A DNA stretch of 64,000 nt from Eubacteriales bacterium (GTDB lineage Bacteria > Bacillota > Clostridia > Oscillospirales > CAG-272), in the NCBI GenBank assembly GCA_045632705.1, contig JAZQXE010000103.1:381-64380 (forward strand). The letters run 5' to 3'. A program made the translations under genes and the position numbers. The notes beneath the pieces were generated by a model. The model was not told the origin of the DNA. It saw only the letters and a list, made by a program, of their open reading frames with translations, and searched no databases. Of the stretch, positions 1 to 64,000 are shown in pieces (positions within the stretch are counted from its first letter, which is position 1; the number at the start of each line of letters is the position of its first letter).

Positions 1-8632: not shown

Positions 8633-9078
8633 TTATTTGTTGTTGCAACCGCAGTTTGAATTTAACGGACATTTCTTGTCATATGACGGATTGCAAGCAT
8701 AGAAGTTTTTACAGTCGAGTTTATCCTGCGCGACGCGGAGAGCATCTCCGAAACGCTGATAGTGTACTATTTCTCTTTCACGCAAAAAGCGCAGGGGATC
8801 GCGCACGTCGGGATCATCTATCAGACGGATGAGATTGTCATAGGTCACGCGTGCTTTTTGTTCTGCGGCGAGGTCTTCGTGAAGGTCTGCGAGCACGTCT
8901 CCCTTTACTCCGACGTACTTGATATCGAAGGGCGTACCCGAGGCGGCAACGGGGTAGACTCCCGTCGTGTGATCTACGAAATAAGGCGCAAACGCGCTAT
9001 TCTTGATCTGTTCCTCGGTGAGATTTTTCGTCAACTGATAAATTATCGCGCTAACCATCTCTATATGCGCTAATTCTT
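8633..9078 (-). pseudogene. cotJC: cotJC (Mn-catalase-family spore coat protein), 3-prime portion, separated from its 5-prime portion by the prophage
   Basis: From LAHIEMVSAIIYQLTKNLTEEQ ... LHEDLAAEQKARVTYDNLIRLIDDPDVRDPLRFLREREIVHYQRF it is colinear with B. subtilis CotJC residues after ...GTEEFAHLEMIATMVYKLTK. The 25 codons upstream in the track ORF (to 9148) are element-derived. Confidence 0.9.
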
Positions 9079-9098
9079 TAGGACATACAAGATATCTG
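9073..9098. repeat. attL: 6-bp core ATTCTT (9073-9078) plus element-side arm ending in GATATCTG (9091-9098)
   Basis: The same core occurs at 45963-45968. The 8-bp GATATCTG is the exact inverted repeat of CAGATATC at 45943-45950. Both sit 12 nt from the core. Confidence 0.8.
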
Positions 9099-9249
9099 TT
9101 TGGTATATCCCCTAATTCCACTATAACATACAAAAAACCAAAAATCAATAGTTTTTACAAAAAAAGTTAAAAAATATTTTTGCCGAAAAAGACAAAAGCT
9201 TGTCGAGAGCCGTCGAAAAAGCGTGCGCGTATAATTAAATGGAAATGAA

Positions 9250-9287
9250 AAACGGGAAAGGCGTTTACTTGTTCGTCCTTCCCGTTT
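9250..9287 (-). terminator. terminator after the recombinase gene
   Basis: The minus strand reads AAACGGGAAGG ... CCTTTCCCGTTT followed by TTCATTT, starting 6 nt after the recombinase stop codon. Confidence 0.6.
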
Positions 9288-9292
9288 AGTAG

Positions 9293-11050
9293 TCAAAAAT
9301 TGCTATCCCCGCTACTTTCCGTGCTTGACGGTACGGAGGGGAAGACGATCAATTCAAAGTCGTGCGGAGATACTAACCACTCCGTTTCCTTGCTTGCGTT
9401 TTCGTCTTCCTTTGACGAGGTGTCAGCGTCCTTTTGTACGTTTGACGTTTCGGTATCGACCGCATCCTGCTCGTCCTTTTTCTTTTTAGACTTTTTCGGC
9501 TTTTTCTTCTTTTTCTTTTTGACCTTTTCCGATCTCTTGTCTTTGGTATATATTATTTTTTCTATTACTTCACACAAAAGGTCGTTTTTATCCTTCGGAT
9601 CGGTGAGCGTTTCGTATACGGAGAGGATATATTCTACCTTTGGGATGATGATATCTCTTTCGTTTTTCTTCATCTCCTCGAGAGTCAGCTCCGCCGATAT
9701 GCGCTTTATGTCGGCGATGCTTTCGTTTATACGTTCCTTTATTTTTCCGCTTCGCTCGCGGAATTCCTCCTCGTCGTACGTTCCCCGCTCAAATAGCTCG
9801 TAGACCTTTTCAAGCTGCTTTTGCAGAGCGTTTTTTTCCTCTCTCTGTTTTCGCAGGGCTTCTTCCTTTGCCTTGTGCAGCGCGTCGCTTCCGTCCTCGT
9901 CCTTCTCTGACCATTGAAGCTGATATTCTTTCAGCCACAACTCGAGAAACTCGATAACGTGCTCCTCGACTATATAAAGCGGAGAGCTTACGTTGTTGCA
10001 GGTCTTGTACGGACACATCAGAGAATCACGGGAGCTATCGGGGTAGGGTCTTCTTATCATCTTTCTTCCGCACTTACCGCAGACCACCAGCCCAGCGAGT
10101 GCATTCTTTACGCTCTTATCCGATTTCATCGGCAGCTTTTTGTTGCCCTCTGTTATTCTCTTTGCCGCTTCAAACAGTTCTTTATCTATGATAGCGGGAT
10201 GCAGTCCCTCGCTTATCAGCCATTCTTCTTCGCTTGCCTTCGGACGAGAGAGGGTGAGCTTTCCGTCCACCATCTTTTTTTCCGTCTTTCTCGCATTCCA
10301 GCGTATCAGCCCCGTATATACGGGATTTGAAAGTATAGCTCTGACGCTTGGAGCCGTCCATTTTTCGTTTATGCGCGGAGGTATCTTCAGCTCGTTTAAC
10401 TTGTTTGCTATCAGAGAAGCTCCAAGTGTGCGGCGCGAGCCGTCCTCGAGCGTTTCACCGTAAACGTAAAGCTCAAATATCGTCTTTACCGCCTTTGCTT
10501 CGTCTTCGATAGGTGCGAGCGTATACCCCTTGTCGTTTTTTATCTTTACTCTTTCGTAACCGTACGGAGCGGATTGCGCTACGTATTTTCCCTCGGCGGC
10601 GGATGCGATACGTCCTCTTTGCAGACGTCTGTTTATCGTCTTGTATTCGCGCCTTGACATAAAAAGCCCAAACTCGAAATACTCCTCGTCAAATTCGTCT
10701 CTCGGGTCGTATATCTTCATCGGTGTGATTATCTTCGTGTCCGAATATTTAAAGGTCTGCGCAACGATACCCTGGTCGATAGTGTCTCCTCTTGCCAGAC
10801 GCTCTATCTCCATAACGAGCACGCCCTCCCATGTCCCCGCCTCGACCTCGGAGAGCAGCTCCTGCATTACGGGACGCGCGGCAATAGTCTCACCCGACAC
10901 TATCTCACGGTGAATGGCAGTTACCTCGATATTCATTTTTTTCGCGAGCTCAAGCAGAGTGTTTACGTGACGCGCCAGCGTCTCGCCCTCGCCTCGTGCT
11001 TCCGCTTCCGCGTCTGCACGTGATTTTCTAACGTAGAGGCAGTATGACAT
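9293..11050 (-). CDS. large serine recombinase (integrase/excisionase of the element)
   Basis: N-terminal resolvase-type catalytic domain (YVRKSRAD ... ETLARH ... VMEIERLARG). Recombinase domain (YGYERVKIKNDKGYTLAPIEDEAKAVKTIFELY). Zinc ribbon (CGKCGRKM ... CPYKTCNN) and a coiled coil. The C-terminal tail is unusually K-rich then acidic (KKKKKKPKKSKKKKDEQD...). Confidence 0.95.
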   Translation of the reverse strand: MSYCLYVRKSRADAEAEARGEGETLARHVNTLLELAKKMNIEVTAIHREIVSGETIAARPVMQELLSEVEAGTWEGVLVMEIERLARGDTIDQGIVAQTFKYSDTKIITPMKIYDPRDEFDEEYFEFGLFMSRREYKTINRRLQRGRIASAAEGKYVAQSAPYGYERVKIKNDKGYTLAPIEDEAKAVKTIFELYVYGETLEDGSRRTLGASLIANKLNELKIPPRINEKWTAPSVRAILSNPVYTGLIRWNARKTEKKMVDGKLTLSRPKASEEEWLISEGLHPAIIDKELFEAAKRITEGNKKLPMKSDKSVKNALAGLVVCGKCGRKMIRRPYPDSSRDSLMCPYKTCNNVSSPLYIVEEHVIEFLELWLKEYQLQWSEKDEDGSDALHKAKEEALRKQREEKNALQKQLEKVYELFERGTYDEEEFRERSGKIKERINESIADIKRISAELTLEEMKKNERDIIIPKVEYILSVYETLTDPKDKNDLLCEVIEKIIYTKDKRSEKVKKKKKKKPKKSKKKKDEQDAVDTETSNVQKDADTSSKEDENASKETEWLVSPHDFELIVFPSVPSSTESSGDSNF

Positions 11051-11101
11051 AAAAATTCCTTTAAAAATTCTATTGATTTTTTAAGCAAAGTATATGCAAA
11101 C

Positions 11102-11142
11102 GTACCTCCGATGTTGTAAAATAAGTCGGAGGTACTTTTTTT
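11102..11142 (+). promoter_or_regulatory. strong hairpin plus T7 run immediately upstream of the immA ATG; its 3-prime arm contains the SD
   Basis: GTACCTCCGA (11102-11111), a 14-nt loop, TCGGAGGTAC (11126-11135), TTTTTTT (11136-11142), then ATG at 11145. Confidence 0.5.
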
Positions 11143-11144
11143 CT

Positions 11145-11711
11145 ATGAATTACACTGATTATAAAAACGTCAGAGACGCGGTCTGGCGTATTCTCATTGA
11201 AGATAAAATAAACGCTCTCCCCGTAAAGATCGCCCCCATATGCGAGCGTCGCGGTATTACCGTAAAGCTCTGTGATGCGGACGAGGTCGAGGGTACGACG
11301 AATATTGTAGACGGCAAGCCCGTTATTTTTATATCGTCTAAAATAAAAAACAAGGGCAGGATGCGTTTTACGATAGCGCACGAGCTCGGTCATATACTCC
11401 TCGGTCACGTCAGCGAGGAAAATTACCGAGGCGAAAAGCATAAAGCGTACGACGTCTCAATGGAAAAGGAAGCGGACCTGTTCGCTTCGCGATTGCTCGC
11501 TCCCGCATGCGTTTTGTGGTCTTGCAACGCCTCGACAACGAAAGAGATAAAGAAGCTATGCAATATCAGCTACCGTGCGGCATCGAGCCGCGCACGCCGA
11601 CTGCAAGTTTTGACACGGAGAAAGCGCTTTCTCTGTTCTCCGCGTGAGCGTATCGTATACGAGCAGTTTTTACCTTTTATAAAGGAATACAGAAATAAAG
11701 GCTCGACTTAG
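11145..11711 (+). CDS. ImmA/IrrE-family zinc metallopeptidase (anti-repressor protease)
   Basis: HEXXH motif in FTIAHELGHILLGH, followed by EKEADLFASRLLAP. Start chosen at ATG 11145. The track start at 11094 would translate the hairpin as junk-like CCKISRRYFF. Confidence 0.8.
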   Translation: MNYTDYKNVRDAVWRILIEDKINALPVKIAPICERRGITVKLCDADEVEGTTNIVDGKPVIFISSKIKNKGRMRFTIAHELGHILLGHVSEENYRGEKHKAYDVSMEKEADLFASRLLAPACVLWSCNASTTKEIKKLCNISYRAASSRARRLQVLTRRKRFLCSPRERIVYEQFLPFIKEYRNKGST

Positions 11712-11713
11712 GC

Positions 11714-12088
11714 TCAGACCTCGTCCGGAACGTCGGGCATCTGGTCGATCAGAGTCTGCAACGCCTTTATCTGTTCGTCTGTCAGACGCTTTTTCGTATA
11801 AGTGCCGTCTCTGCCAATAGTAATAACAACGTTATGATCGGAATGCTCTCCAATTACGGAGGGCATTTCTTTTTTTGTCGTGCTTTGCGCCGACTTCGTC
11901 AGATCGACTACCAGCTGACTTTCGTCTACGCCGAAATGATCCGCTATCTTTTTCAACGTCGTTGCTTGCGGAGTCTTTCCGCTTTTCCAGCTCGTTACGT
12001 TGCCTTTGGCGAGTCCAAGCTTGCTTACGACTGCCGTAGGGGTAGTGTTATGTTCACTGCATAAAGTGATAAAATTTTGCCAAAACAT
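11714..12088 (-). CDS. XRE-family HTH repressor (ImmR/CI-like)
   Basis: MFWQNFITLCSEHNTTPTAVVSKLGLAKGNVTSWKSGKTPQATTLKKIADHFGV is a classic HTH_3 fold pattern. SD GGAGA lies 6 nt before ATG 12088. No S24 peptidase domain is present, consistent with an ImmA-cleaved repressor. Confidence 0.85.
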   Translation of the reverse strand: MFWQNFITLCSEHNTTPTAVVSKLGLAKGNVTSWKSGKTPQATTLKKIADHFGVDESQLVVDLTKSAQSTTKKEMPSVIGEHSDHNVVITIGRDGTYTKKRLTDEQIKALQTLIDQMPDVPDEV

Positions 12089-12175
12089 ACCCATTCTCCT
12101 TTTAGTTAAGTTCAACAAGTTCACAATGTGACATTTGTTCAAAGCTACAAAGGTTCAAAAAATTCATTAAATCAA

Positions 12176-12204
12176 TTGACAAAGTGAACTAAATGAACTA
12201 TAAT
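12176..12204 (+). promoter_or_regulatory. consensus sigma-A promoter for the rightward early operon
   Basis: TTGACA (12176-12181), a 17-nt spacer, then TATAAT (12199-12204). The spacer contains GTGAAC and ATGAAC half-sites. Confidence 0.65.
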
Positions 12205-12352
12205 GTAACCACGGACAAGTCTATACGTTCATTTTACAACAAAAAAACGAAAAAGTCAATGAAAAGCGATGAAAGAAATGAACGAAGAGAAAAAAGAGCT
12301 TGTCGGTCGTGACATGCGGTGAAAGATCCGCTTTAGCTATCGGAGGGATGAG

Positions 12353-12547
12353 ATGAACATAGGAGAAAATGTCAGAAGGATCCGTATTGAGAGGGGAATG
12401 ACTCAGGAGAGGCTCGCAGAGCTTGTGAACGTCTCACATCCGACTATTTGCCGTCTTGAAAAAGGGGTAAAGATACCGAGCGTGATGCTCTGCTATTCTA
12501 TATCGCAGGTGCTGGGATGCAGCATTGCGGATATCGTAGGCGAGTAA
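12353..12547 (+). CDS. XRE-family HTH protein (Cro-like)
   Basis: MNIGENVRRIRIERGMTQERLAELVNVSHPTICRLEKG. SD is ggaggg. It is divergent from the repressor gene. Confidence 0.85.
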   Translation: MNIGENVRRIRIERGMTQERLAELVNVSHPTICRLEKGVKIPSVMLCYSISQVLGCSIADIVGE

Positions 12548-12599
12548 CGCCGCCCCCGTCTCGAGCATAGCATATAAGACGGTATAAAGGAGGTATGTG

Positions 12600-12827
12600 A
12601 TGACGGACAGAGCGTCAGTTACCCGAGCGGGAAACGTCGTGATGGATTATTACAGCGGAAGGACCCATATCGTCGTTTGTGACGATCATTATAGAAATAT
12701 GACGGCACTTGAGTTGCGCACGAGGCTTGATAAAATAGCGAAAAAGGTACGCGGCCCGTACGTGAGTGCATTAAGAGAAAAGGAAATAAAAGAAAAAGAT
12801 ATCGGAGGAAAGAAAAGTGACGGATGA
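12600..12827 (+). CDS. hypothetical early protein
   Basis: SD AAGGAGG lies 6 nt before ATG 12600. No motif recognised. Confidence 0.5.
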   Translation: MTDRASVTRAGNVVMDYYSGRTHIVVCDDHYRNMTALELRTRLDKIAKKVRGPYVSALREKEIKEKDIGGKKSDG

Positions 12828-13038
12828 ATACGGCAAAAAGATCAAGAGAGCGCTGATCGATATCGGCAAAAATCAAAAATGGCTCGTAGCAGAGGTAAGA
12901 GATAGGACGGGGCTATACTTCGACCACTCGTACCTGTCAAAGATAATGTCGGGAAAATACAGAAATGCGGGTATGGTGAGAGCAATAGACGCGATACTCT
13001 GTTTTTCGGAAAATGAAAAAGAAGATGAAAAACGGTGA
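12817..13038 (+). CDS. hypothetical small protein, possibly DNA-binding
   Basis: GTG start with GGAGGA 7 nt upstream. IGKNQKWLVAEVRDRTGLYFDHSYLSKIMSG is HTH-like. Confidence 0.45.
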   Translation: MTDEYGKKIKRALIDIGKNQKWLVAEVRDRTGLYFDHSYLSKIMSGKYRNAGMVRAIDAILCFSENEKEDEKR

Positions 13039-13210
13039 GGATACGGTTTCGTTGCTTCTTTGCGTCAATAGTGCTCTCGGAGATATAAGGATGACTTTGA
13101 CAGAGAAGGATACGCTCTGCGCCCGCGAGATCGGTGAACTGCGAGAGATGCTCGCGCGTGAGCAGGAGCGTATCGTTGACGCTATCGTATGTTTTTCAAG
13201 ATCAAAGTAA
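13013..13210 (+). CDS. hypothetical small protein (start uncertain)
   Basis: ORF only, with no convincing SD. Confidence 0.3.
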   Translation: MKKKMKNGEDTVSLLLCVNSALGDIRMTLTEKDTLCAREIGELREMLAREQERIVDAIVCFSRSK

Positions 13211-13223
13211 AAGGAGGGAGGGT

Positions 13224-13496
13224 ATGAAATACGATTTATCTTTACCCGTGCCCGCTCTGTTGCTTGCGTCTGTGCTGACGCTCTGTTTCGTGCTTGCAGC
13301 GCTTGCGGTATTGCTTTTGTTGCTGCCCGACAGACCGAAGAGAAAACGACGCCAAAGACGCCCCCCTCGCGCAGTTCTCGAGACGGAGCTTGCGTCGCTT
13401 TACGGCAGGTGCCGTGAACTTGAGAGGGAAAACGAGATATTGATGCGGGAAAATTACAGATTGAGAATATTGAAAGGTAAGGAGGACGCGAGATGA
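13224..13496 (+). CDS. membrane-anchored coiled-coil protein
   Basis: SD aaggaggga precedes ATG 13224. The TM segment PALLLASVLTLCFVLAALAVLLLLL is followed by an R/K patch and ELERENEILMRENYRL. Confidence 0.55.
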   Translation: MKYDLSLPVPALLLASVLTLCFVLAALAVLLLLLPDRPKRKRRQRRPPRAVLETELASLYGRCRELERENEILMRENYRLRILKGKEDAR

Positions 13497-13714
13497 CAAA
13501 TCAGGATGCAAAGATCGCTTTTCTCACTTGCGCGTCGGTCATACACAGAGATTCGTACCGACACATCGAGACGAGATACGAGAAGATATCCGCGATAATA
13601 TATAGGTACATAGACGGCAAGCTTCACGTTTCGGCTGAGCTGGTAGACAAGAGCGATAACAGCGTGACTATCGCAAAGGTGCGCGATCTTGAGTTTGCGC
13701 GGGAAGTGGAGTAA
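13493..13714 (+). CDS. hypothetical early protein
   Basis: ATGA overlap with the upstream stop codon. No motif recognised. Confidence 0.5.
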   Translation: MTNQDAKIAFLTCASVIHRDSYRHIETRYEKISAIIYRYIDGKLHVSAELVDKSDNSVTIAKVRDLEFAREVE

Positions 13715-13738
13715 AAATAAAAAGCACCGAAAAAAAGA

Positions 13739-13758
13739 AAGAGCGCACGGCTCTTTTT
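13739..13758 (+). terminator. candidate terminator within a longer imperfect hairpin (13723-13765)
   Basis: AAGAGC-gcacg-GCTCTT followed by TTT. The outer arms AGCACCG and CAGTGCT extend the structure. Confidence 0.45.
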
Positions 13759-13807
13759 CAGTGCTTGTATTGAATATTAACTTAACGACCAAAAGAGAGG
13801 GATAGAA

Positions 13808-14206
13808 ATGATATACGGGAAAAGAGAGAGTGGAGTCGGTCAGTCCGTCCCGTCCTCCTTTTCGGAGCTTTTGAGGCAGACGGCACTTCAGACGGATCTT
13901 ACGGGGATAAAGCGTACTCACCCGGCGGTGTTTGCGCAGGCGCAGGAGCTGTGCGCTATAATAGCAGAGGTCTATTCTATGGCTTCGGAGAGTGAGATAA
14001 ACGTAAACGGTGAGCGTATGCGCGCGTCTTTTGTAGCGGATGTGTTCCTGCACCTTACCTCCGAGCATATCCTCGCCGTGATAGAGAACTACAACCAAAG
14101 ACGCTACGCCGTGAAAAACAAGAAGTCATATCTGCGCACGGCACTCTACAATTCCGTTTTTGAGCTTGCAAACGGGATAGTAAACGATATAGCGAGCGGC
14201 AGATAG
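13808..14206 (+). CDS. hypothetical replication-module protein
   Basis: SD agagaggga. The C-terminal NKKSYLRTALYNSVFEL resembles replisome-organiser/DnaD-like tails seen in Firmicutes mobile elements (weak recollection). Confidence 0.5.
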   Translation: MIYGKRESGVGQSVPSSFSELLRQTALQTDLTGIKRTHPAVFAQAQELCAIIAEVYSMASESEINVNGERMRASFVADVFLHLTSEHILAVIENYNQRRYAVKNKKSYLRTALYNSVFELANGIVNDIASGR

Positions 14207-14232
14207 TGAATTTTTTTTGAGAGGAGGGATGT

Positions 14233-15039
14233 ATGCGGTGCCTTTACCGAGAGCAGATATACGAGTGCGGTGACTATCTTGAGGTCAATATCTTTCCCGT
14301 CTTCAGAAAAGCGGCGGGAAGAGGCAAGAGGTGCCGAGTGACAAGTGCCGTCCAGGCGAGGCTCAACGAGCATAACGCCGAGATGAAGCTGGTACGGCTC
14401 TTACATTCAAACTTTTCGGGAGAGGACTACGAGATACATCTCACTTACAGAGACGAGGAGCTGCCGCAGGACGAGGCGGAGGCTGCGGGAGACGTGCAGA
14501 ATTTTATCCGCAGGATCAAGAGAAGATACAAAAAGCTCGGTGTGGAGCTAAAATACGTCTACGTTACTGAGGGAGGCGTCGGCGGTACGCGCTACCATCA
14601 TCATCTTACTCTCACGGGAGGAATAGACCGCACCGAGCTTGAGAGAGCGTGGGGATACGGATACGCTAACTGCCGACAGCTGCAATTTAACGAAAACGGC
14701 GTCGAGGGACTCGCACGTTATATTACCAAGCAGTTCCGCGCACACAAACAGGAGCTGGTTTTTCGCAAGAGATGGTGCGGATCTAAAAATCTGGTTCGCC
14801 CCGAGCCTATCGAGAGAGACGGAAAAATATCACGGACAAAGGTCAGAGCGCTCGCAACCTACGACTCTGAGAGCAAACGCGCCTTTGCTGAGCTTTACCG
14901 AGGTTACTATCCGTCGCAGGTAACGCCCTTTTACAACGACGTAAACGGCGGGTATTATATCCACGTTCGTTTATACAGGTGCGACGCCACGTTTATGAAA
15001 CGAAAAAAGAAAAAAGAGAGGGAAAAGAGAAGAAGATGA
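14233..15039 (+). CDS. HUH-superfamily rolling-circle replication initiator (Rep)
   Basis: Three ordered motifs are present: EIHLTYRD (motif I-like), TRYHHHLTL (HUH) and GLARYITKQ (Y-x-x-K). The tail is basic (KRKKKKEREKRRR). Confidence 0.7.
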   Translation: MRCLYREQIYECGDYLEVNIFPVFRKAAGRGKRCRVTSAVQARLNEHNAEMKLVRLLHSNFSGEDYEIHLTYRDEELPQDEAEAAGDVQNFIRRIKRRYKKLGVELKYVYVTEGGVGGTRYHHHLTLTGGIDRTELERAWGYGYANCRQLQFNENGVEGLARYITKQFRAHKQELVFRKRWCGSKNLVRPEPIERDGKISRTKVRALATYDSESKRAFAELYRGYYPSQVTPFYNDVNGGYYIHVRLYRCDATFMKRKKKKEREKRRR

Positions 15040-15293
15040 TAAGGCTTTATTATTGCCACCCGAAAGGAGACGAGCGGGGGCTTTATATCATTTCGTCAAG
15101 CAGTAAAGGTGCTGTGCACAGATTCAGCCGTGCGCGGCATATTCCGCATTACAAAATAGACGCGGAGAGGGTAGATATCGATATCGATCCCGACGAGAGC
15201 GAATGTATCGTGTACCCGGGCAGCGTTACGGCTGATATATACGGTATCTCGTATAGCCGACGAGAAGCGCAAAGGAGGGGAGGAGACAGATGA
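15036..15293 (+). CDS. hypothetical protein
   Basis: ATGA overlap with the Rep stop codon. Confidence 0.5.
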   Translation: MIRLYYCHPKGDERGLYIISSSSKGAVHRFSRARHIPHYKIDAERVDIDIDPDESECIVYPGSVTADIYGISYSRREAQRRGGDR

Positions 15294-15616
15294 GCGATAT
15301 TAGTGCGATGAATATGAAAAAGCGCGTCGAACGGCTTGAGGAGGAGAATAGAGCCCTCAGAGCGCGGCTTGAGTCATTGGGAGAAAAATCGACCGAGCCC
15401 AAGACAGACGACTCGGAGCGCACTGAGGCGGGGGAGCGTATGAGCTTCCGTTCCAAAAAGGAAGCGTTAAAGACCAAATGCACCTACGGGCTATATCACT
15501 TTTGCGACGGTACGCCGAACAAGAGCGAGAAAAAATACAGAAAAAAGCCGCCCTGCCCAAATTACCGCTTTTGTGCGCTTCGTGCGATACGCGTGGATAT
15601 GGGCAAGGATGAATGA
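15290..15616 (+). CDS. hypothetical coiled-coil protein
   Basis: ATGA overlap with the upstream stop. Contains RVERLEEENRALRARLESL. Confidence 0.5.
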   Translation: MSDISAMNMKKRVERLEEENRALRARLESLGEKSTEPKTDDSERTEAGERMSFRSKKEALKTKCTYGLYHFCDGTPNKSEKKYRKKPPCPNYRFCALRAIRVDMGKDE

Positions 15617-15658
15617 GCGCGGCGGATATGAAGGCGAAAAGCGATAGGGAGAGGGAAT

Positions 15659-15868
15659 ATGCACTATGATTCTGCGCGGACGCTGTGTCCGTTCTACGTT
15701 GACGAGACTGCGAGAAAGTTGAGCTGTGAGGGAGTGGGATGCAACAAGCTCTCTCTCGTTTTTCTGACTCCCCAAGAAAAGAAAAAGCACAAGAGGGAGC
15801 TGTGCGACGGGGATTACGTATCCTGCGAGATATACAAGCTCATATACGGAAAATATCAAAAAAAGTAA
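15659..15868 (+). CDS. small Cys-rich protein
   Basis: SD agggagaggg. It has 7 Cys in 69 aa (CPFY...SCEGVGC...CDGDYVSC). Confidence 0.45.
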   Translation: MHYDSARTLCPFYVDETARKLSCEGVGCNKLSLVFLTPQEKKKHKRELCDGDYVSCEIYKLIYGKYQKK

Positions 15869-16184
15869 AAACGACGCAAAAGAGGACGGGGTGCGAGCGC
15901 ACTCTGCCCTTTTTCTTTTCTCGCGGCATTGTTTACGATTTCGTAACATCTCGCGCGGTGACAAGAGGCGACTTTTTTATGTTAAAGTGTTCAAAGGAGA
16001 GCCGCAGACGAATAGGCGGCGGGGGAGTGGCGGGATAAACAGTGAATAGCGAAGAAGTGAAAGGCGAGAGAGAAGAATCGTCTTTTAGCGTATCTTCTCC
16101 ATGCCAACTCGGAGAGGCGGGTGCGCGCGCGGGTGTATTTATTGCGCGCGTATGAGTGAAATAAAAAAAGGGGGCCGTGACGTG

Positions 16185-16664
16185 ATGGCAGAGCTCAGAT
16201 ATAAAACGGAAACGAGCTTTTTGCGAGCAAGCAAGAGGTATCTTGCCTCAATAAAATACAAGACTATTGCGCGTGACGAGCATGGAAAGGAAATAGTCAA
16301 TATGCTCGGTGCGCCTCTTGAGATAGAGCAGTTTGCAGTACCCCCAAATACGCTTGATTGGGCGGCGTATCTCGGGATCAACAAGCAGACGCTGACGCAG
16401 TCCTACAAGCAGAGATATCCGCGTGCATATTCCGAGATCAAGGGTGAGATCGAGGCGTACAACGCAAGAGAGCTGATGAAGCGCGAGCGTGTCGAGGGGA
16501 TCAAGTTCAATCTCATAAACAACTTTGGGTGGAAGGATACCAGACGCCTCGGACTTGAAGAAGATACGGCACGCGCTATGACGATCGCCTCCGAGTCGGA
16601 GCTTACGCTTGAGGACAAGCTGGCGAAAATAGAAGAGCTGAAAAAGGACATTGCAGAGCTGTGA
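16185..16664 (+). CDS. terminase small subunit (start uncertain: 16152 or 16185)
   Basis: It lies immediately upstream of terL and is coupled to it (GTGA overlap). The motif GIKFNLINNFGWKD is typical of P27-type small terminases. Confidence 0.6.
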   Translation: MAELRYKTETSFLRASKRYLASIKYKTIARDEHGKEIVNMLGAPLEIEQFAVPPNTLDWAAYLGINKQTLTQSYKQRYPRAYSEIKGEIEAYNARELMKRERVEGIKFNLINNFGWKDTRRLGLEEDTARAMTIASESELTLEDKLAKIEELKKDIAEL

Positions 16665-18196
16665 CGGTAGATAAGGAGCTTTCGCTCTTATCCTGGTATT
16701 CGGATCTTGCCAAAACCACCGTCCCCGCATTTTTTTGTCTTTATTCGGATAAAAACAGATATCTTGTGCTCAAGGGTGGAGGCGGCTCCGGAAAGAGTAT
16801 CTTTGCGGGGCGTAAAATTCTTGAGCGTGCATTGAGTGAGCGCGGTCACCGAATACTTGTCGTGCGCAAGGTCGGAAAAACGCTTAAGCAGTCCTGCTAC
16901 AAGCAGCTGCTCGGTCAGCTTGGCAAAAACTATCCGCATCTGCGTGTTGGGCGCGACTACGTAGTCAACAAATCCGATATGACTATCAGATTTGGCAATA
17001 CCGATTCCGAGATAATCTTTTCGGGTATAGACGACCCTGAAAAGCTGAAGTCAATATACGGTATAACGTGTATATGGATAGAGGAGGCAAGCGAGCTTAC
17101 CGAGTCGGATTTCGACCAGCTTGACATTCGTATGCGTGACCGCACTCCGTATTATAAGCAGATAATTATCACCTTCAATCCGATATCCGTCGTGCATTGG
17201 CTCAAAAAACGGTTTTTTGACCGTTCTGATCCTCGTGCGACGATATCGGAGACGACGTATAAGGATAATCCGTTTCTCTCGCACGAGGCGATAGAAACGC
17301 TCGTAGCCTTTAAAGAAACGAATCCCTATTACTATACCGTCTATTGTCTTGGTCAGTGGGGCGTTACGGGGGATACGGTATTTGACGGCGGTGCGCTGTC
17401 AGAGAGATTGCAAACTCTTGCCCCGCCACAGCGGCGAGGGACGTTTAGCTACCTCCTTGACGACGCTGAGCGTATCCGGCGCTACGAGTGGGAGCAGGAC
17501 TCTGCAGGCTTTATCAGTATATTCAAAAACAGAGAGGCGGGGCATCCGTACGTTATCGGAGCGGATACGGCGGGAGACGGCTCGGATTCGTGTGCCGCGC
17601 AGGTGATAGATAATTCAAGCGGAGAGCAGGTGGCGGTGCTTTGGAAGAGAAAGCTTGACGAAGACGAATTTGCACGTCAGCTCTACTGCCTCGGACGCTA
17701 CTATAACGACGCTTTGATCGGAGTTGAGACGAATTTTTCGACTTATCCCGCAAGGGAGCTTGAGCGTTTGCGTTATCCAAGACAATACGTCAGGGAAACG
17801 GTGGATAATTTCACCCACAAGCTGACTCACTCATATGGCTTTCGTACCGATTCAAAGACAAGGCCGCTTCTCGTTGCGGGGCTCGTGCGGTACGTGCGGG
17901 AGCATCCCGAGGACGTAAATCACGACGCGACCATTCACGAGATGCTGACCTTCGTGAGAAATTCAAAATGGAGAGCAGAGGCGGAGGCGGGTGCGCACGA
18001 CGATCTCGTTATGGCTCTCGGAATTGCACATCAGATAAGAGACGCGCAGAGTTATCTGGTGGAAACTGCCCACTCGGGCGTCGAGTGGACGGCGTCTATG
18101 TACGAGGACTACAAGAACGCTTCGCCCAAGGTAAGAGAATATCTGCGCTCGGTCTGGGGAGCACCGCCGCCGAGAAGAAACGGGAGGAATCAATGA
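16661..18196 (+). CDS. terL: terminase large subunit
   Basis: Walker A in LVLKGGGGSGKS, then CIWIEEASE (Walker B-like), and a C-terminal nuclease region with GADTAGDGSDSCA and HDDLVMALGIA. Confidence 0.9.
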   Translation: MTVDKELSLLSWYSDLAKTTVPAFFCLYSDKNRYLVLKGGGGSGKSIFAGRKILERALSERGHRILVVRKVGKTLKQSCYKQLLGQLGKNYPHLRVGRDYVVNKSDMTIRFGNTDSEIIFSGIDDPEKLKSIYGITCIWIEEASELTESDFDQLDIRMRDRTPYYKQIIITFNPISVVHWLKKRFFDRSDPRATISETTYKDNPFLSHEAIETLVAFKETNPYYYTVYCLGQWGVTGDTVFDGGALSERLQTLAPPQRRGTFSYLLDDAERIRRYEWEQDSAGFISIFKNREAGHPYVIGADTAGDGSDSCAAQVIDNSSGEQVAVLWKRKLDEDEFARQLYCLGRYYNDALIGVETNFSTYPARELERLRYPRQYVRETVDNFTHKLTHSYGFRTDSKTRPLLVAGLVRYVREHPEDVNHDATIHEMLTFVRNSKWRAEAEAGAHDDLVMALGIAHQIRDAQSYLVETAHSGVEWTASMYEDYKNASPKVREYLRSVWGAPPPRRNGRNQ

Positions 18197-20142
18197 ACGA
18201 AAAAGAAAAAGCGAAGACAAGACTCTCTAAATGGCAAGAGCGCTTCAGATCCGCTTTCAACGCATATGCAACCGAGCTTTCGCGAATGGACGAGAGGGAG
18301 GCACTATACAGAGGCAGTAACGTAGTTGAGCCGATATTTGATACTGACAAAAGATCTACCACGCCCCTGGTGCGAAACGTCATCTCGGAAAATATAGAAT
18401 CATGCATAAACACTAACGTCCCCGCTCCGAGAGTAACTGCCATAAGAGAGGAGGACGTGCATCTTGCCCGTATGATAGAGGATATGCTCTATTGCGAGCT
18501 TGACCGACTTCCGATAGAAGAGCTAAACGACCTTGACGAGAGGCTCTGCCCCATACACGGCAGTTCCTTTTTCCTCGTTGAATGGGATACGTCCGAATAT
18601 TCAATGTCCGAGATAGGTGACGTCGTACTCACGCAGCTCGGAGCGAGAATGGTAATACCGCAAAACGGAGTGACGAGCTCCGTTGAGGATATGGAATATT
18701 TCTTCATTCGCGTTCCGCAGACGAAAGGATATATAAAGCGCAGATACGGTATCGACGTATCCGACGAGTCGGAGCAATACCCCGAAATCAGAGGAGAAGA
18801 ATACGAAACGAGCGATGATATGGTAACACAGATATACGTCTATTACCGAAACGCCCACGGCGGTATCGGCGTTATGAGCTGGGTGTACGATACCATACTT
18901 GAGGATAACGACGACTATCAGGCTCACAGACAAAGAATATGCAAAAAGTGCGGTGCGCCCGAGCCTGCTTTCTTTACGGAGTCTTTTATTGATCAGACTC
19001 TTGACGGTAATATACCAACCTCGGAGAGTGAAAAGGCAGGGAAAAACGAGTGCCCGTACTGCCATAGCTTTGAGTGGGAGGATTCAAAGTACGACTACGA
19101 GGAGATATACGAGCCCGTTGAGCTGCTCGGAGAGCAGCTCGTGCCGGAAACGAGACCCATGCTTGACGAGTTCGGCGCACCGATACTTGACGCCGACGGT
19201 ATGGCTTGCGTTACGGTAGAGCCTATACGCATACCTTACTACAAGCCCAATATCTTTCCTCTCGTCGTGAGAAAGAACATATCCGTATTCGGTTCTTTTC
19301 TCGGTGAGAGCGACGTTGAGAGAATGAAAACGCAACAAAACGTGCTGAACCGCCTCAGCGCAAAAATGCTCAAAAAGAACCTTGGCGGAGGTACCGTGCT
19401 TTCCTTGCCGGACGACGCAGAGATAACGTTAGAAGATACTGATGGCGGAGATCTTCGCATCATCAGACCTCGGGACGTAGCGTCCGCACAGCTGATACGC
19501 ACCTTTACTCTCGAGGGTGATATATCGGGGGATCTGTTGCTTTATAAAGAAGCGTACGAGGAGGCGCGGCAGATAATCGGCGTGACGGATTCGCTCCAAG
19601 GGAGGCGTGACGCTACCGCAACGAGTGCAAAGGCAAAGCAATTTTCAGCCGCACAGTCGCAGGGCAGACTCGAGTCAAAGAGAGTAATGAAAAACGCCGC
19701 CTGGGCAAAGGTCTACGAGCTTATATTCAAATTCAAGCTATCCTACGCCCACGACAAGCGTCCGATAGTGTCGCGAAAGAACGTCGGTGAAACGATATAT
19801 ACCGAGTTTGACCGTATGAAGTTTCTATATCGTGACGAGGCGGGTGAGTACCGTTGGAACGATAGATTTCTTTTTTCTTGCGACGACGACGCGCCTCTTA
19901 TGCGAGATCGTGCGATGATGTGGACGGAGGCGGCAACCAACCTTGCACGCGGGGCGTACGGAGATCCTACGTCTGTTGACGCGCTTCTCATATATTGGAA
20001 TATCCTGCATTCCTTCCATTATCCTGGTGCAAATTTAGTTAAGGAGGAATTGTTGCGAAAAAAGGAAGCAGATGAAAAAAACGCAGCTGCTATGCCGATA
20101 AATGGCGCTATAGGTGGCGTTATTCCCAAACTTGAAAAGTAA
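18193..20142 (+). CDS. portal protein (649 aa) with a Cys4 zinc-ribbon-like insertion
   Basis: SD GGGAGGA lies 5 nt before ATG 18193, which overlaps the terL stop as ATGA. Assignment rests on size and position after terL. The insertion reads CKKCGAPEP...CPYCHSFEW. Confidence 0.7.
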   Translation: MNEKEKAKTRLSKWQERFRSAFNAYATELSRMDEREALYRGSNVVEPIFDTDKRSTTPLVRNVISENIESCINTNVPAPRVTAIREEDVHLARMIEDMLYCELDRLPIEELNDLDERLCPIHGSSFFLVEWDTSEYSMSEIGDVVLTQLGARMVIPQNGVTSSVEDMEYFFIRVPQTKGYIKRRYGIDVSDESEQYPEIRGEEYETSDDMVTQIYVYYRNAHGGIGVMSWVYDTILEDNDDYQAHRQRICKKCGAPEPAFFTESFIDQTLDGNIPTSESEKAGKNECPYCHSFEWEDSKYDYEEIYEPVELLGEQLVPETRPMLDEFGAPILDADGMACVTVEPIRIPYYKPNIFPLVVRKNISVFGSFLGESDVERMKTQQNVLNRLSAKMLKKNLGGGTVLSLPDDAEITLEDTDGGDLRIIRPRDVASAQLIRTFTLEGDISGDLLLYKEAYEEARQIIGVTDSLQGRRDATATSAKAKQFSAAQSQGRLESKRVMKNAAWAKVYELIFKFKLSYAHDKRPIVSRKNVGETIYTEFDRMKFLYRDEAGEYRWNDRFLFSCDDDAPLMRDRAMMWTEAATNLARGAYGDPTSVDALLIYWNILHSFHYPGANLVKEELLRKKEADEKNAAAMPINGAIGGVIPKLEK

Positions 20143-20228
20143 ACAAAGAGCCTTCTGCCGTACCGCGATCGGAGCGCACGATACGGCGGAGATATTCGAG
20201 AAGAAAAAAAGGGAAAGGAGGGGATAGT

Positions 20229-20351
20229 ATGGCAAAGAATTACGAGATCAAAAATACGGGTGCGCAGATATCTAAGGCACCTAAAAACGTTACTGCGCCG
20301 TCACTTGTAAAGGGAGTGCGCGGAAACGATCTGAGACAGGGACATAAGTAA
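20229..20351 (+). CDS. 40-aa basic protein
   Basis: Strong SD aaaggagggg. Too short to appear in the ORF track. Sequence MAKNYEIKNTGAQISKAPKNVTAPSLVKGVRGNDLRQGHK. Confidence 0.4.
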   Translation: MAKNYEIKNTGAQISKAPKNVTAPSLVKGVRGNDLRQGHK

Positions 20352-20430
20352 AAAACAGAGGTGGAACTTACCTCTTACTGCGCTCCGTTACCTCAGCTGA
20401 AAAGAGTAAAAATCGAAAGGAAAAGGAAAA

Positions 20431-21405
20431 ATGATAACCATAACGAAGTTGGACGGAAGCACGACGCAGATAGATTCAGAGTCGTCGGATAGCGCAAACA
20501 TTCAGGGTGTCGCTGACCCCGATCCGTCCGAGAACGGCGCAAACGAGCAGAGCGTCGCCGACTCTGTAAATGGAGTGGTTACAGAAAACGGATCCGAGCC
20601 GTCGTCGGATACAGGTTCAGAGAATGGGGACTGCCCCGACTTTGAACAGGTAGACGGTGAGAGACGCGGCGTTCAGGATGCGCGTACGAATTCAAAATAC
20701 GCCGCCGCAAGACGCGCGGCGAAAAAGAAGGCGGACGCAGCCGTTGAAAACGCAAAAAAAGAAGCGGAGGCAGCGGCAAAAGAAAGAATAGAGGGCTTTA
20801 TCAGACAGATGAATCTAAAAGCCCCCGACGGTCGTAGGATAAGCACCGAGGAAGAATATAACGAGTTTCTCTCCCAGAGAAAGGGTGAGAGACTCAAGGA
20901 GGATATATCGGAGAAAACCGGAATGTCGGTCGAGAATATCGACTCGCTCATTTCTTCTCACCCCGACGTTGAAGCGGCACGCGAGGCAACGGCTGCCGCA
21001 CGGGCTGCATCCGAGGCAATAGCGTCGGAGAGAGCGCAGAAGGCGGTAGCGGATGAGGTAGAGAAGATACGTGCGGAGTTTCCCGAGATAAACGATATAG
21101 AAGATATCGTCAGACTGCCGAGATACAAAGAGATAAAAGAAAAGGTAGAGGTGGGTTATTCGCTGTCGGATGCCGTAAAGCTCGTTTACGAGGATACGTA
21201 TATCGGACGCAGAACGGCAGCGGCAGTACAAAGGCAAAAAAACGCGACGTATTCGGCATCCCACCTCTCTGCCACGAGAGCCCACGGCGTCGGTGGCGTA
21301 GAAGTTACCGAGGCACAGATACGGTCGTATATGGCAGGGATCCCTGGCGCTTCAAGGGCGGACGCTATCGCGGCGTACCAAAAATACAAGCCGAAGAGAA
21401 AATAA
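20431..21405 (+). CDS. scaffolding protein
   Basis: It sits between the portal and capsid genes. The N-terminus is acidic and low-complexity, followed by A/E/K-rich helical repeats. Confidence 0.6.
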   Translation: MITITKLDGSTTQIDSESSDSANIQGVADPDPSENGANEQSVADSVNGVVTENGSEPSSDTGSENGDCPDFEQVDGERRGVQDARTNSKYAAARRAAKKKADAAVENAKKEAEAAAKERIEGFIRQMNLKAPDGRRISTEEEYNEFLSQRKGERLKEDISEKTGMSVENIDSLISSHPDVEAAREATAAARAASEAIASERAQKAVADEVEKIRAEFPEINDIEDIVRLPRYKEIKEKVEVGYSLSDAVKLVYEDTYIGRRTAAAVQRQKNATYSASHLSATRAHGVGGVEVTEAQIRSYMAGIPGASRADAIAAYQKYKPKRK

Positions 21406-21420
21406 AGAAAGGATAAGAAA

Positions 21421-22428
21421 ATGGCAAACATTATATTAAGCGAGGGCTCCGGCTCTCTCAATCAGCTGATAGGAAATATTCAGGTGCCCCTGGCATCTTA
21501 CGTTGATTCTACCGCAATATCATCCGAGAGAGCGGCGGTAGGACTCAAGATCTTTACAAAGAGAAAGTCAACGAATTTCGGAGAGGGATACGGCGGTGCT
21601 ACGGGTATTGACGACTTTGCTCCCGTCGGTGAGAACGGAGACTATCCCCTTACCGGCTTTACCGATAAGAAGCTCAAGACTCTGCTCAACGAGACCTGGA
21701 AGCAGTCGATAAAGATATCACGCGAGATGCTCGACGACGCTCACGGCAACTTTGAGCGCATCATAAAGCAGGGCGGTTCGCTTCCTCGTGCGTATTACAG
21801 AACTATCGACAGATTTCTTGCAAATCTGCTCGGTACGGCTCTTAGCGGTAACAAGAGCTTTACGTCGGGTACGGCTACCTTCGATGCTACCTCTTACGAC
21901 GAGGAGTGTGTATTCTCCACCGCTCACACAAATTTGGGAGAGGGCGCAGAGGTACAGTCTAACGCCTTCAAGGACGCTTTCTCAGCTGACGTTCTCGGTG
22001 AGCTTACCACGAGAATGCAGAACTTTACCGACGACAAGGGGCAGACGCTCGGTCTTAATCCCGATACCATAATCATCCCCAACGTCCAGAGCATCAAGCA
22101 GGCAGTATTTGCGGCGGTAGGCTCGGACAAGCTCCCCGGAACTTCCTTTAACGATATGAACTACCTCTCGGGCAATTTCCACGTTCTCGTGTGGCCTGAG
22201 CTTAACAAGTTCATAACCGGAGATAGCGTTCCGTTCGTGCTTCAGGACAGCTCCTTTAACGCGGATGCGGACTGTGCTATATTCCAGGAGAGAGAGGAGC
22301 TTGAGATAACGGACAAGTGGGAGGACAACGACGCGTACTGGCTCAAGGGCCGCGGACGCTATACGGGCGGATTTGCGGACTGGAGAGGTATGATCGCGGG
22401 CGGTCTTTCCTTTGGTACTCAGCTCTGA
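21421..22428 (+). CDS. major capsid protein
   Basis: Assignment rests on position after the scaffold gene, the 335-aa size, and a partial terminator directly downstream. Confidence 0.7.
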   Translation: MANIILSEGSGSLNQLIGNIQVPLASYVDSTAISSERAAVGLKIFTKRKSTNFGEGYGGATGIDDFAPVGENGDYPLTGFTDKKLKTLLNETWKQSIKISREMLDDAHGNFERIIKQGGSLPRAYYRTIDRFLANLLGTALSGNKSFTSGTATFDATSYDEECVFSTAHTNLGEGAEVQSNAFKDAFSADVLGELTTRMQNFTDDKGQTLGLNPDTIIIPNVQSIKQAVFAAVGSDKLPGTSFNDMNYLSGNFHVLVWPELNKFITGDSVPFVLQDSSFNADADCAIFQEREELEITDKWEDNDAYWLKGRGRYTGGFADWRGMIAGGLSFGTQL

Positions 22429-22441
22429 TGGGTAGGGCAAC

Positions 22442-22469
22442 GGGGGCGGATATATTCTGCCCCCATTTT
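22442..22469 (+). terminator. candidate (leaky) terminator after the capsid gene
   Basis: GGGGGC, an 11-nt loop, GCCCCC, then ATTTT. Confidence 0.45.
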
Positions 22470-22484
22470 CAGAGGAGGGCGTAA

Positions 22485-23309
22485 ATGCTCGTAACGGTAA
22501 AAAATGAAATAGACGGAGTCTCCCGCCTTTATCGCGGACACGGAATACCCGAGGATACGCTTGCCGCGTGGCTGGGGGACGTTGACGGTTACGTCAGGCG
22601 GGAGATACTTCTTATAAACGACGACTTTGAGGATTACAGCTACACCCTGGCACCCGACACGGAGCTGCTTGTCAGTGAGGCGCCGTACAGACGGATGTAT
22701 TTCCTCTATCTGTCCGCTATGATAGATTTTGTAAACAAACAGTACGATACCTATGCCAATGAGCTTGCGGAATATAACGGCGTACTCTCTGCATACCGTC
22801 ACTTCGTAGTAACGAGATACGATCCCGCGCACACGGGCAGTAAAGTAAACGGTTGCTACCTCTCTGCCTATTCTCTTGCGAGAAAATACGGCTACGTAGG
22901 TACCGAGCAGGAGTGGGTAGAGGCGGTGGAAAACGCACGTAGATCTTCGGGCGAAAGTGCCGGGCACTCGCTTGAATATTCGGAGCTTTCACGCAAGTAT
23001 GCAAACGAAAGTGCCACAAGTGCTACCGAAGCTTTCAGATCGTACAAAAACGCAGAAAATATTTCAATGGGTGTAAATAAAGCACTAAATGAATGCGTCT
23101 TGGCAAAAAAAGCCGCGGAGGAGCGTGCGGGCGAGGTCGCTGACACGCTTGAGCTTATCAGAGAAAAGCTCGCATCGGGTGAGTTTAACGGTTATACGCC
23201 AAAGAAGGGTGTCGACTATTTTACTGACGAGGACAAGGCAGAGATAGTTTCGCTTGCCCTCGACGCCTTGCCCCGCGCAGAAGACGCGTCGTTTCCCGTG
23301 GAGGTGTAA
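22485..23309 (+). CDS. hypothetical virion protein
   Basis: SD ggaggg, in the late operon. The C-terminal GYTPKKGVDYFTDEDK resembles motifs in Firmicutes phage fibre/adaptor proteins (weak). Confidence 0.5.
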   Translation: MLVTVKNEIDGVSRLYRGHGIPEDTLAAWLGDVDGYVRREILLINDDFEDYSYTLAPDTELLVSEAPYRRMYFLYLSAMIDFVNKQYDTYANELAEYNGVLSAYRHFVVTRYDPAHTGSKVNGCYLSAYSLARKYGYVGTEQEWVEAVENARRSSGESAGHSLEYSELSRKYANESATSATEAFRSYKNAENISMGVNKALNECVLAKKAAEERAGEVADTLELIREKLASGEFNGYTPKKGVDYFTDEDKAEIVSLALDALPRAEDASFPVEV

Positions 23310-24061
23310 TGCGCTTGGAAAGATACGGTATAGAACGTGATACGCTTGACAGGCTTGCCACCGTTTTGCAGACGCTTGGCGGAATATCCGAAGCACTCAC
23401 TCCCGCCGAGATGATACGGCAGATAGAAAATAAAATATCCCTTGACAGAGCCTACTACGAAAGCGACGAGGGAGCGGAATTTATAAATCCCTATATCACT
23501 TATATCGGATATAGGCACTTTAATAACGTCGCGCACCTCGTTTCGATAAAATGCAAAAACGTAAAGACTCTGGGCGTGCAGGCGTTGCGATATTGCAGTA
23601 ATTTAGCATCGGTCGAGCTGCCGTCGTTGACCTTGGCGCAGGACGGGTGCTTTTATGGGCCAAACAACGTCGTGAGTTTTGACCTACAAGAGCTCGTGAC
23701 GACGGAAAAAAACGCATTCAGAGACTGCGTAAATGCCACGTCCTTTAATTTGCCAAAGCTGAAAACTGTAGAGACCACCTGCTTTTGCGGATGTACGGCG
23801 CTCGGGTCTATCAGCTTACCGTCCGCTACCTATATCGGAGGCGGGGCGTTCAGAGACTGCAACGCGCTTGAGTACGTGGTTTTGAGCGGTCGGGAGGTGT
23901 GTACACTCGGCAGTCATCCCTTCAGCTCTTCAACGATAGGAGCGTCATTCAGGGCGTTCTACGTACCGGATGAGCTCGTATCGGTCTATCGCGCCACTAC
24001 TAACTGGACGGTATATGCCGATTATATCCTACCATTGTCCGAATTGGAGGCAGAAGAATGA
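23309..24061 (+). CDS. BspA-type leucine-rich-repeat protein (candidate receptor-binding protein)
   Basis: Repeated ~23-aa units contain F.x.C.x.L.x.(I/V).LP (AFRDCVNATSFNLPKL, CFCGCTALGSISLPSA, GAFRDCNALEYVVLS). Confidence 0.7.
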   Translation: MRLERYGIERDTLDRLATVLQTLGGISEALTPAEMIRQIENKISLDRAYYESDEGAEFINPYITYIGYRHFNNVAHLVSIKCKNVKTLGVQALRYCSNLASVELPSLTLAQDGCFYGPNNVVSFDLQELVTTEKNAFRDCVNATSFNLPKLKTVETTCFCGCTALGSISLPSATYIGGGAFRDCNALEYVVLSGREVCTLGSHPFSSSTIGASFRAFYVPDELVSVYRATTNWTVYADYILPLSELEAEE

Positions 24062-24243
24062 TAATACAACAAAAATTCAACGACCGGCTCGTGCGTACAT
24101 ATAGTGATAAGGGAAATAAGATAGAGCAGCAAGAGACGCGTGTCGTCTACGACGAGGCGATAGATCTCTCTCCCTGCCGTTTTACCTACAAGGAGACCGA
24201 TATACCTTTAGAAACCGAGGAGGCTGAGAATGACGGTACTTGA
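24058..24243 (+). CDS. hypothetical protein
   Basis: SD ggaggc, with ATGA overlap to the upstream stop. Confidence 0.45.
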   Translation: MIIQQKFNDRLVRTYSDKGNKIEQQETRVVYDEAIDLSPCRFTYKETDIPLETEEAENDGT

Positions 24244-25024
24244 CGTTGAGAAATGTCCGCTATTCAGAGAGAGCGGGAGTACGGTGTTGATAACGCCGTT
24301 TGGCAAAAATATAAAGGACTATCCGAAAAAGGGGTCGTATGGCGATCACTATGGCGTAGATATAGTGAGAAACGTTGGTTATAACACTACCGCCGACGTA
24401 ACCGCAATAGATGACGGGGTGATAGTTGAGCTTCGGCGCGACGTGCAGGGGACGGACCACGTCAAAAATACGGCGGGAAACTATATAAAGCTCTCGCACG
24501 GAAACGGATACTTTTCAAGATACCTGCATCTCAAATACGCCTCTGTCCCCGAGTCGCTTGCCGTCGGCGTCACCGTCAGACGAGGCGAGGTCATCGGTCG
24601 TATGGGAAATACGGGTGACTCTTACGGTGCTCATCTTCATTTTGAGATCGAGAAGGATGGAGAAAAGGTCGACCCCGTTCCGTATATTACGGGAGAAAAG
24701 AAATTTACCGACGAGGAGAACGATATGTACAGAGTTATTATAGACGCGGAATACGACGAAATGAAAAAGGCTGACGCGATGTGCGATATGCTTGCCGCTT
24801 TCGGTATCAGAGCGCTCGCTGTGAGCAACGGAAAAGAAGCTGAGGGAAAGAGCGTATCCACCGTCACGCACAAGGTAGTAAAGGGAGATACCCTTGGAAA
24901 GATAGCAAAGAAATACGGTGTGTCGGTTGACGAGATAGTAGAGGATAACAAGCAGAAATATCCGAAGATCACCCCCTCGTACATCGTCGTAGGCTGGGAG
25001 CTTGTCATCGGAGAGAAAAAGTAA
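24230..25024 (+). CDS. M23 peptidase plus LysM peptidoglycan hydrolase (lysin)
   Basis: M23 motifs are GDHYGVDI ... NYIKLSHGNGYFSRYLHL ... GNTGDSYGAHLHFEI. The C-terminal LysM is HKVVKGDTLGKIAKKYGVSVDEIVEDN. Confidence 0.9.
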   Translation: MTVLDVEKCPLFRESGSTVLITPFGKNIKDYPKKGSYGDHYGVDIVRNVGYNTTADVTAIDDGVIVELRRDVQGTDHVKNTAGNYIKLSHGNGYFSRYLHLKYASVPESLAVGVTVRRGEVIGRMGNTGDSYGAHLHFEIEKDGEKVDPVPYITGEKKFTDEENDMYRVIIDAEYDEMKKADAMCDMLAAFGIRALAVSNGKEAEGKSVSTVTHKVVKGDTLGKIAKKYGVSVDEIVEDNKQKYPKITPSYIVVGWELVIGEKK

Positions 25025-25028
25025 AACT

Positions 25029-25250
25029 ATGAAAAGTATAAAAGAAACGGAAAGCGCCGTCGAAAACGTAACGAAAAAGAAACGCACGACTCACAGGGTA
25101 GCGCACGGAGAGGGGATAGCGCACGTTTGCGCAAGGTATGCTCTATCCGAGCGTGATATACTGCTTGCCAACTCCCGAAAATACCCCGCCATTTCAAAGA
25201 GCTACGTAGCAGAGGGGTGGGTGCTCGATATACCTGCGAGGAGGTGTTGA
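25029..25250 (+). CDS. small LysM-like protein
   Basis: HRVAHGEGIAHVCARYALSERDILLANS...GWVLDIP resembles a LysM motif. Confidence 0.45.
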   Translation: MKSIKETESAVENVTKKKRTTHRVAHGEGIAHVCARYALSERDILLANSRKYPAISKSYVAEGWVLDIPARRC

Positions 25251-25252
25251 GC

Positions 25253-25579
25253 ATGCAATATATATGGGCAGTGGTGCTTGCGGGCGCGAGCGCGTTCGTT
25301 TTATTGTCAAACGCCGCCGAGAAGGCAGTAAAGGCGTACAAAGCCGCAAAAGCACCGCACGGTGAGCAAAACAAACGCCTTGAAGAGCTTGAGCGCTGGA
25401 GAGACGAGGTCGATTGCAAGCTGACGCGTGACAACGACAGACTTTTTGCTATCGACGAGTCGAACAGAGTAACGCAACGTGCTATCCTCGCCTTGCTCGA
25501 TCACGGCATAGACGGTAATAATACCGATCAGATGAAGCACGCAAAGGAAGAATTGCAAAATCATCTGATCAACAGATAG
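25253..25579 (+). CDS. N-terminally anchored coiled-coil protein (lysis-associated?)
   Basis: The TM segment MQYIWAVVLAGASAFVLLS is followed by helical sequence. It lies between the lysin and holin genes. Confidence 0.5.
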   Translation: MQYIWAVVLAGASAFVLLSNAAEKAVKAYKAAKAPHGEQNKRLEELERWRDEVDCKLTRDNDRLFAIDESNRVTQRAILALLDHGIDGNNTDQMKHAKEELQNHLINR

Positions 25580-25588
25580 GAGAGGGAT

Positions 25589-25870
25589 ATGGATATAAAC
25601 AACTACGTCGTGCCGATAGTACTCGTAATATGCCTGTGCGTCGGCTTTATCCTGAAGCACCTTGTCAGAGGCGAGAGTATAAACAAGCTCATTCCGCTGA
25701 TAGTCGCCTTGATAGGTATTCTCGTAGCCGTATGGGAGGCAGGCTGGGAATTGTCTCCCGATACGATCGCTACGGGACTCGTCAGCGGTCTTGCCTCGAC
25801 CGGCTCCTACGAGGGCTACAAGGGAATAAAAAAGCTCGTCACCGAGCTTTTTTCGGATAAGAATGAATAG
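25589..25870 (+). CDS. holin
   Basis: The protein is 93 aa with TM segments (VVPIVLVICLCVGFIL; LIPLIVALIGILVAVW; ATGLVSGLAS). The pattern recalls Hol44-type holins. It is adjacent to the lysin gene. Confidence 0.65.
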   Translation: MDINNYVVPIVLVICLCVGFILKHLVRGESINKLIPLIVALIGILVAVWEAGWELSPDTIATGLVSGLASTGSYEGYKGIKKLVTELFSDKNE

Positions 25871-25875
25871 AGAGA

Positions 25876-25899
25876 GGGGGAGTGTCAGCTCCCCTTTTT
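25876..25899 (+). terminator. rho-independent terminator after the holin gene
   Basis: GGGGAG-tgtcag-CTCCCC followed by TTTTT. Confidence 0.7.
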
Positions 25900-25915
25900 G
25901 TGAAAGGTGAAACTT

Positions 25916-26074
25916 ATGGAATTATTAAAGACCAAGCTCCCGCAAAAGAAGAAGGACGGAAGAGAGGACGTAAACGAGCTGATCTCCGCACTCAAGGCGC
26001 AAAGAGATGATCTGAACGCCATTTTGGAGCTTATGGACAGGCGTATTTCGACGCTTGAGCGCGGAGGGAGGTAA
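25916..26074 (+). CDS. 52-aa coiled-coil protein
   Basis: Not in the ORF track because it is shorter than 60 aa. ATG at 25916, and its stop lies 2 nt before the next ATG. Confidence 0.4.
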   Translation: MELLKTKLPQKKKDGREDVNELISALKAQRDDLNAILELMDRRISTLERGGR

Positions 26075-26076
26075 AT

Positions 26077-27966
26077 ATGCTTCAAAAACCAAAGTACAGA
26101 GATGATACGCGTACTGTCGTGCAGAACGTGTTCGGAGGCTTTAACCGTCACGTCTCGGCATCCGACGGAGATATCGCTTTGCTTTGCAATACTACGAGCA
26201 ACGCCTATCCAACGCTTTCTTCAAGAGACGCAAGATACAAGCATCTCTGGGGATGCGAGATAATGGAGCATTTCAATTCTCTTTTTGAGGGGAGCATGAG
26301 TGCGATAGAACAGAGCGGCCAAAGCGTCAGCGACGGATACCGTGAGTTCTGGACTCCGATCTTCGTCGGAGCGTACGACGTTTCGGATACCGTGATATAT
26401 CTCGTTCTTGCCTCAAACTTTGCAACTGCGAAAAAGGATATGATGCCAATGCTGTACGCGGCGTCCTCCGCCTCGTGCATATCAGAGGGGGTAGCCGTGC
26501 CGTTCAGTGCCGCCTACGAGCAAGACGGCGAGAGACGCGCAAAGCAATTCAAGGCGGTAGCCTATAACGGTAGGCTCGTCGTTTTTACATCATATCAGAG
26601 AGAACAGACCTGCTTTTACCTTGAAGATAAAAGCATAAAGAGCAAGACTCTTGAGCTCGTCCTGCCAAAAGAAAAGACGAAGATGCTCGTCAGACACGAG
26701 CAGTCGGGGCAGTCTACGTTTATTTGCCTTCTATGTGAGGGAGAGGATGCCGAGAACGTCTTTCTCTTGCGTGAGTCAGACACCTATCGCTTTACCTCGG
26801 ACGGCTCGGAGATATGGGTAAAGGTGCTGGAAAAAGAAGAGCTATATCACAGTGATGACGGCAGGGCCGCTATGCTTCTTCTGACGACCTATTATAACGG
26901 GGCGCTGGTGCAAAATTGCGACGAGGAGGAAGCGTTGCGCACGTACGAGAGCGTATCTGCAAACGGCAAAAACGTACTCGTTGAGCGCGTTTTTCCAACC
27001 GTTGAGGGCGTTTGTGCAAACAACGACAGAATATTTGCGGTCAGCGGAAATGAAATATACTGTTGTGCCTCTCTTGACGAGTATAACTGGTTTGATTACG
27101 ACTATACCAGCGTCTCTCGCTCCTTTTATGCAAAGATACCGAGCGTAAAGCGTTTCGTGTCGGTCGTCAGCTATCTTGGAAGCGTCTATCTTTTTACTGC
27201 CGAAGAAATATACAAGCTCTGGGGAAGCACGCCCGACGCCTTTTCCTTGTCCTCCGTCGGAGGTATAGGAGTCGGGGCGGAAGCGGCAAACTCGTTCGGC
27301 ATTGCGGATTCCCGCCTTTTCTACGTTTCTGCTCGCGGTCCCGCGTTCTTTGATACCGACTCAACTACGCTTGTGTCGGACGTTTTCGGAGCGTGGCGTG
27401 ATCCTCTGCCTACGATAGGGTGTGCAGACGGTATCAAATATTATTTCAGCGACGGAATGGACCTGTACGTCTACGATACCAGATACGGCGTTTGGCACGT
27501 CGAGAGTATGCCGCGGGAACACGGAAAGATAAAAAATATGCTATGCATCGGTGGAAATATGATATTCGTTTATTCGGACGGATATGCCGAGAGTATCGAG
27601 AAGAGTGACAGTACCGAGAGGGCGGAGCGAGTCGTTTCTTCGGTTGAGTTTGCGGATATTTGCGAGGGACTCGAGAGGAGTCTTGTGCCCGTCGAGTTTA
27701 CTATGCGGCTGCTGCTCGCCGGCGGAGCGTCCTTTCACTTATACATAGTCTACGGCAGCTACGACTCGGAGACTCAGACGGGAGAGAGCGAGAGTGAGCT
27801 TATCTACGAAACCTCGCGAGAGGGAAAGCACGTTCACGTCGTGCGATTTTCTCCGAGAAGACGCTGTGAGAGCTATCGTTTAAGAATCAACGCCGAGGGC
27901 GGTTGGCGCTTATATTCGCTTACGAGAAGATACCAAATATCAACGAATGAAAATTGGGGAGGATAA
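26077..27966 (+). CDS. 629-aa virion protein (tail/nozzle candidate)
   Basis: SD ggagggagg, in the late operon. No motif recognised. Confidence 0.55.
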   Translation: MLQKPKYRDDTRTVVQNVFGGFNRHVSASDGDIALLCNTTSNAYPTLSSRDARYKHLWGCEIMEHFNSLFEGSMSAIEQSGQSVSDGYREFWTPIFVGAYDVSDTVIYLVLASNFATAKKDMMPMLYAASSASCISEGVAVPFSAAYEQDGERRAKQFKAVAYNGRLVVFTSYQREQTCFYLEDKSIKSKTLELVLPKEKTKMLVRHEQSGQSTFICLLCEGEDAENVFLLRESDTYRFTSDGSEIWVKVLEKEELYHSDDGRAAMLLLTTYYNGALVQNCDEEEALRTYESVSANGKNVLVERVFPTVEGVCANNDRIFAVSGNEIYCCASLDEYNWFDYDYTSVSRSFYAKIPSVKRFVSVVSYLGSVYLFTAEEIYKLWGSTPDAFSLSSVGGIGVGAEAANSFGIADSRLFYVSARGPAFFDTDSTTLVSDVFGAWRDPLPTIGCADGIKYYFSDGMDLYVYDTRYGVWHVESMPREHGKIKNMLCIGGNMIFVYSDGYAESIEKSDSTERAERVVSSVEFADICEGLERSLVPVEFTMRLLLAGGASFHLYIVYGSYDSETQTGESESELIYETSREGKHVHVVRFSPRRRCESYRLRINAEGGWRLYSLTRRYQISTNENWGG

Positions 27967-27968
27967 AA

Positions 27969-28823
27969 ATGGCAACGGATTACAAAAAGCTGATAACCGA
28001 GCTTGAAGATAAATACGAAAACGAATACGGTAAATTCAACTACGACGCCGAAAAGGACGAGCTTTATAAGCTCCAGCGCAAGCAGCTTGAGCGCGCGGGA
28101 AAGTCGGGAGTGAGCGATACTCTCGCACGCTACGCCGCAAATACGGGAATGGGAGGCTCCTCCGAGGCTATGGGGGCAGCTCAGCAGACGGCTTCTCAGT
28201 ATAATTCTATGATATCCGACGCGCTCGCCGCCGCAGAGCAGAAGCAGTACGAGAGATGGAGCGCGGAGAAAAGCTCACTTGCCGACAAGATAGCAAATAC
28301 CAAAAACGAGGCGCTCACGGATGCACAAAACCGCCTTGCTCTGGGAGATACTTCGGGATACAAGGCGCTCGGATACGATACGAGCGAATACGAAAGGCAG
28401 CTTGAGTCGAATTCCACCTCTACGGAGAAGCTCGGAGAAGCTCTCGGAGCTAACGGTATGACAAAAGCACAGTACGAGAGCGAGCTCTCGCATCTCAACG
28501 AAATGCTCCGTACTTACAGCGTGACTGATCTTGGCAGTCTTACCTATCAGAAATACGTTACCCGCATAAACGACGCGATAGCCAAGCTCAACCGCGAGTA
28601 CTACGGCGGTATGTCGATGCAGGGCTACACGGTAGAGCAGCTGATAGACAGAATGGCAGAGGTTACGGGTATGGGAGAGGAATATCCTCTCAACTATACG
28701 CAGTACAAGGCGCTTGCCGATTATTTCAGCGAGGAAGGCGGCGAGGCGTATCTGCGCGCAAACGGAATAACCTATACGCCCACGGGGTCTTATATCCCAA
28801 CTTTTCACGATTTGGAACGGTAA
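27969..28823 (+). CDS. 284-aa helical virion protein
   Basis: SD GGGGAGGA lies 6 nt before ATG 27969. The sequence is A/Q/E-rich and helical. Confidence 0.55.
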   Translation: MATDYKKLITELEDKYENEYGKFNYDAEKDELYKLQRKQLERAGKSGVSDTLARYAANTGMGGSSEAMGAAQQTASQYNSMISDALAAAEQKQYERWSAEKSSLADKIANTKNEALTDAQNRLALGDTSGYKALGYDTSEYERQLESNSTSTEKLGEALGANGMTKAQYESELSHLNEMLRTYSVTDLGSLTYQKYVTRINDAIAKLNREYYGGMSMQGYTVEQLIDRMAEVTGMGEEYPLNYTQYKALADYFSEEGGEAYLRANGITYTPTGSYIPTFHDLER

Positions 28824-28838
28824 TAAAGGAGCGGTAAT

Positions 28839-31800
28839 ATGTCAATAGCAGATATCAAAGCGTTGAGCGACGAAAAGCGCACGAAAGATACCCTTGCAAA
28901 AACGAACCGAGAAAGTGCCGCGACGTTGACTCCCAACGCATCGGCACTTTATCGGGCAAAGGAAAATAAGCTTGAAAGGCTCGGCAAAACGAAAGCAGGA
29001 ACACCCGTTATCAGCGGGCTTGATTCTTATTATAAGCAGTACAGCGACGCCGTAAAGACGGAGAAGGATGCGGATTCTCTCTACTCACGCCTTTCGGGAC
29101 TTTCCGCAAGTAACGAATATCTGAAAAAGGACGTTGAAGGGATGCGCTCAAAATACGGAGACGAGTGGGCGGACGCCCAGCTCTCCAATCTTTCGAGCAT
29201 AAAAAGATCTATAAAGGACGCCGAGTTTTCACGTCTTGTAGGTGAGTACGAGAAGGCGGTAGAATACAACGCCTCACTTTACGACGGAGACGTATATAAC
29301 GAAAATAACGCATACTCCCTCGAAAAGCTGAAGGCAGATGCGGAGGCGTTTGGCAGAAATGCGCACGAGTGGTACGACTACGTAGAGTCACGCCGCACGG
29401 AGAAGGGGGACGAGTGGGCGGATAGTGCGAGAGCCTTTATTGACCGGGCGGGCAAGTTTTACGGCAGCGCGTGGAAGAATTACGCCTCACTGATGGACGG
29501 CGCTCAGACTCTGACTGCGGGCGGGGCGTACGAGAGTGACGCCGAGAGATACGCCGCACAAAACAAAGCGTATCGTGACGCTCTCTACTCGTCAAAATAT
29601 AAGGACCACACCTACGACGAGCTGATGTCGGCAAAGAGCGACCTTTTTAGAAACGAGAAGAAAAACGACACGAGCACTCCGCTCCCCTACGAGATATACA
29701 ACACGACCGCAAAGGGCGATTCGGTTTCCTCTCTTTTGAAAACGAACGCAAAACCGAAGCTTGATCTTTCTGCCCGCGTCGGCATATCGGACGAGGAAGC
29801 AAAGCGGGAGCTTGACTGGATAAACGAGCATAAAAGCGATATCACGTATCTGCTCGGAGCGGACGACGAGACGATCGACCGAGTCAGACGCGGTATGGAA
29901 GCAGAAAACGAAACGCTCAAAAACGAGCGCAACCGACTCGCCTCAGAAATACGCGGCATAAAGGATCCGACCGAGTCGGAGCGCGAGAAGATAAAAGAGT
30001 ATGAAAAGCGGATAAAGGAGATAGACGACAGGGTAGAATACGGTATTCTCGGCTATACCGACGACGGTATCGCCGTTACCTTTGACAATATCAAGGCAAT
30101 AAACAGGGCAGACACGACACTCGCGGACATTGAACGCTCCGAGGAGCAAAAAAGAGCCTTTGAAAAGGCTCAGATGCGCAATAACGAGCTTGAAATGATA
30201 AACGAAATTGCGAGAGTCACCTCCGAGCCTACTTTTATCGTAAAAAACAACGAAAAGAAAAAGAAGCTCGACGAAACCGAGCTTGACGTGGGAGAAGACG
30301 AAGTGCAGTTTTATTCTTCCTTTGCGTCAGCCGAGAGTGCGTTTGACTTGCTTACTCCCGAGCAAAAGGATCTGTGTGAATATATTTCAAAAACATACGG
30401 TATACACATCGTAAACGGCGGACGATTTGACGTAGCGGAGCTGGAGCGTGCGCGCCGACGTCTCTTTGAAGAGAAAAACGCGGCGGTCAGCCGCTTTGAA
30501 GCGTACGGATACGACTTTGGTGAGCTTGATTATTATCTCGATCTCAAGGAGGATATCAAGGAAAGTGCCAAAAGAGCCGAGGAGGATGCCGCGTGGGCAA
30601 AGGAGCACCCCGTACTGTCTACGATATCCACGCTATATAGAGCCCCTCTGACCGTTTTTGACTATGCGGATAATCTCATAGATTCCTCAAAGGGAATCGG
30701 CCGCGAAAACTCCATATACGGTGTATCGAATGTATACGACGATAATTTCATTAACAGAAACAATACCTATCTCGGAGCGGTGAGCGAGTCGATATACGAT
30801 AGCGTAAAGGACACGACGGACAGTACCACTCTTGCCTGGCTTGCGAGCACGGCATATTCGGGAGTTACCTCCGCTACGCAATCGGCTATGACCACCGCCG
30901 TATGTGTCACTTTGTTCGGGCCTGCTCTCGGCTCAAAGGTAGCACTCGGCGTTATGGGCGCGGAGGCGGCATCTTCGAGCTACAACAACGCGGTGAAAAA
31001 CGGTTCTTCAAACCTCGAGGCTCTGCTCACGAGTATGGCGGCAGGCACGGCTGAGGTCCTCTTTGAAAAGCTCCCGATGGACAACCTTATAAAGCTCGGA
31101 CGAGGAATGAACGCAAGCGAAATGTCTGGACTGCTCAAAAAGGCACTGTATGCGTCAAGCGGTGCGTTCAAGCAGGCTCTGACGGAGGCTGGCGAGGAGT
31201 TCGGTACGGAAATAGTAAATCTGCTTGCAGACGAGCTGATAAACGGTGACCACAGCTCTTACGCAAACAACGTTAAAAAGCTTATGACTGACGGCTACAC
31301 CTACGACGAAGCACGGCAAAAGGCAAGCGAGGAGGTCGTGCTCGGAGTGCTGTCCTCCGCTATAGGCGGATTTATAGGAGGTGCTTCGTCGGGTAGCGTC
31401 GGAAGCATCGTCGGTTTATCACAACTTCTATCCGATAATAGCTCGGAGAGAGATATGCTCGACACTCTTACCTCGCGTGAGTTTGCCGAGGCGGAGAGCG
31501 AGAGCTTTGAATTGCTGCGCGAGCTTGCCGCATCGGACAAAAAAGTCGCGGGCGTTACTCTCGCAGGATACGTTGATGAATATTCGGCTCTTCGCGATGA
31601 GGTGACAGACACAGGGCTGAAAGATGCAATAAGCGAAAAAATATCCGCGCTTTCGGAATTTGCACTTGAAAACGGAATCCCGCTTGCTACCCAAACAAAA
31701 AATATTAAAACGACGGCAGATATCTCGCCAAACGTACCGATAGACGCATTTTTAGACGGTGCTACTCTTCATACCAAGCAAAAGGGCGGCAAAAAAACAA

Positions 31801-34800
31801 CTGCACTCCGCCGAGCGTATTCGCTGGTGAGTGCAGTTCCGGAGTCAGTAGACGGAATATTGTCTCTGTTTGAAAGAACGGGTGCTAACGTAAAGAATAT
31901 AATAGAGGATCAGACTTCTTGGTATTTGCAGAGCTATACAAAACACATTTCTCAGACGGAATTTGCCAACATCGACTCAACTCTCGGTTATCATTACGCG
32001 CAAGAAAAGGCACGCGGAATAGTGACGGATGAGTATGTGCGGACGCAGGTAGCCGCGCAGTATCTTGCCTCTGTTATCGCAAAAGGAGGCTTTAGCAAGA
32101 GTGCATTTGACATCAGCGCATCAGATCCGATGACCGTACAGCGCCTTGTCAATATCGCAAGCGGTGCATACCACAAGAGCGCGGCAAAGTCACTTGTCCG
32201 CCGTGCGAACAGACTATCCGAAATAGAAACGGTAGCCGGTAAAATAACTGAAATGATGACTGAGGCAGAAAGATATGAGGCACTAAAAAACAGAAAACTA
32301 CAGGTGGCTCAAGTCAATCAAGAAAACGCAATCAAGATAGCAGAGACTTCTCCTGAGCTGATTGATAAAACGTTGAAGAAATCAAACGCTCTGCGGTTGA
32401 TAAAACGTCTCGGAGAGGAGTTCGGTGTATTTAAACAATATCAAAATTCAGATATTGACATAAAATTTGAATTTGGTAAAAATAATTTAGCAGAGAGTTT
32501 AACAAAGCAAAAAGGTAACTATGACCTGTATGCGCACATGCTATCTTGTTTTGATGAGGTAGTAGAGAACGCTATCGGAATTGAGGTGCATAACAGAAAC
32601 CAAGACGGATATATACCTGATCCGACACTAAACAAGGTTTATGTTTTGTGTAGTGCATTTGAAAATGAAGACGGTATTATTCCGTGCAAGCTGTCTGTTA
32701 AAGAATTTAATGACAAAACAAACCGACTGTATGTCGCGGTAGCGCTGGAAAGCATAAAAAAAGACAGGGTCGTTAGTATGGGTGTCCCGAATACTCGGTC
32801 TCACGTCCGTACCTCGCCTGTCACTATCAGTATACGCGATTTGTTTGCAAATGTCAATAGCAGGGATGTTGATTTTCTTAAATACATCCCGGATAAGTTT
32901 TTGAGTGAGGAGCAGATAGCTGCAAAAAGTGAGCAAAAAAACAACAGCAACACCTCCTACAACACAAAAACCTCAAAATCGCATACGTCTGCGAATTTGA
33001 ATGGCCGCATTACGATAGACGGGGAAGTGTCAAAAACGAAGAATAATTTTAAAGGATCTCTGCCAGACGAGAGAATATTTATCGATGAAAACTTAAAAAA
33101 ATCGTTTAGAGGCGTTGCCGAAGATGGAAGAAAGATATATGAATCCAATTTTCCCTTTATGTTAAAAGCTTATACGGATAAGCAAAAAGAAAATTGGGTG
33201 GGCAGTAAACGGATAGTACTCTATGAAAACGAAAAACAGTTCAGAGAGTTTATCAATGAGTCATTGAATAACAAACAGTACAATAAAAAAATGTATTTTG
33301 GCGCCGTTAGCTCCGAGCTTGCAGAATTAATACGAAATAAAACGGGAATTGAAGCAGAAGGATACAACGTATCGTTGTCTTCAAATGAGATACGTAAAAT
33401 AATAAAAGATCACGGTGATGAAAACAAAGAATTGCCGAGAGGGCAGAGAGCTGTTACGGCAGATGATTTTTTGAATATTCCTAAAGTAATACAATCACCT
33501 GATGAAATAAGGAAAGGACAAAAAGATTACGATGGAAAACCTGTAATCTTGTTTGATAAAGTTTTCAAAGGTCAATTTACTGTTGTTGCAGTAGTATCGG
33601 ATAAACATTTAGATATCAGAGTGCAAACTTCCTATATAGGCATAAAAAAAGGAAACCTTGCCACGCCGGTAGATGCAAGCTCCCCTGCCTTTACGTCCGA
33701 AACGAGTCGTGGTACAGTTTCCGATATAATAATACCACATTTACAGGGAAAAGTCAATATCAATGTAAAAGAGAAGTCAAACGGTGATTATGTATATAGA
33801 TTTAATGCAGAGAAAAAGTCCTCCACCCGACGGACTTTACATGCCGGCGTAAGCACCGTTAAAGGTGCCAATGGAGAACTGTTTCTTGACAACAATATAT
33901 CACAAGATACTTTTGTTGTCAATAGTAATGATATGCAAAATAAAGAAAAATATACAGAAAAAATCAGCGGTCAAAGTGTAATCTCCGAAAACGGACATGG
34001 AACACCCTATCAAACCGCTGACGGTAGTAGTGTAACACATCCCGGCGAAAAAGTCAACACAAAAACCTCAAAATCGCATACGTCTGCGAATTTGAATGGC
34101 CGCATTACGATAGACGGGGAAGTGTCAAAGCTGACGGACGTTCAACTCGACTCTATCGACGGTATCGGTGTACTTGCAAGGGCGCTCGGTCTGAACGTGC
34201 ATATCTACAACAGCTCCGTAATTGACGGCGAGAGATACATAGTAAATTCGGATGGGGAGGTCATCAAAAGTCCAAATGGCTGGTATGACACAAATGACGG
34301 CAGCATACACATCGACGTCAACGCAGGCGGCAGGGGTACGATGCTCTTTACGATGTCTCACGAGCTTACTCATTTTATACGCGATTGGTCAAGACAAAAG
34401 TATGAAAAGCTCGAGCGCTACGTTCGTGCTTTCCACGAGGAAGACGGCAGAAGTATAGATGAGCTGAAAAACGAGCAGATAGAGCTCGCCCGACAAAACG
34501 GTATTGCTATCACCGACGACGTTGCAATGGAAGAGGTAGTAGCAACTACACTCGAGGGTATGCTCTCTGACGGCTCTATTATCGAGCACGTTGCCAACAT
34601 CCGCAAGATAGATACTACCCTCGGTGATAAGATCAAGAGCAAGATCTCCGAGTTGATACGTAAGATAAAGGACGCCTATGCACGTATTCCCGCACGGACA
34701 AGTAACAGCACGTTTCTCTCCGAGACTGAGGAAGCTCTTGCGGAACTTCAGGCACTCTTTGAGGATGCACTTCTCAACGCGAGTGACAACTATACCCGCG

Positions 34801-37800
34801 CGGAAAATAAAAAAGCCTCGGGAGAGGGCAAAAGATACAGCATCAAATATCCGAAATATTCCAAAGCAGAAATCGAGTCCAATATAAAACAACTTTCGAA
34901 AATGTCATCTGTTTATGATGTTTCTGCAGAAAAGCTGAAGAAAACAGGCGTGTCGCCGAAAGAGCAATTCAGACAATATTTCAAGTCATTAAATGAAAAT
35001 ATCTACACAGAAGAGTTTGGAGATGTTTCGCTGCGGAATTCAAGCGTAAAATCGGAAATCAGACACGGTATTACTGCCGAAAAAACAGCTTCCATTGAGG
35101 CTATCCCGGCAGTTTTGGAAAAAGGAAAAGTGGTTTTCTCAAAGTCCAAAGAAACCGACACCGAAAGAATTGTCGTCGCTGCTCCGATAAAGATCGGTGA
35201 CACTACTTATTTTATGGGTGTGATGCTCCAAAGAAACTCACAGAATCAGCGCTTGTATTTGCATAACGTTGTGATAGAAAAAGAGACTTCGTTTCCTTCG
35301 CAAACTGACAGTCTTACGAACTGGGCTCTTGAAGAAAATGAAAGTCTCTATATGACAAGTATACTACAAAACGTATTACGTGTCAAGAATCAGTATATGC
35401 AAAACAGCGGAAATTATACCCGCGCGGAAAATAAAAAAGCCTCCGGAGATGGAGGAGTAATATATGATGTCGGATATACTACTGACAACAAACCCGTAGC
35501 ATTGAACATAAAAAAGGTGGATATGCGTTCACCGTCCAATAGCAATAATGCCAAGAACAGCAGCAACATATCCACCAACAACAATGTATCACAAGATACT
35601 TCTGTTGTCAATAGTAATTATATGAAAAACGGCGGCAACTATACCCGCGCGAAAAACATAAAAGCCTCCGGAGAGGAGACGGATAAGAAAAAGTACGATC
35701 TTGACGAGAGCTTAGGTATACAGTTGTATGATTGGCTTTATGGGCAAGGTAAAAAGTATGGAAGTTACAACGGAGAGTTTTTTAAGTTAGGAACAACACC
35801 TACAATATTCACAAAGCATGGTGCTCCTTCTGTTGAATTGATAATGTATGATGACGTTATCACTAAAGTTACAGGTGGAAAACATAACATTTCTTTGGAT
35901 GAAATTGCAAAGCTGCCATCCCAATTAAACGATCCTATTTTGCTGTTTTCAGGAAGTGTGCCGAATAGTTTTGTTGCACTTACAGAGCTTGTGGATAAGC
36001 TGGGGAATGATGTTATTGTAGCTGTTCATATCAATAAACATTATTCAAGAAATGTTGTAAACAAGATTGCAAGTTTATACAGTAAGTCCGATAACAATGG
36101 GAACAACCGTATAATTGACTATATAAAGCGGCAGATCAACGAGCAAAACTTGATAGATGCAAGCAATAATAAAGCATCCAATTGGTTTACGACCAGAGGG
36201 CTCCAATTGCCCAAGGTGGTTCAAACCATATTGGATGCTAACAAAAGGATATCACAAAAAGATCCTGTTGTCAATATTGATGATATGCAATACGGTGATG
36301 ACTATACACAGAAAGAAAAACAAAAAGCCTCGGGAGAGGACAAAAGATACAGCATCAAATATCCGAAATATTCCAAAGCAGATATCGAGTCCAATATAAA
36401 AGAATTGGCAAAGATGGCAAGCGTTTATAACGTTTCGGCGGAAAAACTAAAGAAAACGGGCAAACGCCCACGTGAAATGTACGAAGAGTTCTTTGCATTG
36501 AATAATAACAATATCTATGTGGAAGAGTTCGGAGATATTGAACTGTCAAAAGCGAGTGTCAGAGAAGAAATCAGACACGGCGTTCCCCCCGAAAAAATAG
36601 CGTCCATTGAGGCGATCCCGGCGGTACTCAAAAACGGAAAGGTAGTTTTTTTCAAAAACAAAGAAACAGACACCGAAAGAATTGTCGTTTGTGCTCCTGT
36701 TACGATCGGAAATACTCCATATTTTATGGGAGTTATGCTCCAAAGAAACTCACAAAACAAACGGTTATATTTGCACAATGTTGTGATAGAAAAAGAGACC
36801 TCGCTTTCTTCGCAAACTGACCTGGTTACGACAGGGGCTCTTGAAGAAAACGAAAGTCTCTCTATGACAAGTATACTACAAAACGCATTACTTGTCAAGA
36901 ATCAGTATAATGTTGTGATAGAAAAAGAGGCATCGAGTTCTTCACAAGCTGACAGTCTTACGAACTGGGCCCTTGAAGAAAACGATACCCTCTTTATAAC
37001 AAGTATACTACAAAAAGTATTACATGTCAAGAATCAGTATATGCAAAACGGCGGCAACTACACCCGCGCAGAAAAGAAAAGATCCTCCACAGAGGGAGGA
37101 GTAATATATGATGTCGGATATACTACTGACAACAAACCCGTAGCATTGAACATAAAAAAGGTGGATATGCATATGCCGTCCAATAGCAATAATGCCAAGA
37201 ACAGCAGCGACATATCCACCAACAACAATATATCACAAGATACTTCTGTTGTCAATAGTAAGTATATGAAAAACGGCGGCAACTATACCCGCGGAGAAAA
37301 GAAAAAAGTCTCCGAAGAGGAGACTAAAGCAAGTGCAGCAAACAGTTCAGGGGAAACGGGAGTAGGCATATTATCTCAGAGCTTTATAGATAAGACTCTC
37401 CGGAGCTTTGCAATAAAATCTCCCGGAGATTTTATACACGTGCAGAGGCAGGTTTTCGGCACTCTTGTGGACGAGGGCTTTTTCACCGATGAAGAAGCTC
37501 GCAGCAGAACGGACGTTAACGAAGAGACGGGAATGGAGATAGAGACAAACAAGAGCGGTATCTATGAGACGTTTGATCGTGATAATTACGGTATACGTGG
37601 CAGAAATATCAAGTTTATCAAACTTGCAACTGTAAGACAACTTCCCGAAATAATCAAAAACGGAACTCTTATAGAGGACAATGTTTTAAATTCTCACAAC
37701 AATTCGAGTAATGTTTCTTTCTCATACATAGAGCACGAGATAGATGTTGACGGTACTCCTGTCACTATAAAAGTGTCGGTAAAAAAAACGCCTCAAAAAA

Positions 37801-40800
37801 ACAAACTGTGGGTACATTCCGTGTATACAGAAAAAATCAGCGGTCCAGATGCAATTTCCAAAAACGGAAATGAGGCACCCTATCAAACCGCTGATGGTAG
37901 TAGTGTAACATATCCCGGAGAAAAAGTCAACACAAAAAACAAAAATTCGCATGCGTCTGTGACTTTGAGAGCGGATGAGGTATACAAGCAGAGGACGGAT
38001 CTTGCTGTCGGTGACAAAGTTGGCGCGGTGACACTTGTAGCGGACCTCGATACGGGCAAGCCGGTAACACCGAAACTCCGTGTGGAATTTGACCGTGAGG
38101 ATATGTCGTCGTACATTCTTGCCACAATTGAGTCGTTAGGGGACAAGGAGCTTGTCGGGGCGTTTGAGGACGAACTGGCGATACTGTTGATGGACTCGGA
38201 TGCGGACCTGCCTATGCTTGACGCTGTGGACATTCTCTCCGAGTACGTCAGAGACGGTAGTATCACACCCGAACAGGCGGCGCAGATACTGTCAAAAGAG
38301 CTCTCCGACCCCACAGGCGCCGATATCCCTACCCTCGTCGAGAGGGCGACATACGGCGACGGGGTGGGAGATTCGCTGGGTTCAAGTGCATATTCCTATG
38401 ATGCTTTGACAAAAAAGCAAGATGTTTCGGTCACAATGCTTCCATATGACATACCACGAACTGCTGAAGGAAAGATTGATAGAAAAACTATTATATCACT
38501 TGGGCGATTCAACGCTCGAAGCCAAAATAATGAAAGAAACACACCAACGGAGACTTACGTATATGTACCTGATATTGATGTTGATGTGCTTATTCGCAAA
38601 GACGGTCTTGAGCATGGATTGTCAAGGGATGATGATACGGCGCTTGCCACTATAAAAATCGGAGATTTGCTAAAAAACAGCATAGCAGTAAATGAACTGA
38701 ATGGAAGAACAAACGGGAAACGTTCAACCGATATGGCGTATGTATTGCTTTCTATTGGAGAAAACAAAAATAGTCCGTACCTTGTCAGAACTATTGTTGA
38801 CAAGACTACGAACGCTGTTATGGAAATAAGTACTTACGGGCTATATGCAATTAAGGCAAAAAAAGAAGGAGCGCTTTTTATGCCCGAAGGCAACGAGGCT
38901 GTTGGCGATAATCGCTCATATCCTTTCTTACGCTCCACTATAAGTATAGCGGATCTTTTAGAAAGTGTCAAGAACGAACCTATTGCAAACGAAATATTCT
39001 CGAATGATGTTCTCGAAAAAATTGGTGCAACCCGCACCGAAGGTACACTATCTCCCGATATCCGCTACTCGTTTGCGGAGCCCAACGGTGGCGACGGCGT
39101 GAAGTATTCGCTTGAAAATTCAAAAATCGTTCGCAATATGCCATCTTCAAAACGCTATCAAATACTCTCTAAAAAATACTTTACTGAAATTCCGTCCGTT
39201 GCAAAGTTATCTACCGGTATTTTGGAAAAAGTAAAAGATATTTCTTCGTGGGAGGATATAAATGCCTTCCAAGGTAAAGAAAAAAGAGAATTGATAATGA
39301 AAATAGCCGATGAGTTTGGAGTATTCAAAACATTAAAAAATACTGATATTGAACTGCACTTTGAGTTTTCTAAAAACAATTACAGAGAGAGCTTCAATAA
39401 GCAGAAACGACAATACGAACATTTTGCAAAAATGTTTTCTGTGTTTGATAAGGTAATAGCTCAAGCAATAGGCATAGAGGTTCACAATAAAAATGATATC
39501 GGCTACAAACCGGACCCGACGTTAGAAAATGTGTATGTTCTTCTAAGTGCATTTGAAGATGGCGATTACATCGTCCCTGTAAAGCTTGAGATAAAGGAGT
39601 TCAAGGATAAAGAGAACAAGCTTTATGTTGCCATTGCTTTGGATAAAATAAAAAAGACAGGGGTCTCGGAGCAAGGGACTACCGAAAACGGCGTTGCCCA
39701 AGACTCTCGCCCTGTCAAAATAACTATAACAGATCTAATGCAAAAAGTCAACCCGCACCAGCTTGAGATAAAGGAGTTCAACGATAAAGAAAACAAGCTT
39801 TATGTTGCCAATGCTTTGGATAAAATAAAAAAGACAGGGGTCTGGAAGCAAGGGACTACCGAAAACGGCGTTGCCCAAGACTCTCGCCCTGTCAAAATAA
39901 TTATAACAGATCTAATGAAAAAAGTCAATCCGCTCCAGACCTCGTTTACAAAATATTTTCCCAATGAAGTCCTCACAAACGAGCAAAAGCAAGTTTTGAT
40001 TGAACAGGGGATCTATAATAGTGATACCGGTATCCCCCGCTCCATCTCAGAGCCCGACGGTGGCGACGGTGTGAGGTATTCGCTTGGAGATACATCAATA
40101 GATATAAAAGATATATCTACGTATATAACAAAAAAAGAAAGCAATACAGTTACGCAAGCGCTTGATGTTAATACCTCAAGCAGTACGTCCGAAACGGAAC
40201 TTGCTTCTCCTGATATTGCTTCCGGCAAAAGAGTATCACAAAGTGAGACTGATGTCAATAGCCATTATATGCGAAATCACAAGAGGTATTCCCTTGAGGA
40301 GTATAACAAACCTATCACGGCAGCCGATGTTGATGTTTTGAAAAGTATTGACAAAATAAACGGTAAACCCAAAAGCGTCAGTCAATTTACGAGTGAAGAT
40401 ATAGAAAAGACTCAAAAATGGGCATATAAATTCTATAAGGAGATCGGAACAAAATCACCGTTTTTCCGTGCTTGGTTTGGCGATTGGAGAGAATATGACA
40501 GTTCAAAAACAACCATAGTATCTACCGAAGGAGCGTTGAGAGGAAACACCAGAAACGAAGATACGGATTGGAATATTATTATCTCGCGTCAAGTCCACAA
40601 AGAAACGACACACCATTCAAGTGAAAAAGTAAAAACAGCTGTAAGGTATTTACCATATATAGAGCAAATTACTAAAAACGCAGTTTTGTTAGATTCCTAC
40701 ATATCAGAAAAAGACAACAATTTATCTGCCATGTTTCATTCGTTTTATGCATATACCGAGATGTTTGGTTATCCTGCTTTGCTGAAATTGCAGGTCGAAG

Positions 40801-43800
40801 AATTGATAAATGAAAAAACAGGGAACGCGCTATCGAGGGATTACATTCTTCAAAACATAAAAGAAGAGCCGATCTCCAAGAGTAGACGCTTTTCAAAGGC
40901 GCATCACTCGGAAACTGACTCTTCTACTATTAGTGTATCCGATTTATTTGAACTTGTCAAGGAGAACGACAAAGATTTTCATTACCGGCCTGTAGATCCT
41001 GTGCTACTAAACAGTGACGGCACACCGAAGGTCTTCTATCACGGAGCTACGGAGGATCTTACCGCGTTTGACTCTGATCAGATCGCGTCAGACGAGGGCT
41101 CATTCTTGTTTTTCGAAAACAGAGAGGAAGCTCAAGCGTACGGAGAAAATGTTTTTGAAGTTTATCTCCAAGGAAGAAAGCTCGCCGACTACGATGATCA
41201 GCCGAGCGAATTTTACCGCTTGAATGATAAGCACTCGCAGGCCGAGTACCTAAAAGACAAGGGATATGACGGATGGTATAGAGATATGGATAGTGACGGA
41301 TGGGGTGAAGTGTCTGTTTTCTCCCCCGGACAGATAAAGTCTGCTGCCGAATTTGTTGACATTCTATATGAACTCGGTTATACTGAAAGTGAAATAGAAA
41401 ACTATAAGAAAAGAGTAGGTATAACAAATGACGAACAACGAAATGTATCTGAATTTGATAGATCAGTGGCTATTAGGCATGATAGCAGAGGACGACGAGG
41501 AACTGCGACGTCTGGACTGCCTAACAACTCACGGGGACAGGCACGCGGAGTATCAGGGAGACAAGAGCCGCTGGGTAGATCTGACACCGGAACAGAGAGA
41601 ACAGGCATACGAAAATATGATCTGGGAATAAGCTCCTCCCTCGCAGAGCCCGACGGTGGCGGTGTGGTTGAGTATTCAAACGAGGACGTAGATGTTAACA
41701 CGAACGACAAAAGTCTTTATAATAAAAACAAAGACGGAGGAATAACAAATGGCAGTCAAGACCCCGAAAGAGTGGCAGGAAGAGCGCTTTCAACCGCTCG
41801 TAGAAGCAACGACGTTTTACGGGAACAAAGTAATGATTCCGCAGGGTTATCAGTGCGCATGGGAGATGGCGGAATTGGAAGTGAAATTCTTGATGTCGAA
41901 AGGCAAGGATCCTCTGGAAGGCACGGAGAACCGGGGCGGAAGACGGTACAATCCTTATCTGGTGTACATGGAAGCGTACGAAGAACCGAATTGAACGGAT
42001 ATAACAAAGACGGAGGAATAACAAATGGCAGTCAAGACTCCGAAAGAGTGGCAGGAAGAGCGCTTTCAACCGCTCGTAGAAGCAACGACGTTTTACGGAA
42101 ACAAAGTAATGATTCCGGAAAAATGTCTGTTCGCGTGGGAAATAGCAGAAGCGGAAACCAAGGAGATGTTGTCGAAAGGTATGGATCCAGTGGATGGCTT
42201 GGAAGGTCACAGGGGCTTGCGAATAGTTCCATACAAAGTTTACTTGGAGATATTCGAGTAAAAGAGCTATCATTGATAGACAGTATAGGTCGTAGCGCAG
42301 GGGATGAGTCGGAGAACGCAGATGCGAAAACTCGTAAAAGGAAAGCGGACAACAAAGTATCGAGAGTCTACTCCCATACCGTTGCCGCGCTCTACGCGCA
42401 AGCCGAAAAGGATAACGTCGCGGAGCTTGAGGATTCTATATACTCTTACAACGTTTTGCACGAGAGAGATAGTATAAGAGCGGCAAAAACGAGGCTCGAG
42501 TCTCGGTACGAGTATGAAAAAGAGTATTTGTCACAGAAGGAATACTGGTCGGGAGAGGACCTCGACGTTGCTATGGGCATCGAGACAAGGGAGCGTCAGG
42601 CTGCAATTGAGAGCGGAGACTATAAGGAAGCTGCAAAATGGATAAAACTCATCCAGGAGCACGGAACGAGCGCGGGTAAATTCATCCAGAGCTTTGCAAA
42701 GTACACGCGCACTCCCTCGGGTATAGTTGCTCGTATCATCAACAAGCTAAAGACGGTCGAGGGGTACACGGACGACGATATTGCTCGAATATTGCCAAAG
42801 CTCACGCAATCTGCCGCCCTTCTTGAGAGCGTCAGCTATGGGGACGTTGAGGGCATAAAAAACACTATCCGTGAATTTGCAAAGACAAGAAACACCAAGA
42901 TAGGTGATAAACACTTCTATACGCGATTATCCCAGGCGCTTGACGAGGTAAATGATTTTGAATTTTTAAACAAGCTCGCCACCGCTCAGCTTGAGAATAT
43001 GGCTACAGACAACATGGAGCCGAGTGTGTTTAAAAAGTTAAGTTCATTTCAGACTATGGCACAGCTGTTGACGCTAAAGACTTACGAGAGAAACGTAGTG
43101 TCGAATGCGGCAATGGAGGTTATGGAGGCACTCGCCACGAATAATCTCGGATACGTTGTTGACCGCGTGATAGGTACCTTTACAAAGGTAAATACGGTAG
43201 GTCTTCAGAGTACGAGATGGAAAAAGACGGCACGAGCAGCCGCCGCAGAGGGAAGATACCGCGCTACACTTGAGGTAGGACTTGATGCGAGAGTCAGAGA
43301 TTCCTACGACGATATAGTCGGCGGCGGGGAGCGCAACCGAAAGAAAACGAACGAAAAGTATTACAATACCTATAAAAGAACGTGGAGCGCCGCAAGCGGT
43401 AATCCTCTCATACGCGGACTTTCTACGGCAGAAAAACTGCTTGGATATTCGCTTAACGTAACCGATGCAAAGCATAAGGCGGGAGTAGAGAAAGAGGTCT
43501 ACGACAGCTTGAGCTTTGCCGTTGAAAAGGGCTATATCAGCGACTCGGAGGCGAGGCGCATCGCAAAGTCGGAGGCGGAGTACAGAGCTTTTCAAAACTC
43601 CAACGTCGTAAGCGATATGCTCTACGATCTCAAACAAAGTGCAAACAGGATAGGTACAAAGGACTTCGGACTTGGAGATCTGGTGCAGAAATATACGCAG
43701 GTGCCGGGTGCGCTCATATCCAGAGTCATTGAATATTCACCCGTCGGGTACGCGAAAGCCGTATATAACTTTATAGAGCTATGCAGGGCGGGGGCGAATG

Positions 43801-45413
43801 TCGATACGATGAGTGCTAAAAAGAGAGAGGCACTATTTTCGGCACAGAGGAACTTTGCGCTTCAGTTTGCGAGAAGCACTACGGGAACGGCTCTGATCGC
43901 CGTGTGCGCCGCGCTCGCGCGTCTTGGACTGTTTGGATATTCCGATGACGACGAGGACGATGACAGAGCGGCGTTTGAGAGAGATCAGGGACTTGACGGA
44001 TTGCAGGTGAACTTCTCCGCGTTTGGCAGATTTCTTCTCGGAGACGACTCGTCCTGGCGCGAGGGAGATATGCTCGTAGACCTGGGATTTCTCGAGCCGC
44101 TTGACGCTATTGCTTCTATCGGAGTTGCGCTTGATAATACCGCGCAAAAGGAAGGACTTTCCCTTGGCGGATATATCGGAGAGGGAATTGAGGAGACCCT
44201 CGATGCACTCGTGCGGTCAATTTCTGACATTCCCACTATGCAGACGATATCGAGCGTGTACGATTCGTGGAAGTATTCGGATGCCGACAACGTCGGAGGA
44301 AAAATAATTGACTGTGCCGTTACCTTTGCGGCTTCCTCGGTGACGGGATTGATGCCGAATATCGTTTCGCAGTTTGCGAATGCTGCAGACTCATATTACA
44401 GAGATACGTACGCGGATAACGAGACCGAGACTCTCTTGCGCAAGATAGCATACAAGATACCGGGTATTCGAAATCTTTTGCCAAAATCTCAAAACGCGTG
44501 GGGAGAAGAGCGTGAGTACACAAACTCCGTAGCTCACGCGATAGGCGCGGTGTTGTTCCCGGGCAACGTAAATGAGCTCAAAACCGACGACGTAGAAGCG
44601 GAAATAAACCGCCTAGCAGATCTTGCTTATCAAACGGACGGCGTTGATATCATCCCGGACAGAAGCGTCCGCTCTGCCTTAACTATCGCGGGATGCGAAT
44701 ATACTCTCTCCGAGAGGGATAAGGTAGAGTTTGCGGCTATGAGAGGTCAGGTAGCGTATGCTCTTTACGCCGAGATAATAACCTCGGAAATTTACAAAGC
44801 CGTCTCGGACAGTGAAAGAGTACTGATGCTCGACCTGGCAAAAGAGTATGCAAATTACGTTGCAACGAAAAACTACGCCGAGAAAAACGGTATAGACTAT
44901 AAAAATTCCGCAAAAGAGAAGATAGAAAACAGACTTTCATCGGGTGCGGTAGACAACTTTGCGATAGAAGCGTACAAAAACCTGATACAAGGCGACGGGG
45001 AAGCGCAGAGCATCAGCAGTATAGTCAACGACACAGCGCTTGACAACAACGTAAAATTACAGCTCATCTACGCTTTGACGACTACCTACGACAAGGATAC
45101 GGGCAACGTTGACAGAGAAAAATACGATAATATAGTAAACGCCTGCAATGCGGGCGCGCCGTTGACTCTCGTATCAAAGTTTCTCAACTACTGCGACTCG
45201 ATACAGAGCTCGGTCGACCAGAGCGGCCGTACGGTATATACCGATATTGACGGTGTTAGCGCAAGGCGCAAAACGGAGCTTTGCGAGCGGTGGCTCGAAA
45301 CGACGAGAATGGACGTTGACGAGCGCGGTAACTTTGTCAGAGTGACAGACGAGATCAGATACTACCTGTATGCGCTCCAATATCCGAGCGAGCGCACAAA
45401 TCCCTTCAGATGA
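28839..45413 (+). CDS. giant 5,524-aa modular polyvalent-type protein (candidate packaged/ejected effector polyprotein)
   Basis: A single uninterrupted ORF with SD aaaggagcgg. The N-terminal ~900 aa are coiled-coil plus Gly/Ala-rich hydrophobic segments. The centre is a mosaic of repeated modules including an HEXXH peptidase, a PBECR-like module and an ART-like module. The C-terminal ~1,050 aa contain hydrophobic segments (TALIAVCAALARLGLF). Confidence 0.85.
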   Translation: MSIADIKALSDEKRTKDTLAKTNRESAATLTPNASALYRAKENKLERLGKTKAGTPVISGLDSYYKQYSDAVKTEKDADSLYSRLSGLSASNEYLKKDVEGMRSKYGDEWADAQLSNLSSIKRSIKDAEFSRLVGEYEKAVEYNASLYDGDVYNENNAYSLEKLKADAEAFGRNAHEWYDYVESRRTEKGDEWADSARAFIDRAGKFYGSAWKNYASLMDGAQTLTAGGAYESDAERYAAQNKAYRDALYSSKYKDHTYDELMSAKSDLFRNEKKNDTSTPLPYEIYNTTAKGDSVSSLLKTNAKPKLDLSARVGISDEEAKRELDWINEHKSDITYLLGADDETIDRVRRGMEAENETLKNERNRLASEIRGIKDPTESEREKIKEYEKRIKEIDDRVEYGILGYTDDGIAVTFDNIKAINRADTTLADIERSEEQKRAFEKAQMRNNELEMINEIARVTSEPTFIVKNNEKKKKLDETELDVGEDEVQFYSSFASAESAFDLLTPEQKDLCEYISKTYGIHIVNGGRFDVAELERARRRLFEEKNAAVSRFEAYGYDFGELDYYLDLKEDIKESAKRAEEDAAWAKEHPVLSTISTLYRAPLTVFDYADNLIDSSKGIGRENSIYGVSNVYDDNFINRNNTYLGAVSESIYDSVKDTTDSTTLAWLASTAYSGVTSATQSAMTTAVCVTLFGPALGSKVALGVMGAEAASSSYNNAVKNGSSNLEALLTSMAAGTAEVLFEKLPMDNLIKLGRGMNASEMSGLLKKALYASSGAFKQALTEAGEEFGTEIVNLLADELINGDHSSYANNVKKLMTDGYTYDEARQKASEEVVLGVLSSAIGGFIGGASSGSVGSIVGLSQLLSDNSSERDMLDTLTSREFAEAESESFELLRELAASDKKVAGVTLAGYVDEYSALRDEVTDTGLKDAISEKISALSEFALENGIPLATQTKNIKTTADISPNVPIDAFLDGATLHTKQKGGKKTTALRRAYSLVSAVPESVDGILSLFERTGANVKNIIEDQTSWYLQSYTKHISQTEFANIDSTLGYHYAQEKARGIVTDEYVRTQVAAQYLASVIAKGGFSKSAFDISASDPMTVQRLVNIASGAYHKSAAKSLVRRANRLSEIETVAGKITEMMTEAERYEALKNRKLQVAQVNQENAIKIAETSPELIDKTLKKSNALRLIKRLGEEFGVFKQYQNSDIDIKFEFGKNNLAESLTKQKGNYDLYAHMLSCFDEVVENAIGIEVHNRNQDGYIPDPTLNKVYVLCSAFENEDGIIPCKLSVKEFNDKTNRLYVAVALESIKKDRVVSMGVPNTRSHVRTSPVTISIRDLFANVNSRDVDFLKYIPDKFLSEEQIAAKSEQKNNSNTSYNTKTSKSHTSANLNGRITIDGEVSKTKNNFKGSLPDERIFIDENLKKSFRGVAEDGRKIYESNFPFMLKAYTDKQKENWVGSKRIVLYENEKQFREFINESLNNKQYNKKMYFGAVSSELAELIRNKTGIEAEGYNVSLSSNEIRKIIKDHGDENKELPRGQRAVTADDFLNIPKVIQSPDEIRKGQKDYDGKPVILFDKVFKGQFTVVAVVSDKHLDIRVQTSYIGIKKGNLATPVDASSPAFTSETSRGTVSDIIIPHLQGKVNINVKEKSNGDYVYRFNAEKKSSTRRTLHAGVSTVKGANGELFLDNNISQDTFVVNSNDMQNKEKYTEKISGQSVISENGHGTPYQTADGSSVTHPGEKVNTKTSKSHTSANLNGRITIDGEVSKLTDVQLDSIDGIGVLARALGLNVHIYNSSVIDGERYIVNSDGEVIKSPNGWYDTNDGSIHIDVNAGGRGTMLFTMSHELTHFIRDWSRQKYEKLERYVRAFHEEDGRSIDELKNEQIELARQNGIAITDDVAMEEVVATTLEGMLSDGSIIEHVANIRKIDTTLGDKIKSKISELIRKIKDAYARIPARTSNSTFLSETEEALAELQALFEDALLNASDNYTRAENKKASGEGKRYSIKYPKYSKAEIESNIKQLSKMSSVYDVSAEKLKKTGVSPKEQFRQYFKSLNENIYTEEFGDVSLRNSSVKSEIRHGITAEKTASIEAIPAVLEKGKVVFSKSKETDTERIVVAAPIKIGDTTYFMGVMLQRNSQNQRLYLHNVVIEKETSFPSQTDSLTNWALEENESLYMTSILQNVLRVKNQYMQNSGNYTRAENKKASGDGGVIYDVGYTTDNKPVALNIKKVDMRSPSNSNNAKNSSNISTNNNVSQDTSVVNSNYMKNGGNYTRAKNIKASGEETDKKKYDLDESLGIQLYDWLYGQGKKYGSYNGEFFKLGTTPTIFTKHGAPSVELIMYDDVITKVTGGKHNISLDEIAKLPSQLNDPILLFSGSVPNSFVALTELVDKLGNDVIVAVHINKHYSRNVVNKIASLYSKSDNNGNNRIIDYIKRQINEQNLIDASNNKASNWFTTRGLQLPKVVQTILDANKRISQKDPVVNIDDMQYGDDYTQKEKQKASGEDKRYSIKYPKYSKADIESNIKELAKMASVYNVSAEKLKKTGKRPREMYEEFFALNNNNIYVEEFGDIELSKASVREEIRHGVPPEKIASIEAIPAVLKNGKVVFFKNKETDTERIVVCAPVTIGNTPYFMGVMLQRNSQNKRLYLHNVVIEKETSLSSQTDLVTTGALEENESLSMTSILQNALLVKNQYNVVIEKEASSSSQADSLTNWALEENDTLFITSILQKVLHVKNQYMQNGGNYTRAEKKRSSTEGGVIYDVGYTTDNKPVALNIKKVDMHMPSNSNNAKNSSDISTNNNISQDTSVVNSKYMKNGGNYTRGEKKKVSEEETKASAANSSGETGVGILSQSFIDKTLRSFAIKSPGDFIHVQRQVFGTLVDEGFFTDEEARSRTDVNEETGMEIETNKSGIYETFDRDNYGIRGRNIKFIKLATVRQLPEIIKNGTLIEDNVLNSHNNSSNVSFSYIEHEIDVDGTPVTIKVSVKKTPQKNKLWVHSVYTEKISGPDAISKNGNEAPYQTADGSSVTYPGEKVNTKNKNSHASVTLRADEVYKQRTDLAVGDKVGAVTLVADLDTGKPVTPKLRVEFDREDMSSYILATIESLGDKELVGAFEDELAILLMDSDADLPMLDAVDILSEYVRDGSITPEQAAQILSKELSDPTGADIPTLVERATYGDGVGDSLGSSAYSYDALTKKQDVSVTMLPYDIPRTAEGKIDRKTIISLGRFNARSQNNERNTPTETYVYVPDIDVDVLIRKDGLEHGLSRDDDTALATIKIGDLLKNSIAVNELNGRTNGKRSTDMAYVLLSIGENKNSPYLVRTIVDKTTNAVMEISTYGLYAIKAKKEGALFMPEGNEAVGDNRSYPFLRSTISIADLLESVKNEPIANEIFSNDVLEKIGATRTEGTLSPDIRYSFAEPNGGDGVKYSLENSKIVRNMPSSKRYQILSKKYFTEIPSVAKLSTGILEKVKDISSWEDINAFQGKEKRELIMKIADEFGVFKTLKNTDIELHFEFSKNNYRESFNKQKRQYEHFAKMFSVFDKVIAQAIGIEVHNKNDIGYKPDPTLENVYVLLSAFEDGDYIVPVKLEIKEFKDKENKLYVAIALDKIKKTGVSEQGTTENGVAQDSRPVKITITDLMQKVNPHQLEIKEFNDKENKLYVANALDKIKKTGVWKQGTTENGVAQDSRPVKIIITDLMKKVNPLQTSFTKYFPNEVLTNEQKQVLIEQGIYNSDTGIPRSISEPDGGDGVRYSLGDTSIDIKDISTYITKKESNTVTQALDVNTSSSTSETELASPDIASGKRVSQSETDVNSHYMRNHKRYSLEEYNKPITAADVDVLKSIDKINGKPKSVSQFTSEDIEKTQKWAYKFYKEIGTKSPFFRAWFGDWREYDSSKTTIVSTEGALRGNTRNEDTDWNIIISRQVHKETTHHSSEKVKTAVRYLPYIEQITKNAVLLDSYISEKDNNLSAMFHSFYAYTEMFGYPALLKLQVEELINEKTGNALSRDYILQNIKEEPISKSRRFSKAHHSETDSSTISVSDLFELVKENDKDFHYRPVDPVLLNSDGTPKVFYHGATEDLTAFDSDQIASDEGSFLFFENREEAQAYGENVFEVYLQGRKLADYDDQPSEFYRLNDKHSQAEYLKDKGYDGWYRDMDSDGWGEVSVFSPGQIKSAAEFVDILYELGYTESEIENYKKRVGITNDEQRNVSEFDRSVAIRHDSRGRRGTATSGLPNNSRGQARGVSGRQEPLGRSDTGTERTGIRKYDLGISSSLAEPDGGGVVEYSNEDVDVNTNDKSLYNKNKDGGITNGSQDPERVAGRALSTARRSNDVLREQSNDSAGLSVRMGDGGIGSEILDVERQGSSGRHGEPGRKTVQSLSGVHGSVRRTELNGYNKDGGITNGSQDSERVAGRALSTARRSNDVLRKQSNDSGKMSVRVGNSRSGNQGDVVERYGSSGWLGRSQGLANSSIQSLLGDIRVKELSLIDSIGRSAGDESENADAKTRKRKADNKVSRVYSHTVAALYAQAEKDNVAELEDSIYSYNVLHERDSIRAAKTRLESRYEYEKEYLSQKEYWSGEDLDVAMGIETRERQAAIESGDYKEAAKWIKLIQEHGTSAGKFIQSFAKYTRTPSGIVARIINKLKTVEGYTDDDIARILPKLTQSAALLESVSYGDVEGIKNTIREFAKTRNTKIGDKHFYTRLSQALDEVNDFEFLNKLATAQLENMATDNMEPSVFKKLSSFQTMAQLLTLKTYERNVVSNAAMEVMEALATNNLGYVVDRVIGTFTKVNTVGLQSTRWKKTARAAAAEGRYRATLEVGLDARVRDSYDDIVGGGERNRKKTNEKYYNTYKRTWSAASGNPLIRGLSTAEKLLGYSLNVTDAKHKAGVEKEVYDSLSFAVEKGYISDSEARRIAKSEAEYRAFQNSNVVSDMLYDLKQSANRIGTKDFGLGDLVQKYTQVPGALISRVIEYSPVGYAKAVYNFIELCRAGANVDTMSAKKREALFSAQRNFALQFARSTTGTALIAVCAALARLGLFGYSDDDEDDDRAAFERDQGLDGLQVNFSAFGRFLLGDDSSWREGDMLVDLGFLEPLDAIASIGVALDNTAQKEGLSLGGYIGEGIEETLDALVRSISDIPTMQTISSVYDSWKYSDADNVGGKIIDCAVTFAASSVTGLMPNIVSQFANAADSYYRDTYADNETETLLRKIAYKIPGIRNLLPKSQNAWGEEREYTNSVAHAIGAVLFPGNVNELKTDDVEAEINRLADLAYQTDGVDIIPDRSVRSALTIAGCEYTLSERDKVEFAAMRGQVAYALYAEIITSEIYKAVSDSERVLMLDLAKEYANYVATKNYAEKNGIDYKNSAKEKIENRLSSGAVDNFAIEAYKNLIQGDGEAQSISSIVNDTALDNNVKLQLIYALTTTYDKDTGNVDREKYDNIVNACNAGAPLTLVSKFLNYCDSIQSSVDQSGRTVYTDIDGVSARRKTELCERWLETTRMDVDERGNFVRVTDEIRYYLYALQYPSERTNPFR
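32960..33034 (+). repeat. 75-bp perfect direct repeat, copy 1 (encodes NTKTSKSHTSANLNGRITIDGEVSK)
   Basis: Identical to 34055-34129. The offset of 1,095 bp equals 365 codons. Confidence 0.9.
33207..33680 (+). other. module resembling phage Barnase-EndoU-ColicinE5/D-RelE-like (PBECR) nuclease domains of polyvalent proteins
   Basis: SSNEIRKIIKDHGDENKELPRGQRAVTADDFLNIPKVIQSPDEI ... FTVVAVVSDKHLDIRVQTSY. Called from recollection of the family pattern only. Confidence 0.35.
34055..34129 (+). repeat. 75-bp perfect direct repeat, copy 2
   Basis: Identical to 32960-33034. Confidence 0.9.
34131..34575 (+). other. zincin-like metallopeptidase module (HEXXH at 34359-34373)
   Basis: GGRGTMLFTMSHELTHFIRDW. 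The context resembles MPTase-PolyVal domains. Confidence 0.6.
39585..39938 (+). repeat. 177-bp (59-codon) tandem duplication, two near-identical copies
   Basis: The copies at 39585-39761 and 39762-39938 both encode LEIKEF(K/N)DKENKLYVA(I/N)ALDKIKKTGV...GTTENGVAQDSRPVKI.ITDLM.KVNP. Confidence 0.9.
40975..41345 (+). other. ADP-ribosyltransferase-like module (ART-PolyVal-like)
   Basis: LLNSDGTPKVFYHGATEDLTAFDSD...GSFLFFENREEAQAYGENVFEVYL matches the remembered pattern G.P.vvYHGT..f..Fd...g.fFt....A..Y....v..vyl. Not verified by search. Confidence 0.4.
41428..41631 (+). CDS. nested +1-frame ORF 1 (67 aa, acidic) inside the giant ORF
   Basis: GTAGGT-ATAACAA-ATG has the same spacer as the other two nested ORFs. 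The product MTNNEMYLNLIDQWLLGMIAEDDEELRRL...LTPEQREQAYENMIWE looks globular, while the giant-frame translation here is R/G/S-rich. Confidence 0.4.
   Translation: MTNNEMYLNLIDQWLLGMIAEDDEELRRLDCLTTHGDRHAEYQGDKSRWVDLTPEQREQAYENMIWE
41749..41994 (+). CDS. nested +1-frame ORF 2 (81 aa) inside the giant ORF
   Basis: Perfect SD GGAGGA lies 7 nt before the ATG. It is a paralog of 42025-42261, and the pair differ mainly by third-position-biased substitutions in this frame. Confidence 0.6.
   Translation: MAVKTPKEWQEERFQPLVEATTFYGNKVMIPQGYQCAWEMAELEVKFLMSKGKDPLEGTENRGGRRYNPYLVYMEAYEEPN
42025..42261 (+). CDS. nested +1-frame ORF 3 (78 aa) inside the giant ORF
   Basis: Same SD and first 31 codons as ORF 2. 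There are 16 synonymous-only codon differences from ORF 2 in this frame. Confidence 0.6.
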   Translation: MAVKTPKEWQEERFQPLVEATTFYGNKVMIPEKCLFAWEIAEAETKEMLSKGMDPVDGLEGHRGLRIVPYKVYLEIFE

Positions 45414-45435
45414 TACGCGGATAAAGAAAAGAAAA

Positions 45436-45465
45436 AGCACTTGCAGTCAATCGACTGCAAGTGCT
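45436..45465. terminator. bidirectional terminator between the giant ORF and the convergent 79-aa gene
   Basis: AGCACTTGCAGTC-aatc-GACTGCAAGTGCT: a 13-bp stem. The T-run is strong on the minus strand and weaker on the plus strand. Confidence 0.75.
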
Positions 45466-45489
45466 TTTCGTATGTTTGGAGTTACCGGA

Positions 45490-45729
45490 TCAGGAAAGAG
45501 CGGCGCAGAGTCTGTCCTCAACTACGTCTTTCAGATGTACGGGGGAGAGACGCGACTCATTGCACTCGCGTGCCAGCTTTTCAACAAACTCCTTGTTTGT
45601 TGAGACGTCGGGTACCTCCGCTACGATGATGAGATCCTCTCCGTCATTTTCGAGCGCTATTATGCCGTAGGTGGTGTATACCTCCTCGTTTATTTTGAGC
45701 TCTCCTTCGATTACTTTGTAGTTAGTCAT
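45490..45729 (-). CDS. 79-aa acidic protein at the element right end (resembles a small conserved clostridial DUF family)
   Basis: SD aaagagg. Sequence VYTTYGIIALENDGEDLIIVAEVPDVSTNKEFVEKLARECNESRLSPVHLKDVVED. Confidence 0.65.
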   Translation of the reverse strand: MTNYKVIEGELKINEEVYTTYGIIALENDGEDLIIVAEVPDVSTNKEFVEKLARECNESRLSPVHLKDVVEDRLCAALS

Positions 45730-45750
45730 TTCTTTTTACCTCTTTACTTT

Positions 45751-45882
45751 TTAAATTTTTTTGATATTCGTTTTTGCTTTGTTCGGTCTTCGTTCTTCTT
45801 TGTGCTTGGGCGGTGCGTTGGGAGTTTTAGAGAAAAACAATAGATCGTGTCGCCGTGCTGTAAACAACTTTGTGTCAGGCAT
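45751..45882 (-). CDS. 43-aa basic protein, first gene inside the right junction
   Basis: Strong SD GGAGGA lies 6 nt before ATG 45882. Sequence MPDTKLFTARRHDLLFFSKTPNAPPKHKEERRPNKAKTNIKKI. Too short for the ORF track. Confidence 0.45.
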   Translation of the reverse strand: MPDTKLFTARRHDLLFFSKTPNAPPKHKEERRPNKAKTNIKKI

Positions 45883-45902
45883 AAGCTGTCCTCCTTATTT
45901 TT

Positions 45903-45932
45903 TAGCGGGCAGGGGCGCACCCGCTAATTTTT
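45903..45932 (+). terminator. hairpin with T-run on the plus strand only
   Basis: TAGCGGG, a 10-nt loop, CCCGCTA, then ATTTTT. On the minus strand the hairpin is followed by A-residues, so it should not stop transcription entering from cotJ. Confidence 0.4.
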
Positions 45933-45942
45933 GAGTCATTTG

Positions 45943-45968
45943 CAGATATCAAGTGCATCCTCATTCTT
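45943..45968. repeat. attR: element-side arm beginning CAGATATC (45943-45950) plus 6-bp core ATTCTT (45963-45968)
   Basis: Mirror image of attL. The joined element ends give CAGATATCAAGTGCATCCTCATTCTTTAGGACATACAAGATATCTG, with 15 of 23 arm positions symmetric by my count. Confidence 0.8.
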
Positions 45969-46158
45969 CAGTGCCTATGTCTGTTAAAATACCAACTACC
46001 TCGTTATACGGCATTGAGTACCTTTGTTGCAGATATCTCATAGAAGCACCAAGCTCACCGTCGGGGCCTCCTATCTGCGAGATGATTATTTGCGCGTACA
46101 GCGGATTGGGGTTCGTTATTTTTACGGGGTATTGCAGTTTCTTTTCGTATATCCACAT
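45961..46158 (-). pseudogene. cotJC: cotJC 5-prime portion (65 codons), terminated by an element-supplied TGA
   Basis: MWIYEKKLQYPVKITNPNPLYAQIIISQIGGPDGELGASMRYLQQRYSMPYNEVVGILTDIGTEE is colinear with the B. subtilis CotJC N-terminus MWVYEKKLQYPVKV...GGADGELAAALRYLNQRY...LLTDIGTEE. Confidence 0.9.
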
Positions 46159-46159
46159 A

Positions 46160-46441
46160 TCAGTTTGCCTCGCTTTCCCACGGCCAAGGAGACTCTATCC
46201 AGCTCCATCGGCTTCCGTTGTTTCCGTACATAGTCAGAGGTCCGTACTTTTTCTCGTACGCCTCCGTCGCCTCTTCAAGCTCTCCGAGCAGAGTGTTGTA
46301 GTATTCAAGTGCCGAAGCGTCAGAGGGGTAAGCGTCGAGGTATAGTACCGTCTCGTAAAGTGCAAAGCTCAGCTCACGCACCTTTTCGCGAATATTGCCC
46401 GTTCTGCATCCGCAGTTTTTTTGCATTTGCATATTCATCAT
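46160..46441 (-). CDS. cotJB: spore coat protein CotJB
   Basis: LYLDAYPSDASALEYYN ... YGPLTMYG ... SPWPWE. Start refined to ATG 46441, with GGGAGG 6 nt upstream and an ATGA overlap with the cotJA stop. Confidence 0.85.
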   Translation of the reverse strand: MMNMQMQKNCGCRTGNIREKVRELSFALYETVLYLDAYPSDASALEYYNTLLGELEEATEAYEKKYGPLTMYGNNGSRWSWIESPWPWESEAN

Positions 46442-46764
46442 TTCATACCTCCCGCTATCCACGGTTTGTCAAGCTCACAAAACAAAGTGCCGCGGGAAAG
46501 AGCTACGCCTGTCTCGTACAGCTTTTCAAAGTGCTGATAGGGAGAATAGACCATAGCAAGAGAAACTCCTTTCGGACATGCGGAATCAAGTGCGTCGTTT
46601 CCGTTTGGCGAATTTACACATCCGCCACCTGACTGTGAATTTCGCATATTCGAGATTCCCCCGCCGCATCCAGTGCCACACGTGCCGACTACGGCGTCGG
46701 TATCAAGCAGCTGCCCGAGCAATCGCGGGTCAACTCCCCGATATCTGTTTGGGTTATATTTCAT
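46438..46764 (-). CDS. cotJA: spore coat-associated protein CotJA
   Basis: C-terminal LAMVYSPYQHFEKLYETGVALSRGTLFCELDKPW matches the CotJA signature. It is the first gene of the operon. Confidence 0.85.
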   Translation of the reverse strand: MKYNPNRYRGVDPRLLGQLLDTDAVVGTCGTGCGGGISNMRNSQSGGGCVNSPNGNDALDSACPKGVSLAMVYSPYQHFEKLYETGVALSRGTLFCELDKPWIAGGMK

Positions 46765-46982
46765 ATTTGATAACTCCGTTTCTTCTTTTTAGACGGATAT
46801 CGTTTCTCCGTCTGTTGTTAGTATATGAGGCGTTTTCGTTTGTTGATAAAAGCGAAGCGCAAAGAAAAAAACGGCACGGAAAAAACTCTCTTTTTTCCGT
46901 ACCGTCATTATTTACCTATGCCGTACATAAGTATTTATTGAGTTGCTTTAACTAAAATTTGTAAAAAAATCGGAGGCTGAAT

Positions 46983-48266
46983 ATGAAAGAAACGCGTCTG
47001 ACGTTGAGTATAATCACTGTAATAGCATTGTTTTTGCTCGTTGTGATAACGGCAAAAGCTGACGGGGGACATAGACACTTGCTCTCACCGTCGTTTGATG
47101 TTCTTGCAAGTGAGAGTAAAAATATAAAGAGTAGCCTGGCGACCGAAAACGTAAAGTTCACTATCTCGGATTTCAGACAGTGGCTTGGCGTTTACGACGT
47201 TGAGAGTATAACGGTAACCAAAGCTCCAGAGGCGTCAAGCGGAGTTTTAAAGGTAGGCTCAATGACCGTTTACGACGGGCAGAAAATAGAGGCGTCGCTC
47301 ATTCCTATGCTTGAGTTCGTTGCTTATCACGACGACCTTGAAGTTGCCACGTTTTCCTTTTGCGGAGACGACGGCACCAGCGGTACGGAGCTGGTCTGTA
47401 CCATGCGTTTGCTCTACGAGGTGAATTACGCTCCGAGCGCCTCGGAGGTAAACGAGAACAGACTCAACGTCTTTGCAGTGTCAGGCAGAAGCATCGGAGG
47501 CAGTGTCAGCGCCTCGGACCCCGAGGGCGACGAGCTCTTTTTTGAGATAACGAAATATACCGAACACGGAAACGTCAGATTCGTTGATAAGGAGCACGGA
47601 GGATACGTGTACGTTCCGAATAAATATTACGTCGGTACTGACGGCTTTGAATACGTAGTGAGAGACGAATACGGCAACTATACCGAGTGCGTGCGAGTGA
47701 ATATAACGGTGAGCGGGGACTCCTACTCGACCGATATCGTTGATATGGATGACTCGTATTATCAATCAGCCGCCACCGTAATGCTCCGAGAAGGTATCTT
47801 GACGGCAAAGGTCAGGGGAGGGAGTGTAATATTTGAGCCGAGCGCGCGTATGAGCAGGGCGGAATTTGTTGTTTGTGCAATGAAAGCGGCAGGCATCGGA
47901 AAAACCGAAATAATAGAGAGCGTCGGAAAGATAAAAGAACTCAGCGAGGAGCAGATGGGATACGTCAGCGCCGCTCTCAAGCTCGGATACGTCACCTCGG
48001 AATTTATAGACGGGATACTCAAGGATATAACGAGATCGGAGGCGGCACTCGTGCTTTCGCGTCTGTGCGGATATGAAAAGAGCGGTGAGTGTATTTCCGT
48101 TTTCGCAGATTACGATGCGGTAAACAAAGAGCATATAAGAGCCGTCGGAGCTATGTACGAGCAGGGAATATTTGAGCTGATAGACGGCAAGCTCTCGCCA
48201 AATGCGCTCCTTACCAAAGAGGATTGCGCACGAATGCTCTACAAATATATGAGCATATATAAATGA
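46983..48266 (+). CDS. secreted surface protein with cadherin/Ig-like domain and three SLH-like repeats
   Basis: A signal peptide is present. ASDPEGDELFFEITKYTEHGNVRF...YVPNKYYVGTDGFEYVVRDEYGN forms the cadherin/Ig-like domain. Three C-terminal repeats (YYQSAATVMLREGIL, MGYVSAALKLGYV, HIRAVGAMYEQGIF) are SLH-like. Confidence 0.7.
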   Translation: MKETRLTLSIITVIALFLLVVITAKADGGHRHLLSPSFDVLASESKNIKSSLATENVKFTISDFRQWLGVYDVESITVTKAPEASSGVLKVGSMTVYDGQKIEASLIPMLEFVAYHDDLEVATFSFCGDDGTSGTELVCTMRLLYEVNYAPSASEVNENRLNVFAVSGRSIGGSVSASDPEGDELFFEITKYTEHGNVRFVDKEHGGYVYVPNKYYVGTDGFEYVVRDEYGNYTECVRVNITVSGDSYSTDIVDMDDSYYQSAATVMLREGILTAKVRGGSVIFEPSARMSRAEFVVCAMKAAGIGKTEIIESVGKIKELSEEQMGYVSAALKLGYVTSEFIDGILKDITRSEAALVLSRLCGYEKSGECISVFADYDAVNKEHIRAVGAMYEQGIFELIDGKLSPNALLTKEDCARMLYKYMSIYK

Positions 48267-48270
48267 AAAA

Positions 48271-48312
48271 AAGCAGTCTAAAACGAATAAAATTCGTTTT
48301 AGACTGCTTTTT
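48271..48312. terminator. bidirectional terminator
   Basis: AAGCAGTCTAAAACGAAT-aaa-ATTCGTTTTAGACTGCTT flanked by an A-run and a T-run. Confidence 0.85.
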
Positions 48313-48316
48313 ACTG

Positions 48317-49684
48317 TCATAATTCTTCTATATTTGCGATAATTCCGTAGTCTGCATAGTCGAATATGCGAGCTTCCTTGTCCGGATTTACGGCTATTAT
48401 CGTTTGTGCGCCTTCTATTGCGCAGGTATGATGTACGGCTCCCGAAATGCCCACGGCAACGTATATCTTCGGACTTACCGTCTTTCCCGTGAGTCCGACC
48501 TGTTGCTCGTACGGAGCTTTACCCATATCAACGAGTCCTCTTGAGGCTGCCGTCTCCGCACCGATGGCTGATGCTATCTCGCTTGCTTTTTCAAGGCAAG
48601 CCGCCGCTCCCTTACCAAGTCCGAGCATAACGGACGATGATTGCGACTGCGTTCTTACCGTTGCCATTTTAGGCGTGGTCGTACATTTTATCTTTGCGCT
48701 GACCGAGCCGCTTCTGGCAGGTCGGTACATATAGAATTCTCCGTTTTCTATCTCGAGTTGTGTGCAATCCGCACAGAGTCCCGTGTTGAGCAGTGCCTGT
48801 ACGATAGGAGCGTGGTTTCGTCCCCACAGGTCTGCCTTCCAGAGTACGACCTCGTCGTCTTTTATCTTTTCTGCGATAACTGCGGGTGAGGTCTCCTCGA
48901 TCACCTTGACGCGTTCAGCGATAGAATAGCCGACAGACTCCATATCGCGACCGATAACGGTAACCTCAGGTAGCTTTTCCTTGTCAGCGGAGCTTTCCTG
49001 CGCCTTCTTTTGCTCGTCTTCCTTTTTCTTCAGCTCTTCTATGAGAGAATAAAACTCCGACTTGTCTATCCATTTTACGCGTCTTCTGCCTGCCGTATTT
49101 TCAAAGCACTTGATAACTACGGTAGGAGAGCCGCCAAGACCGCATCTCTTGCGATCCACACCGATATCGTCGGCAGAAAGCACCCGCAAGGCGTCCTCGC
49201 GCACGCGCGAGCGGATACTGTAAAAACGCAGGTTGTGAATTCTCTCCACCGTCAAGAGAGCAGGGAAAGAATAGCTTTGCTCGCCTTCTCTTGTAAGACA
49301 GCTCGTATCCGAGACGTAGCCCATTACGTTGGTAACGAGCTCCGTATTCAGCATAGTCGACAGACACGGACCTACCTGAGCCGTATCTCCGTCAATGCTT
49401 TGTCTTCCGCAGAGAATGAGGTCGGGCATATTGCCCCTGAGATATTCGGAGAGTATGTAGGAGGTAGCGAGCGTGTCAGAGCCTGCAAAGACGCTGTCGC
49501 AGAGCATAACGATCTCCTTTACGGGAAGACGCGTCATCTGTAACAAATTTTCCTTGCAGGAGGGAGGGGACATAGTGAGTACGCTTACCTCTGCGTCGGG
49601 GATGCGCAGAGCGTATTCAAGGGCGCTGGCATCAAAGGGATTCAACTCTCCCGAGCAGTATTTAACGCAAACGGTTATCTTCAT
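48317..49684 (-). CDS. fused electron-transfer flavoprotein (EtfB-like N-half, EtfA-like C-half)
   Basis: The N-terminus MKITVCVKY...NPFDASALEYALRI...GRQSIDGDTAQVGP is EtfB-like. The C-terminus PKIYVAVGISGAVHHTCAIEGAQTIIAVNPDKEARIF is the EtfA FAD domain. Confidence 0.8.
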   Translation of the reverse strand: MKITVCVKYCSGELNPFDASALEYALRIPDAEVSVLTMSPPSCKENLLQMTRLPVKEIVMLCDSVFAGSDTLATSYILSEYLRGNMPDLILCGRQSIDGDTAQVGPCLSTMLNTELVTNVMGYVSDTSCLTREGEQSYSFPALLTVERIHNLRFYSIRSRVREDALRVLSADDIGVDRKRCGLGGSPTVVIKCFENTAGRRRVKWIDKSEFYSLIEELKKKEDEQKKAQESSADKEKLPEVTVIGRDMESVGYSIAERVKVIEETSPAVIAEKIKDDEVVLWKADLWGRNHAPIVQALLNTGLCADCTQLEIENGEFYMYRPARSGSVSAKIKCTTTPKMATVRTQSQSSSVMLGLGKGAAACLEKASEIASAIGAETAASRGLVDMGKAPYEQQVGLTGKTVSPKIYVAVGISGAVHHTCAIEGAQTIIAVNPDKEARIFDYADYGIIANIEEL

Positions 49685-49699
49685 AAAAGCTCCTCTGCT

Positions 49700-51175
49700 T
49701 TAAATGGTGTATTTGTGGTACACTTCAGCCATAGCGTCGTGTATCGCCTTATATTTCTCATAGAGCTTCTCGTAGGTCGCGGTGTTATCGGCGTTAGGTA
49801 TCGTCGTGCTTTCCTCGACCGTGCATTTGCCGATCGCATCCTCGTAGGAGGAGAAGAGCCCGGCACTCACGCCTGCCATCATAGCAGAGCCGAGGGAAGA
49901 ATCACTGTTGTTCTTCTTTACGAGCTTGATATTGAGCGCGTCAGCTACTATCTGTCTCCAAAGGGGAGAATACGAGCCGCCGCCGATTATCGCCGCAGAG
50001 TCGGCGTGGGGGATGCTTAGCTGCTCTATCTTCTTCTTGCAATCAAGCAGAGAAAGCGCAATGCCCTCCATTACGGCACGCGAAAAATGACCTTTTGTGT
50101 GAGAAAATCTGATTCCCGTGAAGCTGCCGCAGAGAAGCGGATCGGCGTACGGTGTCAGCTCACCGTTGAGGTAAGGATGATAGACCAGACCTTCCGAGCC
50201 GACGGGGACGCCCGCAGCACCGCGGTCAAGGTCTTTATAGTCCTCACCGAAGGTATCTCTGTACCAACGGTAAGAGGAAGCGCAAGCCTTCGTTGCAGTG
50301 CCGGGATACCAAAGTCCCTCGATAACGTGAGAGTAGTTTATTATATCTCTGTCACGGTAGGGCTTTTCGGTGATAATGCATATTCTGCCCGCCGTTGCGA
50401 GCTTTATCGTCATCTGTCCCGCTCCGACAGAACCTGAAGCGAGCACTTCCATAACTGTGTCGGTCGTACCGCAAAGTACCTTCGTGCCTGCGGCAAGTCC
50501 CGTGTCCGCTGCCGCCGCTTCCGTCACGTATCCCGCTACGTCGTCGGGACGAGCGAGAGTGGGGAGCTGGTCTCTAGAAATAGAGCCGATAGCGAGCAGA
50601 CGATCCGACCAGTCGAGAGTTTCGTAGTCAAAGAGCATACTTCCTTCAGCTTCGATGATATCCGTCAGAAAATCACCCGTGAGCTGATGGCGAACGTAGT
50701 CCTTTGCAAACATTATTCTCTTCGTGCGTGCCCAAACGTCAGGCTCGTTGTCTCTTACCCACATAAGCTGGGGAAGAGTCCATATCGTGTCGGGCGTGTG
50801 GAGCATTATGCTCTCGATCTCTTCCTTGTAGTTTTCCTTTAGGTACTTTACCTGCTCAATGCAGCGCGTGTCCGTCCAGTAGAGAGAACGTCTGACGGGT
50901 ACGAAATCCTCGCTTAGAAGAACTGCGGTGTGCGTTGCCGCGTCAAGGGAAATAGAGACGATATCCTTTGAGTCGATACCGCTTTTTTCAAGAATGGTCT
51001 TTATGTTGTATTTGGTAGCCGAGTACCAGTCGTTTGCATCCTGCTCGACTACGCCACCCGCTCCGGTGTAGCTTTCATATTCCTTTGAGGAGGTCGCGGC
51101 AATATTGCCGTCTTCTGCGAGAAGCGTCGCCTTTGAAGAACCTCCGCCAAAATCTATACCGAGTACGTATTTCAT
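49700..51175 (-). CDS. FGGY-family carbohydrate kinase (xylulokinase-like)
   Basis: YVLGIDFGGGSSKATLL, plus the C-terminal GGGSYSPLWRQIVADAL. Start refined to ATG 51175 with SD GGAG. Confidence 0.85.
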   Translation of the reverse strand: MKYVLGIDFGGGSSKATLLAEDGNIAATSSKEYESYTGAGGVVEQDANDWYSATKYNIKTILEKSGIDSKDIVSISLDAATHTAVLLSEDFVPVRRSLYWTDTRCIEQVKYLKENYKEEIESIMLHTPDTIWTLPQLMWVRDNEPDVWARTKRIMFAKDYVRHQLTGDFLTDIIEAEGSMLFDYETLDWSDRLLAIGSISRDQLPTLARPDDVAGYVTEAAAADTGLAAGTKVLCGTTDTVMEVLASGSVGAGQMTIKLATAGRICIITEKPYRDRDIINYSHVIEGLWYPGTATKACASSYRWYRDTFGEDYKDLDRGAAGVPVGSEGLVYHPYLNGELTPYADPLLCGSFTGIRFSHTKGHFSRAVMEGIALSLLDCKKKIEQLSIPHADSAAIIGGGSYSPLWRQIVADALNIKLVKKNNSDSSLGSAMMAGVSAGLFSSYEDAIGKCTVEESTTIPNADNTATYEKLYEKYKAIHDAMAEVYHKYTI

Positions 51176-51233
51176 TATTATCTCCGTATGCCGAGACAGC
51201 ACAGAAAATAGATATCTTCTGTGCTGTTGCGGT

Positions 51234-52112
51234 TTAGTTATTGAAAGTTATTTTATGAGAATAGTTGTATTCAGAGCTTGCGTCAAGAGCTATAATACCC
51301 TCTTTTTCGCTTATATCTCCCATAAAATCGGCAGGATCGCTGATTCCGTTCCAAGGCTCAATGCAGAAGAAGGGAGCGCCTACCACCGTCCAGAAGACGA
51401 GATAGGAGGACTCACACAGATCCACAGTAACGCTCTTTGAGTCGTGACGGTTTTTCAGACTTACCTCTTTTGACTTGAGGGGATGGAACATTACAGAGCC
51501 CGCCTCAAATTGCTCCGTAGTAAAAGAGAGAACGAGCTCTCCTCCGTCCTTGCGGGATACGGAACGCTGATCGATAGGAGTGAAAACGTCCGAGTAAACG
51601 GGTGCGTCCTCGTTTGCGTCAAATTCAAGATAATAGTCGCTGAGCGGATAGCTGAGCGCGTATCCCTCGTGTCCTCCGATCGAGAAATACATCTTGTCGG
51701 CGGTGAGGTTCTTTACCGTGTAGGTGGTATTGAGGGTGTTTTTGTCAAGACTGAATTTAACGTAAAGCTCATACTCAAAGGGATAGGATGCGAGAGTCTC
51801 GTCATCCGACTTTGAGAGAAAAACTATTTCACTGTCCTTTTGAGAGAAGACAGAAAACTCTTTAAAGCGGATATATCCGTGGCGTCCGAGCTTGTACTCC
51901 TTGCCGTTGTAGCGGTACGTATCGTCGTTGAGTCCGCCGCATACGGGGAAGAGAATGGGAGCGGTGCCGCCCCAAAAGGCAGGATCACCCTGCCAGATGA
52001 ATTCTTCCCCCTGTGCGTTTTTGACACTTTTTACGGTCGCACCGATGTTCGATACGCTGACGCTGATGATACCGTTGGATATCGTGCTTATTTGTTGAGC
52101 CATTTGTGGCAT
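51234..52112 (-). CDS. aldose 1-epimerase family protein
   Basis: FIWQGDPAFWGGTAPILFPVCGGL...GKEYKLGRHGYIR...FCIEPW. Confidence 0.8.
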   Translation of the reverse strand: MPQMAQQISTISNGIISVSVSNIGATVKSVKNAQGEEFIWQGDPAFWGGTAPILFPVCGGLNDDTYRYNGKEYKLGRHGYIRFKEFSVFSQKDSEIVFLSKSDDETLASYPFEYELYVKFSLDKNTLNTTYTVKNLTADKMYFSIGGHEGYALSYPLSDYYLEFDANEDAPVYSDVFTPIDQRSVSRKDGGELVLSFTTEQFEAGSVMFHPLKSKEVSLKNRHDSKSVTVDLCESSYLVFWTVVGAPFFCIEPWNGISDPADFMGDISEKEGIIALDASSEYNYSHKITFNN

Positions 52113-52885
52113 TCCTCCGTGGTCATAAAGAAGCCTCTGTTCTTACCGGCCATTATCCACAGATAGTAGTTTTCGTATCCGGGAGCAGCACAGAAAGGAT
52201 GGTAACCGCGGGGGATCTCGATGAAATCACCACTCTTGACGGTGTAAGTCTCGTCGATGTCGCCTTCCTTTGTATATACCTTCTGGATACCGAAGCCCTG
52301 GGGCTTGTCAAACTCGTAGTAATATACCTCCTCGAGTATACCCTCAGTAGGCATATTGTCGTCGTCATGCTTGTGAGGAGGGAAGGAAGCCCACTGTCCG
52401 CCGTGAACGAACGCCTCGCCGATGTAGATGAGGTCAGCCTCAACTCTCTCGTCGAGAATAAAGTGTGCCTGTCTTTCCCAACCGGGCTTGCCGAGATCCT
52501 TGATAATTACGTCCTCGGGCTTAACGAGTACTGCCTTGTGCTCGTTTACGGAGGGACACTTGGAAACGCTTATAACGACCTCGTCGCTTACTCCCTCGAT
52601 TACGAAAGGAGTGTTTGCGCCTACGTAAACGCAGGTAGCGGGACCGTCAAAAACGTTCTTTCTCTTACCGATGTTCTCAAATGCGAAATCAGCACCCTTT
52701 ACGCTGCAGCTTCCGCCGAGAATGATAATACCGTATTCCTTGTTTTCTTCGTTATACTTCTTGGACTCGCCTGCGCGGAGCTTTACCATATCTACCTCGA
52801 TCATATCGAGAGTAGAATTCTTTTTGGTTATGATCTCGCTCTTGGCGTAGTCGCCGTTCCAGCTCTTCTTATAATTCATATCCAT
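52088..52885 (-). CDS. iolB: 5-deoxy-glucuronate isomerase (IolB-like cupin)
   Basis: FPPHKHDDDNMPTEGILEEVYYYEF...GFGIQKVYT...IPRGYHPFCAAPGYENYYLWIMAG parallels B. subtilis IolB. Confidence 0.7.
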   Translation of the reverse strand: MDMNYKKSWNGDYAKSEIITKKNSTLDMIEVDMVKLRAGESKKYNEENKEYGIIILGGSCSVKGADFAFENIGKRKNVFDGPATCVYVGANTPFVIEGVSDEVVISVSKCPSVNEHKAVLVKPEDVIIKDLGKPGWERQAHFILDERVEADLIYIGEAFVHGGQWASFPPHKHDDDNMPTEGILEEVYYYEFDKPQGFGIQKVYTKEGDIDETYTVKSGDFIEIPRGYHPFCAAPGYENYYLWIMAGKNRGFFMTTEECHKWLNK

Positions 52886-53780
52886 TCTCCTTTAAATATT
52901 TTTGTACCGTTTCAAGATCCGGTACGCTTTCTCTTGCGCCTATTCCCATGCATTTGATAGCGGATACGGCACTTGAGAAGATACAACACTTATAGTAATC
53001 GTCGTAAACGGTGCACGCGTAAGCGAACGCACCGTGGAAAACGTCTCCCGCGCCGTTGGAATCAACGACTTCGGCAGGAGTTGCAGGGTAGCTTCTTACC
53101 TCTTTACCGTCATAGATAACGCCGCCGCGCTTACCGCATGTGATGACTACCACCTCGGCGTTATATTCGTTATACATCCACTCGGAAGCTTCTTCAGCCG
53201 TAGCCTTGCCGCTTACGGCGAGTGAAAATTCTTCACTCGGAATGAGTATATCAACTAGAGGAAGGAGTCTTTCTACTCCCTCGTATCTTCCGCCTGCGTC
53301 GTAGAGCACCTTCGTGCCGACGGTATGAGCGTATTTTGCAGCCTCGATAGCACCCTCAAGGTCGTTTCCGTCAACCATGAGAACGTCACAGTCTGCAATT
53401 TCTTTTCTCTGTGCGTCGTCAAGTGACAGAGGAGGAACGTCTCCTCTGTCAAAGATGATAGTACGAGTTTTTTCAGCGGCAGAAAGCCATATCTGAGATA
53501 TAAAGGATCTGCGTCCCTTGTGAATTTTAATAAAGTCCGTCGAAACACCGTATTTTTCAAAGTCAGCCTTCAAAAAAGCACCGCCCGCATCATCGGAGAG
53601 ATTGCCGATGAACGAGCACTCTGCACCAAGCTTTGAAGCCGCAACGATTCCCGTTCCGGCAGGGCCGCCTCCGCAGGATTTCGTGCTCAGAGCTTTGATT
53701 TTCGTATCCTCCGTAGGATAACGGTCGAGGGATACGATAGTGTCCATTACGACGGCACCGATAGCCGTGATCTTACTCAT
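52869..53780 (-). CDS. PfkB-family sugar kinase (IolC/KdgK-like)
   Basis: GGGPAGTGIVAASKLGA ... DSNGAGDVFHGAFAYA. Confidence 0.85.
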   Translation of the reverse strand: MSKITAIGAVVMDTIVSLDRYPTEDTKIKALSTKSCGGGPAGTGIVAASKLGAECSFIGNLSDDAGGAFLKADFEKYGVSTDFIKIHKGRRSFISQIWLSAAEKTRTIIFDRGDVPPLSLDDAQRKEIADCDVLMVDGNDLEGAIEAAKYAHTVGTKVLYDAGGRYEGVERLLPLVDILIPSEEFSLAVSGKATAEEASEWMYNEYNAEVVVITCGKRGGVIYDGKEVRSYPATPAEVVDSNGAGDVFHGAFAYACTVYDDYYKCCIFSSAVSAIKCMGIGARESVPDLETVQKYLKENGYEL

Positions 53781-54613
53781 GCCTTGCCCTCTGCGCCGCA
53801 GAGACGGATCTTTTCAATGCAGAACTCCGTGGTCTTCTTGATAGGCTCCTTCATAAAGTTGTCAACGGCGATAACTCTTTCGGGAAGCTTGAACATTTCT
53901 TCAACTGCGTCAAGGAACGTATAGCATACGTCCGTTGCAAAGTTGATCTTGCGGATACCGCAGTGGATCGCCGCCTTTATCTCCTCGTCGGGAATGCCCG
54001 AGCCGCCGTGAAGAACGAGAGGAGTGTTGGTAGCCTCGGAGATAGCCTTTACTCTGTCTATATCGAGCTTGGGAGGCTTTTTGTATCTTCCGTGAGCGTT
54101 TCCTACGAGAACTGCAAGAGCACTGACACCCGTCTTTTCAACGAATTCCTTTGCCTCGGATACGTTTGTAAACTCGTCCATGGAGTCGTCGTTTACCGTA
54201 CCAACGTGACCAAGCTCACCCTCAACGCCTATACCGATGTGATTGCAGGTATCTACTACGCGCTTGGTAAGAGCTATATTCTCCTCAAAGGGAAGAGCAG
54301 AGCCGTCGAGCATTATACCGGTAGCACCGTAACGAATGGAGCGAGTGGTCTCAAGCTCGGAGGGACCGTGGTCAAGGTGGAAGCATACGGGTACGCTTGC
54401 CTTTGCGGCAGCAGCGAGAATGGAGGGAGCGAGGAAATATCCGCACTCCTCCTTCATAAGTCTGGGATATACCTGCATAATGATGGGAGCCTTCGTAGCT
54501 TCAGCTGCGTTGAAGACTGCCATTACCGTTTCCATATTGTATACGTTGAATGCAGGGATAGCGAAATCACCCTTTTTGGCAATTTCAAGTATTTCTTTAA
54601 ATTCAACTAACAT
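53777..54613 (-). CDS. class II ketose-bisphosphate aldolase (FbaA/IolJ/tagatose-bisphosphate aldolase family)
   Basis: AIPAFNVYNME...PVCFHLDHG...LAVLVGNAHG...LVLHGGSGIPDEEI. Confidence 0.85.
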   Translation of the reverse strand: MLVEFKEILEIAKKGDFAIPAFNVYNMETVMAVFNAAEATKAPIIMQVYPRLMKEECGYFLAPSILAAAAKASVPVCFHLDHGPSELETTRSIRYGATGIMLDGSALPFEENIALTKRVVDTCNHIGIGVEGELGHVGTVNDDSMDEFTNVSEAKEFVEKTGVSALAVLVGNAHGRYKKPPKLDIDRVKAISEATNTPLVLHGGSGIPDEEIKAAIHCGIRKINFATDVCYTFLDAVEEMFKLPERVIAVDNFMKEPIKKTTEFCIEKIRLCGAEGKA

Positions 54614-54640
54614 AGCCTGTTACTCCTCTGTAAAAAGGAT

Positions 54641-55735
54641 TTATGCAAGGTGAGCGAGAACGAGCTGCTCGAGCGTGAATATCTTCTTGCCCTCGGGCTT
54701 GTTTTCGTTCATCTTTGCGTATTCGCTAACGGAAGCACATACGACACCGTCAGCACCGAGACGGCAGATATCTCCCCATCTGGACTGAGCGAGAAGGTCC
54801 TGCGTAGCATTGTTGTAGGTGTTCATAATGAGGTTGCCTGCAAACATGGTAGCCTTGCCGTGAAGCATAAGCTCGTCAAGGTTAGCGCAAGCGTTGATGA
54901 TGTCTCTTGCAGGCTGAGTTTCGTCAAGCTCACGAGCGAGAAGCGCGGGATCCTGATATGCGAGCTTGCAGGAGCACTTGTTGAGATTGTACTTTCCGTT
55001 TGCAACGAGGTCAGCGAGGTAGGACGAGAAGGTAACGACGTTAGCCGTGATCTCAATGCCCCACTCCTTGTACTGACGGATGAAGGTCTTTGCGTCTGCA
55101 GGATCGTATACTACTACGGTCTTGTAGCCGTTGAGGGTCTTAGCACACTCTGCCATGATAGCCTTGGTCTCTTCTACGGCACCAATAAGGGTATCAAAGC
55201 TGTATCCGGAATCGGGCTCGTTTTCAAGAACGGTGAACTCTACCTTTGCAGCGTCGAGTACCTTTACTGCCTCAGAAGCGCAATTTCCAACGAGGTAACG
55301 AGCGTCAGCACCGAGGAAGAGAAGTGTATCGGTCGCCTTTGCGTGTGCCTTTGCAGCGTCAGCTACAGCTGAGTCAAGCTCGGCACCGTAAATGTTGCCC
55401 TTTGCGTCGAAGTTGTCAATAAGAGCGTTGATGTAGTCGGGAGTCTTGCCCTCGAGAGCAGCGTTTGCTCTAACTTCCTTTACGAATACGATGGGATCAA
55501 ATCCCGTGCAGCAGTCGTTCGTGCATCCGCCGCAAAGCGTGCACTCGTACATATTGTCGATGATATCGGGGGTGATCTCGGTAGCGTTTCTCATTGCGAG
55601 AGAGAGAACGAGAGCTCTTGCTCTTGCAGTGTTTCTCTCCTGTCCCGTAACGTTTCCGACGGGGCAGATGTGATGGCACATCCAGCAGAAACGGCAGTTA
55701 TCTATAATGTGCTTAGAATTCTGTGAAAAGTTCAT
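54641..55735 (-). CDS. (Fe-S)-binding oxidoreductase subunit (GlcF/LutA-like)
   Basis: Two ferredoxin-like clusters are present: CRFCWMCHHICP and CTLCGGCTNDCC. Confidence 0.7.
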   Translation of the reverse strand: MNFSQNSKHIIDNCRFCWMCHHICPVGNVTGQERNTARARALVLSLAMRNATEITPDIIDNMYECTLCGGCTNDCCTGFDPIVFVKEVRANAALEGKTPDYINALIDNFDAKGNIYGAELDSAVADAAKAHAKATDTLLFLGADARYLVGNCASEAVKVLDAAKVEFTVLENEPDSGYSFDTLIGAVEETKAIMAECAKTLNGYKTVVVYDPADAKTFIRQYKEWGIEITANVVTFSSYLADLVANGKYNLNKCSCKLAYQDPALLARELDETQPARDIINACANLDELMLHGKATMFAGNLIMNTYNNATQDLLAQSRWGDICRLGADGVVCASVSEYAKMNENKPEGKKIFTLEQLVLAHLA

Positions 55736-55758
55736 TATCTATTCCTCCTTATAAAGCA

Positions 55759-57177
55759 TTAAAGTCCGAGCTTGAAGGGGTTCATGATACCGTTGGGGTC
55801 AAGCTCCTTCTTGATGCCGGTAAATACCTGCATTGCAGGGCCATACTGTTCCTTCATGAGACGTCCGAGCTTGATACCTACGCCGTGGTGGTCGTTTACG
55901 ACACCGCCGTTTGCGAGAGCCGTGCGGACACCCGTCGTCCAGATAGCCTGGTGGAGTCTGAGAGCCTCGTGAGGATCCTGAGGAGGATTGTCAACGATGA
56001 AGCGGTCGTAAACCATTGCACCCCACTCGTACCAGTGAGAGAAGTGAGCGATGAACTTAGCCTGCGGGAAGTTGGTCTCGATAGCTTCTTTCATTGCCCA
56101 GTAGATCTTTTCGATCTTTCCGAAAGGAGCGATAGTGTCCATCGTACCGAACATCTGGGGGAGGTCCATCATGTGACCGGGATAGAAGAAGGTGATCTTT
56201 TCTTCCCACCACTTCTTACCGTACTCGGAGCCGAGGTCTTCAGCACCGTACTTTGCAAAGGTCTCGAGAAGGATCTTTTCTTCAAGCTCTACCATTTCGC
56301 TAACGCCCTCGTAAGCAACGTTCATAAATGCACCCTCACGCTCAACGCCGACGATCTTCTTGATCAGAGAAGCGGTCTCGGCAGGGTCGTAAAGACGCAT
56401 AACGGAGGGCTTGAACTTCTGGAGAAGCTCTCTTGCAGCCTGGAATGCACCCGTCATATCTTTGAAGAGGAATCCACGGAAGCGTCTTTCCTCGGGCATA
56501 TCGTATATACGCATCTGAGCCTTAGTCATAACGCCGAGAGTACCTTCACTACCGATAAAGATCTGGTTGAGGTCGGGGCCGGCTGCGTGCTTGGGAGCGG
56601 GAGAGGTCTCGATGATATCACCGTTGGGGAGAACGACCTCCATCTGAAGTACCATATCGTCTATCTTACCGTACTTGGTAGAAACGACACCGATACCTCT
56701 GTGAGCGAGGAAGCCTCCGACGGTAGAGCAGGTGAGAGAAGAAGGATAGTGCATGGTTGCCTTGCCTACTTCATTTGCTGCCCACTCAATGTGCTTGTAT
56801 ATAGCACCCGTGCCGCACTCGATGTACATGCCCTCGGTATTTACGTCGTAGATCTTGTTCATTCTCTTGGTATCGAGAAGGATACCTCCGCAAACGGGAA
56901 TAGCACCACCCTGGGTTCCGCCGCCTGCACCCCAAGTAGTTACGGGGATCTTGTAGTAGTTAGCTATCTTGAGAACGGCGCTAACCTCTTTTGCATCTTT
57001 GGGGGAAACTATGTACTCAGCCTCGGGCATACGGAGTCCTCTGTCGGACCACATACGAGAGAGCCAGTAATAGTCAACGCCGTGCGTCATTTTGTCAACT
57101 TCACGCGTTGAGCAGTTTTCGCGTCCTACCGCATCTTCAAGCTCGGTAAGGATCATGTCAAAAAGAAAATCAGTCAT
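55759..57177 (-). CDS. FAD-linked oxidase (GlcD/D-lactate dehydrogenase family)
   Basis: PVTTWGAGGGTQGGAIPVCGGILLDTKRMNKI, plus the C-terminal HHGVGIKLGRLM. Confidence 0.85.
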   Translation of the reverse strand: MTDFLFDMILTELEDAVGRENCSTREVDKMTHGVDYYWLSRMWSDRGLRMPEAEYIVSPKDAKEVSAVLKIANYYKIPVTTWGAGGGTQGGAIPVCGGILLDTKRMNKIYDVNTEGMYIECGTGAIYKHIEWAANEVGKATMHYPSSLTCSTVGGFLAHRGIGVVSTKYGKIDDMVLQMEVVLPNGDIIETSPAPKHAAGPDLNQIFIGSEGTLGVMTKAQMRIYDMPEERRFRGFLFKDMTGAFQAARELLQKFKPSVMRLYDPAETASLIKKIVGVEREGAFMNVAYEGVSEMVELEEKILLETFAKYGAEDLGSEYGKKWWEEKITFFYPGHMMDLPQMFGTMDTIAPFGKIEKIYWAMKEAIETNFPQAKFIAHFSHWYEWGAMVYDRFIVDNPPQDPHEALRLHQAIWTTGVRTALANGGVVNDHHGVGIKLGRLMKEQYGPAMQVFTGIKKELDPNGIMNPFKLGL

Positions 57178-57240
57178 TTTTCTTCTCCTTGTTTTTTGAA
57201 TATATTTTTATTTTTTTATAATCTGTTTGAAGTGCGCAAA

Positions 57241-58629
57241 TTACATAACGTCGTTTGCGATGGCGGGATAATACTTGCAGAACTCTGCGATCTCAGCGGT
57301 GTAGTCACCCTCGATCTCTACCATGTGGTGTATGTAAGGACCGTCTATGAGCTTGTCCTCCCACTTTTTGAGTGAGTCAAACTGTGCCCACAGATAAGTA
57401 CCGAACGTGTAAGGACCGTCGCAGGACTTGATGTTTCCGTTGAGTATGGAGTAGTCACCGTTATCCTGATCGAGACGGCTGATGGTGTATTCTCCGTCCT
57501 TGACCTTGAACCACTGACGCATATTAACGTTCTTGGGTGCGATTTTGGGATCGTGCAGCGAATATGCAAACGGTCCGCAGTGCCAGAGAAGCTCTGCATC
57601 CTTGTTCTGAGGATGACGGATCGTAAACTCACCGAGGAAGGGGATCCTCTTGCCTCTTGACGCGCATCTGAGAAGAGCCATAGTGATACAAGCGTGCATA
57701 TCGCTCTCGCAGGAGATGATGTAGCCCATATCGGCAAGTATGCTGTACGCGGTACAGGGCATAGCGCCAACGCCGAGCTGCATTGCCGTCCAGCACTCTG
57801 CGGAGATAGCGTCGAGGTTGTATTCCTTGTGCAGATCTTCGTATAGGATAACGAACGCGTATACCTTCTTGAGAAGGGGAGGCGTGAGGTCGTCCATCTG
57901 ATATCTTGAGAGAAGGAGCTTTTCGCCTTCTTCAAGCTCAGCGGTACGCTCTTCGAGGATCTTATTGTACTTGTCTATGATAACTGCGAGGTTTATCGGA
58001 ATGCATCTGATGCCGAACTTCTGCATAAGCTCACCCTCGTTGAAGATAACGGAGGTGAAGGGCTTGGGACGAAGTCCGACGACGCCTATACGGATACCCT
58101 CAAAGTTCTTTACCATACAGCTTACGTTGAGGAACTTTTCAAAGTCACGGTTGAACTCTTCGCTTCCTACCTTGCACGTTTCTATGTGTGAGAAAGGAAT
58201 GTTGAGTCTCTGAAGAAGTCTTGAAGCACCAAAGACACCGCACTGTGAGTCGGTATATCTCATACCGTCGGCATCGATGCGCTCGTCAAGAGGCGCCCAG
58301 ATGCAAACGGGCTTTTCCATCTTGTCGGCAACGAGTGCGATCGCTTCTTCGTTTCCGAAGTTTGCGTTGATGAAGAGAACGCAGTCAACGCCCTCAGCCT
58401 TGAAGTGATCAACTATCCACTCCGCGTCGCTTTCATTTATCATCGTGTTGACGGGGTTGACTCCGATGATATCGACGAATTCCGTATCATCCGTCGTGTA
58501 GTTTGCCTTGATGTAGTCAGTGATCTCGCGTCCGCGTGCCTCTGCGATCTCCCAGTTGAATATACCGGGTCTGGGCGTAACGTCACGGCGAAGGGGTACG
58601 ATTCCGACTTTCAGCTTGTAGTTTAACAT
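57241..58629 (-). CDS. L-fucose/L-arabinose isomerase-family protein
   Basis: The N-terminal LKVGIVPLRR...F... pattern and ~460-aa size resemble the fucose-isomerase-like family. It is the first gene of the operon. Family call is tentative. Confidence 0.55.
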   Translation of the reverse strand: MLNYKLKVGIVPLRRDVTPRPGIFNWEIAEARGREITDYIKANYTTDDTEFVDIIGVNPVNTMINESDAEWIVDHFKAEGVDCVLFINANFGNEEAIALVADKMEKPVCIWAPLDERIDADGMRYTDSQCGVFGASRLLQRLNIPFSHIETCKVGSEEFNRDFEKFLNVSCMVKNFEGIRIGVVGLRPKPFTSVIFNEGELMQKFGIRCIPINLAVIIDKYNKILEERTAELEEGEKLLLSRYQMDDLTPPLLKKVYAFVILYEDLHKEYNLDAISAECWTAMQLGVGAMPCTAYSILADMGYIISCESDMHACITMALLRCASRGKRIPFLGEFTIRHPQNKDAELLWHCGPFAYSLHDPKIAPKNVNMRQWFKVKDGEYTISRLDQDNGDYSILNGNIKSCDGPYTFGTYLWAQFDSLKKWEDKLIDGPYIHHMVEIEGDYTAEIAEFCKYYPAIANDVM

Positions 58630-58777
58630 AACTGTCCTTTCCGCTATAAAGCTTTACGATATGCATAATTATTACATTATAAAAAATCTTACTAACCTAT
58701 TGTAATTCCTTCTTCGGTGTATTACAATGTATATTGCAACTGATAGAATTGTAAAAAACAACTTTTTTGGGGGCATT

Positions 58778-59611
58778 ATGAAGGAGTTGACTTTTGAAGA
58801 GATGCTACGCGCCGAAGTGAACGTTACCAGCGTCTCTGCGGTAGAGCAATATTGGAAGGACGGTAATCTCAATCTGCACCACGAGGAAGGGCGGCTGGAA
58901 AACGTGCTTTCCTATACTATCGAGGGGTGCAGAGAGATAATGGAGCACCACGATAAAAAGGTAATATATACCTTGGAGCCCGGCTGTGTTATCTTCATTT
59001 CCCAGGGCGCGCCATACGTTTCGCATACGGTACTTCCCGAGGGGTGCGAGATGGGACACACCGCTTGTATAAAATTCAAGCTCCTTGACGAGCACGGTGA
59101 GGAGATAGTAATAAAAGATAAATATTTCGTCTGGCAGGACGACAAGGCGGGAAGTGTAAGAAAGCTTTTTTCGCGAGTGTTCGATTCCTATCTTTCTCTT
59201 ACGTCAAATATTTGCAATACCAAGGCGGCACTCTACGAGATACTCTCGGGTATGGGCTCTCACGTTCTTGAGAAAAACAGCGTCCCGAGCGAGTACTCGG
59301 CAATACTGCCCGCTATAAAATATATAGAAAATAACCTCGGTGAGAATACGTCTATTGGGGAATTGGCGTCTATGTGCTTTCTTTCCGAGAGCTATTTCCG
59401 CACGAGATTCAAGGCGTTTTCGGGCGGAGTCTCTCCTGCCGATTGGAGAAATCGCCTTCGCATAGAAAAATCAAAGGAGCTGCTCACCTCGTCTTTGTGG
59501 ACGACCGAGATGATAGCTGAAACTCTCGGCTTTTACGATACGTCTCATTTTTATAAAATATACAAGAAGATCACTGGAGAGCTCCCCCGTGCATCGAAAA
59601 ACGGATTGTAA
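58778..59611 (+). CDS. AraC-family transcriptional regulator
   Basis: The C-terminal double HTH is SIGELASMCFLSESYFRTRFKAFSG...MIAETLGFYDTSHFYKIYKKITG. It is divergent from the catabolic operon. The start could also be 58727. Confidence 0.85.
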   Translation: MKELTFEEMLRAEVNVTSVSAVEQYWKDGNLNLHHEEGRLENVLSYTIEGCREIMEHHDKKVIYTLEPGCVIFISQGAPYVSHTVLPEGCEMGHTACIKFKLLDEHGEEIVIKDKYFVWQDDKAGSVRKLFSRVFDSYLSLTSNICNTKAALYEILSGMGSHVLEKNSVPSEYSAILPAIKYIENNLGENTSIGELASMCFLSESYFRTRFKAFSGGVSPADWRNRLRIEKSKELLTSSLWTTEMIAETLGFYDTSHFYKIYKKITGELPRASKNGL

Positions 59612-59680
59612 ATACTGTTTTTGTTTGAACGTACCGTTCTTGTTAGAAGCGTTCGGAAAAAACGTACTGCAAAAGACAAA

Positions 59681-59737
59681 AAGCAAGCTTGTACCTTTTT
59701 GGTAAAGGTATCGGCTTGCTTCTTTTTTTCTTTTTTT
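59681..59737. terminator. bidirectional terminator
   Basis: AAGCAAGCTTGTACCTTT-ttgg-AAAGGTATCGGCTTGCTT followed by a long T-run. Confidence 0.75.
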
Positions 59738-60464
59738 AATCTATGCTTTGACTTTCAAAAAACTTTATACCGCCAACGTCACAGAGCGGCTCTTGCGAGA
59801 GGGAAACGCACTTCATTTTAAGGCTCGCTATCACGCTTTTTATCTTGACAGCGTCGGAGTGCAGGTCTATATTTCCCGCAAAATATACGCTCTCTCCGTA
59901 AACGCCGCACGCTCCTCCGATAAATCCGCAGTCGTAGGGTGGCAGCGAGACCGAGCCGTTTGATATTCGGCATACGTCGATTCCGTTTTTTTCGTATTCT
60001 GCGGTAAGTGAGGGATCGGCACAGATGACCGCCCTGTCGCTTAAAACGAGCGTCGAGCAAGCGGCGTAGCCTTGATTTACGTTCAGCATACGGAGCTGTC
60101 GCGCCTCGGCAAGCTCGGATATTTTCTTAGACGTGTATTTTGATTTTGAAAACACCGCATCCGACAGACACACGGCGTTGAGTGCAACGTCGTGCGGGTA
60201 TTCTTTATTCACGTTGTCGCGCGCGAGAGTCAAAGTGAGCGCACAGTCACGGGCGAGCGTGTCAAAGATATCTTTTGCCGTTTTATAGTATTCTTCTTCA
60301 ACGATCATCTCGTTTTTATATGAAAACAAAAGCATATCGGCGTGAGTATCAACGGGAGACTGCAATCTCTCAAATGGAGGGAGCAACAGGGGAGTGAATC
60401 CTGCCTCTCGCAGCGCGTCTATACAACCGACCGGTGCTTTTGAAGATAAAACTGCATACGTCAT
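59736..60464 (-). CDS. conserved hypothetical protein (possibly amidinotransferase/GME-fold DUF family)
   Basis: The 242-aa ORF ends ...PPYDCGFIGGACG... with a Cys near the C-terminus. Family assignment is from memory only. Confidence 0.5.
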   Translation of the reverse strand: MTYAVLSSKAPVGCIDALREAGFTPLLLPPFERLQSPVDTHADMLLFSYKNEMIVEEEYYKTAKDIFDTLARDCALTLTLARDNVNKEYPHDVALNAVCLSDAVFSKSKYTSKKISELAEARQLRMLNVNQGYAACSTLVLSDRAVICADPSLTAEYEKNGIDVCRISNGSVSLPPYDCGFIGGACGVYGESVYFAGNIDLHSDAVKIKSVIASLKMKCVSLSQEPLCDVGGIKFFESQSID

Positions 60465-60492
60465 TGTAAACTCCGAAAAACAAAAAATAAAA

Positions 60493-60510
60493 GGAGTGCG
60501 GTTGCACTCC
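60493..60510 (-). terminator. terminator after rpmB
   Basis: GGAGTGC-ggtt-GCACTCC, with TTTTATTTTTT on the minus strand. Confidence 0.7.
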
Positions 60511-60524
60511 TTTTGAGCCTGAAC

Positions 60525-60710
60525 TTATGCACGCTCTACTTTGCCGCTACGAAGGCAACGAGAGCAAACGCTCATAGTTGTATGAGAACCTGCTACAACA
60601 GCCTTTACCTTTCTGATATTAGCCTTCCAAGTTCTGTTTCCTCTGCGATGAGAGTGGGATACGGTGTTACCGAAAGTAACGCCCTTTCCGCAGATAGCAC
60701 ACTTTGCCAT
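60525..60710 (-). CDS. rpmB: 50S ribosomal protein L28
   Basis: MAKCAICGKGVTFGNTVSHSHRRGNRTWKANIRKVKAVV... Confidence 0.95.
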   Translation of the reverse strand: MAKCAICGKGVTFGNTVSHSHRRGNRTWKANIRKVKAVVAGSHTTMSVCSRCLRSGKVERA

Positions 60711-60884
60711 ACCTGACACCTCCTATTATGATCCTCTCGGATCGTGTTTATATTCTTTATTTTTTTATACTGTAATCAGCGTGATTTGGTCGAATCCACA
60801 AATCAACATTTAGCATTATAGCACACCAAAAACGAAAATGCAAGAGTATTTTTACTTTTTGTTTGATTTTTTTAATAATCTTTT

Positions 60885-62183
60885 TTACACGAGTTTAGCA
60901 TAGCATACTCCGTTTTTGCACTCGGTTATTTCTACCGTGTGCATCTCACCGCCAAGATGTCTGTCGGAGGGAACGCTTACCTCTATAAAGTTTGCCGTGT
61001 GACCGACCGATCTTCCGTTTTCAAAGCTTTCAAAGAGCACTTGAGTCCTTTTGGCTTTCGGCAGTAAACGCGCTATCGCCTCGTCTCTTACCTCGTCACG
61101 AACCTCCGAGAGCGTCCTTACTCTGTCGTGCTTGACTGCATCCGGGATCTGCCCGTTGTAATAAGCCGCAGGAGTGCCCGGACGCCTTGAATACGGGAAG
61201 ATATGCATAAACAAAAATCCGGCCTTGCGGGCAAACTCTATGGTCTCTTCAAACTCCTCCTCGCTCTCTGCGGGGAAGCCGACCATCATATCCGTAGTAA
61301 AGGTAACGTCGGGCAGGTGCTTTCGCAACAGCTCGATCTTTTCCATCGCTTGTACGGCGTTGTATTTGCGCTTCATCCTTGCAAGCACGGAAGAAGAGCC
61401 GCTTTGCATAGATAGGTGAAAATGAGGCGCGAGCTTGCTTACTTTTGCGGCTCTCACGGCAAAGTCCTCGGTTATTGAAGAGGGATCGAGAGAACCGAGG
61501 CGTATACGCTCCAGCCCCTTGATCGTTGAGAGTGACTCGATCAGGTCAATGAGTGTGATACCGTCAAGGTCTCGCCCGTAAGACGCCGTTTCGATTCCCG
61601 TTAGCACGATCTCCTTGACGCCCGACGCACACAAACCCTCAACCTCTTTTATTACGTCCTCGGGGAGCTTCGATCTGATGCTTCCTCTTGCACTCGGTAT
61701 TATGCAGTAGGTGCATCTTGACTCGCATCCGTCCTCTATCTTGACGTAAACTCTCGTTCTCGGGGCCGAGGTTATGCACATAGGCTCAAAGCCGCACGCG
61801 TCGATATCCGGCACGTCAACTATCGGAGTGTGCGCCGCTTCGTTTCTGAGAAGTGAGAGCGCTATCTCGGGTATTTTGTTTTTGTTGTAGTTTCCTCCGA
61901 CGTAGGAAACGTTGCTTATCTTTTCAACTTCGTCGGGGGATACCTGAGAATAGCAGCCGCAGACCATAACTATACCTCCGCGCTTTGCGGCGCGGCGAAT
62001 GATCTGTCTGCATTTTCTGTCACTTTCGGCAGTTACTGTGCAGGTGTTTATTACGTACACGTCACAGTACTCGTCAAAGGGCTTTACCTGAAAGCCGAGA
62101 GACTCAAATCCCTGTGCAACGGAGATGCTCTCGTACTGGCTCACCTTGCAGCCGAGGGTGTATATTCCGACGGTATATGCCAT
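60885..62183 (-). CDS. mtaB: tRNA methylthiotransferase MtaB (radical SAM, UPF0004 N-domain plus TRAM)
   Basis: YTLGCKVSQYES...NTCTVT...GCESRCTYCIIPSARG. Confidence 0.9.
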   Translation of the reverse strand: MAYTVGIYTLGCKVSQYESISVAQGFESLGFQVKPFDEYCDVYVINTCTVTAESDRKCRQIIRRAAKRGGIVMVCGCYSQVSPDEVEKISNVSYVGGNYNKNKIPEIALSLLRNEAAHTPIVDVPDIDACGFEPMCITSAPRTRVYVKIEDGCESRCTYCIIPSARGSIRSKLPEDVIKEVEGLCASGVKEIVLTGIETASYGRDLDGITLIDLIESLSTIKGLERIRLGSLDPSSITEDFAVRAAKVSKLAPHFHLSMQSGSSSVLARMKRKYNAVQAMEKIELLRKHLPDVTFTTDMMVGFPAESEEEFEETIEFARKAGFLFMHIFPYSRRPGTPAAYYNGQIPDAVKHDRVRTLSEVRDEVRDEAIARLLPKAKRTQVLFESFENGRSVGHTANFIEVSVPSDRHLGGEMHTVEITECKNGVCYAKLV

Positions 62184-62326
62184 AGCTTTACTCTCCTACG
62201 ATAGATATCCCGATAATTTTACCATAAATACGTATTGGTGTAAATAGCAACTCGAAAAAATATCTTGATTATATATCCGCGTAATGCTATAATCAACGGA
62301 GAACGAGCAAACGCTGCGGAGGAAAT

Positions 62327-63301
62327 ATGCGGATACTTGAGGTAAAACAAAACGATGCGGGACAGCGACTTGACAAATTCTTATCCAAAAGTCTCAATTC
62401 AATGCCGACGTCTCTTATGTATAAGCTGATCAGACTAAAAAAAATAAAGGTGAACAGAAAGCGCGCAGAGCCGAAAATGATGCTCGCCGTAGGTGATACC
62501 GTACAATGCTTTATATCCGAGGAGTTTTTTGAAAAGGAAAAGGGCGGAGACGCTCTTTTGTCGGTCACTCCTTGCCTTGATATTCTTTTTGAAGACGAGA
62601 ATATCCTGCTTCTCAACAAGCCTGCCGGCGTTTTGTGCCACGAGGACGAGGAGGGAAATACCAATACCCTTATCTTTCACGTTCAGGCGTATCTCGCGCA
62701 AAAGGGCGAGTACGACGCGCAAAACGAGCTTTCCTTTGCCCCTGCTCTTTGCAACAGAATTGACAGAAATACGTCGGGTATAGTTATAGCGGCAAAAAAC
62801 GCCGCCGCCCTTCGAGATATGAACGAAAGAATAAAAAACGGAGAGGTCACGAAAAAATACCTCTGTGCCGTTCATGGAATTCCCAAAAAGAGAGAGAGCG
62901 TAGAGGTCGCGTATCTCTTGAAGAATAACGACACCAATACCGTCAAGGTCTACCCCGAGAATAACCACCCGCGACAAGCAAAGGTTATAAAAACGGGCTA
63001 CAAGGTGCTATCGGAGAAGGGCGGAGCGTCACTTGTCGAGGTGCGTCTCTATACGGGCAGAACTCACCAGATACGAGCGCATATGGAGTACCTCGGATAT
63101 CCCCTTATCGGAGAGGGTAAGTATGGGAAAAATATTATCGGCAAGGAAAAAGGATACAAGCATCAACTGCTTTGCTCTTACAGCGTTACCTTTGATTTTG
63201 AGAAGAAGGACGCACCGCTTGACTATCTCTCGGGCAAGTGCGTCAGTATTCCGCCCGAAAAGGTCTACTTCGTGCGGGAGCTTTTTGCTGATAGCTTTTG
63301 A
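62327..63301 (+). CDS. RluA-family 23S rRNA pseudouridine synthase with S4 domain
   Basis: QRLDKFLSK... (S4 domain), CNRIDRNTSGIVIAAKN (catalytic Asp motif), YTGRTHQIRAHM. Confidence 0.9.
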   Translation: MRILEVKQNDAGQRLDKFLSKSLNSMPTSLMYKLIRLKKIKVNRKRAEPKMMLAVGDTVQCFISEEFFEKEKGGDALLSVTPCLDILFEDENILLLNKPAGVLCHEDEEGNTNTLIFHVQAYLAQKGEYDAQNELSFAPALCNRIDRNTSGIVIAAKNAAALRDMNERIKNGEVTKKYLCAVHGIPKKRESVEVAYLLKNNDTNTVKVYPENNHPRQAKVIKTGYKVLSEKGGASLVEVRLYTGRTHQIRAHMEYLGYPLIGEGKYGKNIIGKEKGYKHQLLCSYSVTFDFEKKDAPLDYLSGKCVSIPPEKVYFVRELFADSF

Positions 63302-63338
63302 TAGACACGAGAGCCAAAAGAAATAAAAACAAGAAAAA

Positions 63339-63365
63339 GGCGTCACCGCGGTGACTCCTTTTTTA
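63339..63365. terminator. bidirectional terminator
   Basis: GGCGTCACCGCGGTGACTCC followed by TTTTTT, preceded by an A-run. Confidence 0.65.
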
Positions 63366-63380
63366 TATAGTTTGTCGTTA

Positions 63381-64000
63381 TCAGTTTGCGAGCTTGAGCT
63401 GCTGCATAGCTTCGTTAATACGAGCTATATCTGCTTCAGCGGTAGGTCTTGCAGCCTGATACTGAGCAGCAAATGATCCTGCCGTACCGTTCTTTGCTAC
63501 GTTGTAGAGAACGAGGTTGAGACCGCCTACTCTGTAGTAGTGTCCGATATCAACGAACTTGTTGTCAAGAATAACGGAAAGGGAGTCGATAGACTGGTCG
63601 TCGTGAACGTACTTACCCTTGAGAGTCTTGTCGTAGTAACCGGGAGTAATGGTATCTATCGCCTCGTAACCGAGAAGATCGATCGCTATACCGGTTCTGT
63701 CGATATCTTCCTGGTATCCGGGGATACAAATGAAGGAAGCAAGACCGGCAGAGAACGTGCAGTACCAGTTTTCCTGTGCCTCGTCATATTTGGGGTTGGG
63801 GAGAATGCCGTAGTTGGTCTTCATATCTCTGAAACGGGAAACCTCGTTTATAAGAGTCATAAAGAACATTGCGCGGTCTTCCTCAAATACCTTCCACCAC
63901 TGTACACCGTCAAGCTTTTCGGTATCCTGGAAGTTGAGGGTAGTGTGAGCGGTATGTATATCGGTGTACTTGACCATTACGTCAAAGTTACGCTCGCTCT
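63381..64000 (-). CDS. extracellular solute-binding protein, C-terminal part (gene continues past the right edge)
   Basis: The frame stays open upstream of M63977 to nt 64000. The sequence resembles the C-terminal lobe of large sugar ABC substrate-binding lipoproteins (tentative). Confidence 0.45.
   Translation of the reverse strand, partial: SERNFDVMVKYTDIHTAHTTLNFQDTEKLDGVQWWKVFEEDRAMFFMTLINEVSRFRDMKTNYGILPNPKYDEAQENWYCTFSAGLASFICIPGYQEDIDRTGIAIDLLGYEAIDTITPGYYDKTLKGKYVHDDQSIDSLSVILDNKFVDIGHYYRVGGLNLVLYNVAKNGTAGSFAAQYQAARPTAEADIARINEAMQQLKLAN

Follow-up and report, generated by a model that had tools for sequence, protein, structure and literature searches.

A complete-looking prophage splits cotJC, a spore-coat gene, in an uncultured gut bacterium of the phylum Bacillota and may be excised to rebuild it

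Introduction

The insertion of a mobile element into a sporulation gene, which is later rebuilt by excision, is known for a few sporulation genes. In two such cases, the gene for the recombination directionality factor (RDF) is placed under sporulation control: sprB of the Bacillus subtilis phage SP-beta can be read from a promoter of the phage and from another that serves in the mother cell (PMC4191935), and CD1234, the RDF gene of the Clostridioides difficile skin element, is controlled by sigma-E and SpoIIID (PMC5025042). The accessible text of two preprints also lists cotJC, a member, with cotJB, of the B. subtilis sigma-E regulon (PMC3416734): one credits its recognition as an interrupted sporulation gene to Abe et al. 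2013 (bioRxiv 10.1101/2021.11.22.469490), and Galperin et al. note that cotJC is interrupted in Laceyella sacchari by a skin-like element (bioRxiv 10.1101/2022.02.25.481979). The original prediction for the locus described here had left open whether cotJC was a known target; these listings show that it was, and the element therefore belongs to a known kind. Each mention runs to a single line, and the accessible text of these sources gives no description of attachment sites, of a recombinase clade, of an RDF candidate, or of an intact phage. Our literature search, in which Abe et al. 2013 was represented by its citation elsewhere, returned no experimental study of a cotJC interruption.

Results

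Within the 64-kb stretch of DNA that we analyzed in full (the window; Table 1), a 36,884-bp element interrupts the coding sequence of cotJC, a putative mother-cell gene that closes the cotJA-cotJB-cotJC operon; the rest of the operon is intact. Both fragments read as originally predicted: the upstream one encodes 65 residues ending in TDIGTEE-stop, and the downstream open reading frame (ORF) (8633-9148; 171 aa) begins with 25 unrelated codons before continuing as LAHIEMVSAIIYQLTK. Joining the host flanks in silico yields, again as anticipated, a 636-nt in-frame ORF with a 211-aa product, a reading frame that attL x attR recombination would exactly restore. The rebuilt protein is colinear with its ~90% identical orthologues and with a single CotJC-type model: residues 1-183 match positions 1-197 of the Mn_catalase profile PF05067 in one stretch (E = 2.3e-54), to which the separate fragments contribute positions 1-66 and 65-197, and its alignment with solved Mn-catalases is unbroken at the junction.

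The insertion point is the Glu64-Glu65 codon pair, directly before Leu-Ala-His68. E65 and H68 thereby come to lie on opposite sides of the break, which is in the first of the motifs with metal ligands in this coat protein of the Mn-catalase type. Residues E35, E65, and H68 line up with ligand positions in solved Mn-catalases, whose identities we take to be those of the L. plantarum catalase (Glu35, Glu66, and His69). Because the insertion splits this motif, neither fragment alone should work.

Table 1. Features of the prophage and of the cotJ operon that it interrupts (window coordinates)
Feature	Coordinates	Strand	Basis
cotJC 3' fragment, 146 codons from LAHIEM + stop codon	8633..9072	-	translation; Mn_catalase profile 65-197
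Core, left copy, in attL	9073..9078		sequence
Integrated prophage, 36,884 bp	9079..45962		bounded by two core copies; gene content
Inverted repeat, left arm GATATCTG, part of quasi-palindromic attP	9091..9098		sequence
Large serine recombinase (LSR), 585 aa, reading toward left junction	9293..11050	-	Pfam Resolvase, Recombinase, Zn_ribbon_recom
ImmA/IrrE-like metalloprotease	11094..11711	+	phrog_1914 (E = 1.8e-34), phrog_87 metallo-protease
HTH repressor (CI-like)	11714..12142	-	phrog_8, phrog_4 transcriptional repressor
Sigma-A-type promoter, perfect TTGACA-17-TATAAT, facing early operon	12176..12204	+	12/12 matches
Cro-like HTH gene	12353..12547	+	ORF; syntenic HTH genes in related loci
Sigma-K-like promoter motif	12547..12574	+	motif match
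Candidate RDF, 75 aa, unannotated family	12600..12827	+	co-occurrence with LSR
Replication initiation protein	14233..15039	+	phrog_3584 (E = 1.9e-72); Pfam REP_ORF2-G2P
Terminase large subunit	16661..18196	+	phrog_3717 (E = 3.6e-64), phrog_2
Portal protein; listed ORF start probably too far upstream	17968..20142	+	phrog_156 (E = 1.6e-30)
Major head protein	21421..22428	+	phrog_371 (E = 2.2e-17)
Endolysin (peptidase + LysM)	24230..25024	+	many lysis PHROGs
Holin	25589..25870	+	phrog_1129 (E = 6.2e-17)
Polyvalent protein, 5,524 aa	28839..45413	+	Pfam MuF_C, LPD3, PBECR3, ART-PolyVal
DUF6514 gene, phage right end, same orientation as cotJ operon	45490..45729	-	Pfam DUF6514 (E = 1.3e-13)
Inverted repeat, right arm CAGATATC	45943..45950		sequence
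cotJC 5' fragment, 65 codons + phage-end stop; bears metal ligands E35, E65	45961..46158	-	translation; Mn_catalase profile 1-66
Core, right copy, in attR (AAGAAT on coding strand)	45963..45968		sequence
cotJB, intact	46160..46462	-	Pfam CotJB PF12652 (E = 1.3e-26)
cotJA, intact, first gene of host cotJ operon	46438..46764	-	Pfam CotJA PF11007 (E = 1e-12)

The junctions have the architecture of LSR attachment sites that had been proposed for them, namely, a short core common to both, flanked by quasi-palindromic arms. Both carry the core ATTCTT, and one arm of a perfect 8-bp inverted repeat lies 12 nt from each copy (the chance of such a repeat at one fixed symmetric position is ~1.5e-5). The reconstructed attP combines these repeats with additional symmetric positions around the 6-bp core, and attB is also partly symmetric; these features fit LSR sites, which are about 40 to 50 bp long and have imperfect dyad symmetry and a very short shared core. 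The crossover dinucleotide is probably the GA of the second GAA codon, the codon that forms the core common to seven independent small cotJC elements. The exact 32-nt attP junction is absent from IMG/VR by sequence search. In reads or PCR products from the excised state, the expected junction sequence would be GGCACTGAAGAATTAGCGCAT.

The LSR gene ends, as claimed originally, 215 bp (stop codon to core) from the left junction. Its product has an N-terminal resolvase domain with the serine nucleophile (PF00239 over residues 5-156, with residues Y6-R8-K9-S10-R11 invariant in 14 relatives), followed by a recombinase domain (PF07508; E = 7.6e-21) and a zinc ribbon (PF13408; E = 2.2e-07). Judged by gene content, the element is a complete-looking temperate phage, with open genes for a lysogeny switch, for replication and packaging, for the capsid, and for lysis, among them the terminase, portal, major head protein, endolysin, and holin genes expected from the original prediction, and the large ORFs are open throughout, including one of 16.6 kb. 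No tail genes (no tail-tube or sheath) were recognized in the prophage, except for an internal-virion-protein-like gene and a gene for an LRR protein. The DUF6514 gene at the right end has one other carrier among the fetched loci, the ENA contig L006. The element is a temperate phage that evidently integrated in cotJC by means of its own LSR.

The source of the window is a 68.5-kb NCBI contig, probably from a metagenome-assembled genome, and misjoining of a phage and two cotJC halves could in principle produce such a structure. But the independent contig L006 has the same right junction, at 98.0% identity over 4.6 kb, so the insertion is not an assembly artifact; the core and symmetric repeats common to both junctions and the recurrence of the same architecture in dozens of other genomes also speak against a chimera, which we consider exceedingly improbable. 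The insertion is kept in this strain, ~2% diverged, whose cotJC 5' fragment differs by 1 nt in 198 and by no amino acid.

Intact cotJC orthologues, ~90% identical to the rebuilt gene product, share the synteny ETF / Big_9-SLH / cotJA / cotJB / cotJC and read TD[IV]GTEELAHIEM over the site, as an empty site was expected to read; a search for the uninterrupted attB recovered the exact 21-nt sequence in the intact cotJC of another organism (L034). Sequence searches found no empty site in the same species, and among the roughly 15 billion proteins of one collection, the exact rebuilt CotJC is missing, while the 65-aa fragment occurs on two contigs. These absences would fit a prophage that can no longer excise, with cotJC a permanently inactivated pseudogene in the lineage. 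Such an insertion would not be expected to retain a full-length LSR with a conserved catalytic motif, two intact and symmetric att sites, and uniformly open phage ORFs, nor cotJC fragments that are both free of frameshifts and stops (dN of 0.03 to 0.07 versus orthologues, with synonymous sites saturated), and we regard this explanation as improbable.

The same target recurs in related elements. Among loci encoding LSRs of 47 to 65% identity, the LSR gene directly adjoins a cotJC fragment whose break lies at residues 61-69 in 48 of 80 loci from named genomes and in 8 of 27 from IMG/VR viral contigs, with the shared break motif Glu-Glu/Leu-Ala-His (break at the slash). The LSR is part of a large clade for which this cotJC site is the target in many members of the Clostridia and in at least one Paenibacillus. 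For seven reduced elements of 2.9 to 8.2 kb, from several genera, a single contig spans the two junctions; all seven rebuild G-T-E-E-[LM]-[AG]-H in frame, and they lack phage structural genes but retain an intact LSR and, in six of the seven, a partner gene. The smallest (L074, 2.9 kb, and L101, 3.0 kb) consist of hardly more than the LSR and a small protein.

Excision would need a directionality factor, for which the best candidate may be the 75-aa protein encoded in the early lytic operon. Homologues occur in six of the seven reduced elements (none was found in L114) and in L072, which has a single junction on its contig; in total, 63 segments match the family in loci with an LSR, the window among them, and they are nearly always divergent from the LSR. 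The candidate has no match in Pfam, PHROG, or NCBIfam and no detectable sequence similarity to known RDFs or described proteins, its single-sequence structure model is poor (pLDDT 60.8), and the closest LSR relatives (L007-L009) show no homologue of it in the corresponding position.

In many relatives, a TAGGACAA box that matches the SpoIIID site lies ahead of the candidate RDF gene. A TAGGACA box is present in 29 of the 63 upstream regions, mostly 36 to 56 nt before the start codon, and is concentrated in cotJC-adjacent regions (23/35, with 6/28 in the others, versus 2.1% of control 120-nt stretches). The consensus of the box region, ATAGGACAA-N11-mATAnAnT, agrees with the SpoIIID site of B. 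subtilis in its idealized form, TAGGACAAGC (PMC11180830). The TAGGACAA box is absent upstream of the window's own candidate, where 25 nt separate a sigma-K-like motif (AC-N17-CATAGCATA) from the start codon; L059 and L101 carry this motif in the corresponding position. This eight-base consensus was chosen post hoc, and its two matches on both strands of the 64-kb window do not exceed the chance level. Within the window, support for sporulation coupling comes down to this single match.

Discussion

We lean, with some reserve, toward reading the locus as an LSR prophage with a candidate RDF, from which cotJC is rebuilt in the mother cell. The candidate RDF gene could be transcribed by two routes, from the repressor-controlled early sigma-A promoter upon prophage induction and from the sigma-K-like promoter in the mother cell, an arrangement that would copy that of sprA/sprB in SP-beta. 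The rebuilding of cotJC would then be confined to the terminal mother cell, and the prophage would be retained in the spore.

A competing account, to which we give appreciable but lesser credence, is that of an ordinary temperate phage for which cotJC is a convenient, conserved, and dispensable site, with excision by induction alone, spores lacking CotJC, and no developmental regulation. Insertion inside genes is common among LSR phages; the phage looks fully functional, with a standard repressor/Cro/ImmA switch; the candidate RDF gene sits among early lytic genes; and the window lacks the SpoIIID-like box. Moreover, C. difficile cotJC mutants are reported to have mild phenotypes, and genes of the cotJC type are described as redundant or nonessential there (PMC11222575), so a phage could occupy cotJC without developmental excision. 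However, the maintenance of reduced elements at this site in several genera, stripped of structural genes but with LSR and partner intact, would be difficult to account for unless excision is under selection, and neither the strong enrichment of mother-cell-type motifs upstream of the partner gene nor the undamaged state of the cotJC fragments in two strains ~2% apart would be expected of an ordinary phage. The shared target, the reduced elements, and a candidate RDF with mother-cell-type motifs thus make sporulation-coupled excision of the cotJC prophage plausible.

Among described systems, the prophage-like element yin, which occupies the clostridial sporulation gene yabG (Clostridium botulinum; PMC10747680), also has a predicted RDF with a putative sigma-K promoter ahead of it; it differs in gene and recombinase and in that its growth-phase-dependent excision has been shown experimentally. 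The non-prophage element gin in gerE of Bacillus cereus ATCC 10987 (PMC5595907) resembles L074 and L101 in pairing a recombinase with a small partner gene, a likeness that is limited to these small relatives and does not extend to the 36.9-kb element; its target gene is also different. Like the cotJC element, skin in sigK (SpoIVCA in B. subtilis; CD1231 and CD1234 in C. difficile) has an edge LSR beside the 3' gene fragment, and the control of the C. difficile RDF by sigma-E and SpoIIID (PMC5025042) recalls the TAGGACAA box in relatives of our element. However, skin is a defective prophage in a regulatory gene, whereas here a complete-looking phage occupies a structural or enzymatic coat-protein gene, and the SpoIIID control of the skin RDF has no counterpart box in the window.

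SP-beta, which encodes the LSR SprA and the RDF SprB, differs in target (spsM) and host (Bacillus rather than an uncultured gut member of the Bacillota), and the candidate RDF of the cotJC element has no detectable similarity in sequence to any described protein. The phages themselves are unrelated, ours being 37 kb in size, devoid of recognizable tail-tube and sheath genes, and endowed with a 5,524-aa polyvalent protein. In both, nevertheless, a mother-cell gene for the spore envelope is interrupted by a prophage of the inducible type, intact or intact-looking, with its LSR at one edge; the reading frame is precisely restored (here in silico); and a small acidic partner gene follows a phage promoter and a sigma-E/K-type promoter, located in SP-beta ~20 nt before the start (PMC4191935) and represented in our element by the putative sigma-K-like motif.

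Structure of the cotJC insertion

The insertion in cotJC is real, and its precise removal restores the reading frame exactly. As the original prediction held, the 5′ piece of the gene encodes 65 residues up to TDIGTEE and then meets a stop codon inside the inserted DNA, the 3′ piece continues after 25 unrelated codons as LAHIEMVSAIIYQLTK... to the natural stop, the core ATTCTT (a 6-bp repeat) is found at both junctions, and the repeats GATATCTG (left) and CAGATATC (right) lie within the element, both 12 nt from the core. Rejoining the host flanks at the core in silico gives an ORF of 636 nt and a product of 211 aa. The two fragments had been ascribed to a single CotJC/Mn-catalase protein, and the family model agrees: the rebuilt protein gives one colinear match to Pfam Mn_catalase (residues 1 to 183, profile positions 1 to 197, E = 2.3e-54), to which the separate pieces contribute positions 1 to 66 (5′) and 65 to 197 (3′), and alignment with solved Mn-catalases runs gapless through the junction. 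Because cotJB and cotJA are both intact upstream, the cotJ operon is a normal one with the split gene as its last member. The gene is broken between Glu65 and His68. Both are metal ligands by alignment to the solved catalases, with the ligands of the L. plantarum enzyme as reference, so that neither fragment should be active by itself.

The right junction is also present in an independent ENA contig from a second strain (L006, found in the TONG22 samples, 98.0% identical over 4.6 kb) and is thus not an assembly artefact. Between L006 and the window, host genes differ by 1.4 to 5.2% and the phage end by 1.7 to 2.4%; the cotJC 5′ fragment differs at 1 of 198 nt, with zero amino acid changes. It seems that the prophage has diverged in step with its host, with the 5′ fragment undecayed, in a single strain pair that is too small a sample to prove selection.

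The joined host site (attB) reads GGCACTGAAGAATTAGCGCAT at the junction and the joined element ends (attP) read CATCCTCATTCTTTAGGAC. The reconstructed attP is, as proposed, a quasi-palindrome centred on the core, and attB is partly symmetric as well; this layout is the architecture expected of serine-integrase sites. Intact cotJC genes whose products are 89 to 92% identical to the rebuilt protein occur in ENA metagenomes, where the orthologues share a common neighbourhood (ETF, Big_9/SLH protein, cotJA, cotJB, cotJC) and read TD[IV]GTEELAHIEM across the site. The 21-nt attB proposed as a search sequence does exist uninterrupted: L034, another organism, of low GC, has it exactly in an intact cotJC. 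No empty site was found in the same species, and the exact 211-aa protein is absent from a collection of 15 billion proteins, whereas two contigs carry the 65-aa fragment. The same 21 nt also lies at the edge of another interrupted cotJC (L035, positions 2150-2200, from a low-GC organism), where foreign DNA abuts GGCACTGAAGAATTAGCGCAT, so that element-host identity reaches further than in the window; no recombinase was found at that element end.

Two further motifs lie just inside the left phage end. The heptamer TAGGACA, kept before the candidate recombination directionality factor (RDF) of related elements, also sits in the attP arm directly inside the left junction, which may be coincidence. 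A sigma-A-like promoter (TTGATT-17-TATAGT with TG) is directed outward, toward the cotJC 3′ fragment; the 171-aa ORF that carries this fragment starts at the promoter, and the fragment might therefore be transcribed in lysogens.

Gene content of the phage and its flanks

The element measures 36,884 bp between the cores, and all its large ORFs are open. The virus gene set claimed for it is borne out, with terminase, portal, major head, endolysin, and holin genes recognised; no tail-tube or sheath genes were recognised in the prophage. A single giant ORF of 5,524 aa takes up 45% of the prophage and, given its Pfam domains (MuF_C, several LPD3, PBECR3, and ART-PolyVal), encodes a polyvalent protein, a type found on phages and conjugative elements. 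This ORF also contains long internal repeats and an HExxH motif (TMSHELTHF), and its final 557 residues are open in L006 too. A terminase search returned no phage record with at least 80% protein coverage (the best match has ~51% identity over the N-terminal half), and by this measure the phage has no close relative among isolate phages. The exact 32-nt attP junction, a sign of free or circular phage, is absent from IMG/VR. The best reading is that of an active temperate phage whose serine integrase is aimed at the metal-ligand codons of cotJC.

Features of the split cotJC locus and the inserted phage in the window
Feature	Coordinates	Strand
Left host flank, including a 1,535-aa protein with Listeria-Bacteroides repeats	863-8367	-
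Small secreted protein, no family match	6934-7641	-
Signal-peptidase S26-like gene	7729-8367	-
ORF with cotJC 3′ piece	8633-9148	
Core, left	9073-9078	
TAGGACA heptamer	9079-9085	+
Repeat, left	9091-9098	
Sigma-A-like promoter	9120-9148	-
Large serine recombinase, Resolvase + Recombinase + zinc ribbon	9293-11050	-
ImmA-like protease	11094-11711	+
CI-like HTH repressor	11714-12142	-
Promoter, perfect TTGACA-17-TATAAT	12176-12204	+
Cro-like gene	12353-12547	+
Sigma-K-like motif	12547-12574	
Candidate RDF	12600-12827	+
Replication initiator	14233-15039	+
Terminase large subunit	16661-18196	+
Portal	17968-20142	+
Major head protein	21421-22428	+
Endolysin	24230-25024	+
Holin	25589-25870	+
Internal-virion-protein-like gene	26077-27966	+
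Single giant ORF	28839-45413	+
Right phage end, two small genes	45490-45882	-
DUF6514 protein	45490-45729	-
Basic 43-aa ORF, strong ribosome-binding site AAGGAGG	45751-45882	-
Repeat, right	45943-45950	
cotJC 5′ piece	45961-46158	-
Core, right	45963-45968	
cotJB	46160-46462	
cotJA	46438-46764	

At the right phage end, the two small genes are in cotJ operon orientation. Between these genes and the junction lies a stem-loop whose T-run is confined to the plus strand, so that transcription from the cotJ promoter could run on into the phage. On the other side of the prophage, the left-flank genes may form a cell-surface or matrix cluster beside cotJ.

A recombinase clade that targets cotJC

Relatives of the large serine recombinase (LSR) with 47 to 65% identity were gathered as 27 loci from IMG/VR and, at one genome per species, the best 80 of 427 genome matches. 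A cotJC fragment broken at residues 61 to 69 directly adjoins the recombinase at 8 of the 27 IMG/VR loci and 48 of the 80 genome loci, counts that come from a set biased both by a query alignment partly built from cotJC-associated sequences and by keeping the best 80 of 427. At some of these loci the 3′ piece adjoins and shares the orientation of the recombinase, which is the arrangement of the window; at the others it is the 5′ piece, facing the opposite way. Carriers are taxonomically broad: they include metagenome-assembled Oscillospiraceae, Ruminococcus, Christensenellaceae, Lachnospiraceae/Blautia, Tissierellales, and Sedimentibacter, and the isolates Clostridium methylpentosum DSM 5476, Caproiciproducens galactitolivorans BS-1 and YR-4, Bianquea renquensis NSJ-32, Anaerovorax odorimutans DSM 5092, Anaeromonas frigoriresistens D2Q-11, and Paenibacillus lacisoli JX-17. 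The best reading places the window phage among cotJC-intervening elements that form a widespread clade.

In a neighbour-joining tree of 107 recombinases (rough, without support values, and descriptive only), the backbone is mostly cotJC-associated, with groups of other targets nested within it. Recombinases of one nested group (L017/L021) adjoin, downstream (~4575-5300), a fragment of an asparagine-synthase gene that begins mid-profile (Pfam Asn_synthase positions 127 to 278), which suggests a target switch within the clade. Recombinases that are close relatives of each other occur in both orientations relative to cotJC (for instance L071 versus L073, L048 versus L050), an arrangement consistent with flipping of the central dinucleotide, attP being near-palindromic.

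Several relatives show a second cut of the cotJC 3′ fragment, after ...EDMAA(E/D), the second metal-ligand motif (L101 at ~11800, L060 at ~4100, L025, L026, L029, and L030 at ~4830, and L115 at ~5950), with foreign ends that are alike (G[GT]xCGAxT...AAAGAACAACA). These similar cuts suggest that cotJC has another insertion hot spot, distinct from the first, and in some genomes the gene is in three pieces; the window fragment is intact at this motif. In L074, separate matches to the CotJC N terminus (residues 1 to 36 and 30 to 65, at 293-400 and 8619-8726) lie 8 kb apart and may represent a further interruption or a partial duplicate.

Element size is known for the seven loci with both cotJC halves on the fetched stretch, and these elements are small: 2.9 kb (L074), 3.0 kb (L101), 5.4 kb (L115), 5.9 kb (L073), 6.6 kb (L090), 7.5 kb (L059), and 8.2 kb (L114). 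Joining after the second Glu codon gives G-T-E-E-[LM]-[AG]-H in frame in all seven. Their junctions share 3 to 13 bp, of which only the second GAA codon is common to all; together with the symmetry centre of the window attP, this points to the GA of that codon as the probable crossover dinucleotide.

A candidate directionality factor and its upstream motifs

Comparison of all ORFs reveals one gene besides the LSR that is common to the small elements and the window. It encodes a protein of 50 to 90 aa (75 aa in the window) with a core of approximately G-N-[IV]-V-x-[DE]-[FY]-x-I-G-N-T-x-I-x-I-x-D-D-Y-C-R-x-K-T-x-E-E. Six of the seven reduced elements have a homologue, L114 being the one in which none was found, and so does L072, whose contig shows the N-terminal junction only; a profile built from these seven homologues and the window sequence has 63 matching segments in the fetched loci. 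The gene lies 0.1 to 8 kb upstream of the recombinase, almost always divergently, and in the window is the next gene after cro, with the ribosome-binding site AAGGAGG. RDFs already known bind their recombinase at the DBD2/coiled-coil junction. From co-occurrence only, we infer that this protein is the RDF. It has zero matches in Pfam, PHROGs, and NCBIfam, only a short, probably spurious NDUFV2 match in a profile search of the PDB, and none but itself in a word-based homologue search; a single-sequence AlphaFold model predicts, at low confidence (pLDDT 60.8), a beta-hairpin plus helix. In the closest relatives of the window LSR (L007 to L009), the syntenic position is occupied by another gene. 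The DUF6514 gene and the 43-aa ORF, considered for the role since their shared orientation with cotJ makes them expressible by read-through from its promoter, were rejected because, of 115 loci, L006 alone has DUF6514.

An [AT]AGGAC[AG] box precedes 29 of the 63 candidate RDFs, mostly 36 to 56 nt before the start codon, against a background of 2.1% in random 120-nt stretches taken from these loci; it is found at 23 of 35 cotJC-adjacent loci versus 6 of 28 others. Aligned on the box, the upstream regions have the consensus ATAGGACAA-N11-mATAnAnT, whose downstream element is similar to the CATA-type -10 consensus forms known for sigma-E and sigma-K promoters. Strict sigma-E/K patterns find few matches before the 63 genes (3 sigma-K and 2 sigma-E) and were discarded as the conserved promoter element; ATAGGACAA-N11-mATAnAnT is conserved instead. 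The idealized B. subtilis SpoIIID site is TAGGACAAGC, with TAGGACAA as its core (PMC11180830). Experimental precedents consistent with this reading of the motifs are CD1234, the RDF of the C. difficile skin element, whose transcription is controlled by sigma-E and SpoIIID (PMC5025042), and SP-beta sprB, which has two promoters, an upstream one of the phage and a mother-cell promoter of its own that starts transcription 20 nt ahead of the start codon (PMC4191935).

The TAGGACAA box is absent before the candidate RDF of the window element. Here, AC-N17-CATAGCATA, which fits the B. subtilis sigma-K consensus, ends 25 nt before the start codon, and the same pattern is in the same place in two reduced elements (L059 and L101). 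Its 2 occurrences in the 64-kb window are in total no more than chance, so that its position is the notable part, and as a motif found after looking, it is suggestive only.

Possible developmental excision

The reduced elements keep a full-length recombinase, and phage structural genes are absent from them, a combination that is hard to account for unless excision is still under selection. Developmental excision is likely for the recombinase clade as a whole. For the window phage itself, it is plausible and somewhat favoured; the main rival, to which we assign a lesser but serious probability, is a plain prophage insertion that excises on induction alone.

A broader reading, which we regard as doubtful, is that cotJC-intervening elements are among the most widespread developmental gene-rearrangement systems of spore-forming Bacillota, acting through an LSR and a mother-cell-wired RDF. 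An old LSR clade would then be paired with a so far undescribed RDF family, whose gene would be tied to the mother-cell programme by a SpoIIID box and a sigma-E/K-type -10 element, and this module would be carried by everything from intact phages, such as that of the window, down to 3-kb remnants. With the coat catalase split at its catalytic metal site, production of the enzyme would be confined to the terminal mother cell, and host sporulation signals would give the phage a second trigger for excision.

In the part of the literature available to us, cotJC is already named as an interrupted sporulation gene; what the present analysis adds is the breadth of the clade, a definition of the att sites, and a candidate RDF together with its promoter box. 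In genomes and in metagenome-assembled genomes alike, annotation is likely to render split cotJC genes as pseudogenes or short ORFs, yet such genes may be rebuilt in development. The att-site pair (about 46 bp, with natural variants at hand) is defined, the candidate RDF family for a large serine-integrase group is of interest to genome-engineering toolkits, and the comparative set supplies cultured carriers ready for testing mother-cell excision. Were such excision true of the window phage, it would join SP-beta as a second fully competent phage that developmentally switches a spore-envelope gene, and it would be the first in anaerobic gut Clostridia, where transmission is driven by sporulation. 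The reduced cotJC elements, for their part, follow the pattern of skin and gin: a full-length recombinase without phage structural genes.

Follow-up and report, generated by a model that had tools for sequence, protein, structure and literature searches.

The giant reading frame that closes the structural block of a prophage probably encodes a polyvalent phage protein with an array of cargo modules, in which young linkers would be the junctions where recombination duplicated, joined and swapped modules. What the evidence supports is linker-mediated cassette exchange in the course of evolution; it does not support a built-in device. It also supports the view that the high-identity DNA repeats of this gene are mostly inter-module linkers and tails, far younger than the cores which they flank.

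The giant reading frame and its prophage

The window, i.e. the whole stretch of 64,000 nucleotides that was analysed, contains a prophage of ~39 kb; host genes start at 48317. Outside the giant ORF, the prophage covers positions 9293-28823. The following genes were assigned:

9293-11050, minus strand: serine integrase
14233-15039: Rep initiator
16661-18196: TerL
17968-20142: portal
21421-22428: major head protein
24230-25024: M23/LysM peptidase
26077-27966: internal virion protein
28839-45413, plus strand: giant ORF, 5,524 aa, final gene of the structural block

The giant gene is one intact reading frame without interruption over 16.6 kb, and its position is syntenic with that of a short homolog. 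Its product is polyvalent, presumably packaged in the virion and probably injected with the phage DNA. At least six LPD3 modules, PBECR3, an HExxH module, MuF_C, ART-PolyVal, and an unknown module X were recognised, about 12-14 modules in total; LPD3, PBECR3, ART-PolyVal, and MuF_C all exceed the Pfam gathering threshold. All parts lie on the plus strand:

28839-31553, plus strand: N-terminal backbone (aa 1-905), by GC3 segmentation, homology and a match to phrog_22978
31554-42338, plus strand: cargo block (aa 906-4500), 10.8 kb, of foreign composition, containing every module and every repeat
32241-32936, plus strand: A1, LPD3-like module, old paralog of A2 with saturated synonymous sites
32960-33034, plus strand: L1a linker, a sharp-edged 75-mer, the same as L1b
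33035-33887, plus strand: PBECR3 (predicted RNase) cassette, Pfam match 33306-33641 (aa 1490-1601)
33889-34054, plus strand: SQDT-type linker (33889-33955), then T1 tail, homologous to T2 at 37824
34055-34129, plus strand: L1b linker, second copy of the perfect 75-mer
34131-34784, plus strand: zincin-like module (HELTH...E), candidate processing peptidase, by motif; GC3 0.56, backbone-like
34785-35264, plus strand: NYTR/KRYS linker, young, then B1 LPD3 module, its core an old paralog of B2
35265-35680, plus strand: U1 (44-aa unit), then linker Lk1, the pair 90% identical to U3 plus Lk2
35682-36239, plus strand: MuF_C module, Pfam match 35877-36179
36240-36776, plus strand: SQKD/DYTQ/KRYS linker, then B2 LPD3 module
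36777-37324, plus strand: U2 and U3 (132-bp tandem), then linker Lk2
37326-37823, plus strand: LPD3c module, Pfam match 37506-37805
37824-37973, plus strand: T2 tail, ending in a diverged L1-like copy (L1c)
37974-39053, plus strand: module X, with homologs in the polyvalent proteins P0033, P0041, P0051 and P0059
39055-40099, plus strand: EPxGG linker, A2 LPD3-like module holding the 177-bp tandem, second EPxGG linker
40225-41438, plus strand: SQSE linker, LPD3d, ART-PolyVal (Pfam ART match about 41013-41348)
41439-42270, plus strand: post-ART linker, then two copies of a 92-aa Gly/Ser/Arg-rich unit
42339-45410, plus strand: C-terminal backbone domain (aa 4501-5524), GC3 0.558, large unannotated family

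The N-terminal backbone includes a hydrophobic Gly/Ala-rich stretch at about aa 640-880, and its residues 527-845 are homologous to P0067 and P0095. The family of the C-terminal backbone domain comprises 3,239 cluster representatives, and no match was obtained in Pfam, PHROG or GenBank phages. Among the modules, homologs of A1 reach up to 67% identity, while for module X no family match was found. The zincin-like module gave no PDB match and, in Pfam, a weak match to M78 alone (E=0.068). Since its HExxH motif and the downstream Glu are invariant in alignment A5, it is listed as a candidate peptidase.

Base composition separates cargo and backbone. GC3 is 0.407 in the cargo versus 0.572 in the backbone (p=1.4e-31), the N-terminal backbone (0.588) being similar to the remaining prophage and the host. 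Change-points of GC3 were located at aa 905 and aa 4500, and C-terminal homology starts at aa 4500 as well. The cargo modules, about a dozen and foreign in composition, are regarded as horizontally acquired. The zincin module shows a native GC3 of 0.56 (p=3e-6 versus the remaining cargo).

Old cores and young linkers

Repeats were examined by repeat search, TRF, self-blastn, tiled self-blastp, and direct identity counts. The direct repeats listed for this gene in the original prediction are real, one of them in another register, and they are not due to chance, because BLAST E-values of the internal repeats range from 1e-7 to 1e-162. The 75-bp repeat (32960-33034 and 34055-34129, offset 1,095) is 100% identical, and the Pfam match to PBECR3 lies between its copies, as had been proposed for a PBECR-like module. 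In the 30 nt flanking each side, identity drops to the random level of 20-33%, and a third copy, L1c, is just 51% identical. At the divergence level of T1 and T2, a 75/75 identity of L1a and L1b has a probability of about 1e-5. The repeat of ~200 bp from 35451 and 37095 (96% over 200 bp) belongs to a longer repeat of 418 bp (35263-35680 and 36907-37324, offset 1,644, 90%), and an exact run of 76 bp in U1 plus Lk1 begins at 35451. A module of ~450 bp (34832-35285 and 36344-36797, offset 1,512) had been described as nearly identical at first and diverged thereafter; its initial 80 bp are 86% and the remainder 72% identical, and the full extent of the repeat is 34803-35397 and 36315-36909 (79%). 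Both tandem duplications, of 177 bp (59 aa; 39583-39938, 2.0 copies, 95%) and of 276 bp (41727-42270; 74% overall, 85% in the initial 196 bp), were detected, as were three copies of the 44-aa unit at 35265, 36777, and 36909. For the ~380-bp module at 32391-32775 and about 39288, the A1/A2 pair, homology holds (62-68% nucleotide identity; E=1e-46 at the protein level, aa 1135-1349 and 3429-3647), with an offset of 6,894, not the implied 6,897. Additional repeats, absent from the original list, are one of 145 bp (33951 and 37824, 86%), a six-copy family of 67-nt linkers, and a three-copy EPxGG linker (39055, 40027, and 41636), the third copy of which, EPDGG, lies inside the post-ART linker (41636-41677).

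All 19 off-diagonal blastn HSPs have offsets divisible by 3. This rule, although correct, says nothing about mechanism, since any repeat retained in one intact ORF must be in-frame; in relatives with a broken ORF (L018, L029), out-of-frame junctions and offsets are present.

The longest perfect repeats in the gene measure 75-76 bp. For RecA-type recombination in Firmicutes to be efficient, perfect tracts can hardly be shorter than this. Perfect runs exceed the expectation for scattered mismatches in B1/B2 (exact 42-bp run at 34829, p=1.5e-4), in Lk (p=0.007), and in the 276-bp tandem (p=5e-5).

Two repeat classes are distinguished by their synonymous sites: old paralogous cores under purifying selection, and young, near-neutral linkers and tails that were recently copied or homogenised. 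Pooled domain cores (A1/A2, B1/B2) have a pS of 0.70, i.e. they are saturated, with dN/dS of at most 0.2, while pooled linkers, for which individual dS estimates cover few sites each, have a pS of 0.155, a dS of 0.17 and a dN/dS of about 0.7 (Fisher p=6e-28 for the contrast in age). For the 276-bp unit, a low-complexity spacer, dN and dS are about equal (about 0.35), so that its evolution is neutral.

The proposal that the repeats flank whole modules does not hold for all of them. A1/A2 and B1/B2 are pairs of old domain paralogs instead of flanking repeats, the 276-bp tandem is spacer, and the breakpoints of the 177-bp duplication fall inside the A2 fold, not at a module boundary. In the AlphaFold model of A2, copy 1 of the 59-aa unit forms the last beta-hairpin of the confident fold and copy 2 remains outside that fold (pLDDT about 40). 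For Lk1, the low-confidence model of B1 and linker contains no predicted structure.

Exchange of modules among relatives

Among public sequences, no length variants of the giant gene were found; the closest backbone match has at most 36% identity, and close relatives are present as tiny or broken contigs only. Among homologs, module load varies enormously. The length of backbone homologs lies between 646 and 4,450 aa, or between 1,185 and 3,677 aa in another homolog set, and module order is shuffled among 80 polyvalent relatives.

Two comparisons argue for exchange at linkers. The only close relative, L018, is an 885-bp contig with a premature stop, and it also contains the post-ART linker, which occurs in P0051 too. 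Its B core is closer to B1 (83.0%) than to B2 (74.3%), and in its U unit 2 of 132 nt differ from U3 versus 18 from U1 (p=1.7e-5), which shows phylogenetic incongruence exactly at the boundary of core and tail; its junction is out of frame and away from any shared repeat. In a sister lineage, P0006 and P0007 share a left linker of 107 bp (89.7% identical), and their backbones match closely, at 96.4% identity along 3,099 bp from the exact start of the right linker. Between the linkers lies non-homologous cargo of lower GC, LPD3 in one and PBECR3 in the other, supporting a cargo swap with DNA breakpoints on conserved linkers. In P0110 the LPD3 and PBECR3 cassettes occur together, and the linker is duplicated, with bracketing repeats 94-97% identical.

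Conserved N- and C-terminal backbone domains border a slot filled with about a dozen acquired modules, connected by short, mostly unstructured, lineage-specific linker or tail peptides. Homologous recombination at the young segments, by unequal exchange or gene conversion between copies within the gene or with co-resident relatives, has probably duplicated, joined and swapped modules, and these segments remain substrates for more in-frame gain and loss. Candidate in-frame units are the 365-codon PBECR3 cassette between both 75-mers and the 548-codon block from Lk1 to Lk2. Recombination may be ongoing in this lysogen.

Shuffling of modules by recombination had been part of the original prediction and agrees with L018 and the P0006/P0007 swap. 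The further step, a built-in mechanism resembling a contingency locus, in which high-frequency effector shuffling is adaptively maintained and selection keeps linkers and in-frame spacing, is unlikely. It would fit the cassette swaps in relatives, the independent origin of the same architecture in P0110, and the young or homogenised linkers, whose DNA identity does not stem from protein constraint because they are near-neutral at the protein level. However, repeats of at least 70% identity occur in 0 of 10 long homologs and in 3 of 80 polyvalent relatives (77 are without them), and 9 homologous genes are essentially devoid of DNA repeats. Conservation across the gene family is thus lacking, which leaves a built-in mechanism unsupported, and the repeat-rich condition may be transient. 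In-frame spacing needs neither special selection nor design, since it follows from selection to keep the ORF intact; one of the duplications has its breakpoints within a fold; and beyond the serine integrase no dedicated phage recombinase was found in the window.

The repeats could also be passive relics, i.e. decaying domain duplications without a role in recombination, with linker similarity reflecting functional constraint such as protease sites or packaging signals. Some linker residues do appear constrained, because in the 80 polyvalent relatives the boundary motif [KR][YF]S[LIV] is enriched about 5-fold (53 versus 10.3 +/- 3.1 in shuffles) and its extended form about 30-fold (21 versus 0.7), and the HExxH module is present, which may cleave at linkers. 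Were the peptide constrained, dN would be reduced but dS would not; the linkers instead combine low dS with a high dN/dS and the cores show the reverse. Together with the sharp-edged 75-mer, whose flanks lack homology, and with the L018 incongruence and P0006/P0007 breakpoints, both of which require exchange, this makes the relic reading improbable.

Misassembly of a repetitive locus as the source of the repeats or tandems is highly improbable. Relatives such as L018 and L029 are indeed known only as short or broken contigs, but the ORF here is continuous, core divergence is codon-structured, and copies other than the one 75-mer differ by 5-38% and so represent distinct loci, not duplicated reads. 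The anticipated proneness to assembly collapse is likewise doubtful at a wholesale scale, because perfect repeats do not exceed 76 bp.

A DGR or a site-specific shufflon or invertase acting on the repeats is effectively refuted: the giant gene lacks inverted repeats, as well as copies in the rest of the window, the spectra of mismatches show no specificity for adenine, the scanned ORFs include no reverse transcriptase, and the large serine recombinase at 9293-11050, which might favour it, is placed like an integrase, at the prophage end beside host genes.

Comparison with known systems

MARTX toxins of Vibrio and relatives are the closest functional counterpart of the presumably injected product. 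As outlined in a review (PMC6315884, citing Kwak et al. 2011 PNAS on recombination of rtxA1), these giant delivery proteins likewise have conserved N- and C-terminal arms and a central effector array, and recombination makes their repertoire differ from strain to strain. MARTX toxins also contain a protease that cuts the regions between effectors and frees them; for the giant ORF, such processing can be envisaged. There is no sequence relationship, and the giant ORF has neither RTX repeats nor a cysteine protease domain, its candidate protease being the metallopeptidase-like HExxH module. A phage would eject the product into bacteria, whereas MARTX toxins are secreted by T1SS into eukaryotic cells.

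Polymorphic toxins, including the MuF toxins of temperate phages (Jamet et al. 2017, PMC5576092) and CdiA/Rhs, also exchange variable cassettes by homologous recombination at a conserved adjoining junction, and MuF toxins are, like the giant ORF, phage-borne with MuF-associated domains. They have one variable domain, at the C-terminus, with an immunity gene adjoining, whereas the giant ORF has internal and multiple cargo, a conserved C-terminus and no recognised immunity gene downstream of it.

Polyvalent proteins of phages and conjugative elements (Iyer, Burroughs, Anand, de Souza, Aravind 2017, PMC5512222) match most directly: many domains of disparate activity per polypeptide, encoded beside the portal/terminase system, with the hallmarks LPD3, PBECR3, ART-PolyVal, and MuF_C and a zincin-like module. 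That paper already notes mosaicism, domain duplication and rearrangement in Helicobacter jhp1044 orthologs and proposes metallopeptidase processing. In term searches of the paper, the word 'linker' was absent and the nucleotide-level picture of young linkers, old cores, foreign GC, and linker-bounded swaps was not found. With 5,524 aa and about 12-14 modules, the giant ORF stands at the top of the range of 2-15 domains given there. Unlike the polyvalent proteins described, it holds its cargo in a central slot, with a conserved backbone domain at either terminus.

The prophage and its giant gene

A large serine recombinase gene placed like an integrase and a Rep initiator gene are located at the left end of a set of phage genes, and host metabolic genes start at 48317; the element was therefore delimited as a prophage of about 39 kb (9293-48300). 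A single ORF, the giant gene, accounts for about 43% of its length. The recombinase appears to serve in integration of the prophage and the Rep initiator, which is of the rolling-circle type, in its replication.

Features of the prophage
9293-11050, minus strand, large serine recombinase, left part of the prophage, placed like an integrase
14233-15039, Rep initiator, rolling-circle type (phrog_3584, PF23343), left part of the prophage
16661-18196, plus strand, large terminase (TerL), upstream of the giant gene
17968-20142, plus strand, portal, upstream of the giant gene
21421-22428, plus strand, major head protein, upstream of the giant gene
24230-25024, plus strand, M23/LysM peptidase, upstream of the giant gene
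26077-27966, plus strand, internal-virion-protein homolog, upstream of the giant gene
28839-45413, plus strand, giant ORF, uninterrupted, 5,524 aa

The stretch from the head genes to the giant gene showed no recognisable tail genes. The TerL and portal ORFs, which were listed mechanically, overlap by 229 bp (17968-18196) in different frames, and the actual portal start is probably located further downstream. The best matches of TerL are Thermoanaerobacterium phage THSA-485A and Helicobacter pullorum prophages, with only 51% identity over the N-terminal half.

In the giant protein, Pfam searches detected PBECR3 (aa 1490-1601), MuF_C (aa 2347-2447), ART-PolyVal (about aa 4059-4170), and several LPD3 domains above gathering threshold. 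Scanning module by module revealed at least six LPD3-type modules, designated A1, B1, B2, c, A2, and d, of which A2 was assigned by its paralogy to A1 and not by a separate scan. Another module carries an HExxH motif, which is invariant, along with a downstream Glu, in an alignment of six homologs. Its best Pfam match, M78 (E=0.068), was below significance and PDB yielded no match, so that the module was not assigned to a recognised peptidase family. For one further module, X, no family match was obtained.

As described by Iyer et al. (2017, PMC5512222), polyvalent proteins unite between two and 15 domains with disparate biochemical activities in one polypeptide, have a zincin-like metallopeptidase (MPTase) domain for processing, are carried by portal/terminase phages and prophages or by conjugative elements, and are packaged into virions, from which they are delivered along with the DNA at an early stage of infection. 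Here, a PBECR3 RNase, ART-PolyVal, MuF_C, the LPD3-type modules, and the HExxH module are encoded in one ORF, genes for TerL, portal, major head, and internal virion protein lie upstream, and the integrase is found at the prophage end. Judged by this content, the giant protein belongs to the polyvalent proteins as defined by Iyer et al. Its gene is the last of the structural operon, a position syntenic with that of a short homolog ending its late operon, which makes the product a candidate for packaging into the virion and delivery together with the DNA. The most fitting description of the gene is that of an exceptionally enlarged member of the polyvalent class, built on a backbone that had not been characterised before and that has a cargo slot at its centre.

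Repeats within the giant gene

All seven repeats listed in the original prediction were recovered in place by repeat finding, self-comparison, and identity counts. For the A1/A2 pair (32391 and 39288), the repeat is real but the register had to be corrected, the true offset being 6,894. Additional repeats had been missed: a 145-bp tail (T) at 33951 and 37824, a family of SQDT-type linkers in six copies, and an EPxGG linker present three times. The codon-multiple spacing, which had been taken as evidence for in-frame shuffling of cassettes, was observed in all 19 off-diagonal blastn HSPs, but it is uninformative, since homologous segments of one intact frame are necessarily whole codons apart. 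An out-of-frame duplication would destroy the ORF, so that only in-frame offsets survive in an intact gene. In relatives with a broken ORF, the metagenome sequences L018 and L029 described below, out-of-frame junctions or offsets occur.

Most of the repeats flank whole modules, as had been proposed. The pair of 75-bp linkers (L1) encloses the PBECR3 cassette, the Lk linker pair encloses MuF_C, B2, and the second of the 44-aa units (U2), and the 5' repeats of the B modules span B1 through MuF_C. The 177-bp tandem duplication, however, cuts inside a fold. A2 was modelled by AlphaFold with pLDDT values of 80-92 over aa 3425-3605; the first 59-aa tandem copy forms the last beta-hairpin of this fold, while the second is not integrated (pLDDT about 40). 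According to the model, both breakpoints of this duplication are located within a domain. The 92-aa unit of the other tandem duplication (276 bp) is a Gly/Ser/Arg-rich spacer. The low confidence of the model for B1 and its linker (pLDDT 38) hints that the linker after B1 may be unstructured. A misassembled locus is unlikely as the source of the repeats: the ORF is intact, the repeat copies have diverged from each other, and no perfect repeat exceeds 76 bp.

Codon-aware Nei-Gojobori analysis of the repeat pairs separated two age classes (synonymous change, p=6e-28). The pooled globular cores A1/A2 and B1/B2 are saturated at synonymous sites (pS 0.70, dS about 2), with dN/dS of at most 0.2, whereas the pool of linkers and tails (L1, T, B 5' linker, U+Lk, and EPxGG) showed pS of 0.155, dS of 0.17, and dN/dS of about 0.7. 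The cores, as old paralogs, have been kept under purifying selection; the DNA that separates and surrounds them is young and almost neutral in its evolution. The two tandem duplications resemble the linkers, with dS of 0.06 and 0.36 and dN about equal to dS. Low dS with relaxed dN is not explained by constraint on the peptide and indicates recent copying or homogenisation of the linkers at the DNA level. L1 is the extreme example: two of its copies are identical at 75 of 75 positions and show 20-33% identity just outside on either side; the diverged copy L1c reaches only 51%. In otherwise diverged pairs, perfect runs exceed the length expected if mismatches were scattered at random, with 42 bp in B1/B2 (p=1.5e-4), 76 bp in Lk (p=0.007), and 59 bp in the 276-bp tandem (p=5e-5).

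Composition, relatives and exchange at linkers

Segmentation by GC3 divided the gene into three blocks, aa 1-905 (0.588), aa 906-4500 (0.407), and aa 4501-5524 (0.558). The outer blocks are like the other prophage genes (0.55-0.62) and host genes (0.56-0.61), but the middle block deviates (p=1.4e-31). Its right border coincides with the start of conserved C-terminal homology, which is at aa 4501-4506 in most relatives. Within the cargo, only the HExxH module has native GC3 (0.56, p=3e-6), which suggests that it is a long-resident occupant around which foreign cassettes of lower GC and linkers were inserted.

Close relatives of the backbone were absent from GenBank phages, IMG/VR, one genome per GTDB species, and 5.8 billion proteins; the best match in these databases was 36-39% identical. 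Likewise, the whole gene had no match among GenBank phages by megablast, nor did the C-terminal domain (aa 4501-5524; 42339-45410) by tblastn against 50,697 GenBank phage records or in a scan of IMG/VR, and exact-DNA scans of viral contigs for an L1 30-mer and a U-unit 45-mer gave no hits. Six pattern matches to the B core in JGI metagenomes were all due to chance. At greater distance, the C-terminal domain has 3,239 cluster representatives at E values of 1e-3 or below, 617 of them at 1e-30 or below, and neither a Pfam nor an informative PHROG match; it defines an unannotated, widespread phage protein family. Lengths range from 646 to 4,450 aa among the top 150 members and from 1,185 to 3,677 aa among genomic loci, all shorter than the giant protein. 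The cargo varies and comprises Zeta toxin with MuF_C, LPD3, PBECR3, or ART, and module order is thoroughly shuffled among 80 polyvalent proteins with 25-67% identity to the modules of the giant protein. Nine homologous genes contain essentially no DNA repeats apart from a single 50-bp pair in one locus (L005). Internal repeats of at least 70% identity were present in none of 10 long forms and in only three of the 80 polyvalent relatives. The repeat-rich state is thus not a conserved property of the family.

At the protein level, the motif [KR][YF]S[LIV], which stands at the start of many modules, shows an approximately 5-fold enrichment among the 80 relatives (53 versus 10.3 +/- 3.1 in shuffles), and an extended form one of about 30-fold. 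It is the only general linker motif. The SQDT-type linker (SQDT..NYTR) was found in just three of the 80 and is largely private, and was dismissed as a family-wide motif. Linkers may be putative cleavage sites for the embedded HExxH module, following the processing hypothesis of Iyer et al. (PMC5512222) and by analogy to the autoprocessing of MARTX toxins (PMC6315884).

Three comparisons provide direct evidence that exchange occurs at linkers. In a sister lineage, two genes, P0006 and P0007, are 96.4% identical over 3,099 bp starting precisely at the right-hand linker APIIADSSAGGNTQSAQ, and share a left linker of 107 bp with 89.7% identity. Between these linkers the cargo is unrelated, one gene carrying LPD3 and the other PBECR3, and in both the GC content of the cargo is lower than that of the backbone. 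A third gene, P0110, contains both cassettes in tandem, each enclosed by linker repeats that are 94-97% identical. The three genes display the states 'A', 'B', and 'A-linker-B', as predicted by linker-mediated cassette exchange. Past the called end of P0110, L029 (ENA ERZ24773466, coverage 2.9x) contains more direct repeats at 2831-4889, 87-96% identical. Their offsets downstream of the ORF end (298, 574, and 676 bp) are all 1 mod 3, and a long ORF is missing; they could be either the broken continuation of a giant gene or the result of indel errors at low coverage.

For the cargo, a single close relative was found, L018, an 885-bp metagenome contig (ENA ERZ28633946 scaffold_114989). Its B core is nearer to B1 (83.0%) than to B2 (74.3%), and its U unit differs at two of 132 nt from U3, the third unit of the giant gene, versus 18 from U1 (p=1.7e-5). 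By this comparison, which is the remaining case of direct evidence for exchange, it is incongruent exactly at the core/tail boundary. After the U unit it continues with the equivalent of 41533-41653, about 6.1 kb of modules being absent. This junction is +1 out of frame, lacks a shared repeat, and is preceded by a premature stop (TCA to TAA). For these reasons, L018 was not accepted as a clean product of repeat-mediated variation; it represents either a relative in decay or a chimera of short-read assembly.

In the giant gene, PBECR3 with its tail and linker (T1-L1b) leads into the zincin-like HExxH module (33036-34130), and the LPD3 module c with T2-L1c leads into X (37824-38500). In another polyvalent protein, P0051, PBECR3 is joined directly to module X by an L1-like linker, KSKTSKSQTSA (aa 417-761); internal repeats of 72% over 78 aa are also present. 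The two-part arrangement is consistent with an ancestral order PBECR3-T-L1-X that was broken by exchange at T/L1.

The proposed shuffling of modules is right in substance, linkers being the junctions at which modules were duplicated, joined, and swapped; a 'built-in mechanism' goes beyond what these data show. The present repeats would mediate loss or gain of modules in frame, and the locus thereby yields concrete predictions, defined in-frame deletions, that can be tested by PCR. To our knowledge, the assembly of polyvalent domain combinations has so far been described at the level of architecture only. The giant gene together with P0006, P0007, and P0110 provides a mechanism at the nucleotide level, in which foreign low-GC cassettes use short recyclable linkers as exchange sites. 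Relatives of the giant gene fragment or break in short-read metagenome assemblies, and such genes are therefore probably under-represented in databases.

Comparison with known systems

The giant gene is best described as working much like a MARTX toxin and evolving much like polymorphic toxins. In MARTX toxins, a central effector array varies by recombination between conserved arms. The family of the giant gene presents a comparable arrangement, with a cargo slot between conserved N- and C-terminal domains, the swap between P0006 and P0007 at linkers, and lengths of 646-4,450 aa. The glycine-rich RTX repeat arms and the InsP6-activated cysteine protease domain (CPD) of MARTX, however, were not detected in Pfam scans of the whole protein, so that the two are alike in function only. 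Polyvalent proteins are regarded as the first weapons that a phage or plasmid brings into a new host. It is conceivable, if doubtful, that the thousands of unannotated backbone proteins constitute a phage counterpart of MARTX, a dedicated ejection chassis with a cargo slot and dual-use linkers, of which the giant gene would be the most expanded example known, in active expansion. As DNA, the short, lineage-specific linkers would act as portable adapters for homologous recombination, by which co-circulating phages could acquire, drop, or trade effector cassettes without loss of frame; in the protein, the embedded HExxH peptidase would cut the linkers and release the effectors after injection. 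New anti-defence or toxin domains could be sought in this large family, which might also serve as a chassis for delivery of engineered cargo.

Polymorphic toxins such as MuF, CdiA, and Rhs have a conserved N-terminal trafficking region and a single variable C-terminal toxin, whereas in the giant protein the C-terminal 1,024 aa are conserved and the variable modules are internal and multiple. A cognate immunity gene directly downstream is typical of these toxins. Here, small ORFs without Pfam or PHROG match follow the giant gene (45953-46955); immunity proteins are frequently unannotated, and these ORFs are possible immunity or lysis genes. A diversity-generating retroelement, with template and variable repeats differing at adenines and a reverse transcriptase, was rejected, because mismatches between the repeats are not adenine-biased and no copies exist outside the gene within the window; a reverse transcriptase was not found among the scanned ORFs. 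A shufflon or invertible cassette was discarded, since inverted repeats flanking the segments are lacking within the giant gene and the sole recombinase is placed as an integrase.

The border between prophage and host (46983-48266) encodes a protein of 427 aa with Big_9, cadherin-like, and SLH domains. It could belong to the phage, as a receptor-binding or cell-wall-anchored protein, or to the host, as the product of an S-layer-associated gene. On the other side, a host gene on the minus strand (863-5470) specifies a 1,535-aa protein with Listeria-Bacteroides repeat domains (PF09479) and adjoins genes for an S26 signal peptidase and a Mn catalase; this region is a surface-protein locus beside the integration site of the prophage.
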